In this document: positions 1 through 64,000 of the stretch, piece after piece
Position numbering within the stretch: the first letter of the stretch is position 1
How the letters are laid out: every line of letters starts with the position of its first letter
Assembly (NCBI RefSeq): GCF_023055435.1
Contig: NW_025964334.1
Location: forward strand, 10,602,001 to 10,666,000
From: Haliotis rufescens
Taxonomy: Eukaryota
Reading direction: 5' to 3'
Length of the DNA stretch: 64,000 nucleotides
The notes under the pieces: generated by a model
Databases searched by the model: none
Told to the model about the DNA's origin: nothing
What the model saw: the letters and a program-made list of their open reading frames with translations, nothing else
Made by a program: the position numbers and the translations under genes

Positions 1-24
1 ACATCCAGCAGTGTTAGTAGTGAC

Positions 25-275
25 GTTCCCGCGGGGATATAGGGTGACATTTGGTTTCCCGCTTGTCGTACGAGGTAACTTAAGGGACTATCCTTGTCGT
101 CAGAGACGGGTAACGGGATCGGGTAGTCTGAGTCGGTGACTTAGTTAATTGTGCGAAGTCCAACCAAGCGTGACTGGTTGGTCATAATATGAATCACTGG
201 TTTGTCTCAATTGTCTCAATTATTTACAGGACCATTTATTGCTTGGCGCGGCGTTAAACAGCAAACCATCAAGCA
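25..275 (+). mobile_element. Degenerate SINE copy, family 3 (GCTTGTCGTAAGAGGCGAC core)
   Basis: GCTTGTCGTACGAGG...TAACGGGATCGGGTAGTC...GCGGCGTTAAACAGCAAACC aligns by eye with 16489-16716 and, reversed, with 6443-6570. Boundaries are approximate. Confidence 0.6.
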
Positions 276-815
276 GACTGCCATCTAGAGTGTCTGACAT
301 TTACCTGGTCTTGCGTTGTAAGTTATTCTGTGTAGAAACACAAACGAAAAAACACACTAAAACCAAACTGCAATGGAATGTTGTGATCAGCAATGCATGT
401 ATGCATTCATGAACATAACAGGATGAATGGCGGCTGACATATCAATGCTTTCCCTAAGAAAAGGATCTTTGTACTGGGGTTTTCAGTAAGGCTGCTGTTT
501 TTACATCTGATGTATTCATTTCATAAAACGTATTTGTACATGCTTTATTCAACATGATGTCTTCCCTATTTCTAAGTTGTGGCACAAAGAAATATTTATT
601 CAACGGGATTCCAAGACTGACAATCCCACAGTGTTATCAATATAGTTGCTATTTAATAATAATATATTGTAGCACACGGTTGGTTGCACTAAATGCTCCT
701 CCAGAAAATATTAATAACGTCTGTTTGTGTAAATTATAAACCCGGTCAAGTTAAAAAAGGAGTGGTCGTGGGGCAGGGTACGCTTATCTTGTCGCTAACA
801 CCAAGCATCATAAGT

Positions 816-1079
816 GAGTGAGTGCCTCTTTTAACATTATTCCAGTTATATCACGGCGTGTCAGCTTAATGTGGGAGGAAAGCCCGAAGTGATGCAGGCC
901 TCAGACGTTAACCACTTCGGTGAAACCCTCGAGCACGGGTATGGTGCTGACAAACCTAGAAACATAATCGGGGCGAACCGGGATTCGAACCCACTATCAA
1001 AGGTTTCTAGCGTGCCCAAGGGACGCGACTCTGCACAGCGAATCGCGGCGCCTTAGACGACTGGGCCACCCGTGCCCCC
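816..1079 (-). mobile_element. tRNA-Leu-like-derived SINE, family 2, full length
   Basis: Minus strand reads GGGGGCACGGGTGGCCCAGTCGTCTAAGGCGCC (A box)...GTGGGTTCGAATCCC (B box). The tail CCGTGATATAACTGGAATAATGTTAAAAG is followed by (ACTC)n. There is a degraded TSD: AGCATCATAAGT (804-815) / AGCGTCATCAGT (1080-1091). Confidence 0.75.
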
Positions 1080-1260
1080 AGCGTCATCAGTACTTCATAG
1101 TGATTCAGAAACGCAAGCTTATGGTATAGTCGGGATAAGAATAAGCTCTTCATTTAGTGGAGATTTCTAACAGTTATGGCATGATCACATAGCTTTTTTA
1201 CATCAGAACTTCCTTCAGGCAAATTAAACAATGACATTAAAGGTGTTTTCATTATTCAAT

Positions 1261-1386
1261 AGGGTGGTCGGGTAGCCTTGTGGTTAATGCGTTCACTCGT
1301 CACGCTGAAGATCCGGGTTCGATTCCCGACATGGAATATTGCTGGAATATTGCTAAAGGCGGCGTAAAATAAAACTCACTCACTCA
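1261..1386 (+). mobile_element. tRNA-Asp-like-derived SINE, family 1, internally deleted
   Basis: GGGTGGTCGGGTAGCCTTGTGGTTAA (A box)...CGTCACG...GGTTCGATTCCC (B box), joined directly to the tail GCTGGAATATTGCTAAAGGCGGCGTAAA and (ACTC)n. Flanked by a TATTCAA direct repeat. Confidence 0.8.
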
Positions 1387-1966
1387 TATTCAACATGAAA
1401 ACGTTCAAATGAAAATAGGCCACCTACAAACCAAGCAACGTTGCGTGTTTGTCACATATTGCATGACTATTAAAAATCAATAATAAACCTACAATATCAC
1501 TCACTGTGTCTGAGAATATGTGAAAACATTACACATGACTTTTATGAAACGTGAAACCAACTTATCCCTGCTAATTTATTCTTCGCCTGATATAAACATA
1601 CAGATACTCAAACTCACACAACTCCCAGTCTAGTTTGCCGTCTACGTTGGAACATGTATCGAACAACACATGATGTGGTGGAATTCCTTTAGATCTAACC
1701 CATTTAATCTGCTGTCCTATGGCTTCGGTTGGTAGCGTCCTGTATATAACATATACAAGGCGATGCGTACCAATGAATCGTTAATCTGGATAGTAATAAC
1801 TCATTTATATATGCTTAATTGTAAGGGGAGCGGGCGCGTCATACAAAAGATGTTACAGGTGGTACTGTGTCTCAGTGTGGTATCCATGTTCAACTGCAGC
1901 ATTGTATCTAAGTGCGGTGGCACTAAAAAACCGGCGTACGTCCGGGACTAAAACAAGCAGTCACAT

Positions 1967-2012
1967 ACGCACGCACGCACGCACGCACGCACGCACACAC
2001 GCACGCACGCGC
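1967..2012. repeat. (GCAC)n microsatellite
   Basis: Read directly from the sequence. Confidence 0.9.
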
Positions 2013-2843
2013 GCGGGCGTCGGTACATTAGTACAATTATCTCGAACACAACGTTAAACCCCATTTCATCTTGCACCTGCCAATATATTCATGTTTTACT
2101 TTCATGTGCGTGGCCTCATGCTCACTGGTAAACGCTACAATTACGAGTCGGCTCCTCTATGGGCGAGATGTTACTCTACCGTAGGTGGGGGTATCGTTTG
2201 TTAAGCACAGTGACTCGCTGCCACCATGCAGCCTCGTGGATCAGCACGCAGCCACGTAACACCACACAAAAGTACTTCCTTTTTGTCAGCAGGTCTATCT
2301 CTTAGTAACCTAAGATACCACTCGAAATAATGCAAAAAGCATGCCGATTTCACTTCTCTTTCACCTGTATGGCCCTTACCAAGTTTGAGATTACCATCAC
2401 TCGTACAACAAAAGTAGATACATGCTTTTCGACATGCAGCTTGTATGGGCTATTGCTACTGCGCGAGATATTATTGCGATAATATCCCTTTTTTATCTAT
2501 GTGAAGTCAGAAAAGATATTATGTTCCTAACTGCGTCGTAAGCGTCAACTGACTGTACATTAAACAATGAATGACCGATTTGGCCTGGTTCTTAACAATT
2601 TTTCCCGATTTTAAATGCCTGTTATCAAATAACCAAAAGCCCGACAAGTACTTCAAAGGTAGCCCTGGATTTTATTGCAAGCGCTGGGTGTCAAAGCGAG
2701 GCTTATGCTATTGTACTGTTTATAGCCATAGCATATTTCTGCCCATAAGACCTTGTTTTGTAAAACAATTCAATCGCTGTGTTGTGGTAGTTATAATAGT
2801 GGTGCCCGTGTGTAGTTATGTCACGTGTCACTTTAAGTCTTTC

Positions 2844-3034
2844 AGTGAGTGAGTGAGTGAGTGAGTGAGTGAGTGAGTGAGTATGGTTTTACGCCGCTTT
2901 TAGCAATATTCCAGCAATATCACGGCGGTCGACACCAGAAATGGGCTTCACACATTGTACCCATGTCGGGAATCGAACCCGGGTCTTCGGCGTGACGAGC
3001 GAACGCTTTAACCACAAGGCTACCCGACCGCCCC
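2844..3034 (-). mobile_element. tRNA-Asp-like-derived SINE, family 1, full length with (ACTC)n tail
   Basis: Minus strand: GGGGCGGTCGGGTAGCCTTGTGGTTAAAGCGTTCGCTCGTCACGCCGAAGACCCGGGTTCGATTCCCGACATGGG...GCTGGAATATTGCTAAAAGCGGCGTAAAACCATAC(TCAC)n. AGTCTTT occurs on both flanks. Confidence 0.88.
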
Positions 3035-3889
3035 TCAGTCTTTGTGGCTCGATTGTTTCCCTGAATGGCTGGAATGTTCACACACCCGAACATATTTGGC
3101 ATACGCACGTAAGATAATACGTACATGGTAACATTTTCCGTTTGGAGAGTGCCTTTAGACCTACTTGCATTCTTATCGGGAGAGATCTCCTGTTTTTCAC
3201 GGATGTTGTAAGAACATACCGGCAGATAGAAACGTTCATCCTTATCAAATTTTCCCATCTGACAAATATGTCGCCTGCAAAATGAATTCTGTGATGTGTA
3301 TGGGACAAGGGACATTGGTCGCATTTTTGGAATATGCAAATCGAAGTTTCAATCTCATTAAAATCTGATGTTTGAAACCTCTCTGTGGGAAGATCTTAGG
3401 ATGCTTCCACAGGGGTCTCTTCCGGAGAACCCTGAGCGAAGCTCCCGATTTAAATGGAGCATGTTTGAGTTATTCAGCCAATCAGATGTCAGCCTTCTCA
3501 AACCATTCGGCTTAATCTCGTTACCATCTGGATTGGGATATTTCGATCTTAACAAAACAAAATTGCCCTTCATAGTACACCCTTTAAGGTTGATTAGTCG
3601 TGACGCTCACAAACGTTCTAAAACAATTAGATAATATCACGTATTTACTGTTTGCATTCGTCTTTCCCCAATTACATTCATTTTACGAGATTCAGAAAAC
3701 AGTGCTCGTCTCAGTGCTCCGTTCAATCGTACGGGGAATTTGGAATCCTGGACGTTGAATGGCTACTTGAAAGTTCATCTGACGCGACTGATGCAAGTCT
3801 CTTTGTATTTGGGTCATTTGTTGCGCATGAGTGTTGAGTGGGAGGCGGATGGAGTGGCAACTGGAGTAGGGACCTATTTCGCCTGCAAA

Positions 3890-3990
3890 GCGCCATCTGG
3901 TGGCGGATCAATTTTGCACGTACTCCCGCTTGACACTCACTGCGCAGGCGCACAATCTTAAACTGTGACCTTGACGCGCGCACGTGATAT
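3890..3990. promoter_or_regulatory. Cluster of CTCF-like, NRF1-like and E-box motifs
   Basis: CCACCAGATGGCGC on the minus strand (3890-3903) fits the CTCF consensus. TGCGCAGGCGCA (3941-3952) is NRF1-like and CACGTG lies at 3981-3986. These are motif matches only. Confidence 0.4.
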
Positions 3991-4491
3991 AGATAACCAG
4001 CTAGAAAACGGACGGATATGCAATTTTTGGCGGAAGATCGATGGTTATGAAGGAAATAAACAGAAGGAATCGGAAGGCCTTGACAATAAGATACGCAAAT
4101 GCACTGTCAGATAAATTGATACAGATTCGGAAAAAGACGGCATCATGTCACATATACGGACAATATTTTGGTCGTGTGTATTTCGGTCTGTTCAAAATAT
4201 CCTTCTGTTAACTCAGGGCACCCGTTGGATGAGATCTTAATGTGATTGTTAACTTCAAATCGCCTGACATGCTGCTTGGGGAGCTGAAAATCGAATGCAC
4301 ACTGATCCACTGATCCCGAGTAATACTGTTGATGAATCTAATCATGGTAAAAACGCATTTGAGTGGTAATAAGTTGGAAAATGCTTTTTACAAATCCATT
4401 ATTTATTAAATTAATTTAATGTGTGAGGAGCCACCAACACCGACAGTGTACACACGATGACACATTATCCAAACCACAGCTTTACAGACCA

Positions 4492-4645
4492 GGGGGCGGT
4501 CGGGTAGCCTTGTAGTTAAAGCGTTTGCGAAGACCCGGGTTCGATTCCCGACATGGGAACAATGTTTGAAGCCCATTTCTGGTGTCCCCCGCCGTGATAT
4601 TGCGGGAATATTGCTAAACGCGGCGTCAAACCATACTCTCACTCA
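4492..4645 (+). mobile_element. tRNA-Asp-like-derived SINE, family 1, with 12 bp TSD
   Basis: A and B boxes and the shared tail are present. Perfect TSD CTTTACAGACCA at 4480-4491 and 4646-4657. Confidence 0.9.
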
Positions 4646-4916
4646 CTTTACAGACCAATGTGCATTCAAATGCACTTTTATCTTCCTCGGGAATACATGT
4701 TGGCTGATTCTGATAATACTATTTCAATATACGTTTTCGAATCAACTTTAAAACACACATTTTCACAACTTATTTTCCAAAACATCCAGTATGTTGTCCA
4801 GAGAACAATGTATTTTTACTAAAACCTGAGTAAAAAAATATTTTCCCTGTGTTTTTCTGGAACAAAATATTAATTTATAAGGTTTTCGAGATCGAGCGTA
4901 AGGTTAGTCCCTTTCG

Positions 4917-5205
4917 GTACCAATCAATTAACAGATAAAGATTACATTTGGCCTATTGATACGATACCAAACCATTAACAGATAAAGCTAAAAGTTGAAA
5001 TGTTGATTTAATGCCAAACCATTAGCGGAAAGAGCTTGCATTGGCCTATTGTTATAATACCAAACCATAAGCCTGTTGATAAAATACCAAACCATATAAC
5101 AGATTAAGCTTGAAAGCAAATACCATACCATGAACAGATAAATCTTGCTGTACCAAACCATAAACAGATGAATCTTACGATGCTAAACAATTAACTGATA
5201 AAGGT
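4917..5205. repeat. Degenerate tandem repeat, core TACCAAACCATTAACAGATAAAG
   Basis: About 8 imperfect copies with variable spacing. Confidence 0.65.
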
Positions 5206-5384
5206 TGACGTTAGTCTCTTGATTTGTGAAGTTTGCATTTGTCTTGCCACATAAGGGCTGATAACCCCTTCCTTTTTCAATGCAGTAATTTATATATATC
5301 ATCTGCAGTTATCCCAAAGTTACTCTCTTTACAAAATTTCATTTGGCTTAGAAAGCTGTATCAAGGTAGTAAATGTTTCAAAAT

Positions 5385-5845
5385 TCAGAGCTGCTCTTGC
5401 TCAGTTGAGATGCTCCTCCCATCGGCTGAAAATGGAGACCGGTCGATATATTAAGGAAATAAGAGAACAGAGACTGTGTTTGTTGTGTAACCAGAATTTT
5501 ATTGAGGACGAATATCATTTTGTGCTTGTATGCAATGCTTATAATAATTTAAGAGCTGAATACATTCCTCCTAAATATTTTACAACCCCTTCTAAAAATA
5601 AATTTAATGCTCTTATGTCATCCACTAACTCTAAAATCATACGAAATCTAGCAGTCTACGTCTACAAAGCTTTTCGACTTTGTTCATTACATACAGTCTA
5701 AATATTTATTTGTGTATATGCATGTGTATGAATGTGTATGGATATGGCTGTATATGTAAACTAGTGGTAATTCTTTTTTCTCCCTCTCTCTGTAAATACT
5801 TCTGTGTAATAGGCCTACGGCCTAACACATTTTGTGAATAAACAA
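5385..5845 (+). mobile_element. 3' end of a non-LTR retrotransposon ORF2 (CR1/L2-like group), 5'-truncated
   Basis: ORF 5405-5701 carries SSHRLKMETGRY...RLCLLC...IEDEYHFVLVC..Y..LR, a typical C-terminal Cys/His motif of these LINEs. It is followed by a UTR ending AATAAAC near 5837. Confidence 0.8.
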
Positions 5846-6442
5846 TATTATCTGCAGTTACTTCAGTGTGAAATATTCTACACGACAATATTTCTTCATA
5901 CTTTATCTCGTGCGGACAACTTGAGGAAAGAATGCATGTTTTTAGGTTGGAGGATTCAGACAGTTATACACATGGATAAGGGGATTCCCCATGATTTCCC
6001 CCTCGTCTTCTTGACACAACTAATTTCCGAGAATCAACGCATGAGTGATCTTCTGCGAAGTTTCAAACTTCCCCAGGATAGAACGAGCCTTTGTGTCAAG
6101 CAGTGTCAAACAAGGTCAAGGTCATATGATGACAACTTAGACAGACAGTCGGTGTCCTGTTCACAATTGTTTTGTTTCTCAAATGACACTTCCTTGCGTT
6201 ACAGGCCGTTGATCACAGCATATTATTTCTTTAGTACGGAATTGTAATAATGCCTTATTTATGCGATCAAAGGAGTAATATCTGTTTAAACAGGACAGAC
6301 GATTAGTCTCGATCAATGAGAGTATTAGGGAAATAAACACTGCTTGAGCGTGGATAAACGTAAATGCAAAATACAAGATAGCATTTAATAAATAAAACTA
6401 AGATCAAATAAATTCAAGAACCCGAAGAGATCAAGTGTTCAC

Positions 6443-6570
6443 TTTTTTAGTTAAAGCCACACTCAGCAATATTCCAGCTACATTTCAACGACCTGTAAAT
6501 AATCGAGTCTGGACCATACAATTCAGTGGTTGATATAATCAGCATGGTTCTGCATCGTCTGGGTACGATG
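6443..6570 (-). mobile_element. 3' half of SINE family 3
   Basis: Reverse complement of ...GGTCCAGACTCGATTATTTACAG...TAGCTGGAATATTGCTGAGTGTGGC, matching 16630-16716. Confidence 0.65.
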
Positions 6571-6804
6571 TTATGCAGCCACCGGGCCTCTTACGATAAA
6601 CATAGGTTGCTGACATGTTACCCAGAATCCCCAAGAGAACAAGACAGTTACTCTATCATGTGACCAAGTCAGTGAATAACTTTGGAAAGAGTTTGATAGC
6701 AAAAATAGTGTAAACCTATCTAAATGAAGGAATGTATTGGTCAGAATCAAGATTAATTCCATTCTTGTGTTATTTCGTTACTTTGTACACGGAGGTAAAA
6801 TTTC

Positions 6805-9345
6805 CAGAGAAGCGAGTCGTGAAGAGGGAAGTTCTTTGAGAGTATGGAGTTGTGAGGAGGGATGTTCTGGGAGAGTATAGAGTCGTGAAGAGGGATGTTC
6901 TTGGAGAGTATAGACTTGTGAGGAGGGATGGTTCTATGAGAGAAGAGAGTCGTGAGGAGGGATGGTTCTGGGAGAGTAGAGAGTCGTGAGGAGGGATGGT
7001 TCTGTGAGAGTAGAGAGTCGTGAAGGAAGGATGTTCTGGGAGAGTAGAGAGTCGTGAAGGAAGGATGGTCTGAGAGAGTATAGAGTCGTGAGGAGGGATG
7101 GTTCTGGGAGAGTAGAGAGTCGTGGAGGAAGGATGTTCTGTGAGAGTAGAGAGACGTGAAGGAAGGATGTTCTGGGAGAGTAGAGAGTCGTGAAGAGTGA
7201 TGGTTCTGGGAGACTATAGGGATGTGAGGAGAGTTGGTTCTGGGAGATTAGAGAGTCGTGAAGAAAGGATGTTCTGGTAGAGTAGAGAGTCGTGAGGAGG
7301 GATGTTCTTGGAGAGTATAGAGTCGTGAAGAGTGATGAATCGGGGAGAGTAGAGAGTCGTGAAGAGAGATGGTTATGGGAGAGTAGAGAGTCGTGAAGAG
7401 GGATGTTCTGGGAGAGAATAGACTTGTGAGGAGGGATGGCTCTTGGAAAGTAGAGAGTCGTGAAGAAGGATGGTTCTGGTAGAGTATAGAGTTGTGAGGA
7501 GGGGTGGTTCTGGGAGAGTAGAGAGTCGTGAAGGAAGGATGTTCTGGTAGAGTAGAGAGTCGTGAAGAGTGATGATTCGGGGAGAGTAGAGAGCCGTGAA
7601 GAGAAATGGTTCTGGGAGAGTAGAGAGTCGTGAAGAGTGATGGTTCTGGGAGAGTAGAAAGTCGTAAAGAGTGATGGTTCTGGGAGAGTAGAGAGTCGTG
7701 AAGAGGGATGGTTCCGGGAGAGTAGAGAGTCGTGAAGTGGGATGTTCTGGGAGTGTAGAGAGTCGTGAAGAGGGATGTTCTGGGAGAGTAGAGAGTCGTG
7801 AAGAGGGATGTTCTGAGAGAGTAGAGAGCCGTGAAGAGTGATGGTTCTCGGAGAGTAGAGAGTCGTGAAGAGGGATGTTCTGAGAGAGTAGAGAGCCGTG
7901 AAGAGTGATGGTTCTGGGAGAGTAGAGAGTCGTGAGGAGGGATGGCTCTGGGAGAGTAGAGAGTCGTGAGGAGGGATGGTTCTGGGAGAGTAGAGAGTCG
8001 TGAAGGAAGGATGCTCTGATAGAGTAGCGAGACGTGAAGGAAGGATGCTCTGATAGAGTAGAGAGTCGTGAAGGAAGGGTGTTCTGGGAGAGTATAGACT
8101 TGTGAGGAGGGATGGTTCTGGGAGAGTAGAGAGTCGTGAGGAGGGATTGTTCTTGGAGAGTAGAGAGTCGTGAAGGAAGGATGTTCTGGTAGAGTAGAGA
8201 GTCGTGAAGAGTGATGGTTCTGGGAGAGTAGAGAGTCGTGAAGAGTGATGGTTCTGGTAGAGTAGAGAGTCGTGAAGAGTGATGGTTCTGGGAGAGTAGA
8301 GAGTCGTGAAGAGTGGTGGTTCTGGGAGAGTAGAGAGTCGTGAAGGAAGGATGTTCTGGTAGAGTAGAAAGTCGTGAAGAGTGATGGTTCTGGGAGAGTA
8401 GAGAGTCGTGAAGAGTGATGGTTCTGGTAGAGTAGAGAGTCGTGAAGAGTGATGGTTCTGGTAGAGTAGAGAGTCGTGAAGAGTGATGGTTCTGGGAGAG
8501 TAGAGAGTCGTGAAGAGTGGTGGTTCTGGGAGAGTAGAGAGTCGTGAAGGAAGGATGTTCTGGGAGAGTAGAAAGTCGTGAAGAGTGATGGTTCTGGGAG
8601 AGTAGAGAGTCGTGAAGAGTGATGGTTCTGGTAGAGTAGAGAGTCGTGAAGAGTGGTGGTTCTGGGAGAGTAGAGAGTCGTGAAGAGTGATGGTTCTGGG
8701 AGAGTAGAGAGTCGTGAAGAGTGATGGTTCTGGGAGAGTAGAGAGTCGTGAAGAGGGATGGTTCCGGGATAGTAGAGAGTCGTGAAGAGGAATATTCTGG
8801 GAGAGTAGAGAGTCGTGAAGAGGGATGTTCTGAGAGAGTAGAGAGCCGTGAAGAGTGATGATCCTGGGAGAGTAGAGAGTCGTGAAGAGGGATGTTCTGG
8901 GAGAGTAGAGAGTCGTGAAGGAAGGGTGTTCTGGGAGAGTATAGACTTGTGAGGAGGGATGGCTCTTGGAAAGTAGAGAGTCGTGAAGGAAAGATGCTCT
9001 GATTGAGTAGCGAGACGTGAAGTGGGATGGTTCTTGGAGAGTAGCGAGACGTGAAGGAAGGATGTTCTGAGAGAGTAGAGAGTCATGAAGGAAGGATGTT
9101 CTGGTAGAGTAGAGAGTCGTGAAGGAAGGATGTTCTGAGAGAGTAGAGAGTCGTGAAGGAAGGATGTTCTGAGAGAGTAGAGAGTAGTGAAGGAAGGATG
9201 TTCTGGTAGAGTAGAGAGTCGTGAAGGAAGGATGTTCTGAGAGAGTAGAGAGTCGTGAAGGAAGGATGTTCTGAGAGAGTAGAGTCGTGAGGAGGGATTG
9301 TTCAGGGAGAGAAGAGAGTCGTAAAGGAAGGATGTTCTGATCAAA
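6805..9345. repeat. Purine-rich minisatellite, 33-34 bp unit GAGAGTAGAGAGTCGTGAAGAGTGATGGTTCTGG, ~75 copies
   Basis: Read directly. Interspersed variants include GAAGAGTGATGG, GAAGGAAGGATG, GAGGAGGGATGG and GAAGAGGGATG. Confidence 0.95.
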
Positions 9346-10027
9346 CAAGGACTGGTCGGCTATACTGTCAGCATACTGTGCCTGAGTGGGGTATCCATGT
9401 TAAACTGCGGCAATGTGAGACTGATTGCAGCCCTCAAACCGGGATCAATAACGTAGTTTACCCAATGCTCTATCACAATTAGACGTGTGTTTGGCGCGAA
9501 CAACCAGTTGTTTTGTCCGTGTGCGGTGGTGTGTAACAACCAACTGAGAACAGGTCACAATCCGCGCAAAGGGGTCGACATGCTTCCGATCGGATTAAAG
9601 CCATTTAGGATAACACCCCAAATAAATCAAATTACCCAAACATGCACAAACGATTCTAAATTAACTCCCAATTATATTCGCTGATATTGACACAGATAAA
9701 GGCAGTGCGGGAGACCCGCTCAACTTTTATTACCAGATACCGTTTCATGAATTACTGTTCACACGAACGATTTTTAATTTCATTGTCATACCTGTAATTT
9801 TATTTGTTTTAGTTTTTTTTCTGTTTAGAAAATTAAAAAAGGTACATATCCTTTTCGAAATTTACGACAATTCGAATTCCGGACCTGTTCCGAATAGGTC
9901 TCCAGTGCTTCATATTTATGGTGAGGGCCAACTAAAATGATGATGGAATGCTCAAGTTTTGCCAGTTGCAGAGTAGATCATTTACAGGTCGCCTTGTATA
10001 GCTAGACTATTGCTGACTTTGGCGTTA

Positions 10028-10028
<1 letters not shown>

Positions 10029-10100
<72 letters not shown>

Positions 10101-10110
10101 ATGATAATAA
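10029..10110. repeat. (AAT)n(GAT)n compound microsatellite
   Basis: Read directly from the sequence. Confidence 0.92.
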
Positions 10111-10615
10111 TACCATATGCTGTGCCCGTCCTTTCGTATTCTTCTGGTGTTGTTGATTGGACGAAACAGGAAATTCAGGGTATTGACACCCTCACACGAA
10201 GAATCATGTCAGACAATAGATCCCACCACCCTCACTCTTCCCTCAATCGGTTATATTTACCAATTATGATGGGAGGGCGTGGTTTGATTAATGTGGAGGC
10301 TCTTCATGATAGAATTGTTTTGTGCACTTTTGCACACATTAATTTTCTAATGATCCTCTCGTGAAGCATGTCAAGACTCATAATGAAAACAAGGCATTCC
10401 ACAGTTTTCGTAAACGAGCCAAGGTACGGTACAGCAATGAGTGTTCATGTGAAGTGCCATATCAAATCGGCGCAGACTCAGTTTTCAAGGAGAGGCTTTC
10501 TGAACATCGAGTTTATGTGCAGTGTGTTGAGAAGATCAGCAACCCTAAAGAGTCCTTCGCTTGGATGAGGTCGGCTGGCCTGAAAAGTGAAACAGAAGGC
10601 TTTCCGTTTGCTACT
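10111..10615 (+). mobile_element. R4/Dong-clade non-LTR retrotransposon fragment (post-RT region), frameshifted
   Basis: YAVPVLSYSSGVVDWTKQEIQGIDTLTRRIM...HHPHSSLNRLYLPIMMGGRGLINVE, then in another frame W...LKSETEGF..A. I recognise these motifs from R4/Dong elements. Confidence 0.75.
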
Positions 10616-10866
10616 CGAATGATGAGCCCTGAGCTGATGATGAGCCAAACCAGCCAGACTGTGCCAGGATCACCCAAACCCTTTTTGCTGCATTTTTTNN
10701 NNNNNNNNNNNNNNNNNNNNNNNNNNNNNNNNNNNNNNNNNNNNNNNNNNNNNNNNNNNNNNNNNNNNNNNNNNNNNNNNNNNNNNNNNNNNNNNNNNNN
10801 NNNNNNNNNNNNNNNNNNNNNNNNNNNNNNNNNNNNNNNNNNNNNNNNNNNNNNNNNNNNNNNNNN

Positions 10867-13260
10867 TAATAATACGTTAACATCTTTCGCAATTGCCTCC
10901 ATACACGCGGCGCGTACACAAAGCGCTGACATTATTACCCCGCTCAATGGATCAGTCTGTACTCCCTGGGAAGTATACAACTCACGCTGCTTTGTCGCTT
11001 TACTTTCACAATTTAAAATCATGAATATTACCATGACAGTTGTGAATATACACAAAGACATATTATTGTTGTTTATGAGTTGTTATGACACATGTGTACC
11101 CTGAGGATAAACGTGCTCATTTCCGGCTGTGGTGTAACCTCTAACACTGGCCATGTCAAGGTCACACGGTGTTTCATGGCGTTTCAGACAGTTGACTTGA
11201 TGTTGTGACCAGGAGCCCAATGTCTTGAAAACTGGCCTCCAGCTACCTGCAGAAGTGACACGATGGCGGCAACTGATGTAAGGGAGGGAACTCTAATCCG
11301 GCTGTCACCTCTGGATACCGCTTGACACACACGGAAATCACGCTTGTGCTAGCGACATACCAGCATTGATAACTACTACTGCTACTGCTACTACCACTAC
11401 TTCTTCTTCTTCTTCTTCTTGTTCTACTACTACCACCGCTACCATTACTACTTCTACTGCTACTACCACAACCAGTAGTAGTACTACTACTACAACTACT
11501 TCTACTACTGCTACTACTATTACTACATCTACTGCTACTTCTACTACTGCTACTACTTCTACTGGTAANNNNNNNNNNNNNNNNNNNNNNNNNNNNNNNN
11601 NNNNNNNNNNNNNNNNNNNNNNNNNNNNNNNNNNNNNNNNNNNNNNNNNNNNNNNNNNNNNNNNNNNNNNNNNNNNNNNNNNNNNNNNNNNNNNNNNNNN
11701 NNNNNNNNNNNNTGATATTAATACTACTTCTACTACTACTACTACTACGACCACTACTACTAAGGCCACTACTACTACTACTATTAATGATAATAATACG
11801 TTAACATCTTTCGCAATTGCCTCCATACACGCGGCGCGTACACAAAAGCGCTGACATTATTACCCCGCTCAATGGATCAGTCTGTACTCCCTGAGAAGTA
11901 TACAACTCACGCTGCTTTGTCGCTTTACTTTCACAATTTAAAATCATGAATATTACCATGACAGTTGTGAATATACACAAAGACATATCATTGTTGTTTA
12001 TGAGTTGTTATGACACATGTGTACCCTGAGGATAAACGTGCTCATTTCCGGCTGTGGTGTAACCTCTAACACTGGCCATGTCAAGGTCACACGGTGTTTC
12101 ATGGCGTTTCAGACAGTTGACTTGATGTTGTGACCAGGAGCCCAATGTCTTGAAAACTGGCCTCCAGCTACCTGCAGAAGTGACACGATGGCGGCAACTG
12201 ATGTAAGGGAGGGAACTCTAATCCGGCTGTCACCTCTGGATACCGCTTGACACACACGGAAATCACGCTTGTGCTAGCGACATACCAGCATTGATAACTA
12301 CTACTGCTACTGCTACTACCACTACTTCTTCTTCTTCTTCTTCTTGTTCTACTACTACCACCGCTACCATTACTACTTCTACTGCTACTACCACAACTAG
12401 TAGTAGTACTACTACTACAACTACTTCTACTACTGCTACTACTATTACTACATCTACTGCTACTTCTACTACTGCTACTACTTCTACTGGTAATANNNNN
12501 NNNNNNNNNNNNNNNNNNNNNNNNNNNNNNNNNNNNNNNNNNNNNNNNNNNNNNNNNNNNNNNNNNNNNNNNNNNNNNNNNNNNNNNNNNNNNNNNNNNN
12601 NNNNNNNNNNNNNNNNNNNNNNNNNNNNNNNNNNNNNNNNNNNTGATATTAATACTACTTCTACTTCTACTACTACTACTACTACGACCACTACTACTAA
12701 GGCCACTACTACTACTACTATTAATGATAATAATACGTTAACATCTTTCGCAATTGCCTCCATACACGCGGCGCGTACACAAAGCGCTGACATTATTACC
12801 CCGCTCAATGGATCAGTCTGTACTCCCTGGGAAGTATACAACTCACGCTGCTTTGTCGCTTTACTTTCACAATTTAAAATCATGAATATTACCATGACAG
12901 TTGTGAATATACACAAAGACATATTATTGTTGTTTATGAGTTGTTATGACACATGTGTACCCTGAGGATAAACGTGCTCATTTCCGGCTGTGGTGTAACC
13001 TCTAACACTGGCCATGTCAAGGTCACACGGTGTTTCATGGCGTTTCAGACAGTTGACTTGATGTTGTGACCAGGAGCCCAATGTCTTGAAAACTGGCCTC
13101 CAGCTACCTGCAGAAGTGACACGATGGCGGCAACTGATGTAAGGGAGGTAACTCTAATCCGGCTGTCAACACACAACAACTTTCAGTGATTGGGGTCACC
13201 TCTCGATACCGCTTGACACACACGGGAATCACGCTTGTGCTAGCGACATACCAGCATTGA
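10867..13260. repeat. ~930 bp tandem unit (about 2.6-3 copies): ~500 bp unique part plus (ACT)n tract interrupted by N gaps
   Basis: TAATAATACGTTAACATC recurs at 10867, 11791 and 12728. The unique parts are near identical. Confidence 0.85.
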
Positions 13261-13695
13261 TAACTGCTACTGCTACTGCTACTACCACTACTTCATTTTC
13301 TTCTTCTACTACTACTACCACCGCTACCATTACTACTTCTATTTCTACTACCACAACTACTAGTAATAGTACTACTACTACTACTACATCTACTACTACA
13401 TCTACTACACCTACTGCTACTTCTACTACTGCTACTTATACTACTATCACCGAAACCACTACAACTACCACTATTACTGCTACTGCTACTGCTACTACTA
13501 CTACTACTACTACTACTACAACAACAACAACAACTACTACTACTACTACTTCAACTTCTACTACTACTACTACTACATCTACTACTACATCTACTACATC
13601 TACTGCTACTTCTACTACTGCTACTTATACTACTATCACCGAAACCACTACAACTACCACTATTACTGCTACTGCTACTACTACTACTACTACTC

Positions 13696-13733
<38 letters not shown>

Positions 13734-13965
13734 GCTGCTGCTGCTAGTGCTGCCATAACCACAACTTCTACCACTACTACTACTACTTCTAGTAGAACTA
13801 CTACCACTACTACTGCTACTATCACAGCCGCTGCTGCTACTGCTACTGCTACTAACACTACCTCTACTCCTACTGCTACTTCAGCTACTACTACTACTAC
13901 TAACACTACTACCACCGTTACCACCACTACCACTACAACTTCTACTTCTACCACTACAACTACGA
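13261..13965. repeat. Degenerate (ACT)n trinucleotide tract
   Basis: Read directly. It produces the poly-Thr/poly-Val ORFs in the track. Confidence 0.9.
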
Positions 13966-14012
13966 TGCCTGCACCTTTTACTTTAAGACCGCCTGCCTGG
14001 GCCTGTGGATAG

Positions 14013-14141
14013 TGTGAGTGAGTGATTAGGGTTTAACGCCGCTTTTAACAGTATTCCAGTTGTATCACGGCGTGTCAGCTTAATGTGGGAGGAAAGTCCG
14101 AAGCGATGCAGGTCTCAGACGTTTACCACATCGGTGAAACC
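14013..14141 (-). mobile_element. 3' part of SINE family 2
   Basis: Near identical to 813-927 (TCACGGCGTGTCAGCTTAATGTGGGAGGAAAG...GGTGAAACC). It ends where the Tc1 element begins. Confidence 0.8.
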
Positions 14142-14146
14142 AGCAT

Positions 14147-15312
14147 TACTGAACCGCAAAAGAAACGTCACCCATTGCATGAAAAGTTGTCATTGAAATA
14201 TCTGGGTAATTTTTGTCAAAGTTTCTACAATTTAAAATTACCTTGTCCGGAAAAATGAAATTTGATGATAAAAAACAAAGCAGATGACAATAAAACCGAT
14301 CGCATCACGGCAACGGCCATGGTAACCCGATGCACGTGAGTTCCGTGCATATTGAAATGCACATCCGTTCCCCCATTTCATGCTCTATTCATTCGTTATT
14401 GAATTGCTACCCCATGCCAAGATTGACAAGAAATCAGCGACACCAAGCCCTTCGACGATTGCAAGCTGGACAAACCGCCCGGCAAGTAGCCAATGTATTT
14501 CAAGTCTACGTAAGGACCATATACAGGCTCCAGCAACGGTACCAGATCACCAACACTACAGATGACCGACCACGCCATGGAAGACCTAGGGTTACCACCC
14601 GACGTCAGGATCGTCAGATTGTGCGACAGCATCTTCAAGATCACTTTGTTACTGCTGCGGAAACTGATCGACAGACCATGGGGACACACCAGCGACACAT
14701 TAGTGCGGACATCGGGCCTCGACGATTGACGAGCAAACACCTCCACTGTCACAGTCCACACCAAGGACCCATTCTGACACCACGTCATCGCCGGGACCGT
14801 CTTCAGTGGGAAACACAGCACCAGCATTGGTGCCACCAGCATTGGAGAAGAGTCCTCTTCTCAGACGAGAGCCGTTACAGTATCTCCACAGCAGATTGCA
14901 GAGAGAGAGAGAGAGAGAGAGTCTGGCGACGCCGTGGGGAACGTGATTCGGATGCTTGTGTTGTTGAGAGAGACTCGTGTGATGGTCCGAGCATCATGGT
15001 GTGGGGTGGAATTGGTCTTGCACAGAGGGTCGGCTCTATGGTCTTCCAGAACATCGGTCCAGGGAGAGGCAATGGTGTCACAGCAGCTCGGTACAATGAT
15101 CAAGTCTGGAGACCACACGCCACACCTCATTTGGCACGTCGCCGGAACCACGAGTTTCAGCATGATAACGCCCGTGCCCACAATGCGAGAGCAACAAGAG
15201 ACTTCCTCCAGCAGAATGGCATCAGAACCATGCAGTGGTCTGCCCTTAATCCCGATTTAAATCCCATTGAGCACCCCTGGGACGAGATTCAAAGACGGCT
15301 GAATGACGTCCG
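14147..15312 (+). mobile_element. Tc1/mariner DD34E transposon, 3'-truncated; transposase reading frame from ATG 14414
   Basis: MPRL...HTH...GRPRVTTRRQDR; FSDES (D1); FQHDNA (D2); exactly 34 residues to PDLNPIE (E). A left TIR-like end TACTGAACCGCAAAAGAAACGTCACC is present. Homology is lost after RRLNDVRR and no right TIR was seen. Confidence 0.9.
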
Positions 15313-15581
15313 ACGTCAAGCCGAGAGTTTTCCAGCACTGAAACACTGTGTTATACAGAAGGTCTCCCATACAAGTGTTAGCTATAATTATGTCTCTGTG
15401 CATCCAGCAGTGACTGGGTACCTGATGGGATGAGGTTGTCGTGTGACTAACTTTGAACCTTCTAGCCCCTTTAAGGATAGCTTGGGTTTTATACTCAGTG
15501 AAAGTCGATTGAGCACTGACCGACTGACCGGGGTAATAATAATCAAGCGTCATGTGGATACATTATGAGTTATTAATAAAT

Positions 15582-15694
15582 CATGGGTACAAGGTGTGAA
15601 GCCCATTTCTGGTGTCCCCCGCCGTGATATTGCTGGAATATTGCTAAAAGCGGCATAAAACCATACTCACTCACTCACTCACTCACTCACTCAC
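15582..15694 (+). mobile_element. 5'-truncated SINE family 1 copy
   Basis: CATGGGTACAAGGTGTGAAGCCCATTTCTGG...GCTGGAATATTGCTAAAAGCGGC...(TCAC)n, with TATTAATA on both flanks. Confidence 0.85.
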
Positions 15695-15865
15695 TATTAA
15701 TATATAATAATATACTGGCGTATTAACATTAACAGTTCATTACACGGTTGCCTGTTCTGTTCGTATTTTAGTAACTAACATTTTACGTAAGCTTCGTTTA
15801 CATATTCTTTTATATCAGTCTGTCAAGATATGTTAGTATAAGATCACAATCTCTGGAAACTAGCC

Positions 15866-16243
15866 TTGGAGAAGTATGACCATTTAACTAATATTGCAAG
15901 ACTTGTATTCTATGGATCAGTTGAAATTGTCTCCAGAGAATACTATTGTAAAACTGTCGCCAATGATATTGTAAAGCACGTGTTTATGTCTTGCACGATC
16001 AATATGAATGACCGAAATGTACTTTTTAACACCATAAGTGATATCCTGGATGTAAATGTTTTTGTTAAGATCTGGGAGAAAGATGATGATGTTATTCTTG
16101 CGTTTTTACTTGGTGGATGTCCAATAGAATGTATTATGGAACTAGAAAGAGATGTGTGGGCAGAAGTAATAATTAATGAAAGCCGCTTTATAAGGAAATG
16201 GCTATACCTGCTAAAAAACTTGTATGTTTATGAATATGTGTAA
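15866..16243 (+). mobile_element. Possible degenerate LINE ORF2 C-terminal fragment
   Basis: C......DIVKHVFMSC.....R...ILAFLLG pattern resembles the LINE C-terminal zinc-knuckle region. Weak. Confidence 0.4.
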
Positions 16244-16488
16244 ATATATCCCCAATTCATGTTAAACATGCAACATAATTATATCTGCATATTGTTACCT
16301 TCATGCAATNNNNNNNNNNNNNNNNNNNNNNNNNNNNNNNNNNNNNNNNNNNNNNNNNNNNNNNNNNNNNNNNNNNNNNNNNNNNNNNNNNNNNNNNNNN
16401 NNNNNNNNNNNNNNNNNNNNNNNNNNNNNNNNNNNNNNNNNNNNNNNNNNNNNNNNNNNNNNNNNNNNNNNNNNNNNNNNNNNNNNNN

Positions 16489-16716
16489 TCCGGGAAAGAA
16501 TCTGTCTTCAGCAGCCCATGCTTGTCGTAAGAGGCGACCAACGGGATCGGGTTGTCAAGCGCGCTGACTTGGTTGATGCATGTCATCGTATCCCCAGTTG
16601 CGTGAATCGATTGTCAAGATATCAATCACTTAATTGTCTGGTCATTGATTATTTAGAAATCGACATCATCCAGCTAGAATATTGTTGAGTGTGTCGCTAA
16701 ACAACAAACAAACAAC
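16489..16716 (+). mobile_element. SINE family 3 copy (5' end in N gap)
   Basis: CCCATGCTTGTCGTAAGAGGCGACCAACGGGATCGGG...AGCTAGAATATTGTTGAGTGTGTCGCTAAAC followed by (AAAC)n. Confidence 0.75.
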
Positions 16717-18216
16717 ATATTCTTTTAATGGTATTCAACTAACGTCATATGAGTGAAATATGAGTCACTGAGGACAGTATTTGGTATGAAGGATATATAA
16801 TTATAGCATCCGTATTTCAATAAGATCAGTTGAACATGTATAGTTGTTTAATCAACACCGGGGTGGGTAAAGGGAAGATGGTTACAATAGATATTAATCA
16901 CGTACGTTCAATTCGGTATTCCCGCTTGTCTGACAAACGCTGTCATGTTGAAGTAACGTTCAGTCGACTGACCTTAGTTAATCATGGAAGCACAACCACG
17001 GGAGATGACACTTTCATGGAAGCTGTATAATTTAATATGAAAAAATCAAATAGATAGGAGAAATTGGACAATTGGTTTTGTTTTGGAGCAGTCATTTACA
17101 TGTACGACGACTCAAATGATTTCCTGTTTTGTGGAGGAAGAAGTGTATTCCTCATGGTGTATAAAGAAATGTATGTGTCGACGGAATTATAAGAACAAGT
17201 ATGAATTAGTCTTTAACGAATATGTCATTCCGGCCCATGAGAGTCCACGTTTTAATCATTGCCTTTTATGTCTTCGGGGAGCAATTGCTCGTGTCCTTCT
17301 GATTCGTAAAATATGTCTCTGTCGAAAGAATAATAGAAAAAGAAAATTAATTAATTAATTAACTTGATCGAAAATGTCAGTCGCGTCATAAGGAGGCCCC
17401 ACTCCTTAAAGTACACATATTGTGTCTCAAAAAAAATATACTTCAATGGTCTTGACGCGGACAGAGAAACTAACCCCCACAGAGTAATGAGAGAATACGA
17501 AATATGTCTCTTGCATGTTGGGTTTATTCAGTTATATCAATTTACAATATTTCAAATATCAATGTTCATACATTAACATGGTTCATCAAAAAGCGGAAGT
17601 AGATTTTATTACGAGGACAGGGGATTCCCAAAACCTTAAATATAGGTTTTACGCTCTTTGCAAAATCGCAAATGGCATCCCACACTCACAAACGTTTTGT
17701 AATCTAAAAATAACTATTAGTCGTTGCTATAAACTGTCTGTAACTTCACAAAGCAATCTGAATGCTAGTGCTTCTTTCTTCATTTTTCTCTTAAGGAGGT
17801 CAGGTGTACTTATGAAGCAACTGCACTGCCTTTCTTGTTGAGGACATCGTCCTGGTCAACAAGAAGAGAAGCTTCGTTTGTCGTCACCGTTGTGGACGTA
17901 GGAAAACATGGAGTCTTGATATGTTCCTTCAGGAGTACCCCGGTTTCCTATGTCGATTGTTCTTCTTCTGGAAACACCTAAAAACTGGTCGAAATAGGGA
18001 TACTTAAACTCAAGAACACATTGAGATTCAATTTCCATAACATCCACTGAATAAAACAGTAATGTTGATACCAAATATTGCCAAAACTAAACATGATATT
18101 GATCTTAAAACAACTCGTGGCGAATTCCTCTTTCAGAAAAGCAGATCGATGCAATGTTGATCCATAACTACATTGACACTTTTCCTGTAAGTATGCTAAT
18201 TTTATAAAGGACATAA

Positions 18217-18491
18217 GGGACGCAAGAGTGCATTAAGAAATTCGGTCCTCTCGGCCACACCTGTCAACGATGAAAATGAACGGAAATATATTTGATAATG
18301 TTGAAATATTGTATTCTCTGGAAAAGTCGCAATTCAGATTAAATAACAGTTCCTGTAATATGATAATACACGTTCTTGCAGGTATTGTATCTGATTCATT
18401 GTTACAACATAAACGGTCACCTTGTAAGCAAGGTGAAAATGTTAAACTTAAACAGGTTCATATTTTCTGCCAATATTGTTTAATGAACATA

Positions 18492-18494
<3 letters not shown>
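18217..18494. repeat. Diverged truncated relic of the array unit (matches 19112-19408)
   Basis: Colinear with the unit from GGACGCAAG to GAACATAGTA. It has many substitutions and one short deletion. Confidence 0.88.

Positions 18495-18572
<78 letters not shown>
18493..18572. repeat. (TA)~40 microsatellite at the array boundary
   Basis: Read directly from the sequence. Confidence 0.95.
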
Positions 18573-18575
<3 letters not shown>

Positions 18576-18964
18576 CCCATGCTGTATAGCTTGTAATGGA
18601 TTGGCATCAACATAAGACATGGGCTTGTTTGCCAATCCAGTTGGATTTCAAGAAATAACTTTGTTTCAACTACTCTTAACTAAGCATTAACATCCAGCCT
18701 AATGAAGGCTTTAACTTTCCACAGTTTCTAATTATGGTTACATGCACGCTCACAAAAAATCTTATGTGTTGTATTGTCTCATTCGAACGGGTGAAATATC
18801 AAAGTTCATTGCAATTTACATGTGAGACATACATCACACCTAATTATATACAAATGAGCTAATGACATTAACATGCGTGTTCAAGTTCTTTTGATGAAGG
18901 AAGCTCTTTGCGCGCAGGTACAATTGGCACCAACATGTTCTTTATTTATAAGTTTAATATGCAG

Positions 18965-19155
18965 TATATCATGTAAATGTGGGAGGAAAGCCGATAATGG
19001 TGCACAACTTTGGTGAAACCGATGTGCAGGGTTTATTGCTGGCAAACTGAGAATCATAATCAGAGTGGATCTAGTTTCAAACCAACAACCATAGGATTCT
19101 TGGCCATCTAAAGGACGCAAGTGTGCATTAAGAAATGCGGCGCTCTAGGCCACAC
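18965..19155 (-). mobile_element. Decayed SINE family 2 copy carried in every array unit
   Basis: AATGTGGGAGGAAAGCC...GGTGAAACC...AAAGGACGCAAGTGTGCA...GCGGCGCTCTAG matches, in order, blocks of 868-1070. Confidence 0.65.
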
Positions 19156-19808
19156 CTGTCAACGTTGAAAATGAACGGAAACATATTTTGTATTGTTGAA
19201 CTATTTTATTTTCTGGCAAAATCGCAATTCAGATAAAATCGCAGTTCCAGGAATGCTCAGTGTAATCTATTATATGATAATACACGTTCTTGCAGGTATT
19301 GTATCTGTTTCATTGTTACAACATGAACGGTCACCTTGCGAGCAAGGTGAAAATGTTAAACTTAAACAGGTTCATATTTTCTGCCAATATTGTTTAATGA
19401 ACATAGTAATGCATAACTTGTGTCGCGATGTTTACACACAAGCACACTGACACTGACAAGTAACATTAGTACAATGACACTGTTAAGCACGTGTCGGTAT
19501 GCTTTGTTCCTTCACATAAACAACAACGTACAATGTGCAAGTCAAGCATCATGTCTGACAATGCTATCGTCTTCACACAGAGAGTGTCTTGATGACTTTA
19601 TCTTCGTCTTCGTCAACCCCAACCTTGTGACGCTCTAAACGTTATGGGACTGAGCGACAGTGACTGATGTCTTCTTCTTGGCGTCGTCTTCGTCGTCTTG
19701 GACAACAGGCTTGCTGCTGTTGGTTCATCCTCTTGTTGGGGAACTGTGAGTATAGTGTGGATATTGATCCTACTGTTTGGAACCTTCTTGTAAGTTCGGT
19801 TGATCTTT

Positions 19809-21301
19809 TCATCTGGTTACACCTGGCAGCTGGAAGAGAGTAAATTTGCAAAAATTAGAACCGCAGTAGAGAGTATTTAATCATGTAATATTCGAAGTTT
19901 TTTTTGCAGTCAAAATTTATCAATCACATTAAGAATCATTTGGGTCCTTGAAATGTTTCCCAACGAAATCAATTAATTTTAGAATGCGTGTGGCCCAAGT
20001 GAGATCATGGCCAAGAGAACCTGAAGGAGAGTATGTTACATACCTGACAGACGAGCTTCTGTGCTGGTCGTTTGTTTTGGTAGGTCCAGGCTAAATCCAG
20101 AAGGGCTGGACCATGTCCCTGATTTTGACATCTCTGGACAAACTGCATACAGGCCGTTTGTAGGTCGGAGAATCCAAATTCCACAGATGCACAGAGTAAT
20201 CCTGAAAGAGCCGAGGACGTATTGTAATGTGTTTGATAAAATATCATCAAAAGGGTGAAGTTCATATTATGGATAATTGTCTGTGTTTCGCTCATGTGTC
20301 ATCAAGATTAGTGGTATGGGGATATTTTTGTGTTGAAATGAATATCCCATTTAAACAAATAAAGATAGTACTTACCAACCACATTGTTAAAATCGATGTT
20401 AGCTTTCCCTGAGTGGACGAATTTGAGGAACGCCCGAAAGTCTCCAATCTGGTAGTCAGGAATGCTGATGGTGAGTTTCTGTGCAAAGGCTGAGTCTTTG
20501 ATCTTTTTGGTCTTTGATCGTTCCAAGGAGGAGTGTTTCTGATGTTGAAGCAAAAGCTGATATAGGTACCTAGAGAAAAGAAAGAAACAAATTAAAGACG
20601 ATAGTCATACACAACTAGTAAATGGTCCAAATATTGTTCTCATGTTGAGTACATTCACAGAGTATAAGAGCCAAACAGGCTCTACTTAAACATGCACTTA
20701 TTATTGTCCTGACCTTTGTAATGGATTTGATTGTTTTCGAGAATATCTTACCTGCTTCGTGTAGCCATTATGGCTTTGACTCCATGAACAGGAGCCTTCT
20801 CCTTCCCAACGAGAAAGGTGACGTCACACATATCTGGCATGTTGAGGATGAGGGAGAGGCTGTCCTGTAAGTCCCCTGTGCTTCTAAGCATCATGACGTC
20901 TCCCCGACCGGAGGACTGTGAGGGGTGAGAGCGGCCTTGTGATGGGTTGGAACTGGATTGGCTGAACGATCTTGATTTTGAGGTCGTGCTCACGCCTTCA
21001 TCAGAGGAGTAGTCACTTGAGTCATAGCCTGACGAGGTACCTTCAGCTGGAATAAGAAAAGAAATCAGTTATGAAACAATATTCAATTTGTTGCAAATGT
21101 TATTAAAGCTGAGTGGTGTTTGATGAACAGAACGGGTAGTTGAAATATACTTTGAATAAAAACAACACCAATGAATTATTATCCAGATGTGATAAAAGTG
21201 AATAGTGCAAATGTCTCACCGTCTGCGTCATGACCACTGTGGTCAATAGTTTCCATGGCCGAAGAGGCCAGAAGACAAAGTCGGGAATCGTAATGATTCA
21301 T
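19809..21301 (-). CDS. BTB/POZ-domain protein, serine-enriched-protein-like, ~249 aa; copy 1
   Basis: Exons 21301-21220, 21046-20752, 20569-20376, 20201-20044 and 19829-19809. All introns are GT-AG with pyrimidine tracts and phases 1,2,1,0. BTB motifs: MCDVTFLVG...VHGVKAIMATRSRYLYQL...ISIPDY...FLKFVHSG...VVGLLCASVEFGFSDLQTACMQFV. The last exon is the least certain. Confidence 0.88.
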
Positions 21302-21410
21302 GTTACTTGTTTTTAGATCTAAAAAATAATGAAAGACAGAAATGATATTTGGCTAAACTCGACGAATCTAAAGAGCTAAGTATGTATCTCGATGTAATGT
21401 TTCCAAGAGT

Positions 21411-21592
21411 GGAATGCCTTCTTCCTGTAACAGAACAGCTTTATACCTTTGCGTATCACAACACAAATGACAGGGTCATTACTACAACTACATGTCACGA
21501 TTAATTCAATGTTGACATGAAGGCTTCAGCTTAGCACATTTAGCTAGTGGCACGTGCTGCACTTGTGAATGAGATGACATCACGTGACCAAT
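21411..21592 (-). promoter_or_regulatory. Core and proximal promoter of the BTB gene (repeated in each unit)
   Basis: TATAAAG at 21445-21439. An initiator-like GCATTC has its A at 21415, 30 nt downstream. CACGTG at 21551-21556 and 21581-21586, TGACATCA at 21575-21582, CCAAT at 21588-21592. Confidence 0.7.
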
Positions 21593-23698
21593 CTAGTAAG
21601 TGTTCTACGGTAATGTCGTTTGTTGTCAAAACATCGACATAATATAATTAGGATGATAATGTGTTTCAGGTGTTTGATTATTTAAGGATTTACGATATCC
21701 GTGTTCATTTGCCGGTGTTAATTGGTATCTTGTTATAAAGCATCCATTTGTACACAAGTTAGATTTGATATGAGTGGAACTTTTAGATGCCCGTGATGTA
21801 GATGTAGTTACAGAATGTTGGTGGAATTATACACTATCTATCTGTATAAGTATGTGAAAATTACTTGCACTTGAAATATACATGTTTAGCGTTATAGTTT
21901 CCACTGACTGAAGACAGTCATTGTGATTTCCTTATTGATATATAATTGAACTAACATAGTTCTGTTATTGAATTGTGTATAAACATAACTGATAGTTTTT
22001 TGTTTCAATTTTCCCAAGTGCAAGGGTGACAACACAAAGTTAGAGTGTCAAATGTTGAAAGAGGGTGTTTTTTTTTCTGGTGTGTGTATATGACACCCCG
22101 CTGTTTCCTTACAATTTGTGTCAGCCAAAGTCAATTCACCGTGTCACTCTTCAGGCAAAGAGTTTGCTAAACTGAACTTTATTGTACTCGGGATTACTCG
22201 TGACACATGACCGCATGATTTGAAACTGAGCGGAGGCACAACGATTTGTTGAGTAGAGGGCTTGGCTATAGATGATATACTCAGCGATGTGTATTTGTTT
22301 AATCATAACGGAATGTGTGATTGTACGGTTGCTGATAGATGTTGTAGACAGGCTAGTCAAGTGGTACATGTTTGCGTTTGAATTGACTGGCAATCAAGGC
22401 AGTTTGAGAAACAAACTTGCAACATATAACTAGAACCTTTGCGCTCACTGCTTCTGCACTTATATCCCATGCTGTATAGCTTGTAATGGATTGGCATCAA
22501 CATAAGACATGGGCTTGTTTGCCAATCCAGTTGGATTTCAAGAAATAACTTTGTTTCAACTACTCTTAACTAAGCATTAACATCCAGCCTAATGAAGGCT
22601 TTAACTTTCCACAGTTTCTAATTATGGTTACATGCACGCTCACAAAAAATCTTATGTGTTGTATTGTCTCATTCGAACGGGTGAAATATCAAAGTTCATT
22701 GCAATTTACATGTGAGACATACATCACACCTAATTATATACAAATGAGCTAATGACATTAACATGCGTGTTCAAGTTCTTTTGATGAAGGAAGCTCTTTG
22801 CGCGCAGGTACAATTGGCACCAACATGTTCTTTATTTATAAGTTTAATATGCAGTATATCATGTAAATGTGGGAGGAAAGCCGATAATGGTGCACAACTT
22901 TGGTGAAACCGATGTGCAGGGTTTATTGCTGGCAAACTGAGAAACATAATCAGAGTGGATCTAGTTTCAAACCAACAACCATAGGATTCTTGGCCATCTA
23001 AAGGACGCAAGTGTGCATTAAGAAATGCGGCGCTCTAGGCCACACCTGTCAACGTTGAAAATGAACGGAAACATATTTTGTATTGTTGAACTATTTTATT
23101 TTCTGGCAAAATCGCAATTCAGATAAAATCGCAGTTCCAGGAATGCTCAGTGTAATCTATTATATGATAATACACGTTCTTGCAGGTATTGTATCTGATT
23201 CATTGTTACAACATGAACGGTCACCTTGCGAGCAAGGTGAAAATGTTAAACTTAAACAGGTTCATATTTTCTGCCAATATTGTTTAATGAACATAGTAAT
23301 GCATAACTTGTGTCGCGATGTTTACACACAAGCACACTGACACTGACAAGTAACATTAGTACAATGACACTGTTAAGTACGTGTCGGTATGCTTTGTTCC
23401 TTCACACAAACAACAACGTACAATGTGCAAGTCAAGCATCATGTCTGACAATGCTATCGTCTTCACACAGAGAGTATCTTGATGACTTTATCTTCGTCTT
23501 CGTCAACCCCAACCTTGTGACGCTCTAAACGTTATGGGACTGAGCGACAGTGACTGATGTCTTCTTCTTGGCGTCGTCTTCGTCGTCTTGGACAACAGGC
23601 TTGCTGCTGTTGGTTCATCCTCTTGTTGGGGAACTGTGAGTATAGTGTGGATATTGATCCTACTGTTTGGAACCTTCTTGTAAGTTCGGTTGATCTTT

Positions 23699-25192
23699 TC
23701 ATCTGGTTACACCTGACAGCTGGAAAAAGAGTAAATTTGCAAAAATTAGAACCGCAGTAGAGAGTATTTAATCATGTAATATTCGAAGTTTTTTTTGCAG
23801 TCAAAATTTATCAATCACATTAAGAATCATTTGGGTCCTTGAAATGTTTCCCAACGAAATCAATTAATTTTAGAATGCGTGTGGCCCAAGTGAGATCATG
23901 GCCAAGAGAACCTGAAGGAGAGTATGTTACATACCTGACAGACGAGCTTCTGTGCTGGTCGTTTGTTTTGGTAGGTCCAGGCTAAATCCAGAAGGGCTGG
24001 ACCATGTCCCTGATTTTGACATCTCTGGACAAACTGCATACAGGCCGTTTGTAGGTCGGAGAATCCAAATTCCACAGATGCACAGAGTAATCCTGAAAGA
24101 GCCGAGGACGTATTGTAATTTGTTTGATAAAATATCATCAAAAGGGTGAAGTTCATATTATGGATAATTGTCTGTGTTTCACTCATGTGTCATCAAGATT
24201 AGTGGTATGGGGATATTTTTGTGTTGAAATGAATATCCCATTTAAACAAATAAAGATAGTACTTACCAACCACATTGTTAAAATCGATGTTAGCTTTCCC
24301 TGAGTGGACGAATTTGAGGAACGCCCGAAAGTCTCCAATCTGGTAGTCAGGAATGCTGATGGTGAGTTTCTGTGCAAAGGCTGAGTCTTTGATCTTTTTG
24401 GTCTTTGATCGTTCCAAGGAGGAGTGTTTCTGATGTTGAAGCAAAAGCTGATATAGGTACCTAGAGAAAAGAAAGAAAGAAATTAAAGACGATAGTCATA
24501 CACAACTAGTAAATGGTCCAAATATTGTTCTCATGTTGAGTACATTCACAGAGTATAAGAGCCAAACAGGCTCTACTTAAACATGCACTTATTATTGTCC
24601 TGACCTTTGTAATGGATTTGATTGTTTTCGAGAATATCTTACCTGCTTCGTGTAGCCATTATGGCTTTGACTCCATGAACAGGAGCCTTCTCCTTCCCAA
24701 CGAGAAAGGTGACGTCACACATATCTGGCATGTTGAGGATGAGGGAGAGGCTGTCCTGTAAGTCCCCTGTGCTTCTAAGCATCATGACGTCTCCCCGACC
24801 GGAGGACTGTGAGGGGTGAGAGCGGCCTTGTGATGGGTTGGAACTGGATTGGCTGAACGATCTTGATTTTGAGGTCGTGCTCACGCCTTCATCAGAGGAG
24901 TAGTCGCTTGAGTCATAGCCTGACGAGGTACCTTCAGCTGGAATAAGAAAAGAAATCAGTTATGAAACAATATTCAATTTGTTGCAAATGTTATTAAAGC
25001 TGAGTGGTGTTTGATGAACAGAACGGGTAGTTGAAATATACTTTGAATAAAAACAACACCAATGAATTATTATCCTGATGTGATAAAAGTGAATAGTGCA
25101 AATGTCTCACCGTCTGCGTCATGACCACTGTGGTCAATAGTTTCCATGGCCGAAGAGGCCAGAAGACAAAGTCGGGAATCGTAATGATTCAT
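23699..25192 (-). CDS. BTB/POZ-domain protein, copy 2
   Basis: Same five exons and splice sites as copy 1; frame intact. Confidence 0.87.
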
Positions 25193-27589
25193 GTTACTTG
25201 TTTTTAGATGTAAAAAATAATGAAAGACAGAAATGATATTTGGCTAAACTCGACGAATCTAAAGAGCTAAGTATGTATCTCGATGTAATGTTTCCAAGAG
25301 TGGAATGCCTTCTTCCTGTAACAGAACAGCTTTATACCTTTGCGTATCACAACACAAATGACAGGGTCATTATTACAACTACATGTCACGATTAATTCAA
25401 TGTTGACATGAAGGCTTCAGCTTAGCACATTTAGCTAGTGGCACGTGCTGCACTTGTGAATGAGATGACATCACGTGACCAATCTAGTAAGTGTTCTACG
25501 GTAATGTCGTTTGTTGTCAAAACATCGACATAATATAATTAGGATGATAATGTGTTTCAGGTGTTTGATTATTTAAGGATTTACGATATCCGTGTTCATT
25601 TGCCGGTGTTAATTGGTATCTTGTTATAAAGCATCCATTTGTACACAAGTTAGATTTGATATGAGTGGAACTTTTAGATGCCCGTGATGTAGATGTAGTT
25701 ACAGAATGTTGGTGGAATTATACACTATCTATCTGTATAAGTATGTGAAAATTACTTGCACTTGAAATATACATGTTTAGCGTTATAGTTTCCACTGACT
25801 GAAGACAGTCATTGTGATTTCCTTATTGATATATAATTGAACTAACATAGTTCTGTTATTGAATTGTGTATAAACATAACTGATAGTTTTTTGTTTCAAT
25901 TTTCCCAAGTGCAAGGGTGACAACACAAAGTTAGAGTGTCAAATGTTGAAAGAGGGTGTTTTTTTTTCTGGTGTGTGTATATGACACCCCGCTGTTTCCT
26001 TACAATTTGTGTCAGCCAAAGTCAATTCACCGTGTCACTCTTCAGGCAAAGAGTTTGCTAAACTGAACTTTATTGTACTCGGGATTACTCGTGACACATG
26101 ACCGCATGATTTGAAACTGAGCGGAGGCACAACGATTTGTTGAGTAGAGGGCTTGGCTATAGATGATATACTCAGCGATGTGTATTTGTTTAATCATAAC
26201 GGAATGTGTGATTGTACGGTTGCTGATAGATGTTGTAGACAGGCTAGTCAAGTGGTACATGTTTGCGTTTGAATTGACTGGCAATCAAGGCAGTTTGAGA
26301 AACAAACTTGCAACATATAACTAGAACCTTTGCGCTCACTGCTTCTGCACTTATATCCCATGCTGTATAGCTTGTAATGGATTGGCATCAACATAAGACA
26401 TGGGCTTGTTTGCCAATCCAGTTGGATTTCAAGAAATAACTTTGTTTCAACTACTCTTAACTAAGCATTAACATCAAGCCTAATGAAGGCTTTAACTTTC
26501 CACAGTTTCTAATTATGGTTACATGCACGCTCACAAAAAATCTTATGTGTTGTATTGTCTCATTCGAACGGGTGAAATATCAAAGTTCATTGCAATTTAC
26601 ATGTGAGACATACATCACACCTAATTATATACAAATGAGCTAATGACATTAACATGCGTGTTCAAGTTCTTTTGATGAAGGAAGCTCTTTGCGCGCAGGT
26701 ACAATTGGCACCAACATGTTCTTTATTTATAAGTTTAATATGCAGTATATCATGTAAATGTGGGAGGAAAGCCGATAATGGTGCACAACTTTGGTGAAAC
26801 CGATGTGCAGGGTTTATTGCTGGCAAACTGAGAAACATAATCAGAGTGGATCTAGTTTCAAACCAACAACCATAGGATTCTTGGCCATCTAAAGGACGCA
26901 AGTGTGCATTAAGAAATGCGGCGCTCTAGGCCACACCTGTCAACGTTGAAAATGAACGGAAACATATTTTGTATTGTTGAACTATTTTATTTTCTGGCAA
27001 AATCGCAATTCAGATAAAATCGCAGTTCCAGGAATGCTCAGTGTAATCTATTATATGATAATACACGTTCTTGCAGGTATTGTATCTGATTCATTGTTAC
27101 AACATGAACGGTCACCTTGCGAGCAAGGTGAAAATGTTAAACTTAAACAGGTTCATATTTTCTGCCAATATTGTTTAATGAACATAGTAATGCATAACTT
27201 GTGTCGCGATGTTTACACACAAGCACACTGACACTGACAAGTAACATTAGTACAATGACACTGTTAAGTACGTGTCGGTATGCTTTGTTCCTTCACACAA
27301 ACAACAACGTACAATGTGCAAGTCAAGCATCATGTCTGACAATGCTATCGTCTTCACACAGAGAGTAGCTTGATGACTTTATCTTCGTCTTCGTCAACCC
27401 CAACCTTGTGACGCTCTAAACGTTATGGGACTGAGCGACAGTGACTGATGTCTTCTTCTTGGCGTCGTCTTCGTCGTCTTGGACAACAGGCTTGCTGCTG
27501 TTGGTTCATCCTCTTGTTGGGGAACTGTGAGTATAGTGTGGATATTGATCCTACTGTTTGGAACCTTCTTGTAAGTTCGGTTGATCTTT

Positions 27590-29083
27590 TCATCTGGTTA
27601 CACCTGACAGCTGGAAAAAGAGTAAATTTGCAAAAATTAGAACCGCAGTAGAGAGTATTTAATCATGTAATATTCGAAGTTTTTTTTGCAGTCAAAATTT
27701 ATCAATCACATTAAGAATCATTTGGGTCCTTGAAATGTTTCCCAACGAAATCAATTAATTTTAGAATGCGTGTGGCCCAAGTGAGATCATGGCCAAGAGA
27801 ACCTGAAGGAGAGTATGTTACATACCTGACAGACGAGCTTCTGTGCTGGTCGTTTGTTTTGGTAGGTCCAGGCTAAATCCAGAAGGGCTGGACCATGTCC
27901 CTGATTTTGACATCTCTGGACAAACTGCATACAGGCCGTTTGTAGGTCGGAGAATCCAAATTCCACAGATGCACAGAGTAATCCTGAAAGAGCCGAGGAC
28001 GTATTGTAATTTGTTTGATAAAATATCATCAAAAGGGTGAAGTTCATATTATGGATAATTGTCTGTGTTTCACTCATGTGTCATCAAGATTAGTGGTATG
28101 GGGATATTTTTGTGTTGAAATGAATATCCCATTTAAACAAATAAAGATAGTACTTACCAACCACATTGTTAAAATCGATGTTAGCTTTCCCTGAGTGGAC
28201 GAATTTGAGGAACGCCCGAAAGTCTCCAATCTGGTAGTCAGGAATGCTGATGGTGAGTTTCTGTGCAAAGGCTGAGTCTTTGATCTTTTTGGTCTTTGAT
28301 CGTTCCAAGGAGGAGTGTTTCTGATGTTGAAGCAAAAGCTGATATAGGTACCTAGAGAAAAGAAAGAAAGAAATTAAAGACGATAGTCATACACAACTAG
28401 TAAATGGTCCAAATATTGTTCTCATGTTGAGTACATTCACAGAGTATAAGAGCCAAACAGGCTCTACTTAAACATGCACTTATTATTGTCCTGACCTTTG
28501 TAATGGATTTGATTGTTTTCGAGAATATCTTACCTGCTTCGTGTAGCCATTATGGCTTTGACTCCATGAACAGGAGCCTTCTCCTTCCCAACGAGAAAGG
28601 TGACGTCACACATATCTGGCATGTTGAGGATGAGGGAGAGGCTGTCCTGTAAGTCCCCTGTGCTTCTAAGCATCATGACGTCTCCCCGACCGGAGGACTG
28701 TGAGGGGTGAGAGCGGCCTTGTGATGGGTTGGAACTGGATTGGCTGAACGATCTTGATTTTGAGGTCGTGCTCACGCCTTCATCAGAGGAGTAGTCACTT
28801 GAGTCATAGCCTGACGAGGTACCTTCAGCTGGAATAAGAAAAGAAATCAGTTATGAAACAATATTCAATTTGTTGCAAATGTTATTAAAGCTGAGTGGTG
28901 TTTGATGAACAGAACGGGTAGTTGAAATATACTTTGAATAAAAACAACACCAATGAATTATTATCCAGATGTGATAAAAGTGAATAGTGCAAATGTCTCA
29001 CCGTCTGCGTCATGACCACTGTGGTCAATAGTTTCCATGGCCGAAGAGGCCAGAAGACAAAGTCGGGAATCGTAATGATTCAT
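27590..29083 (-). CDS. BTB/POZ-domain protein, copy 3
   Basis: Same structure; frame intact. Confidence 0.87.
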
Positions 29084-31480
29084 GTTACTTGTTTTTAGAT
29101 CTAAAAAATAATGAAAGACAGAAATGATATTTGGCTAAACTCGACGAATCTAAAGAGCTAAGTATGTATCTCGATGTAATGTTTCCAAGAGTGGAATGCC
29201 TTCTTCCTGTAACAGAACAGCTTTATACCTTTGCGTATCACAACACAAATGACAGGGTCATTACTACAACTACATGTCACGATTAATTCAATGTTGACAT
29301 GAAGGCTTCAGCTTAGCACATTTAGCTAGTGGCACGTGCTGCACTTGTGAATGAGATGACATCACGTGACCAATCTAGTAAGTGTTCTACGGTAATGTCG
29401 TTTGTTGTCAAAACATCGACATAATATAATTAGGATGATAATGTGTTTCAGGTGTTTGATTATTTAAGGATTTACGATATCCGTGTTCATTTGCCGGTGT
29501 TAATTGGTATCTTGTTATAAAGCATCCATTTGTACACAAGTTAGATTTGATATGAGTGGAACTTTTAGATGCCCGTGATGTAGATGTAGTTACAGAATGT
29601 TGGTGGAATTATACACTATCTATCTGTATAAGTATGTGAAAATTACTTGCACTTGAAATATACATGTTTAGCGTTATAGTTTCCACTGACTGAAGACAGT
29701 CATTGTGATTTCCTTATTGATATATAATTGAACTAACATAGTTCTGTTATTGAATTGTGTATAAACATAACTGATAGTTTTTTGTTTCAATTTTCCCAAG
29801 TGCAAGGGTGACAACACAAAGTTAGAGTGTCAAATGTTGAAAGAGGGTGTTTTTTTTTCTGGTGTGTGTATATGACACCCCGCTGTTTCCTTACAATTTG
29901 TGTCAGCCAAAGTCAATTCACCGTGTCACTCTTCAGGCAAAGAGTTTGCTAAACTGAACTTTATTGTACTCGGGATTACTCGTGACACATGACCGCATGA
30001 TTTGAAACTGAGCGGAGGCACAACGATTTGTTGAGTAGAGGGCTTGGCTATAGATGATATACTCAGCGATGTGTATTTGTTTAATCATAACGGAATGTGT
30101 GATTGTACGGTTGCTGATAGATGTTGTAGACAGGCTAGTCAAGTGGTACATGTTTGCGTTTGAATTGACTGGCAATCAAGGCAGTTTGAGAAACAAACTT
30201 GCAACATATAACTAGAACCTTTGCGCTCACTGCTTCTGCACTTATATCCCATGCTGTATAGCTTGTAATGGATTGGCATCAACATAAGACATGGGCTTGT
30301 TTGCCAATCCAGTTGGATTTCAAGAAATAACTTTGTTTCAACTACTCTTAACTAAGCATTAACATCCAGCCTAATGAAGGCTTTAACTTTCCACAGTTTC
30401 TAATTATGGTTACATGCACGCTCACAAAAAATCTTATGTGTTGTATTGTCTCATTCGAACGGGTGAAATATCAAAGTTCATTGCAATTTACATGTGAGAC
30501 ATACATCACACCTAATTATATACAAATGAGCTAATGACATTAACATGCGTGTTCAAGTTCTTTTGATGAAGGAAGCTCTTTGCGCGCAGGTACAATTGGC
30601 ACCAACATGTTCTTTATTTATAAGTTTAATATGCAGTATATCATGTAAATGTGGGAGGAAAGCCGATAATGGTGCACAACTTTGGTGAAACCGATGTGCA
30701 GGGTTTATTGCTGGCAAACTGAGAAACATAATCAGAGTGGATCTAGTTTCAAACCAACAACCATAGGATTCTTGGCCATCTAAAGGACGCAAGTGTGCAT
30801 TAAGAAATGCGGCGCTCTAGGCCACACCTGTCAACGTTGAAAATGAACGGAAACATATTTTGTATTGTTGAACTATTTTATTTTCTGGCAAAATCGCAAT
30901 TCAGATAAAATCGCAGTTCCAGGAATGCTCAGTGTAATCTATTATATGATAATACACGTTCTTGCAGGTATTGTATCTGATTCATTGTTACAACATGAAC
31001 GGTCACCATGCGAGCAAGGTGAAAATGTTAAACTTAAACAGGTTCATATTTTCTGCCAATATTGTTTAATGAACATAGTAATGCATAACTTGTGTCGCGA
31101 TGTTTACACACAAGCACACTGACACTGACAAGTAACATTAGTACAATGACACTGTTAAGCACGTGTCGGTATGCTTTGTTCCTTCACACAAACAACAACG
31201 TACAATGTGCAAGTCAAGCATCATGTCTGACAATGCTATCGTCTTCACACAGAGAGTATCTTGATGACTTTATCTTCGTCTTCGTCAACCCCAACCTTGT
31301 GACGCTCTAAACGTTATGGGACTGAGCGACAGTGACTGATGTCTTCTTCTTGGCGTCGTCTTCGTCGTCTTGGACAACAGGCTTGCTGCTGTTGGTTCAT
31401 CCTCTTGTTGGGGAACTGTGAGTATAGTGTGGATATTGATCCTACTGTTTGGAACCTTCTTGTAAGTTCGGTTGATCTTT

Positions 31481-32974
31481 TCATCTGGTTACACCTGACA
31501 GCTGGAAAAAGAGTAAATTTGCAAAAATTAGAACCGCAGTAGAGAGTATTTAATCATGTAATATTCGAAGTTTTTTTTGCAGTCAAAATTTATCAATCAC
31601 ATTAAGAATCATTTGGGTCCTTGAAATGTTTCCCAACGAAATCAATTAATTTTAGAATGCGTGTGGCCCAAGTGAGATCATGGCCAAGAGAACCTGAAGG
31701 AGAGTATGTTACATACCTGACAGACGAGCTTCTGTGCTGGTCGTTTGTTTTGGTAGGTCCAGGCTAAATCCAGAAGGGCTGGACCATGTCCCTGATTTTG
31801 ACATCTCTGGACAAACTGCATACAGACCGTTTGTAGGTCGGAGAATCCAAATTCCACAGATGCACAGAGTAATCCTGAAAGAGCCGAGGACGTATTGTAA
31901 TTTGTTTGATAAAATATCATCAAAAGGGTGAAGTTCATATTATGGATAATTGTCTGTGTTTCACTCATGTGTCATCAAGATTAGTGGTATGGGGATATTT
32001 TTGTTTTGAAATGAATATCCCATTTAAACAAATAAAGATAGTACTTACCAACCACATTGTTAAAATCGATGTTAGCTTTCCCTGAGTGGACGAATTTGAG
32101 GAACGCCCGAAAGTCTCCAATCTGGTAGTCAGGAATGCTGATGGTGAGTTTCTGTGCAAAGGCTGAGTCTTTGATCTTTTTGGTCTTTGATCGTTCCAAG
32201 GAGGAGTGTTTCTGATGTTGAAGCAAAAGCTGATATAGGTACCTAGAGAAAAGAAAGAAACAAATTAAAGACGATAGTCATACACAACTAGTAAATGGTC
32301 CAAATATTGTTCTCATGTTGAGTACATTCACAGAGTATAAGAGCCAAACAGGCTCTACTTAAACATGCACTTATTATTGTCCTGACCTTTGTAATGGATT
32401 TGATTGTTTTCGAGAATATCTTACCTGCTTCGTGTAGCCATTATGGCTTTGACTCCATGAACAGGAGCCTTCTCCTTCCCAACGAGAAAGGTGACGTCAC
32501 ACATATCTGGCATGTTGAGGATGAGGGAGAGGCTGTCCTGTAAGTCCCCTGTGCTTCTAAGCATCATGACGTCTCCCCGACCGGAGGACTGTGAGGGGTG
32601 AGAGCGGCCTTGTGATGGGTTGGAACTGGATTGGCTGAACGATCTTGATTTTGAGGTCGTGCTCACGCCTTCATCAGAGGAGTAGTCGCTTGAGTCATAG
32701 CCTGACGAGGTACCTTCAGCTGGAATAAGAAAAGAAATCAGTTATGAAACAATATTCAATTTGTTGCAAATGTTATTAAAGCTGAGTGGTGTTTGATGAA
32801 CAGAACGGGTAGTTGAAATATACTTTGAATAAAAACAACACCAATGAATTATTATCCAGATGTGATAAAAGTGAATAGTGCAAATGTCTCACCGTCTGCG
32901 TCATGACCACTGTGGTCAATAGTTTCCATGGCCGAAGAGGCCAGAAGACAAAGTCGGGAATCGTAATGATTCAT
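31481..32974 (-). CDS. BTB/POZ-domain protein, copy 4 (A>V in LQTAC)
   Basis: Same structure; one missense change in exon 4. Confidence 0.87.
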
Positions 32975-35371
32975 GTTACTTGTTTTTAGATCTAAAAAAT
33001 AATGAAAGACAGAAATGATATTTGGCTAAACTCGACGAATCTAAAGAGCTAAGTATGTATCTCGATGTAATGTTTCCAAGAGTGGAATGCCTTCTTCCTG
33101 TAACAGAACAGCTTTATACCTTTGCGTATCACAACACAAATGACAGGGTCATTACTACAACTACATGTCACGATTAATTCAATGTTGACATGAAGGCTTC
33201 AGCTTAGCACATTTAGCTAGTGGCACGTGCTGCACTTGTGAATGAGATGACATCACGTGACCAATCTAGTAAGTGTTCTACGGTAATGTCGTTTGTTGTC
33301 AAAACATCGACATAATATAATTAGGATGATAATGTGTTTCAGGTGTTTGATTATTTAAGGATTTACGATATCCGTGTTCATTTGCCGGTGTTAATTGGTA
33401 TCTTGTTATAAAGCATCCATTTGTACACAAGTTAGATTTGATATGAGTGGAACTTTTAGATGCCCGTGATGTAGATGTAGTTACAGAATGTTGGTGGAAT
33501 TATACACTATCTATCTGTATAAGTATGTGAAAATTACTTGCACTTGAAATATACATGTTTAGCGTTATAGTTTCCACTGACTGAAGACAGTCATTGTGAT
33601 TTCCTTATTGATATATAATTGAACTAACATAGTTCTGTTATTGAATTGTGTATAAACATAACTGATAGTTTTTTGTTTCAATTTTCCCAAGTGCAAGTGT
33701 GACAACACAAAGTTAGAGTGTCAAATGTTGAAAGAGAGTGTGTTTTTTTCTGGTGTGTGTATATGACACCCTGCTGTTTCCTTACAATTTGTGTCAGCCA
33801 AAGTCAATTCACCGTGTCACTCTTCAGGCAAAGAGTTTGCTAAACTGAACTTTATTGTACTCGGGATTACTCGTGACACATGACCGCATGATTTGAAACT
33901 GAGCGGAGGCGCAACGATTTGTTGAGTAGAGGGCTTGGCTATAGATGATATACTCAGCGATGTGTATTTGTTTAATCATAACGGAATGTGTGATTGTACG
34001 GTTGCTGATAGATGTTGTAGACAGGCTAGTCAAGTGGTACATGTTTGCTTTTGAATTGACTGGCAATCAAGGCAGTTTGAGAAACAAACTTGCAACATAT
34101 AACTAGAACCTTTGCGCTCACTGCATCTGCACTTATATCCCATGCTGTATAGCTTGTAATGGATTGGCATCAACATAAGACATGGGCTTGTTTGCCAATC
34201 CAGTTGGATTTCAAGAAATAACTTTGTTTCAACTACTCTTAACTAAGCATTAACATCCAGCCTAATGAAGGCTTTAGCTTTCCACAGTTTCTAATTATGG
34301 TTACATGCACGCTCACAAAAAATCTTATGTGTTGTATTGTCTCATTCGAACGGGTGAAATATCAAAGTTCATTGCAATTTACATGTGAGACATACATCAC
34401 ACCTAATTATATACAAATGAGCTAATGACATTAACATGCGTGTTCAAGTTCTTTTGATGAAGGAAGCTCTTTGCGCGCAGGTACAATTGGCACCAACATG
34501 TTCTTTATTTATAAGTTTAATATGCAGTATATCATGTAAATGTGGGAGGAAAGCCGATAATGGTGCACAACTTTGGTGAAACCGATGTGCAGGGTTTATT
34601 GCTGGCAAACTGAGAATCATAATCAGAGTGGATCTAGTTTCAAACCAACAACCATAGGATTCTTGGCCGTCTAAAGGACGCAAGTGTGCATTAAGAAATG
34701 CGGCGCTCTAGGCCACACCTGTCAACGTTGAAAATGAACGGAAACATATTTTGTATTGTTGAACTATTTTATTTTCTGGCAAAATCGCAATTCAGATAAA
34801 ATCGCAGTTCCAGGAATGCTCAGTGTAATCTATTATATGATAATACACGTTCTTGCAGGTATTGTATCTGTTTCATTGTTACAACATGAACGGTCACCTT
34901 GCGAGCAAGGTGAAAATGTTAAACTTAAACAGGTTCATATTTTCTGCCAATATTGTTTAATGAACATAGTAATGCATAACTTGTGTCGCGATGTTTACAC
35001 ACAAGCACACTGACACTGACAAGTAACATTAGTACAATGACACTGTTAAGCACGTGTCGGTATGCTTTGTTCCTTCACATAAACAACAACGTACAATGTG
35101 CAAGTCAAGCATCATGTCTGACAATGCTATCGTCTTCACACAGAGAGTGTCTTGATGACTTGATCTTCGTCTTCGTCAACCCCAACCTTGTGACGCTCTA
35201 AACGTTATGGGACTGAGCGACAGTGACTGATGTCTTCTTCTTGGCGTCGTCTTCGTCGTCTTGGACAACAGGCTTGCTGCTGTTGGTTCATCCTCTTGTT
35301 GGGGAACTGTGAGTATAGTGTGGATATTGATCCTACTGTTTGGAACCTTCTTGTAAGTTCGGTTGATCTTT

Positions 35372-36864
35372 TCATCTGGTTACACCTGACGGCTGGAAGA
35401 GAGTAAATTTGCAAAAATTAGAACCGCAGTAGAGAGTATTTAATCATGTAATATTCGAAGTTTTTTTTGCAGTCAAAATTTATCAATCACATTAAGAATC
35501 ATTTGGGTCCTTGAAATGTTTCCCAACGAAATCAATTAATTTTAGAATGCGTGTGGCCCAAGTGAGATCATGGCCAAGAGAACCTGAAGGAGAGTATGTT
35601 ACATACCTGACAGACGAGCTTCTGTGCTGGTCGTTTGTTTTGGTAGGTCCAGGCTAAATCCAGAAGGGCTGGACCATGTCCCTGATTTTGACATCTCTGG
35701 ACAAACTGCATACAGGCCGTTTGTAGGTCGGAGAATCCAAATTCCACAGATGCACAGAGTAATCCTGAAAGAGCCGAGGACGTATTGTAATGTGTTTGAT
35801 AAAATATCATCAAAAGGGTGAAGTTCATATTATGGATAATTGTCTGTGTTTCGCTCATGTGTCATCAAGATTAGTGGTATGGGGATATTTTTGTGTTGAA
35901 ATGAATATCCCATTTAAACAAATAAAGATAGTACTTACCAACCACATTGTTAAAATCGATGTTAGCTTTCCCTGAGTGGACGAATTTGAGGAACGCCCGA
36001 AAGTCTCCAATCTGGTAGTCAGGAATGCTGATGGTGAGTTTCTGTGCAAAGGCTGAGTCTTTGATCTTTTTGGTCTTTGATCGTTCCAAGGAGGAGTGTT
36101 TCTGATGTTGAAGCAAAAGCTGATATAGGTACCTAGAGAAAAGAAAGAAACAAATTAAAGACGATAGTCATACACAACTAGTAAATGGTCCAAATATTGT
36201 TCTCATGTTGAGTACATTCACAGAGTATAAGAGCCAAACAGGCTCTACTTAAACATGCACTTATTATTGTCCTGACCTTTGTAATGGATTTGATTGTTTT
36301 CGAGAATATCTTACCTGCTTCGTGTAGCCATTATGGCTTTGACTCCATGAACAGGAGCCTTCTCCTTCCCAACGAGAAAGGTGACGTCACACATATCTGG
36401 CATGTTGAGGATGAGGGAGAGGCTGTCCTGTAAGTCCCCTGTGCTTCTAAGCATCATGACGTCTCCCCGACCGGAGGACTGTGAGGGGTGAGAGCGGCCT
36501 TGTGATGGGTTGGAACTGGATTGGCTGAACGATCTTGATTTTGAGGTCGTGCTCACGCCTTCATCAGAGGAGTAGTCGCTTGAGTCATAGCCTGACGAGG
36601 TACCTTCAGCTGGAATAAGAAAAGAAATCAGTTATGAAACAATATTCAATTTGTTGCAAATGTTATTAAAGCTGAGTGGTGTTTGATGAACAGAACGGGT
36701 AGTTGAAATATACTTTGAATAAAAACAACACCAATGAATTATTATCCTGATGTGATAAAAGTGAATAGTGCAAATGTCTCACCGTCTGCGTCATGACCAC
36801 TGTGGTCAATAGTTTCCATGGCCGAAGAGGCCAGAAGACAAAGTCGGGAATCGTAATGATTCAT
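35372..36864 (-). CDS. BTB/POZ-domain protein, copy 5
   Basis: Same structure; frame intact. Confidence 0.87.
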
Positions 36865-39260
36865 GTTACTTGTTTTTAGATCTAAAAAATAATGAAAGAC
36901 AGAAATGATATTTGGCTAAACTCGACGAATCTAAAGAGCTAAGTATGTATCTCGATGTAATGTTTCCAAGAGTGGAATGCCTTCTTCCTGTAACAGAACA
37001 GCTTTATACCTTTGCGTATCACAACACAAATGACAGGGTCATTATTACAACTACATGTCACGATTAATTCAATGTTGACATGAAGGCTTCAGCTTAGCAC
37101 ATTTAGCTAGTGGCACGTGCTGCACTTGTGAATGAGATGACATCACGTGACCAATCTAGTAAGTGTTCTACGGTAATGTCGTTTGTTGTCAAAACATCGA
37201 CATAATATAATTAGGATGATAATGTGTTTCAGGTGTTTGATTATTTAAGGATTTACGATATCCGTGTTCATTTGCCGGTGTTAATTGGTATCTTGTTATA
37301 AAGCATCCATTTGTACACAAGTTAGATTTGATATGAGTGGAACTTTTAGATGCCCGTGATGTAGATGTAGTTACAGAATGTTGGTGGAATTATACACTAT
37401 CTATCTGTATAAGTATGTGAAAATTACTTGCACTTGAAATATACATGTTTAGCGTTATAGTTTCCACTGACTGAAGACAGTCATTGTGATTTCCTTATTG
37501 ATATATAATTGAACTAACATAGTTCTGTTATTGAATTGTGTATAAACATAACTGATAGTTTTTTGTTTCAATTTTCCCAAGTGCAAGGGTGACAACACAA
37601 AGTTAGAGTGTCAAATGTTGAAAGAGGGTGTTTTTTTTCTGGTGTGTGTATATGACACCCCGCTGTTTCCTTACAATTTGTGTCAGCCAAAGTCAATTCA
37701 CCGTGTCACTCTTCAGGCAAAGAGTTTGCTAAACTGAACTTTATTGTACTCGGGATTACTCGTGACACATGACCGCATGATTTGAAACTGAGCGGAGGCG
37801 CAACGATTTGTTGAGTAGAGGGCTTGGCTATAGATGATATACTCAGCGATGTGTATTTGTTTAATCATAACGGAATGTGTGATTGTACGGTTGCTGATAG
37901 ATGTTGTAGACAGGCTAGTCAAGTGGTACATGTTTGCGTTTGAATTGACTGGCAATCAAGGCAGTTTGAGAAACAAACTTGCAACATATAACTAGAACCT
38001 TTGCGCTCACTGCTTCTGCACTTATATCCCATGCTGTATAGCTTGTAATGGATTGGCATCAACATAAGACATGGGCTTGTTTGCCAATCCAGTTGGATTT
38101 CAAGAAATAACTTTGTTTCAACTACTCTTAACTAAGCATTAACATCCAGCCTAATGAAGGCTTTAACTTTCCACAGTTTCTAATTATGGTTACATGCACG
38201 CTCACAAAAAATCTTATGTGTTGTATTGTCTCATTCGAACGGGTGAAATATCAAAGTTCATTGCAATTTACATGTGAGACATACATCACACCTAATTATA
38301 TACAAATGAGCTAATGACATTAACATGCGTGTTCAAGTTCTTTTGATGAAGGAAGCTCTTTGCGCGCAGGTACAATTGGCACCAACATGTTCTTTATTTA
38401 TAAGTTTAATATGCAGTATATCATGTCAATGTGGGAGGAAAGCCGATAATGGTGCACAACTTTGGTGAAACCGATGTGCAGGGTTTATTGCTGGCAAACT
38501 GAGAAACATAATCAGAGTGGATCTAGTTTCAAACCAACAACCATAGGATTCTTGGCCATCTAAAGGACGCAAGTGTGCATTAAGAAATGCGGCGCTCTAG
38601 GCCACACCTGTCAACGTTGAAAATGAACGGAAACATATTTTGTATTGTTGAACTATTTTATTTTCTGGCAAAATCGCAATTCAGATAAAATCGCAGTTCC
38701 AGGAATGCTCAGTGTAATCTATTATATGATAATACACGTTCTTGCAGGTATTGTATCTGATTCATTGTTACAACATGAACGGTCACCTTGCGAGCAAGGT
38801 GAAAATGTTAAACTTAAACAGGTTCATATTTTCTGCCAATATTGTTTAATGAACATAGTAATGCATAACTTGTGTCGCGATGTTTACACACAAGCACACT
38901 GACACTGACAAGTAACATTAGTACAATGACACTGTTAAGTACGTGTCGGTATGCTTTGTTCCTTCACACAAACAACAACGTACAATGTGCAAGTCAAGCA
39001 TCATGTCTGACAATGCTATCGTCTTCACACAGAGAGTAGCTTGATGACTTTATCTTCGTCTTCGTCAACCCCAACCTTGTGACGCTCTAAACGTTATGGT
39101 ACTGAGCGACAGTGACTGATGTCTTCTTCTTGGCGTCGTCTTCGTCGTCTTGGACAACAGGCTTGCTGCTGTTGGTTCATCCTCTTGTTGGGGAACTGTG
39201 AGTATAGTGTGGATATTGATCCTACTGTTTGGAACCTTCTTGTAAGTTCGGTTGATCTTT

Positions 39261-40754
39261 TCATCTGGTTACACCTGACAGCTGGAAAAAGAGTAAATTT
39301 GCAAAAATTAGAACCGCAGTAGAGAGTATTTAATCATGTAATATTCGAAGTTTTTTTTGCAGTCAAAATTTATCAATCACATTAAGAATCATTTGGGTCC
39401 TTGAAATGTTTCCCAACGAAATCAATTAATTTTAGAATGCGTGTGGCCCAAGTGAGATCATGGCCAAGAGAACCTGAAGGAGAGTATGTTACATACCTGA
39501 CAGACGAGCTTCTGTGCTGGTCGTTTGTTTTGGTAGGTCCAGGCTAAATCCAGAAGGGCTGGACCATGTCCCTGATTTTGACATCTCTGGACAAACTGCA
39601 TACAGGCCGTTTGTAGGTCGGAGAATCCAAATTCCACAGATGCACAGAGTAATCCTGAAAGAGCCGAGGACGTATTGTAATTTGTTTGATAAAATATCAT
39701 CAAAAGGGTGAAGTTCATATTATGGATAATTGTCTGTGTTTCACTCATGTGTCATCAAGATTAGTGGTATGGGGATATTTTTGTGTTGAAATGAATATCC
39801 CATTTAAACAAATAAAGATAGTACTTACCAACCACATTGTTAAAATCGATGTTAGCTTTCCCTGAGTGGACGAATTTGAGGAACGCCCGAAAGTCTCCAA
39901 TCTGGTAGTCAGGAATGCTGATGGTGAGTTTCTGTGCAAAGGCTGAGTCTTTGATCTTTTTGGTCTTTGATCGTTCCAAGGAGGAGTGTTTCTGATGTTG
40001 AAGCAAAAGCTGATATAGGTACCTAGAGAAAAGAAAGAAACAAATTAAAGACGATAGTCATACACAACTAGTAAATGGTCCAAATATTGTTCTCATGTTG
40101 AGTACATTCACAGAGTATAAGAGCCAAACAGGCTCTACTTAAACATGCACTTATTATTGTCCTGACCTTTGTAATGGATTTGATTGTTTTCGAGAATATC
40201 TTACCTGCTTCGTGTAGCCATTATGGCTTTGACTCCATGAACAGGAGCCTTCTCCTTCCCAACGAGAAAGGTGACGTCACACATATCTGGCATGTTGAGG
40301 ATGAGGGAGAGGCTGTCCTGTAAGTCCCCTGTGCTTCTAAGCATCATGACGTCTCCCCGACCGGAGGACTGTGAGGGGTGAGAGCGGCCTTGTGATGGGT
40401 TGGAACTGGATTGGCTGAACGATCTTGATTTTGAGGTCGTGCTCACGCCTTCATCAGAGGAGTAGTCGCTTGAGTCATAGCCTGACGAGGTACCTTCAGC
40501 TGGAATAAGAAAAGAAATCAGTTATGAAACAATATTCAATTTGTTGCAAATGTTATTAAAGCTGAGTGGTGTTTGATGAACAGAACGGGTAGTTGAAATA
40601 TACTTTGAATAAAAACAACACCAATGAATTATTATCCTGATGTGATAAAAGTGAATAGTGCAAATGTCTCACCGTCTGCGTCATGACCACTGTGGTCAAT
40701 AGTTTCCATGGCCGAAGAGGCCAGAAGACAAAGTCGGGAATCGTAATGATTCAT
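39261..40754 (-). CDS. BTB/POZ-domain protein, copy 6
   Basis: Same structure; frame intact. Confidence 0.87.
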
Positions 40755-43151
40755 GTTACTTGTTTTTAGATCTAAAAAATAATGAAAGACAGAAATGATA
40801 TTTGGCTAAACTCGACGAATCTAAAGAGCTAAGTATGTATCTCGATGTAATGTTTCCAAGAGTGGAATGCCTTCTTCCTGTAACAGAACAGCTTTATACC
40901 TTTGCGTATCACAACACAAATGACAGGGTCATTATTACAACTACATGTCACGATTAATTCAATGTTGACATGAAGGCTTCAGCTTAGCACATTTAGCTAG
41001 TGGCACGTGCTGCACTTGTGAATGAGATGACATCACGTGACCAATCTAGTAAGTGTTCTACGGTAATGTCGTTTGTTGTCAAAACATCGACATAATATAA
41101 TTAGGATGATAATGTGTTTCAGGTGTTTGATTATTCAAGGATTTACGATATCCGTGTTCATTTGCCGGTGTTAATTGGTATCTTGTTATAAAGCATCCAT
41201 TTGTACACAAGTTAGATTTGATATGAGTGGAACTTTTAGATGCCCGTGATGTAGATGTAGTTACAGAATGTTGGTGGAATTATACACTATCTATCTGTAT
41301 AAATATGTGAAACTTACTTGCACTTGAAATATACATGTTTAGCGTTATAGTTTCCACTGACTGAAGACAGTCATTGTGATTTCCTTATTGATATATAATT
41401 GAACTAAAATAGTTCTGTTATTGAATTGTGTATAAACATAACTGATAGTTTTTTGTTTCAGTTTTCCCAATTGCAAGTGTGACAACACAAAGTTAGAGTG
41501 TCAAATGTTGAAAGAGAGTGTGTTTTTTTCTGGTGTGTGTATATGACACCCTGCTGTTTCCTTACAATTTGTGTCAGCCAAAGTCAATTCACCGTGTCAC
41601 TCTTCAGGCAAAGAGTTTGCTAAACTGAACTTTATTGTACTCGGGATTACTCGTGACACATGACCGCATGATTTGAAACTGAGCGGAGGCGCAACGATTT
41701 GTTGAGTAGAGGGCTTGGCTATAGATGATATACTCAGCGATGTGTATTTGTTTAATCATAACGGAATGTGTGATTGTACGGTTGCTGATAGATGTTGTAG
41801 ACAGGCTAGTCAAGTGGTACATGTTTGCGTTTGAATTGACTGGCAATCAAGGCAGTTTGAGAAACAAACTTGCAACATATAACTAGAACCTTTGCGCTCA
41901 CTGCTTCTGCACTTATATCCCATGCTGTATAGCTTGTAATGGATTGGCATCAACATAAGACATGGGCTTGTTTGCCAATCCAGTTGGATTTCAAGAAATA
42001 ACTTTGTTTCAACTACTCTTAACTAAGCATTAACATCCAGCCTAATGAAGGCTTTAACTTTCCACAGTTTCTAATTATGGTTACATGCACGCTCACAAAA
42101 AATCTTATGTGTTGTATTGTCTCATTCGAACGGGTGAAATATCAAAGTTCATTGCAATTTACATGTGAGACATACATCACACCTAATTATATACAAATGA
42201 GCTAATGACATTAACATGCGTGTTCAAGTTCTTTTGATGAAGGAAGCTCTTTGCGCGCAGGTACAATTGGCACCAACATGTTCTTTATTTATAAGTTTAA
42301 TATGCAGTATATCATGTAAATGTGGGAGGAAAGCCGATAATGGTGCACAACTTTGGTGAAACCGATGTGCAGGGTTTATTGCTGGCAAACTGAGAAACAT
42401 AATCAGAGTGGATCTAGTTTCAAACCAACAACCATAGGATTCTTGGCCATCTAAAGGACGCAAGTGTGCATTAAGAAATGCGGCGCTCTAGGCCACACCT
42501 GTCAACGTTGAAAATGAACGGAAACATATTTTGTATTGTTGAACTATTTTATTTTCTGGCAAAATCGCAATTCAGATAAAATCGCAGTTCCAGGAATGCT
42601 CAGTGTAATCTATTATATGATAATACACGTTCTTGCAGGTATTGTATCTGATTCATTGTTACAACATGAACGGTCACCTTGCGAGCAAGGTGAAAATGTT
42701 AAACTTAAACAGGTTCATATTTTCTGCCAATATTGTTTAATGAACATAGTAATGCATAACTTGTGTCGCGATGTTTACACACAAGCACACTGACACTGAC
42801 AAGTAACATTAGTACAATGACACTGTTAAGTACGTGTCGGTATGCTTTGTTCCTTCACACAAACAACAACGTACAATGTGCAAGTCAAGCATCATGTCTG
42901 ACAATGCTATCGTCTTCACACAGAGAGTAGCTTGATGACTTTATCTTCGTCTTCGTCAACCCCAACCTTGTGACGCTCTAAACGTTATGGGACTGAGCGA
43001 CAGTGACTGATGTCTTCTTCTTGGCGTCGTCTTCGTCGTCTTGGACAACAGGCTTGCTGCTGTTGGTTCATCCTCTTGTTGGGGAACTGTGAGTATAGTG
43101 TGGATATTGATCCTACTGTTTGGAACCTTCTTGTAAGTTCGGTTGATCTTT

Positions 43152-44645
43152 TCATCTGGTTACACCTGACAGCTGGAAAAAGAGTAAATTTGCAAAAATT
43201 AGAACCGCAGTAGAGAGTATTTAATCATGTAATATTCGAAGTTTTTTTTGCAGTCAAAATTTATCAATCACATTAAGAATCATTTGGGTCCTTGAAATGT
43301 TTCCCAACGAAATCAATTAATTTTAGAATGCGTGTGGCCCAAGTGAGATCATGGCCAAGAGAACCTGAAGGAGAGTATGTTACATACCTGACAGACGAGC
43401 TTCTGTGCTGGTCGTTTGTTTTGGTAGGTCCAGGCTAAATCCAGAAGGGCTGGACCATGTCCCTGATTTTGACATCTCTGGACAAACTGCATACAGGCCG
43501 TTTGTAGGTCGGAGAATCCAAATTCCACAGATGCACAGAGTAATCCTGAAAGAGCCGAGGACGTATTGTAATTTGTTTGATAAAATATCATCAAAAGGGT
43601 GAAGTTCATATTATGGATAATTGTCTGTGTTTCACTCATGTGTCATCAAGATTAGTGGTATGGGGATATTTTTGTGTTGAAATGAATATCCCATTTAAAC
43701 AAATAAAGATAGTACTTACCAACCACATTGTTAAAATCGATGTTAGCTTTCCCTGAGTGGACGAATTTGAGGAACGCCCGAAAGTCTCCAATCTGGTAGT
43801 CAGGAATGCTGATGGTGAGTTTCTGTGCAAAGGCTGAGTCTTTGATCTTTTTGGTCTTTGATCGTTCCAAGGAGGAGTGTTTCTGATGTTGAAGCAAAAG
43901 CTGATATAGGTACCTAGAGAAAAGAAAGAAAGAAATTAAAGACGATAGTCATACACAACTAGTAAATGGTCCAAATATTGTTCTCATGTTGAGTACATTC
44001 ACAGAGTATAAGAGCCAAACAGGCTCTACTTAAACATGCACTTATTATTGTCCTGACCTTTGTAATGGATTTGATTGTTTTCGAGAATATCTTACCTGCT
44101 TCGTGTAGCCATTATGGCTTTGACTCCATGAACAGGAGCCTTCTCCTTCCCAACGAGAAAGGTGACGTCACACATATCTGGCATGTTGAGGATGAGGGAG
44201 AGGCTGTCCTGTAAGTCCCCTGTGCTTCTAAGCATCATGACGTCTCCCCGACCGGAGGACTGTGAGGGGTGAGAGCGGCCTTGTGATGGGTTGGAACTGG
44301 ATTGGCTGAACGATCTTGATTTTGAGGTCGTGCTCACGCCTTCATCAGAGGAGTAGTCGCTTGAGTCATAGCCTGACGAGGTACCTTCAGCTGGAATAAG
44401 AAAAGAAATCAGTTATGAAACAATATTCAATTTGTTGCAAATGTTATTAAAGCTGAGTGGTGTTTGATGAACAGAACGGGTAGTTGAAATATACTTTGAA
44501 TAAAAACAACACCAATGAATTATTATCCTGATGTGATAAAAGTGAATAGTGCAAATGTCTCACCGTCTGCGTCATGACCACTGTGGTCAATAGTTTCCAT
44601 GGCCGAAGAGGCCAGAAGACAAAGTCGGGAATCGTAATGATTCAT
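43152..44645 (-). CDS. BTB/POZ-domain protein, copy 7
   Basis: Same structure; frame intact. Confidence 0.87.
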
Positions 44646-47042
44646 GTTACTTGTTTTTAGATCTAAATAATAATGAAAGACAGAAATGATATTTGGCTAA
44701 ACTCGACGAATCTAAAGAGCTAAGTATGTATCTCGATGTAATGTTTCCAAGAGTGGAATGCCTTCTTCCTGTAACAGAACAGCTTTATACCTTTGCGTAT
44801 CACAACACAAATGACAGGGTCATTACTACAACTACATGTCACGATTAATTCAATGTTGACATGAAGGCTTCAGCTTAGCACATTTAGCTAGTGGCACGTG
44901 CTGCACTTGTGAATGAGATGACATCACGTGACCAATCTAGTAAGTGTTCTACGTTAATGTCGTTTGTTGTCAAAACATCGACATAATATAATTAGGATGA
45001 TAATGTGTTTCAGGTGTTTGATTATTTAAGGATTTACGATATCCGTGTTCATTTGCCGGTGTTAATTGGTATCTTGTTATAAAGCATCCATTTGTACACA
45101 AGTTAGATTTGATATGAGTGGAACTTTTAGATGCCCGTGATGTAGATGTAGTTACAGAATGTTGGTGGAATTATACACTATCTATCTGTATAAATATGTG
45201 AAACTTACTTGCACTTGAAATATACATGTTTAGCGTTATAGTTTCCACTGACTGAAGACAGTCATTGTGATTTCCTTATTGATATATAATTGAACTAAAA
45301 TAGTTCTGTTATTGAATTGTGTATAAACATAACTGATAGTTTTTTGTTTCAGTTTTCCCAATTGCAAGTGTGACAACACAAAGTTAGAGTGTCAAATGTT
45401 GAAAGAGAGTGTGTTTTTTTCTGGTGTGTGTATATGACACCCTGCTGTTTCCTTACAATTTGTGTCAGCCAAAGTCAATTCACCGTGTCACTCTTCAGGC
45501 AAAGAGTTTGCTAAACTGAACTTTATTGTACTCGGGATTACTCGTGACACATGACCGCATGATTTGAAACTGAGCGGAGGCGCAACGATTTGTTGAGTAG
45601 AGGGCTTGGCTATAGATGATATACTCAGCGATGTGTATTTGTTTAATCATAACGGAATGTGTGATTGTACGGTTGCTGATAGATGTTGTAGACAGGCTAG
45701 TCAAGTGGTACATGTTTGCGTTTGAATTGACTGGCAATCAAGGCAGTTTGAGAAACAAACTTGCAACATATAACTAGAACCTTTGCGCTCACTGCATCTG
45801 CACTTATATCCCATGCTGTATAGCTTGTAATGGATTGGCATCAACATAAGACATGGGCTTGTTTGCCAATCCAGTTGGATTTCAAGAAATAACTTTGTTT
45901 CAACTACTCTTAACTAAGCATTAACATCCAGCCTAATGAAGGCTTTAGCTTTCCACAGTTTCTAATTATGGTTACATGCACGCTCACAAAAAATCTTATG
46001 TGTTGTATTGTCTCATTCGAACGGGTGAAATATCAAAGTTCATTGCAATTTACATGTGAGACATACATCACACCTAATTATATACAAATGAGCTAATGAC
46101 ATTAACATGCGTGTTCAAGTTCTTTTGATGAAGGAAGCTCTTTGCGCGCAGGTACAATTGGCACCAACATGTTCTTTATTTATAAGTTTAATATGCAGTA
46201 TATCATGTAAATGTGGGAGGAAAGCCGATAATGGTGCACAACTTTGGTGAAACCGATGTGCAGGGTTTATTGCTGGCAAACTGAGAATCATAATCAGAGT
46301 GGATCTAGTTTCAAACCAACAACCATAGGATTCTTGGCCGTCTAAAGGACGCAAGTGTGCATTAAGAAATGCGGCGCTCTAGGCCACACCTGTCAACGTT
46401 GAAAATGAACGGAAACATATTTTGTATTGTTGAACTATTTTATTTTCTGGCAAAATCGCAATTCAGATAAAATCGCAGTTCCAGGAATGCTCAGTGTAAT
46501 CTATTATATGATAATACACGTTCTTGCAGGTATTGTATCTGTTTCATTGTTACAACATGAACGGTCACCTTGCGAGCAAGGTGAAAATGTTAAACTTAAA
46601 CAGGTTCATATTTTCTGCCAATATTGTTTAATGAACATAGTAATGCATAACTTGTGTCGCGATGTTTACACACAAGCACACTGACACTGACAAGTAACAT
46701 TAGTACAATGACACTGTTAAGCACGTGTCGGTATGCTTTGTTCCTTCACATAAACAACAACGTACAATGTGCAAGTCAAGCATCATGTCTGACAATGCTA
46801 TCGTCTTCACACAGAGAGTGTCTTGATGACTTTATCTTCGTCTTCGTCAACCCCAACCTTGTGACGCTCTAAACGTTATGGGACTGAGCGACAGTGACTG
46901 ATGTCTTCTTCTTGGCGTCGTCTTCGTCGTCTTGGACAACAGGCTTGCTGCTGTTGGTTCATCCTCTTGTTGGGGAACTGTGAGTATAGTGTGGATATTG
47001 ATCCTACTGTTTGGAACCTTCTTGTAAGTTCGGTTGATCTTT

Positions 47043-48537
47043 TCATCTGGTTACACCTGACAGCTGGAAAAAGAGTAAATTTGCAAAAATTAGAACCGCA
47101 GTAGAGAGTATTTAATCATGTAATATTCGAAGTTTTTTTTGCAGTCAAAATTTATCAATCACATTAAGAATCATTTGGGTCCTTGAAATGTTTCCCAACG
47201 AAATCAATTAAATTTTAGAATGCGTGTGGCCCAAGTGAGATCATGGCCAAGAGAACCTGAAGGAGAGTATGTTACATACCTGACAGACGAGCTTCTGTGC
47301 TGGTCGTTTGTTTTGGTAGGTCCAGGCTAAATCCAGAAGGGCTGGACCATGTCCCTGATTTTGACATCTCTGGACAAACTGCATACAGGCCGTTTGTAGG
47401 TCGGAGAATCCAAATTCCACAGATGCACAGAGTAATCCTGAAAGAGCCGAGGACGTATTGTAATGTGTTTGATAAAATATCATCAAAAGGGTGAAGTTCA
47501 TATTATGGATAATTGTCTGTGTTTCGCTCATGTGTCATCAAGATTAGTGGTATGGGGATATTTTTGTGTTGAAATGAATATCCCATTTAAACAAATAAAG
47601 ATAGTACTTACCAACCACATTGTTAAAATCGATGTTAGCTTTCCCTGAGTGGACGAATTTGAGGAACGCCCGAAAGTCTCCAATCTGGTAGTCAGGAATG
47701 CTGATGGTGAGTTTCTGTGCAAAGGCTGAGTCTTTGATCTTTTTGGTCTTTGATCGTTCCAAGGAGGAGTGTTTCTGATGTTGAAGCAAAAGCTGATATA
47801 GGTACCTAGAGAAAAGAAAGAAACAAATTAAAGACGATAGTCATACACAACTAGTAAATGGTCCAAATATTGTTCTCATGTTGAGTACATTCACAGAGTA
47901 TAAGAGCCAAACAGGCTCTACTTAAACATGCACTTATTATTGTCCTGACCTTTGTAATGGATTTGATTGTTTTCGAGAATATCTTACCTGCTTCGTGTAG
48001 CCATTATGGCTTTGACTCCATGAACAGGAGCCTTCTCCTTCCCAACGAGAAAGGTGACGTCACACATATCTGGCATGTTGAGGATGAGGGAGAGGCTGTC
48101 CTGTAAGTCCCCTGTGCTTCTAAGCATCATGACGTCTCCCCGACCGGAGGACTGTGAGGGGTGAGAGCGGCCTTGTGATGGGTTGGAACTGGATTGGCTG
48201 AACGATCTTGATTTTGAGGTCGTGCTCACGCCTTCATCAGAGGAGTAGTCGCTTGAGTCATAGCCTGACGAGGTACCTTCAGCTGGAATAAGAAAAGAAA
48301 TCAGTTATGAAACAATATTCAATTTGTTGCAAATGTTATTAAAGCTGAGTGGTGTTTGATGAACAGAACGGGTAGTTGAAATATACTTTGAATAAAAACA
48401 ACACCAATGAATTATTATCCTGATGTGATAAAAGTGAATAGTGCAAATGTCTCACCGTCTGCGTCATGACCACTGTGGTCAATAGTTTCCATGGCCGAAG
48501 AGGCCAGAAGACAAAGTCGGGAATCGTAATGATTCAT
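47043..48537 (-). CDS. BTB/POZ-domain protein, copy 8
   Basis: Same structure; frame intact. Confidence 0.87.
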
Positions 48538-50933
48538 GTTACTTGTTTTTAGATCTAAAAAATAATGAAAGACAGAAATGATATTTGGCTAAACTCGACG
48601 AATCTAAAGAGCTAAGTATGTATCTCGATGTAATGTTTCCAAGAGTGGAATGCCTTCTTCCTGTAACAGAACAGCTTTATACCTTTGCGTATCACAACAC
48701 AAATGACAGGGTCATTACTACAACTACATGTCACGATTAATTCAATGTTGACATGAAGGCTTCAGCTTAGCACATTTAGCTAGTGGCACGTGCTGCACTT
48801 GTGAATGAGATGACATCACGTGACCAATCTAGTAAGTGTTCTACGTTAATGTCGTTTGTTGTCAAAACATAGACATAATATAATTAGGATGATAATGTGT
48901 TTCAGGTGTTTGATTATTTAAGGATTTACGATATCCGTGTTCATTTGCCGGTGTTAATTGGTATCTTGTTATAAAGCATCCATTTGTACACAAGTTAGAT
49001 TTGATATGAGTGGAACTTTTAGATGCCCGTGATGTAGATGTAGTTACAGAATGTTGGTGGAATTATACACTATCTATCTGTATAAGTATGTGAAAATTAC
49101 TTGCACTTGAAATATACATGTTTAGCGTTATAGTTTCCACTGACTGAAGACAGTCATTGTGATTTCCTTATTGATATATAATTGAACTAACATAGTTCTG
49201 TTATTGAATTGTGTATAAACATAACTGATAGTTTTTTGTTTCAATTTTCCCAAGTGCAAGGGTGACAACACAAAGTTAGAGTGTCAAATGTTGAAAGAGG
49301 GTGTTTTTTTTCTGGTGTGTGTATATGACACCCCGCTGTTTCCTTACAATTTGTGTCAGCCAAAGTCAATTCACCGTGTCACTCTTCAGGCAAAGAGTTT
49401 GCTAAACTGAACTTTATTGTACTCGGGATTACTCGTGACACATGACCGCATGATTTGAAACTGAGCGGAGGCGCAACGATTTGTTGAGTAGAGGGCTTGG
49501 CTATAGATGATATACTCAGCGATGTGTATTTGTTTAATCATAACGGAATGTGTGATTGTACGGTTGCTGATAGATGTTGTAGACAGGCTAGTCAAGTGGT
49601 ACATGTTTGCGTTTGAATTGACTGGCAATCAAGGCAGTTTGAGAAACAAACTTGCAACATATAACTAGAACCTTTGCGCTCACTGCTTCTGCACTTATAT
49701 CCCATGCTGTATAGCTTGTAATGGATTGGCATCAACATAAGACATGGGCTTGTTTGCCAATCCAGTTGGATTTCAAGAAATAACTTTGTTTCAACTACTC
49801 TTAACTAAGCATTAACATCCAGCCTAATGAAGGCTTTAACTTTCCACAGTTTCTAATTATGGTTACATGCACGCTCACAAAAAATCTTATGTGTTGTATT
49901 GTCTCATTCGAACGGGTGAAATATCAAAGTTCATTGCAATTTACATGTGAGACATACATCACACCTAATTATATACAAATGAGCTAATGACATTAACATG
50001 CGTGTTCAAGTTCTTTTGATGAAGGAAGCTCTTTGCGCGCAGGTACAATTGGCACCAACATGTTCTTTATTTATAAGTTTAATATGCAGTATATCATGTA
50101 AATGTGGGAGGAAAGCCGATAATGGTGCACAACTTTGGTGAAACCGATGTGCAGGGTTTATTGCTGGCAAACTGAGAATCATAATCAGAGTGGATCTAGT
50201 TTCAAACCAACAACCATAGGATTCTTGGCCATCTAAAGGACGCAAGTGTGCATTAAGAAATGCGGCGCTCTAGGCCACACCTGTCAACGTTGAAAATGAA
50301 CGGAAACATATTTTGTATTGTTGAACTATTTTATTTTCTGGCAAAATCGCAATTCAGATAAAATCGCAGTTCCTGGAATGCTCAGTGTAATCTATTATAT
50401 GATAATACACGTTCTTGCAGGTATTGTATCTGTTTCATTGTTACAACATGAACGGTCACCTTGCGAGCAAGGTGAAAATGTTAAACTTAAACAGGTTCAT
50501 ATTTTCTGCCAATATTGTTTAATGAACATAGTAATGCATAACTTGTGTCGCGATGTTTACACACAAGCACACTGACACTGACAAGTAACATTAGTACAAT
50601 GACACTGTTAAGCACGTGTCGGTATGCTTTGTTCCTTCACATAAACAACAACGTACAATGTGCAAGTCAAGCATCATGTCTGACAATGCTATCGTCTTCA
50701 CACAGAGAGTGTCTTGATGACTTTATCTTCGTCTTCGTCAACCCCAACCTTGTGACGCTCTAAACGTTATGGGACTGAGCGACAGTGACTGATGTCTTCT
50801 TCTTGGCGTCGTCTTCGTCGTCTTGGACAACAGGCTTGCTGCTGTTGGTTCATCCTCTTGTTGGGGAACTGTGAGTATAGTGTGGATATTGATCCTACTG
50901 TTTGGAACCTTCTTGTAAGTTCGGTTGATCTTT

Positions 50934-52428
50934 TCATCTGGTTACACCTGACAGCTGGAAAAAGAGTAAATTTGCAAAAATTAGAACCGCAGTAGAGAGT
51001 ATTTAATCATGTAATATTCGAAGTTTTTTTTGCAGTCAAAATTTATCAATCACATTAAGAATCATTTGGGTCCTTGAAATGTTTCCCAACGAAATCAATT
51101 ATATTTTAGAATGCGTGTGGCCCAAGTGAGATCATGGCCAAGAGAACCTGAAGGAGAGTATGTTACATACCTGACAGACGAGCTTCTGTGCTGGTCGTTT
51201 GTTTTGGTAGGTCCAGGCTAAATCCAGAAGGGCTGGACCATGTCCCTGATTTTGACATCTCTGGACAAACTGCATACAGGCCGTTTGTAGGTCGGAGAAT
51301 CCAAATTCCACAGATGCACAGAGTAATCCTGAAAGAGCCGAGGACGTATTGTAATGTGTTTGATAAAATATCATCAAAAGGGTGAAGTTCATATTATGGA
51401 TAATTGTCTGTGTTTCGCTCATGTGTCATCAAGATTAGTGGTATGGGGATATTTTTGTGTTGAAATGAATATCCCATTTAAACAAATAAAGATAGTACTT
51501 ACCAACCACATTGTTAAAATCGATGTTAGCTTTCCCTGAGTGGACGAATTTGAGGAACGCCCGAAAGTCTCCAATCTGGTAGTCAGGAATGCTGATGGTG
51601 AGTTTCTGTGCAAAGGCTGAGTCTTTGATCTTTTTGGTCTTTGATCGTTCCAAGGAGGAGTGTTTCTGATGTTGAAGCAAAAGCTGATATAGGTACCTAG
51701 AGAAAAGAAAGAAACAAATTAAAGACGATAGTCATACACAACTAGTAAATGGTCCAAATATTGTTCTCATGTTGAGTACATTCACAGAGTATAAGAGCCA
51801 AACAGGCTCTACTTAAACATGCACTTATTATTGTCCTGACCTTTGTAATGGATTTGATTGTTTTCGAGAATATCTTACCTGCTTCGTGTAGCCATTATGG
51901 CTTTGACTCCATGAACAGGAGCCTTCTCCTTCCCAACGAGAAAGGTGACGTCACACATATCTGGCATGTTGAGGATGAGGGAGAGGCTGTCCTGTAAGTC
52001 CCCTGTGCTTCTAAGCATCATGACGTCTCCCCGACCGGAGGACTGTGAGGGGTGAGAGCGGCCTTGTGATGGGTTGGAACTGGATTGGCTGAACGATCTT
52101 GATTTTGAGGTCGTGCTCACGCCTTCATCAGAGGAGTAGTCGCTTGAGTCATAGCCTGACGAGGTACCTTCAGCTGGAATAAGAAAAGAAATCAGTTATG
52201 AAACAATATTCAATTTGTTGCAAATGTTATTAAAGCTGAGTGGTGTTTGATGAACAGAACGGGTAGTTGAAATATACTTTGAATAAAAACAACACCAATG
52301 AATTATTATCCTGATGTGATAAAAGTGAATAGTGCAAATGTCTCACCGTCTGCGTCATGACCACTGTGGTCAATAGTTTCCATGGCCGAAGAGGCCAGAA
52401 GACAAAGTCGGGAATCGTAATGATTCAT
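50934..52428 (-). CDS. BTB/POZ-domain protein, copy 9
   Basis: Same structure; frame intact. Confidence 0.87.
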
Positions 52429-54824
52429 GTTACTTGTTTTTAGATCTAAATAATAATGAAAGACAGAAATGATATTTGGCTAAACTCGACGAATCTAAAG
52501 AGCTAAGTATGTATCTCGATGTAATGTTTCCAAGAGTGGAATGCCTTCTTCCTGTAACAGAACAGCTTTATACCTTTGCGTATCACAACACAAATTACAG
52601 GGTCATTATTACAACTACATGTCACGATTAATTCAATGTTGACATGAAGGCTTCAGCTTAGCACATTTAGCTAGTGGCACGTGCTGCACTTGTGAATGAG
52701 ATGACATCACGTGACCAATCTAGTAAGTGTTCTACGGTAATGTCGTTTGTTGTCAAAACATCGACATAATATAATTAGGATGATAATGTGTTTCAGGTGT
52801 TTGATTATTTAAGGATTTACGATATCCGTGTTCATTTGCCGGTGTTAATTGGTATCTTGTTATAAAGCATCCATTTGTACACAAGTTAGATTTGATATGA
52901 GTGGAACTTTTAGATGCCCGTGATGTAGATGTAGTTACAGAATGTTGGTGGAATTATACACTATCTATCTGTATAAATATGTGAAACTTACTTGCACTTG
53001 AAATATACATGTTTAGCGTTATAGTTTCCACTGACTGAAGACAGTCATTGTAATTTCCTTATTGATATATAATTGAACTAAAATAGTTCTGTTATTGAAT
53101 TGTGTATAAACATAACTGATAGTTTTTTGTTTCAATTTTCCCAATTGCAAGTGTGACAACACAAAGTTAGAGTGTCAAATGTTGAAAGAGAGTGTTTTTT
53201 TTCTGGTGTGTGTATATGACACCCCGCTGTTTCCTTACAATTTGTGTTAGCCAAAGTCAATTCACCGTGTCACTCTTCAGGCAAAGAGTTTGCTAAACTG
53301 AACTTTATTGTACTCGGGATTACTCGTGACACATGACCGCATGATTTGAAACTGAGCGGAGGCGCAACGATTTGTTGAGTAGAGGGCTTGGCTATAGATG
53401 ATATACTCAGCGATGTGTATTTGTTTAATCATAACGGAATGTGTGATTGTACGGTTGCTGATAGATGTTGTAGACAGGCTAGTCAAGTGGTACATGTTTG
53501 CGTTTGAATTGACTGGCAATCAAGGCAGTTTGAGAAACAAACTTGCAACATATAACTAGAACCTTTGCGCTCACTGCTTCTGCACTTATATCCCATGCTG
53601 TATAGCTTGTAATGGATTGGCATCAACATAAGACATGGGCTTGTTTGCCAATCCAGTTGGATTTCAAGAAATAACTTTGTTTCAACTACTCTTAACTAAG
53701 CATTAACATCCAGCCTAATGAAGGCTTTAACTTTCCACAGTTTCTAATTATGGTTACATGCACGCTCACAAAAAATCTTATGTGTTGTATTGTCTCATTC
53801 GAACGGGTGAAATATCAAAGTTCATTGCAATTTACATGTGAGACATACATCACACCTAATTATATACAAATGAGCTAATGACATTAACATGCGTGTTCAA
53901 GTTCTTTTGATGAAGGAAGCTCTTTGCGCGCAGGTACAATTGGCACCAACATGTTCTTTATTTATAAGTTTAATATGCAGTATATCATGTAAATGTGGGA
54001 GGAAAGCCGATAATGGTGCACAACTTTGGTGAAACCGATGTGCAGGGTTTATTGCTGGCAAACTGAGAATCATAATCAGAGTGGATCTAGTTTCAAACCA
54101 ACAACCATAGGATTCTTGACCATCTAAAGGACGCAAGTGTGCATTAAGAAATGCGGCGCTCTAGGCCACACCTGTCAACGTTGAAAATGAACGGAAACAT
54201 ATTTTGTATATTTGAACTATTTTATTTTCTGGCAAAATCGCAATTCAGATAAAATCGCAGTTCCAGGAATGCTCAGTGTAATCTATTATATGATAATACA
54301 CGTTCTTGCAGGTATTGTATCTGTTTCATTGTTACAACTTGAACGGTCACCTTGCGAGCAAGGTGAAAATGTTAAACTTAAACAGGTTCATATTTTCTGC
54401 CAATATTGTTTAATGAACATAGTAATGCATAACTTGTGTCGCGATGTTTACACACAAGCACACTGACACTGACAAGTAACATTAGTACAATGACACTGTT
54501 AAGCACGTGTCGGTATGCTTTGTTCCTTCACACAAACAACAACGTACAATGTGCAAGTCAAGCATCATGTCTGACAATGCTATCGTCTTCACACAGAGAG
54601 TGTCTTGATGACTTTATCTTCGTCTTCGTCAACCCCAACCTTGTGGCGCTCTAAACGTTATGGGACTGAGCGACAGTGACTGATGTCTTCTTCTTGGCGT
54701 CGTCTTCGTCGTCTTGGACAACAGGCTTGCTGCTGTTGGTTCATCCTCTTGTTGGGGAACTGTGAGTATAGTGTGGATATTGATCCTACTGTTTGGAACC
54801 TTCTTGTAAGTTCGGTTGATCTTT

Positions 54825-56318
54825 TCATCTGGTTACACCTGACAGCTGGAAGAGAGTAAATTTGCAAAAATTAGAACCGCAGTAGAGAGTATTTAATCAT
54901 GTAATATTCGAAGTTTTTTTTGCAGTCAAAATTTATCAATCACATTAAGAATCATTTGGGTCCTTGAAATGTTTCCCAACGAAATCAATTATATTTTAGA
55001 ATGCGTGTGGCCCAAGTGAGATCATGGCCAAGAGAACCTGAAGGAGAGTATGTTACATACCTGACAGACGAGCTTCTGTGCTGGTCGTTTGTTTTGGTAG
55101 GTCCAGGCTAAATCCAGAAGGGCTGGACCATGTCCCTGATTTTGACATCTCTGGACAAACTGCATACAGGCCGTTTGTAGGTCGGAGAATCCAAATTCCA
55201 CAGATGCACAGAGTAATCCTGAAAGAGCCGAGGACGTATTGTAATGTGTTTGATAAAATATCATCAAAAGGGTGAAGTTCATATTATGGATAATTGTCTG
55301 TGTTTCGCTCATGTGTCATCAAGATTAGTGGTATGGGGATATTTTTGTGTTGAAATGAATATCCCATTTAAACAAATAAAGATAGTACTTACCAACCACA
55401 TTGTTAAAATCGATGTTAGCTTTCCCTGAGTGGACGAATTTGAGGAACGCCCGAAAGTCTCCAATCTGGTAGTCAGGAATGCTGATGGTGAGTTTCTGTG
55501 CAAAGGCTGAGTCTTTGATCTTTTTGGTCTTTGATCGTTCCAAGGAGGAGTGTTTCTGATGTTGAAGCAAAAGCTGATATAGGTACCTAGAGAAAAGAAA
55601 GAAACAAATTAAAGACGATAGTCATACACAACTAGTAAATGGTCCAAATATTGTTCTCATGTTGAGTACATTCACAGAGTATAAGAGCCAAACAGGCTCT
55701 ACTTAAACATGCACTTATTATTGTCCTGACCTTTGTAATGGATTTGATTGTTTTCGAGAATATCTTACCTGCTTCGTGTAGCCATTATGGCTTTGACTCC
55801 ATGAACAGGAGCCTTCTCCTTCCCAACGAGAAAGGTGACGTCACACATATCTGGCATGTTGAGGATGAGGGAGAGGCTGTCCTGTAAGTCCCCTGTGCTT
55901 CTAAGCATCATGACGTCTCCCCGACCGGAGGACTGTGAGGGGTGAGAGCGGCCTTGTGATGGGTTGGAACTGGATTGGCTGAACGATCTTGATTTTGAGG
56001 TCGTGCTCACGCCTTCATCAGAGGAGTAGTCGCTTGAGTCATAGCCTGACGAGGTACCTTCAGCTGGAATAAGAAAAGAAATCAGTTATGAAACAATATT
56101 CAATTTGTTGCAAATGTTATTAAAGCTGAGTGGTGTTTGATGAACAGAACGGGTAGTTGAAATATACTTTGAATAAAAACAACACCAATGAATTATTATC
56201 CTGATGTGATAAAAGTGAATAGTGCAAATGTCTCACCGTCTGCGTCATGACCACTGTGGTCAATAGTTTCCATGGCCGAAGAGGCCAGAAGACAAAGTCG
56301 GGAATCGTAATGATTCAT
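54825..56318 (-). CDS. BTB/POZ-domain protein, copy 10
   Basis: Same structure; frame intact. Confidence 0.87.
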
Positions 56319-58714
56319 GTTACTTGTTTTTAGATCTAAATAATAATGAAAGACAGAAATGATATTTGGCTAAACTCGACGAATCTAAAGAGCTAAGTAT
56401 GTATCTCGATGTAATGTTTCCAAGAGTGGAATGCCTTCTTCCTGTAACAGAACAGCTTTATACCTTTGCGTATCACAACACAAATTACAGGGTCATTATT
56501 ACAACTACATGTCACGATTAATTCAATGTTGACATGAAGGCTTCAGCTTAGCACATTTAGCTAGTGGCACGTGCTGCACTTGTGAATGAGATGACATCAC
56601 GTGACCAATCTAGTAAGTGTTCTACGGTAATGTCGTTTGTTGTCAAAACATCGACATAATATAATTAGGATGATAATGTGTTTCAGGTGTTTGATTATTT
56701 AAGGATTTACGATATCCGTGTTCATTTGCCGGTGTTAATTGGTATCTTGTTATAAAGCATCCATTTGTACACAAGTTAGATTTGATATGAGTGGAACTTT
56801 TAGATGCCCGTGATGTAGATGTAGTTACAGAATGTTGGTGGAATTATACACTATCTATCTGTATAAATATGTGAAACTTACTTGCACTTGAAATATACAT
56901 GTTTAGCGTTATAGTTTCCACTGACTGAAGACAGTCATTGTAATTTCCTTATTGATATATAATTGAACTAAAATAGTTCTGTTATTGAATTGTGTATAAA
57001 CATAACTGATAGTTTTTTGTTTCAATTTTCCCAATTGCAAGTGTGACAACACAAAGTTAGAGTGTCAAATGTTGAAAGAGAGTGTTTTTTTTCTGGTGTG
57101 TGTATATGACACCCCGCTGTTTCCTTACAATTTGTGTTAGCCAAAGTCAATTCACCGTGTCACTCTTCAGGCAAAGAGTTTGCTAAACTGAACTTTATTG
57201 TACTCGGGATTACTCGTGACACATGACCGCATGATTTGAAACTGAGCGGAGGCGCAACGATTTGTTGAGTAGAGGGCTTGGCTATAGATGATATACTCAG
57301 CGATGTGTATTTGTTTAATCATAACGGAATGTGTGATTGTACGGTTGCTGATAGATGTTGTAGACAGGCTAGTCAAGTGGTACATGTTTGCGTTTGAATT
57401 GACTGGCAATCAAGGCAGTTTGAGAAACAAACTTGCAACATATAACTAGAACCTTTGCGCTCACTGCTTCTGCACTTATATCCCATGCTGTATAGCTTGT
57501 AATGGATTGGCATCAACATAAGACATGGGCTTGTTTGCCAATCCAGTTGGATTTCAAGAAATAACTTTGTTTCAACTACTCTTAACTAAGCATTAACATC
57601 CAGCCTAATGAAGGCTTTAACTTTCCACAGTTTCTAATTATGGTTACATGCACGCTCACAAAAAATCTTATGTGTTGTATTGTCTCATTCGAACGGGTGA
57701 AATATCAAAGTTCATTGCAATTTACATGTGAGACATACATCACACCTAATTATATACAAATGAGCTAATGACATTAACATGCGTGTTCAAGTTCTTTTGA
57801 TGAAGGAAGCTCTTTGCGCGCAGGTACAATTGGCACCAACATGTTCTTTATTTATAAGTTTAATATGCAGTATATCATGTAAATGTGGGAGGAAAGCCGA
57901 TAATGGTGCACAACTTTGGTGAAACCGATGTGCAGGGTTTATTGCTGGCAAACTGAGAATCATAATCAGAGTGGATCTAGTTTCAAACCAACAACCATAG
58001 GATTCTTGACCATCTAAAGGACGCAAGTGTGCATTAAGAAATGCGGCGCTCTAGGCCACACCTGTCAACGTTGAAAATGAACGGAAACATATTTTGTATA
58101 TTTGAACTATTTTATTTTCTGGCAAAATCGCAATTCAGATAAAATCGCAGTTCCAGGAATGCTCAGTGTAATCTATTATATGATAATACACGTTCTTGCA
58201 GGTATTGTATCTGTTTCATTGTTACAACTTGAACGGTCACCTTGCGAGCAAGGTGAAAATGTTAAACTTAAACAGGTTCATATTTTCTGCCAATATTGTT
58301 TAATGAACATAGTAATGCATAACTTGTGTCGCGATGTTTACACACAAGCACACTGACACTGACAAGTAACATTAGTACAATGACACTGTTAAGCACGTGT
58401 CGGTATGCTTTGTTCCTTCACACAAACAACAACGTACAATGTGCAAGTCAAGCATCATGTCTGACAATGCTATCGTCTTCACACAGAGAGTGTCTTGATG
58501 ACTTTATCTTCGTCTTCGTCAACCCCAACCTTGTGGCGCTCTAAACGTTATGGGACTGAGCGACAGTGACTGATGTCTTCTTCTTGGCGTCGTCTTCGTC
58601 GTCTTGGACAACAGGCTTGCTGCTGTTGGTTCATCCTCTTGTTGGGGAACTGTGAGTATAGTGTGGATATTGATCCTACTGTTTGGAACCTTCTTGTAAG
58701 TTCGGTTGATCTTT

Positions 58715-60207
58715 TCATCTGGTTACACCTGACAGCTGGAAGAGAGTAAATTTGCAAAAATTAGAACCGCAGTAGAGAGTATTTAATCATGTAATATTCG
58801 AAGTTTTTTTTGCAGTCAAAATTTATCAATCACATTAAGAATCATTTGGGTCCTTGAAATGTTTCCCAACGAAATCAATTAATTTTAGAATGCGTGTGGC
58901 CCAAGTGAGATCATGGCCAAGAGAACCTGAAGGAGAGTATGTTACATACCTGACAGACGAGCTTCTGTGCTGGTCGTTTGTTTTGGTAGGTCCAGGCTAA
59001 ATCCAGAAGGGCTGGACCATGTCCCTGATTTTGACATCTCTGGACAAACTGCATACAGGCCGTTTGTAGGTCGGAGAATCCAAATTCCACAGATGCACAG
59101 AGTAATCCTGAAAGAGCCGAGGACGTATTGTAATGTGTTTGATAAAATATCATCAAAAGGGTGAAGTTCATATTATGGATAATTGTCTGTGTTTCGCTCA
59201 TGTGTCATCAAGATAAGTGGTATGGGGATATTTTTGTGTTGAAATGAATATCCCATTTAAACAAATAAAGATAGTACTTACCAACCACATTGTTAAAATC
59301 GATGTTAGCTTTCCCTGAGTGGACGAATTTGAGGAACGCCCGAAAGTCTCCAATCTGGTAGTCAGGAATGCTGATGGTGAGTTTCTGTGCAAAGGCTGAG
59401 TCTTTGATCTTTTTGGTCTTTGATCGTTCAAAGGAGGAGTGTTTCTGATGTTGAAGCAAAAGCTGATATAGGTACCTAGAGAAAAGAAAGAAACAAATTA
59501 AAGACGATAGTCATACACAACTAGTAAATGGTCCAAATATTGTTCTCATGTTGAGTACATTCACAGAGTATAAGAGCCAAACAGGCTCTACTTAAACATG
59601 CACTTATTATTGTCCTGACCTTTGTAATGGATTTGATTGTTTTCGAGAATATCTTACCTGCTTCGTGTAGCCATTATGGCTTTGACTCCATGAACAGGAG
59701 CCTTCTCCTTCCCAACGAGAAAGGTGACGTCACACATATCTGGCATGTTGAGGATGAGGGAGAGGCTGTCCTGTAAGTCCCCTGTGCTTCTAAGCATCAT
59801 GACGTCTCCCCGACCGGAGGACTGTGAGGGGTGAGAGCGGCCTTGTGATGGGTTGGAACTGGATTGGCTGAACGATCTTGATTTTGAGGTCGTGCTCACG
59901 CCTTCATCAGAGGAGTAGTCGCTTGAGTCATAGCCTGACGAGGTACCTTCAGCTGGAATAAGAAAAGAAATCAGTTATGAAACAATATTCAATTTGTTGC
60001 AAATGTTATTAAAGCTGAGTGGTGTTTGATGAACAGAACGGGTAGTTGAAATATACTTTGAATAAAAACAACACCAATGAATTATTATCCTGATGTGATA
60101 AAAGTGAATAGTGCAAATGTCTCACCGTCTGCGTCATGACCACTGTGGTCAATAGTTTCCATGGCCGAAGAGGCCAGAAGACAAAGTCGGGAATCGTAAT
60201 GATTCAT
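58715..60207 (-). CDS. BTB/POZ-domain protein, copy 11 (L>F in SSLER)
   Basis: Same structure; one missense change in exon 3. Confidence 0.87.
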
Positions 60208-62603
60208 GTTACTTGTTTTTAGATCTAAATAATAATGAAAGACAGAAATGATATTTGGCTAAACTCGACGAATCTAAAGAGCTAAGTATGTATCTCGATG
60301 TAATGTTTCCAAGAGTGGAATGCCTTCTTCCTGTAACAGAACAGCTTTATACCTTTGCGTATCACAACACAAATTACAGGGTCATTATTACAACTACATG
60401 TCACGATTAATTCAATGTTGACATGAAGGCTTCAGCTTAGCACATTTAGCTAGTGGCACGTGCTGCACTTGTGAATGAGATGACATCACGTGACCAATCT
60501 AGTAAGTGTTCTACGTTAATGTCGTTTGTTGTCAAAACATCGACATAATATAATTAGGATGATAATGTGTTTCAGGTGTTTGATTATTTAAGGATTTACG
60601 ATATCCGTGTTCATTTGCCGGTGTTAATTGGTATCTTGTTATAAAGCATCCATTTGTACACAAGTTAGATTTGATATGAGTGGAACTTTTAGATGCCCGT
60701 GATGTAGATGTAGTTACAGAATGTTGGTGGAATTATACACTATCTATCTGTATAAATATGTGAAACTTACTTGCACTTGAAATATACATGTTTAGCGTTA
60801 TAGTTTCCACTGACTGAAGACAGTCATTGTAATTTCCTTATTGATATATAATTGAACTAAAATAGCACTGTTATTGAATTGTGTATAAACATAACTGATA
60901 GTTTTTGTTTCAATTTTCCCAATTGCAAGTGTGACAACACAAAGTTAGAGTGTCAAATGTTGAAAGAGAGCGGTTTTTTTTCTGGTGTGTGTATATGACA
61001 CCCTGCTGTTTCCTTACAATTTGTGTTAGCCAAAGTCAATTCACCGTGTCACTCTTCAGGCAAAGAGTTTGCTAAACTGAACTTTATTGTACTCGGGATT
61101 ACTCGTGACACATGACCGCATGATTTGAAACTGAGCGGAGGCGCAACGATTTGTTGAGTAGAGGGCTTGGCTATAGATGATATACTCAGCGATGTGTATT
61201 TGTTTAATCATAACGGAATGTGTGATTGTACGGTTGCTGATAGATGTTGTAGACAGGCTAGTCAAGTGGTACATGTTTGCGTTTGAATTGACTGGCAATC
61301 AAGGCAGTTTGAGAAACAAACTTGCAACATACAACTAGAACCTTTGCGCTCACTGCTTCTGCACTTATATCCCATGCTGTATAGCTTGTAATGGATTGGC
61401 ATCAACATAAGACATGGGCTTGTTTGCCAATCCAGTTGGATTTCAAGAAATAACTTTGTTTCAACTACTCTTAACTAAGCATTAACATCAAGCCTAATGA
61501 AGGCTTTAACTTTCCACAGTTTCTAATTATGGTTACATGCACGCTCACAAAAAATCTTATGTGTTGTATTGTCTCATTCGAACGGGTGAAATATCAAAGT
61601 TCATTGCAATTTACATGTGAGACATACATCACACCTAATTATATACAAATGAGCTAATGACATTAACATGCGTGTTCAAGTTCTTTTGATGAAGGAAGCT
61701 CTTTGCGCGCAGGTACAATTGGCACCAACATGTTCTTTATTTATAAGTTTAATATGCAGTATATCATGTAAATGTGGGAGGAAAGCCGATAATGGTGCGC
61801 AACTTTGGTGAAACCGATGTGCAGGGTTTATTGCTGGCAAACTGAGAATCATAATCAGAGTGGATCTAGTTTCAAACCAACAACCATAGGATTCTTGGCC
61901 ATCTAAAGGACGCAAGTGTGCATTAAGAAATGCGGCGCTCTAGGCCACACCTGTCAACGTTGAAAATGAACGGAAACATATTTTGTATTGTTGAACTATT
62001 TTATTTTCTGGCAAAATCGCAATTCAGATAAAATCGCAGTTCCAGGAATGCTCAGTGTAATCTATTATATGATAATACACGTTCTTGCAGGCATTGTATC
62101 TGATTCATTGTTACAACATGAACGGTCACCTTGCGAGCAAGGTGAAAATGTTAAACTTAAACAGGTTCATATTTTCTGCCAATATTGTTTAATGAACATA
62201 GTAATGCATAACTTGTGTCGCGATGTTTACACACAAGCACACTGACACTGACAAGTAACATTAGTACAATGACACTGTTAAGTACGTGTCGGTATGCTTT
62301 GTTCCTTCACACAAACAACAACGTACAATGTGCAAGTCAAGCATCATGTCTGACAATGCTATCGTCTTCACACAGAGAGTGTCTTGATGACTTTATCTTC
62401 GTCTTCGTCAACCCCAACCTTGTGACGCTCTAAACGTTATGGGACTGAGCGACAGTGACTGATGTCTTCTTCTTGGCGTCGTCTTCGTCGTCTTTGACAA
62501 CAGGCTTGCTGCTGTTGGTTCATCCTCTTGTTGGGGAACTGTGAGTATAGTGTGGATATTGATCCTACTGTTTGGAACCTTCTTGTAAGTTCGGTTGATC
62601 TTT

Positions 62604-63841
62604 TCATCTGGTTACACCTGACAGCTGGAAGAGAGTAAATTTGCAAAAATTAGAACCGCAGTAGAGAGTATTTAATCATGTAATATTCGAAGTTTTTTTT
62701 GCAGTCAAAATTTATCAATCACATTAAGAATCATTTGGGTCCTTGAAATGTTTCCCAACGAAATCAATTAATTTTAGAATGCGTGTGGCCCAAGTGAGAT
62801 CATGGCCAAGAGAACCTGAAGGAGAGTATGTTACATACCTGACAGACGAGCTTCTGTGCTGGTCGTTTGTTTTGGTAGGTCCAGGCTAAATCCAGAAGGG
62901 CTGGACCATGTCCCTGATTTTGACATCTCTGGACAAACTGCATACAGGCCGTTTGTAAGTCGGAGAATCCAAATTCCACAGATGCACAGAGTAATCCTGA
63001 AAGAGCCGAGGACGTATTGTAATTTGTTTGATAAAATATCATCAAAAGGGTGAAGTTCATATTATGGATAATTGTCTGTGTTTCGCTCATGTGTCATCAA
63101 GATTAGTGGTATGGGGATATTTTTGTGTTGAAATGAATATCCCATTTAAACAAATAAAGATAGTACTTACCAACCACATTGTTAAAATCGATGTTAGCTT
63201 TCCCTGAGTGGACGAATTTGAGGAACGCCCGAAAGTCTCCAATCTGGTAGTCAGGAATGCTGATGGTGAGTTTCTGTGCAAAGGCTGAGTCTTTGATCTT
63301 TTTGGTCTTTGATCGTTCCAAGGAGGAGTGTTTCTGATGTTGAAGCAAAAGCTGATATAGGTACCTAGAGAAAAGAAAGAAACAAATTAAAGACGATAGT
63401 CATACACAACTAGTAAATGGTCCAAATATTGTTCTCATGTTGAGTACATTCACAGAGTATAAGAGCCAAACAGGCTCTACTTAAACATGCACTTATTATT
63501 GTCCTGACCTTTGTAATGGATTTGATTGTTTTCGAGAATATCTTACCTGCTTCGTGTAGCCATTATGGCTTTGACTCCATGAACAGGAGCCTTCTCCTTC
63601 CCAACGAGAAAGGTGACGTCACACATATCTGGCATGTTGAGGATGAGGGAGAGGCTGTCCTGTAAGTCCCCTGTGCTTCTAAGCATCATGACGTCTCCCC
63701 GACCGGAGGACTGTGAGGGGTGAGAGCGGCCTTGTGATGGGTTGGAACTGGATTGGCTGAACGATCTTGATTTTGAGGTCGTGCTCACGCCTTCATCAGA
63801 GGAGTAGTCGCTTGAGTCATAGCCTGACGAGGTACCTTCAG
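62604..63841 (-). CDS. BTB/POZ-domain protein, copy 12 (exons 2-5; exon 1 lies beyond the window)
   Basis: Exons 2-5 are intact; the window ends in intron 1. Confidence 0.82.
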
Positions 63842-64000
63842 CTGGAATAAGAAAAGAAATCAGTTATGAAACAATATTCAATTTGTTGCAAATGTTATTA
63901 AAGCTGAGTGGTGTTTGATGAACAGAACGGGTAGTTGAAATATACTTTGAATAAAAACAACACCAATGAATTATTATCCTGATGTGATAAAAGTGAATAG

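What the first reader, a model, noticed from the sequence alone, without database searches (positions are those of the whole stretch)
18574..64000. Macrosatellite that is really a gene array: at least 12 near-identical, intact copies of a spliced BTB/POZ gene
Seen: each ~3,890 bp unit holds a full transcription unit with TATA/Inr, five coding exons, GT-AG introns and downstream AATAAA candidates (e.g. TTTATT at 19205 and 18941). I found no stop, frameshift or coding splice-site loss in any copy. Known: homogeneous tandem arrays are typical of high-dosage products such as rDNA, histones and snRNAs, or of special cases like DUX4/D4Z4 and ampliconic genes. They are not typical of BTB adaptor genes. 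Inference: this is a recent dosage amplification, or a selfish or conflict-driven amplicon, of a regulatory protein, and may be copy-number variable. A repeat masker would probably hide it as a satellite.
Basis: partly seen in the sequence, partly recalled or inferred. Interest (0 to 1): 0.9.

Follow-up and report, generated by a model that had tools for sequence, protein, structure and literature searches.

The report
Expressed BTB gene tandem array, red abalone
A 58-kb stretch of red abalone DNA that looks like a satellite is a head-to-tail array of 15 nearly identical, intact, spliced genes for a small BTB-domain protein; it is the youngest block of a large mollusc gene family that repeatedly forms such arrays, and the public annotation already calls these genes.

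Summary
From window 18571 to the window's end, a 3,889-3,892 bp unit repeats 11.7 times at 99.2-100% identity. Each unit carries one minus-strand, five-exon gene with GT-AG introns, a conserved TATAAA and a conserved AATAAA. Eleven copies are complete and intact. The twelfth lacks only exon 1, which lies just past the window. Three more copies follow, giving 15.

The contig is Haliotis rufescens. RefSeq already annotates the copies as "serine-enriched protein-like". Transcriptome contigs from two related organism labels confirm three introns exactly and the fourth by a loose end.

The protein is a disordered Ser/Asp-rich N-terminus, a BTB domain (Pfam E 4e-14) and two 3-box-like helices. No substrate-binding domain was found.

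The array sits in a layered cluster of about 33 family loci (~200 kb). Two more clusters lie elsewhere in the genome. dN/dS against the older neighbouring array is 0.34, so the coding sequence is constrained. All H. cracherodii copies share six residues that differ from all H. rufescens copies, so the arrays were homogenised or re-amplified after the species split.

This is a young tandem gene expansion of a known kind. A conflict origin, copy-number variation and biochemical function remain untested.

The parts
18571..64000 (-). Array A inside the window: 11.7 units of 3,889-3,892 bp, 99.2-100% identical. It continues to about contig 10,678,000 (about 14 kb beyond the window); 15 genes in all.
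19600..23490 (-). Reference unit (copy 1), phased so that the gene lies inside it.
21220..21301 (-). Copy 1 exon 1. The ATG is at 21301. The N-terminal motif it encodes is conserved in mollusc homologues. RefSeq starts at the second Met (codon 16).
   Evidence: RNA contig covering 21238-21383
20752..21046 (-). Copy 1 exon 2: SSGYDSSD motif, Ser-rich linker and the start of the BTB domain.
   Evidence: the junction with exon 1 is supported by the loose end at 21047
20376..20569 (-). Copy 1 exon 3: middle of the BTB domain with a Lys-rich loop.
   Evidence: joints at 20569|20752 and 20201|20376 in runs X15 and X18
20044..20201 (-). Copy 1 exon 4: end of the BTB domain plus two 3-box-like helices.
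19809..19829 (-). Copy 1 exon 5 coding part (6 codons plus stop). The 3' UTR runs on to about 19200.
   Evidence: joint 19829|20044 in X15; H. asinina model P0154 ends the same way
19642..19743 (-). Alternative last coding exon used by the RefSeq models (acceptor at 19743, 33 codons, Arg-rich tail). None of the three RNA-contig runs laid here shows a joint to it.
21440..21445 (-). TATAAA box about 140 nt upstream of the ATG. RNA contigs reach 21383, and the depth bins from 21420 up to 21679 are empty.
19205..19210 (-). AATAAA signal. RNA coverage of the 3' UTR ends at the equivalent position in the unit (23092 corresponds to 19202).
23699..25192 (-). Copy 2 CDS span, intact.
27590..29083 (-). 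Copy 3 CDS span, intact.
31481..32974 (-). Copy 4 CDS span, intact (A207V).
35372..36864 (-). Copy 5 CDS span, intact (L244P).
39261..40754 (-). Copy 6 CDS span, intact.
43152..44645 (-). Copy 7 CDS span, intact.
47043..48537 (-). Copy 8 CDS span, intact.
50934..52428 (-). Copy 9 CDS span, intact.
54825..56318 (-). Copy 10 CDS span, intact.
58715..60207 (-). Copy 11 CDS span, intact (L141F).
62604..63841 (-). Copy 12, exons 5-2. Exon 1 lies beyond the window's end.
22866..23033 (.). Fragment of a dispersed repeat inside the intergenic part of the unit. It matches many contigs of the genome at 70-81%.
   Evidence: query positions 448-627 of the minus-oriented unit
18214..18494 (-). Degenerate fragment of a unit (86% identity) just outside the left edge of the array.

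Best explanation
This is a young tandem gene array in Haliotis rufescens that evolves in concert.

Shown: 15 head-to-tail copies of a 3.89-kb unit. Each unit holds one intact, TATA-driven, five-exon gene that is transcribed and spliced. The gene encodes a ~249-aa protein of the mollusc 'serine-enriched protein-like' BTB family. The protein has a disordered Ser/Asp-rich N-terminus with a conserved SSGY[DE]S motif, a BTB domain with a Lys-rich loop, and two 3-box-like helices. No substrate-binding domain was found.

Inferred: the array arose and is kept homogeneous by unequal crossing-over or gene conversion within a much older tandem cluster of the same family. Its effect is dosage of one protein, not diversity. 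The protein probably self-associates through its BTB domain. It then acts either as a minimal Cul3-binding module, whose partners are recruited by the disordered N-terminus, or as a nuclear BTB scaffold or decoy for other BTB proteins.
For: Array and intact ORFs.

Species and existing gene models.

Transcription and splicing. Joints lie at 19829|20044, 20201|20376 and 20569|20752. X18 contigs are 99-100% identical to the window; X15 contigs are 90-99% alike with high word depth. The loose end at 21047 matches the end of exon 1. Coverage is essentially limited to exons and UTRs, with two low-depth patches in the intergenic part.

Protein: BTB at E 4.3e-14. The AF2 model has pLDDT above 90 over most of residues 81-230 (lower in the 131-140 loop), with disordered ends. 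The best structural matches are SPOP BTB/3-box, ZBTB8A, KEAP1 and KLHL11.

Constraint: dN/dS of array A against array B is 0.34 at dS 0.13, and 0.10-0.17 against the older paralogues. Variable sites among 11 units are 5/750 in CDS, 9/745 in introns and 53/2399 in intergenic sequence.

Homogenisation: six residues are fixed differently between all H. cracherodii and all H. rufescens copies. Unit distances are structured by neighbourhood, and the edge unit is the most diverged.

Family habit: array B (4.75-kb period) and about 10 older paralogues lie next door. A second regular array lies on contig C334 and a cluster on C412. H. asinina and Mya arenaria have runs of >=90%-identical genes with consecutive accession numbers.
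Against: - In the one run laid for the organism label that holds the window best (X19), only two low-depth, unspliced pieces were seen. Spliced expression in H. rufescens itself rests on the near-identical X18 contigs and on the RefSeq models.
- Copy number was not checked against read depth.
- Species-specific homogenisation was judged from proteins only. The DNA of the sister species could not be fetched.
- I could not see the usual phi-x-E Cul3 contact motif in the Lys-rich loop between helix 3 and strand 4.
- No interaction could be predicted. The complex tool was unreachable.
- Within array A, 4 of the 5 coding variants are non-synonymous. That is too few to show selection on each copy.
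Confidence: 0.75

Rival explanations
1. Assembly artefact: a single or low-copy gene was over-expanded by the assembler into a false array.
For: No read-depth or long-read test could be run here. The DNA runs are kept only as contigs, which cannot give copy number.
Against: - The units are not identical. Pairs differ by 3-59 positions, in a neighbour-structured pattern with a diverged edge unit.
- The independent H. cracherodii assembly carries at least nine gene models in the same >=90% cluster (XP_071100593, -595 to -599, -601) on one contig.
- Some of those models join exon 4 to sequence that corresponds, in the window, to the start of the next copy. That fits a head-to-tail arrangement.
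- Fourteen runs from the ten listed studies hold at least half (0.78-0.88) of the unit's sampled words.
Confidence: 0.04
2. Neutral recent segmental amplification. The copies are transcribed because each carries its promoter, but the copy number is not selected. The extra copies are on their way to decay or loss.
For: Within-array coding variants are mostly non-synonymous (4 of 5). The pairwise within-array omega is about 0.85, from very few changes. Broken or partial family members exist nearby: loci 17/18 are split, 27-29 are partial, and locus 31 has a stop in exon 4.
Against: All 15 copies keep an intact ORF, splice sites, TATA and poly(A) signal. Variable sites are about three times rarer in CDS than in intergenic sequence. 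The family shows purifying selection between arrays. Arrays of this family recur in other clusters and species.
Confidence: 0.15
3. Conflict-driven or selfish amplicon: a dosage arms race with a pathogen, a meiotic driver or a sex-linked ampliconic gene.
For: There is fast turnover or homogenisation since the split from H. cracherodii and repeated independent arrays in the family. In exon 3, which holds the Lys-rich loop, dN is about equal to dS between arrays A and B. Other expanded BTB families are linked to adaptation in the literature on lineage-specific expansions (PMC1257465).
Against: Overall dN/dS is 0.34 and the copies are near-identical, so there is no diversification of a recognition surface. 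No substrate-binding domain exists to diversify. No reads from the array were laid in the one miRNA-Seq run tried, which the tool itself calls no test. There are no data on sex linkage or drive.
Confidence: 0.08

Closest known systems
Lineage-specific expansions of BTB genes (MATH-BTB in C. elegans and grasses; Skp1-like genes), as surveyed in PMC1257465 and PMC4091423
   Same: A BTB protein family is multiplied in one lineage, largely by local duplication. The structural type of the BTB domain is the one used by Cul3 adaptors.
   Different: Those families carry a MATH or other substrate-binding domain and have diverged copies. Here there is no such domain, and the youngest 15 copies are 99-100% identical, so the array adds dosage rather than diversity.
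Rodent TD-POZ (Tdpoz/Rtdpoz) gene cluster (PMC2724483)
   Same: A cluster of many closely related BTB (POZ) genes with co-transcription and chimeric transcripts between neighbouring copies. Gene models in H. cracherodii likewise join one copy to the next.
   Different: The rat genes are TRAF/MATH-POZ retrogenes embedded in transposon relics. The abalone genes keep four introns, lack MATH and sit in a regular 3.89-kb array.
Macrosatellite gene arrays such as D4Z4/DUX4, and classical dosage arrays (histone, rDNA, snRNA) (my own knowledge, not tested here)
   Same: Kilobase-scale units, each with a complete transcription unit, head-to-tail, kept homogeneous within a species.
   Different: The product here is a BTB protein, not a transcription factor or a structural RNA or protein. 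The array is flanked by progressively older paralogous arrays of the same family. Epigenetic silencing and copy-number polymorphism were not examined.
SPOP BTB/3-box module (PDB 3htm, 3hqi), KEAP1 and KLHL11 BTB domains
   Same: These are the best structural matches of the predicted fold, including helices after the BTB core.
   Different: Only 12-20% sequence identity. There is no MATH, BACK or Kelch domain. The helix 3-strand 4 loop, which contacts Cul3 in those proteins, is replaced by a 20-25-residue Lys-rich insertion.

Membership tests
BTB/POZ domain proteins (Pfam PF00651) | Significant match to the BTB profile above the gathering score | tested here: met
   P0171 is identical to residues 16-243 of the window's model. 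It scores E 4.3e-14, 53.1 bits against a cut-off of 20.5, over residues 84-199. Single exons alone fall below the cut-off.
BTB/POZ domain proteins (Pfam PF00651) | BTB fold | tested here: met
   The AF2 model has pLDDT above 90 over most of residues 81-230. Foldseek probability is 1.00 to SPOP, KEAP1, ZBTB8A, BTBD6 and PLZF BTB domains.
Mollusc 'serine-enriched protein-like / GPRS-like' small BTB family (name given by automatic annotation) | Sequence homology along the whole short protein, including the N-terminal SSGY[DE]S motif | tested here: met
   Exon 2 finds 183 relatives at E<=1e-3. Named members come from Haliotis, Mya, Mercenaria, Pecten, Saccostrea and Solemya. The motif and the BTB domain align in most of the ~26 short forms.
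Cul3 substrate adaptors (BTB + 3-box + substrate-binding domain) | Helical 3-box directly after the BTB core | tested here: inconclusive
   Two confident helices (206-214 and 220-228) follow the BTB domain in the model. The best matches include SPOP BTB/3-box. No residue-level comparison with a solved 3-box was made.
Cul3 substrate adaptors (BTB + 3-box + substrate-binding domain) | phi-x-E Cul3-contact motif in the helix 3-strand 4 loop | tested here: inconclusive
   By eye, the family alignment shows a variable Lys-rich insertion there and no conserved phi-x-E. No alignment to a solved adaptor was done, because no referenced sequence was at hand.
Cul3 substrate adaptors (BTB + 3-box + substrate-binding domain) | A separate substrate-recognition domain (MATH, Kelch, zinc finger and others) | tested here: not met
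   Pfam finds only BTB. Residues 1-60 and 231-261 are predicted disordered.
Cul3 substrate adaptors (BTB + 3-box + substrate-binding domain) | Physical binding to Cul3 | not testable with these tools
   No referenced abalone Cul3 sequence was available. Complex prediction was unreachable even for the homodimer.
BTB-BACK(-Kelch) proteins | BACK domain (PF07707) after the BTB domain | tested here: not met
   BACK is found in the 400-500-aa relatives P0059, P0062 and P0101, but not in P0171, P0154 or P0004.
Concertedly evolving tandem gene array (macrosatellite-type) | Head-to-tail units of constant length, each with a complete gene | tested here: met
Concertedly evolving tandem gene array (macrosatellite-type) | Copies more alike within a species than between species | tested here: met
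   At the protein level, six positions are fixed differently in all H. cracherodii versus all H. rufescens copies. Outgroup paralogues show derived states on both sides. The DNA-level test was not possible.
Concertedly evolving tandem gene array (macrosatellite-type) | Copy-number polymorphism between individuals | not tested

The most novel reading that the evidence does not exclude
The mollusc 'serine-enriched protein-like' BTB+3-box-only family may be a dedicated burst-dosage gene family. Its short, TATA-driven genes would be repeatedly and independently amplified into homogeneous arrays: three clusters in H. rufescens and further runs in H. cracherodii, H. asinina and Mya arenaria. The purpose would be to deliver a pulse of one small BTB protein at a particular stage, for example early development or gametogenesis, as with Dux, Tdpoz or early-histone arrays. 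The protein would act as a decoy or minimal partner of Cul3 through its conserved SSGY[DE]S tail.
Probability: 0.15. Interest if true: 0.6.

Novelty: new member of a known kind. Interest (0 to 1): 0.35.

Why it matters
The finding shows that a block which looks like a 3.9-kb satellite is 15 working copies of one regulatory-type gene. The array belongs to a layered series of arrays of different ages, so it is a clean natural case for studying how tandem gene arrays are born, homogenised and decay, and for asking why one small BTB family is amplified again and again in molluscs. For abalone genetics, it flags a locus that short-read mapping and expression counting will mishandle. The copies are near-identical, so reads multi-map, and gene models can chain neighbouring copies.

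Tried and rejected
- TRF with a longest period of 500 did not see the array. K-mer spacing and BLAST did.
- Pfam on single exons gave only sub-threshold BTB hits.
- A PDB sequence search gave only a weak ZBTB8A hit, E 0.0097.
- Rfam on 1-24000 found nothing.
- The miRNA-Seq raw-read run X21 laid no reads on the unit. The tool itself says this is no test.
I used the proteins instead.
The arrays on C334 and C412 are therefore described only from search coordinates.
- Complex prediction for a BTB homodimer was unreachable four times: no verdict.
- No BTB-BACK 'parent' gene with close similarity was found in the genome. P0062's BACK part matches only distant intronless ORFs at 22-25%. I therefore dropped the idea that the array gene is a recent truncation. 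Short forms are old and widespread in molluscs.
- Full-text searches found no paper on this family or array in abalone.
Full report

Yes. Exact 25-mer self-matches in the window pile up at spacings of 3,889-3,892 bp. BLAST of one unit against the window gives eleven full-length matches and two partial ones that tile 18571-64000 at 99.15-100% identity. Tandem Repeats Finder did not report the array only because its longest period is 500 bp. The only runs of N lie far to the left (10699-16488) and were left alone.

**2. The gene.**

Each unit carries one gene on the minus strand. In copy 1 the exons are 21301-21220, 21046-20752, 20569-20376, 20201-20044 and 19829-19809.

All eleven complete copies keep the ORF, the single terminal stop and GT/AG at every junction. 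They differ at four amino-acid positions only. Copy 12 has exons 2-5 in the window with at most one base change each. Its exon 1 lies 16-96 bp beyond the window's end.

A TATAAA box (21445-21440) and an AATAAA signal (19210-19205) are present, and their contexts are exactly conserved in all units.

Exon 2 was searched by reference, and database proteins were used by id.

**3. Where it comes from and what is already known.**

The window is contig C556:10,602,001-10,666,000 of a 1.33-Gb genome. A search with exon 2, followed by a search with its best hit, found named proteins on a contig of exactly the same length (61,478,412 bp). They are 'serine-enriched protein-like [Haliotis rufescens]', XP_048241896 to XP_048241908, and a further paralogue, XP_048241912. 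So the organism is the red abalone, and RefSeq already calls these copies as genes.

- It starts at the second Met.
- It uses another last-exon acceptor at 19743, which gives an Arg-rich 33-residue tail.

The first Met is the better start. The N-terminal motif it adds is conserved in homologues from other molluscs and is used in the H. cracherodii models. An RNA contig also covers it.

**4. Is it expressed and spliced?**

One read-laying run was available. I used three runs guessed to be RNA, kept as contigs, and one miRNA-Seq run.

- Run X15 (organism label C, contigs 90-99% alike) shows depth essentially only over the exons, the 5' UTR up to 21383 and a 3' UTR of about 600 nt. That UTR ends at the unit position equivalent to 19202, at the AATAAA. 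Most of the intergenic 2.4 kb is empty.
- The joints are 19829|20044, 20201|20376 and 20569|20752, all GT..AG on the minus strand.
- Run X18 (label B) shows introns 3 and 2 in contigs that are 99-100% identical to the window.
- Intron 1 is supported by a 16-nt loose end at 21047 that equals the end of exon 1.
- No joint to the RefSeq acceptor was seen.
- Run X19 (label A, the label of the best DNA holders) gave only two low-depth, unspliced pieces on the gene. Direct evidence in that label is therefore thin.
- The small-RNA run laid nothing, which the tool says is no test.

**5. The protein.**

P0171 hits Pfam BTB at E 4.3e-14 and nothing else. Longer relatives of 400-500 aa also have a BACK domain, but the short forms do not.

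An AlphaFold model built on a 35-sequence family alignment is confident (pLDDT above 90) over most of residues 81-230. That region covers a leading strand, the BTB core and two further helices. Residues 1-60 and 231-261 are disordered. Foldseek places the model with SPOP BTB/3-box, ZBTB8A, KEAP1, KLHL11 and BTBD6.

The family alignment shows two features outside the core:
- a conserved SSGY[DE]S motif in the acidic, Ser-rich N-terminus of the short forms;
- a variable Lys-rich insertion in the loop that contacts Cul3 in known adaptors. I could not see the usual phi-x-E motif there.

So 'BTB-only protein with a 3-box-like extension' is shown. 'Cul3 adaptor' is an inference with real doubt. A nuclear scaffold or decoy role is equally open.

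**6. The neighbourhood changes the picture.**

I fetched 200 kb around the window and mapped the exon peptides on it. This gave 33 family loci on the contig between 10.62 and 10.81 Mb:
- Array A has 15 genes at 98-100% amino-acid identity.
- One transitional copy follows.
- Array B has four full copies with a 4.75-kb period (about 87% DNA identity to A), plus a split copy.
- About ten older paralogues follow at 46-67% identity. Some are partial, and one has a stop in exon 4.

A tree puts A next to the transitional copy and B, then the older clade.

Genome-wide searches find two more clusters. One is a regular array of at least nine copies spaced 4.46-4.86 kb on C334 (two gaps differ, one of them 6.7 kb). 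The other is six copies on C412.

In other species, >=90%-identical family genes with consecutive accession numbers sit on one contig in H. asinina (XP_067687030-39) and Mya arenaria (WAQ94851-59). Array formation is therefore a habit of this family, not a singular event.

**7. How it evolves.**

Among 11 full units, variable sites number 5 of 750 in CDS, 9 of 745 in introns and 53 of 2,399 in intergenic DNA.

Pairwise unit differences are 3-59 per unit. Near neighbours are the most alike (for example u9/u10 and u12/u13 differ at 3 sites), there are two blocks, and the last regular unit is the most diverged. By my own knowledge of tandem repeats, this is the pattern expected from unequal exchange.

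Nei-Gojobori estimates give dN/dS 0.34 at dS 0.13 between arrays A and B, and 0.10-0.17 against the older paralogues, where dS is saturated. Only exon 3, which holds the Lys-rich loop, is near 1. The coding sequence is thus under purifying selection, and there is no sign of diversifying selection.

All H. cracherodii gene models in the same 90% cluster share six residues that differ from all H. rufescens copies. More distant paralogues show that each species carries derived states. So the copies were homogenised, or amplified anew, after the two species split.

Several H. cracherodii models end in peptides that the window encodes at the start of the next copy: at the acceptor at 21424, or at exon 2 read in another frame. 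These models chain neighbouring copies. That fits head-to-tail order in that species and suggests read-through transcripts or an annotation artefact.

**8. Comparison with what is known.**

Lineage-specific expansions of BTB families are textbook material, for example MATH-BTB in nematodes and grasses and Skp1-like genes (PMC1257465, PMC4091423). Rodents have a TD-POZ cluster with co-transcribed neighbours (PMC2724483).

What differs here is the lack of any substrate-binding domain, the intron-containing regular unit and the near-identity of the youngest copies. Full-text searches found no paper on this family or array in abalone.

I class it as a new member of a known kind.

**9. What remains open.**

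Still open are copy number by read depth, variation between individuals and sexes, the tissue or stage of expression, which last exon dominates in H. rufescens, and any biochemical partner. The complex predictor could not be reached.

Noticed in passing
window 6806-9339: G-rich 34-bp minisatellite of about 75 copies, 86% matches, strong GC skew (~0.5). It produces long spurious repeat ORFs on the minus strand.
   Followed up: partly
window 10900-13100 and 13263-13963: A unit of about 925-936 bp repeated three times at 99-100%. Each unit holds a (CTA)n-like microsatellite and a masked N stretch of about 145-170 bp. A longer (CTA)n tract of 700 bp follows. The masked letters were left alone.
   Followed up: partly
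window 14330-15433 (+): An intact 367-aa ORF with DDE_3 and Tc3-type HTH transposase domains: a Tc1/mariner-like transposon about 3 kb left of the array's edge.
   Followed up: partly
contig C556:10,686,000-10,718,800 (loci L001-L012, L015-L018): Older sister array B of the same gene: 4.75-kb period, four full copies plus a transitional copy. One further copy has exon 4 lying 4.5 kb away from exons 1-3. About 87% DNA identity to array A, with a 7-codon deletion in the Ser-rich part of exon 2.
   Followed up: partly
contig C556:10,721,000-10,814,000 (L018-L027): About ten further paralogues at 46-67% amino-acid identity. They include a young sub-clade spaced about 7.5-8 kb, partial copies, one copy with a stop in exon 4 and one copy on the opposite strand.
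   Followed up: partly
contig C334:40,576,000-40,617,000 and C412:849,000-903,000: Two more clusters of the family. C334 is a regular array of at least nine copies, mostly spaced 4.46-4.86 kb, with near-identical scores. C412 has six copies spaced 8-15 kb.
   Followed up: no
window 19743 versus 19829, and 21301 versus 21256: The RefSeq models of H. rufescens start at the second Met and use a different last-exon acceptor from the one seen in the RNA contigs. The public models probably mis-state both ends of the protein.
   Followed up: yes
window 21424 and 21046 (each unit): H. cracherodii RefSeq models end in peptides encoded at the 5' UTR/exon 1 region, or at exon 2 (other frame), of the next copy downstream. 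The gene models or transcripts therefore chain neighbouring array copies.
   Followed up: partly
proteins P0019 cluster (H. asinina) and P0011 cluster (Mya arenaria): Runs of >=90%-identical (some fully identical) family proteins with consecutive accession numbers on single contigs in other molluscs. This suggests independent homogeneous arrays of other family members.
   Followed up: no

Follow-up and report, generated by a model that had tools for sequence, protein, structure and literature searches.

The gene described here (19809..21301, minus strand) is copy 1 of a head-to-tail tandem array in the window, by which we mean the whole 64,000-nucleotide stretch of Haliotis rufescens DNA that was analysed (Table 1). 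The window holds 11 complete copies and a partial twelfth, which is cut by its boundary; the array continues beyond the right end, giving a total of at least 12 copies. Complete units differ from one another at 6 to 38 positions and are 99.0-99.8% alike. Every unit comprises a whole gene together with its flanks, and all 11 complete copies are intact, each carrying a five-exon gene for 249 residues with one stop. An identical protein is encoded by 7 of these 11, and each of the other 4 has one substitution. The consensus C-terminus given in a preliminary description of this DNA, LSGVTR, holds for the majority of the array but not for copy 1, which ends in LPGVTR (S245P). Variable sites within the array fall at 7 of 750 coding and 58 of 3140 other positions, a rarity in coding sequence that is not significant (p 0.08). 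Because the copies are so alike and 4 of the 7 coding differences change a residue, the array itself gives no clear sign of purifying selection.

Table 1. Coordinates, in the window, of the array and of the parts of its first gene copy
Feature	Position	Strand	Remarks
Head-to-tail tandem array	18571..64000	.	Unit 3889-3891 bp; self-BLAST 99.3-99.6% at shifts of ~3890
5' UTR and likely promoter, per unit	21302..21587	-	X1 contig start 21383; TATA-like box 21445; palindromic E-box 21587-21580
Exon 1, coding part	21220..21301	-	Start codon and conserved dileucine-like N-terminal stretch; RNA-like cover from 21383, loose end joins exon 2
Exon 2	20752..21046	-	Degron-like motif, Ser-rich disordered linker, BTB beta1/alpha1 up to the HGVKAIMATRS helix
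SSGYDS, residues 32-37, beta-TrCP phosphodegron-like	21018..21035	-	Ser41 four residues on
Exon 3	20376..20569	-	Extended alpha3, Lys-rich insertion replacing the phi-x-E loop, beta4-alpha4-beta5
Exon 4	20044..20201	-	BTB alpha5-alpha6 and two 3-box-like helices
Exon 5, coding part	19809..19829	-	Six residues and TGA stop; X1 joint 19829/20044, depth 242
3' UTR	19205..19808	-	X1 cover to ~19230; likely polyadenylation signal AATAAA 19210-19205

At the left edge of the array (18214-18572) lies a (TA)40 run, preceded by a copy of about 280 bp, 86% identical, of unit sequence 19109-19408, which is the end of the 3' UTR; this copy may be left over from an earlier time, or it may be a dispersed repeat from which the amplification started. 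A tblastn search of positions 1-18570 returned a single match (E 0.45) and thus no diverged gene copy or BACK remnant. The same region contains a 34-bp minisatellite of about 75 copies with strong G skew (6806-9339), a Tc1/mariner-type transposase frame of 379 codons between stops (14294-15433, plus strand; DDE_3 at E 4.6e-9 and helix-turn-helix matches), and, at 10699-13963 beside N gaps, three blocks, each some 0.9 kb long, that contain ACT-rich repeats and are nearly identical (99% and 91% alike), possibly through an assembly duplication. Three frames resembling retrotransposon remnants (5255-5701, 10343-10696 and 15842-16243) had no Pfam match at E 0.01.

Copy 1 comprises five exons separated by four GT-AG introns, and its 750 coding nucleotides specify 249 residues that form a disordered tail, a long-form BTB domain and two 3-box-like helices before a single stop. 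We compared it with four of 24 listed sequencing runs (X1, X3, X4 and X5) in the form of Logan contigs, for which the RNA label was guessed; spliced joints back that label for X1 and X4. Run X1, about 95% alike, has joints at 20566/20749, 20200/20375 and 19829/20044 with CT..AC ends, corresponding to introns 2, 3 and 4; exon 1 letters make up a loose end at 21047, which supports intron 1. The contigs of X1 reach a depth of 170-460 in most bins with exon or UTR sequence, versus 0-4 in the wholly intronic bins 19876-20005 and 21046-21175, and their cover spans 21383 to about 19230 and so runs beyond the stop. Introns 2 and 3 are also joined in X4, a run whose organism code is shared with the best DNA runs. 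X3 has intron cover, looks like DNA or pre-mRNA and shows one odd joint, and X5 contributed two pieces with no joint. Support for the last intron thus comes from a single relative (X1), backed by the H. asinina model P0008, which ends in homologous residues. The X1 transcript carries an in-frame 21-base deletion in the Ser-rich linker (20932-20952), and 6 of the 10 best-supported exon differences shown for it are silent and 4 change a residue.

One way in which a BTB-only reading of this gene could fail is onward splicing to further domain-coding exons. In the RNA-like contigs, exon 4 was joined only to 19829 or to a 4-base-shifted form of equal length, no joint led to another coding exon, and X1 ran on into the 3' UTR. 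The RefSeq models tell a different story at this end. The last 50 codons of exon 2 are 100% identical to a RefSeq H. rufescens serine-enriched protein-like model, and the H. rufescens models match the gene through exon 4, but they begin at the second Met and have a different last exon. Across P0001, P0009-P0020 and P0026 there are several C-termini, some of them spliced into the next tandem copy, in conflict with the RNA-like joint; the tail of P0026 maps to exon 2 in another frame, although tail mapping was informative for only P0026 and P0008 out of 7 proteins. The alternative last exons (acceptor 19744, or a splice into the next copy) are readable in window frames and have no RNA-like joint. 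The differing C-termini at the array look like prediction errors, so that our analysis points to wrong C-termini in the RefSeq models. Models spliced into the next copy nonetheless indicate tandem copies in H. cracherodii as well. RefSeq also contains runs of consecutive accessions, some of which may be isoforms. One record of H. rufescens has at least 8 of them and one of H. cracherodii at least 15; a second H. rufescens paralogue accounts for 4, and a third paralogue for 9 in H. asinina. This suggests further abalone arrays of different paralogues in three species.

Upstream of the 5'-most RNA-like cover (21383), each unit has a TATA-like box and an E-box, both simple pattern matches made without a chance control, to which a promoter function may be ascribed on sequence grounds. 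The palindromic CACGTG E-box is presumably CLEAR/USF-like, and together with the dileucine-like stretch at the N-terminus it could hint at a link to the lysosome.

The preliminary description had likened the protein to the gprs/serine-enriched subfamily and had called it BTB-only, with no substrate domain. The gprs affinity is confirmed, and the second point stands as far as domain content goes. Pfam found BTB (PF00651) alone on the matching RefSeq models, at E 1.2e-12 and 4.3e-14. A BACK profile, which picked up 51 of 52 long relatives held out as a check, had no match in any of the window's six frames (best E 11), and the protein has no folded substrate domain of the Kelch, MATH or PHR type. 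The 110 best long hits, proteins of 498-2000 residues from arthropods and echinoderms, are of the gprs type, with E down to 4e-45, and most are labelled BTB plus BACK; none of them bears a Kelch or MATH Pfam label, and Kelch proteins first appear at E 5.7e-11 or worse. A single-sequence search of solved structures and the ESM Atlas gave weak BTB matches and generic BTB clusters, respectively, and nothing more specific. As an account of function, the BTB-only label is incomplete, in that a strongly conserved linear motif lies near the N-terminus.

Searching 1.84 billion representatives with a profile yielded 72 matches at E 1e-30 or better. Among the 150 matches listed, 65 cover both BTB and 3-box, of which 42 are short and 23 long. 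The named short forms come from Lottia, Littorina, Haliotis, Solemya, Mytilus, Saccostrea, Pecten, Mizuhopecten, Mya, Sinanodonta, Pinctada and Mercenaria, so that the short form occurs in limpet, periwinkle, abalone and at least 8 bivalve genera; the chiton Liolophura has BTB-BACK paralogues. We placed these sequences in a quick IQ-TREE tree of 77 rows, 4 of 81 having been dropped through failure of an anchor pattern and the careful search being unfinished. In this quick tree a gprs-type group of 71 rows is split from the BTB-Kelch/PHR outgroup at SH-aLRT 98, and the abalone protein falls in a 36-row clade of short gastropod and bivalve proteins (SH-aLRT 99). That clade is nested in a 51-row group (SH-aLRT 99) together with the BACK-bearing chiton forms and a second, 7-row short clade, and classical GPRS lies outside. 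A single origin of all short forms has a support of only 49 in the quick tree, and judging from these sequences the short form is either older than the gastropod/bivalve split or of multiple origins. Because BACK is absent from all 36 clade rows as well as from the window, the sequences place the abalone protein as a short derivative of the GPRS family rather than a canonical GPRS. Since the 110 best long relatives lack Kelch and MATH, the part lost relative to GPRS is the rest of BACK and the low-complexity tail. The partial literature library that we searched gave no publication on the short serine-enriched BTB family or its motif and nothing on tandem duplication of BTB genes in Haliotis; those gprs papers that were listed, judged from the listing, were not about its function.

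An AlphaFold2 model of residues 76-243, built from 77 sequences (pLDDT 92.3, pTM 0.86), predicts a long-form BTB whose alpha3 runs on to residue 143 and is followed by a loop (144-157), with two C-terminal helices at 221-229 and 235-242. Its best Foldseek match is the BTB/3-box of SPOP (3htm, E 3.3e-7). In VIA-align the whole model superposes on SPOP 177-320 with Z 13.7 (rmsd 4.2, 142 aligned) and on KEAP1 51-202 with Z 12.7 (rmsd 4.2, 145 aligned), and Z scores of 13-14 to BTB structures, together with the Pfam match above cut-off, support a BTB core fold. The two C-terminal helices of the model align with the 3-box of SPOP and KEAP1, in keeping with the earlier placing of the stop at the 3-box position, and 3-box positions are conserved among 48 short relatives (Tyr231 in 88%, Leu240 in 75%). 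A homodimer, one of the checks proposed earlier, is also predicted, with a score of 0.66 versus 0.01 for the best of 3 controls, contacts agreeing between runs to at least 83% and pLDDT of at least 84. Its interface involves beta1/alpha1/beta5, with residues 76-88 contacting 179-186; a swapped homodimer formed by the N-terminal beta1/alpha1 extension is seen in the prediction only. The mark for a homodimer was reached by 21 of 30 solved homodimers versus 0 of 23 single chains, and by group by 17 of 29 from eukaryotes and 7 of 16 from animals versus 0 of 30 single chains; the pass may come from the predictor's memory of solved BTB dimers.

The 3-box raises the question of whether the protein binds Cul3. 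According to PMC13061254, a CRL3 receptor is usually recognised by phi-x-E together with a 3-box, but KCTD proteins bind Cul3 without them. For KLHL3 it is reported that the phi residue buries most surface against Cul3, that E85A severely disrupts binding, and that the surface at the phi-x-E site is acidic in Cul3 binders (PMC3616122). In the abalone protein the alpha3-beta4 region lacks phi-x-E, by a pattern for which no positive control worked (5 of the 6 rows of the outgroup were unparsed); by the same pattern it is absent from all 19 parsed GPRS rows and matched loosely, as if by chance, in 6 of 32 clade rows. The region is modelled as an extended helix and a basic loop, in which a Lys-rich insertion, the basic insert already recognised in the preliminary description, takes the place of phi-x-E; residues 136-157 of the H. 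cracherodii orthologue P0010 contain 7 K/R versus 2 D/E. Cul3 binding by the abalone protein thus appears doubtful, because the 3-box is kept but phi-x-E is absent and the region is basic.

The feature that sets the short clade apart lies in the disordered tail and had escaped the preliminary description. SSGYDS belongs to a pattern, [ST]SGY[DESG]S, that 21 of the 24 clade members with complete N-termini carry, versus 0.01 expected from shuffled tails, and that none of 21 BACK-bearing relatives has; these counts are possibly flattered, as the pattern was defined after inspecting the sequences and the search profile itself contained the motif and may favour motif-bearing rows. The motif begins between residues 21 and 33 in 21 of 22 cases, within surrounding tails that cannot be aligned. 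A looser pattern is found in 20 of 31 short representatives (one of them a 476-residue row that is probably a cut GPRS) versus 1 of 17 long ones, and, by tree group, in 21 of 24 versus 0/1, 0/7, 0/15 and 0/6 in the others. The second short clade of 7 rows is mostly without a long tail, and the one row in which the motif could be sought lacks it. Ser33, Ser37 and Ser41 are spaced four apart, and acidic residues follow Ser41. A four-residue Ser spacing is that of a GSK3 relay, and CK1 and CK2 are acid-directed. A serine or threonine at +4 of the motif is present in 8 of 10 Haliotis proteins versus 5 of 19 non-Haliotis rows, and a lysine upstream of it in 0 of 10 Haliotis proteins versus 13 of 19 other rows; P0010 has one lysine in residues 1-75.

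Degrons of beta-TrCP include SSG and TSG starts, and BIM and DEPTOR appear as SSGYFS in Table 1 of PMC10317156. SSGYDS conforms to the definition quoted from that source, DSG/SSG/TSG-x-x-(x)-S in a disordered region, and by likeness only it fits the SSG class of beta-TrCP phosphodegrons. Two further linear motifs recur in the clade. An LL-type stretch lies within the first 22 residues in 19 of 24 members (3.2 expected) and in 4 of 21 BACK-bearing rows. A C-terminal [ST]-x-[VIL], which we take to be a class I PDZ-type motif, ends 14 of 42 short representatives versus 1 of 23 long ones (3.3% by chance). Relatives with such an ending (e.g. ETxV) include P0160, P0165, P0169, P0171, P0174, P0176, P0178, P0206, P0212 and P0039; it is found in 11 of 36 clade rows and is absent from the abalone array protein.

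We favour, with a probability of roughly 45%, the following reading: the gene, intact, spliced and amplified in tandem, belongs to an old mollusc clade that encodes short BTB proteins derived from GPRS; its product is predicted to homodimerise; and SSGYDS is likely a phosphodegron that would let SCF-beta-TrCP set the level of the protein, probably with no canonical Cul3 binding involved. Phosphate would be added to Ser41, Ser37 and Ser33 by GSK3 and an acid-directed kinase (CK1 or CK2), the dimer would offer its two tails to beta-TrCP, and ubiquitin could be accepted by Lys51 or the Lys-rich insert. The protein would then be a short-lived, signal-switched dimeric scaffold that acts not through a folded substrate domain but through linear motifs, namely the degron, the N-terminal LL motif and, in many relatives though not in the abalone protein, a PDZ-type C-terminus. 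The array would raise the dose, because each unit holds the whole gene with its flanks. Several observations weigh against this. The phosphodegron was assigned by likeness and through a pattern written post hoc; the want of upstream lysines in all 10 Haliotis proteins would equally fit a binder that is not degraded; the +4 serine or threonine is confined to 5 of 19 rows outside Haliotis; and the second short clade mostly has no long tail and lacks the motif in the one row where it could be sought. The Cul3 part is weakened by a phi-x-E search without a working positive control and by the KCTD proteins, which according to PMC13061254 bind Cul3 without phi-x-E. Nor are coding variable sites significantly rarer within the array.

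A binder that is not degraded would behave as a sink for beta-TrCP. Here the phosphorylated dimer would bind with its two tails, be poorly ubiquitinated and compete with IkappaB, beta-catenin and other clients, with copy number setting the strength of the brake. The same conservation of the motif in 21 of 24 clade members would be expected, and the lysine-poor tail of the Haliotis proteins, the single lysine in residues 1-75 of P0010, the separate accession runs for different paralogues in three abalone species and the high contig depth of X1 all suit it; yet 13 of 19 non-Haliotis rows have upstream lysines, acceptor lysines are available in the Lys-rich insert, and contig depth is a poor measure of expression and is low in the other three runs. 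Going by these sequences, we regard a sink as possible but rather unlikely. We speculate, at a similar strength, that molluscs made a dimeric beta-TrCP rheostat out of a GPRS BTB-BACK gene, which lost BACK and the Cul3 motif and gained a phosphodegron and linear motifs, and that repeated amplification in abalone tunes IkappaB/NF-kappaB and beta-catenin through copy number. Copy number might instead carry no functional weight, if an orphan BTB protein has been caught up in a recent neutral tandem amplification and its motif is a phosphosite for some other reader. It is common for a BTB protein to have no other domain (52% in C. elegans and 17% in human, by the figures that PMC1257465 gives), and the copies, 99.0-99.8% alike and with 4 of 7 coding differences changing a residue, show no clear purifying selection; the near-fixed position of the motif across gastropods and bivalves, the recurrence of tandem copies in several species and paralogues and the intactness of all 11 complete copies speak against it, and we think it unlikely.

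The remaining alternatives both need Cul3. The preliminary description had proposed an adaptor that lost its substrate module and became a dosage-dependent decoy, or dominant-negative Cul3 adaptor, whose BTB and 3-box occupy Cul3 without a substrate. Retention of the BTB and of both 3-box helices, which superpose on SPOP and KEAP1, speaks for it, as does the conservation of Tyr231 and Leu240, and according to PMC1257465 some BTB-only proteins bind Cul3. The parent family, however, lacks Kelch and MATH in the first place, the short form is old, phi-x-E has given way to a basic, helix-extended region at a site where mutation of the Glu in KLHL3 severely disrupted Cul3 binding (PMC3616122), and the conserved N-terminal motifs would be left unexplained, so that the decoy reading is weak and in our judgement improbable. 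A true Cul3 adaptor resembling NSP1 would combine the degron-like motif and the 3-box of the one chain, the mimic recruiting beta-TrCP and the BTB/3-box delivering it to Cul3, much as rotavirus NSP1, in the account that PMC5574712 gives, brings beta-TrCP to Cul3 through a CK2-phosphorylated IkappaB-like degron. The analogy is functional only, and such an adaptor would require a Cul3 binding that the missing phi-x-E makes doubtful; of the readings considered here we hold it to be the most improbable.

Architecture alone is not surprising, given that BTB-only proteins are common and that the gene already stands in RefSeq under an automatic name. What is new is a mollusc clade in which loss of BACK accompanies gain of a near-invariant beta-TrCP-type degron-like motif, amplified in tandem more than once in abalone. 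With the GPRS/serine-enriched family (Drosophila gprs and its arthropod, echinoderm and chiton kin) the abalone protein shares the BTB signature, the basic alpha3-beta4 insertion and the 3-box, and neither has phi-x-E, Kelch or MATH; GPRS proteins continue into BACK and a long low-complexity tail, whereas the abalone protein stops after the 3-box and carries the N-terminal SSGY[DE]S that none of the 21 BACK-bearing relatives has. The short mollusc proteins called "serine-enriched protein-like" in RefSeq have the same architecture, mostly in 220-300 residues, with BTB as the sole Pfam family above cut-off, and belong to the same clade; they differ in that 11 of the 36 clade rows have the class I PDZ-type end. 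Compared with the Cul3 adaptors SPOP, KLHL3, KLHL11 and KEAP1, the fold is the same over the whole modelled part and the long-form dimer interface is predicted as well, but identity is 14-24% and the abalone protein has neither phi-x-E, replaced by the basic insertion, nor full BACK, Kelch or MATH. The beta-TrCP substrates BIM and DEPTOR likewise have an SSGY-x-S core in a disordered Ser/acidic tail, going by the entries in PMC10317156. We claim no homology with BIM, DEPTOR or NSP1; the abalone candidate, recognised from sequence alone, sits on a host BTB dimer. Rotavirus NSP1, which as outlined in PMC5574712 couples a degron mimic to Cul3, is alike in function only. Were the abalone protein a sink, it would be a host counterpart of the viral beta-TrCP antagonists, and its array would make copy number a means of acting on immune and stress signalling in abalone that are farmed or endangered.
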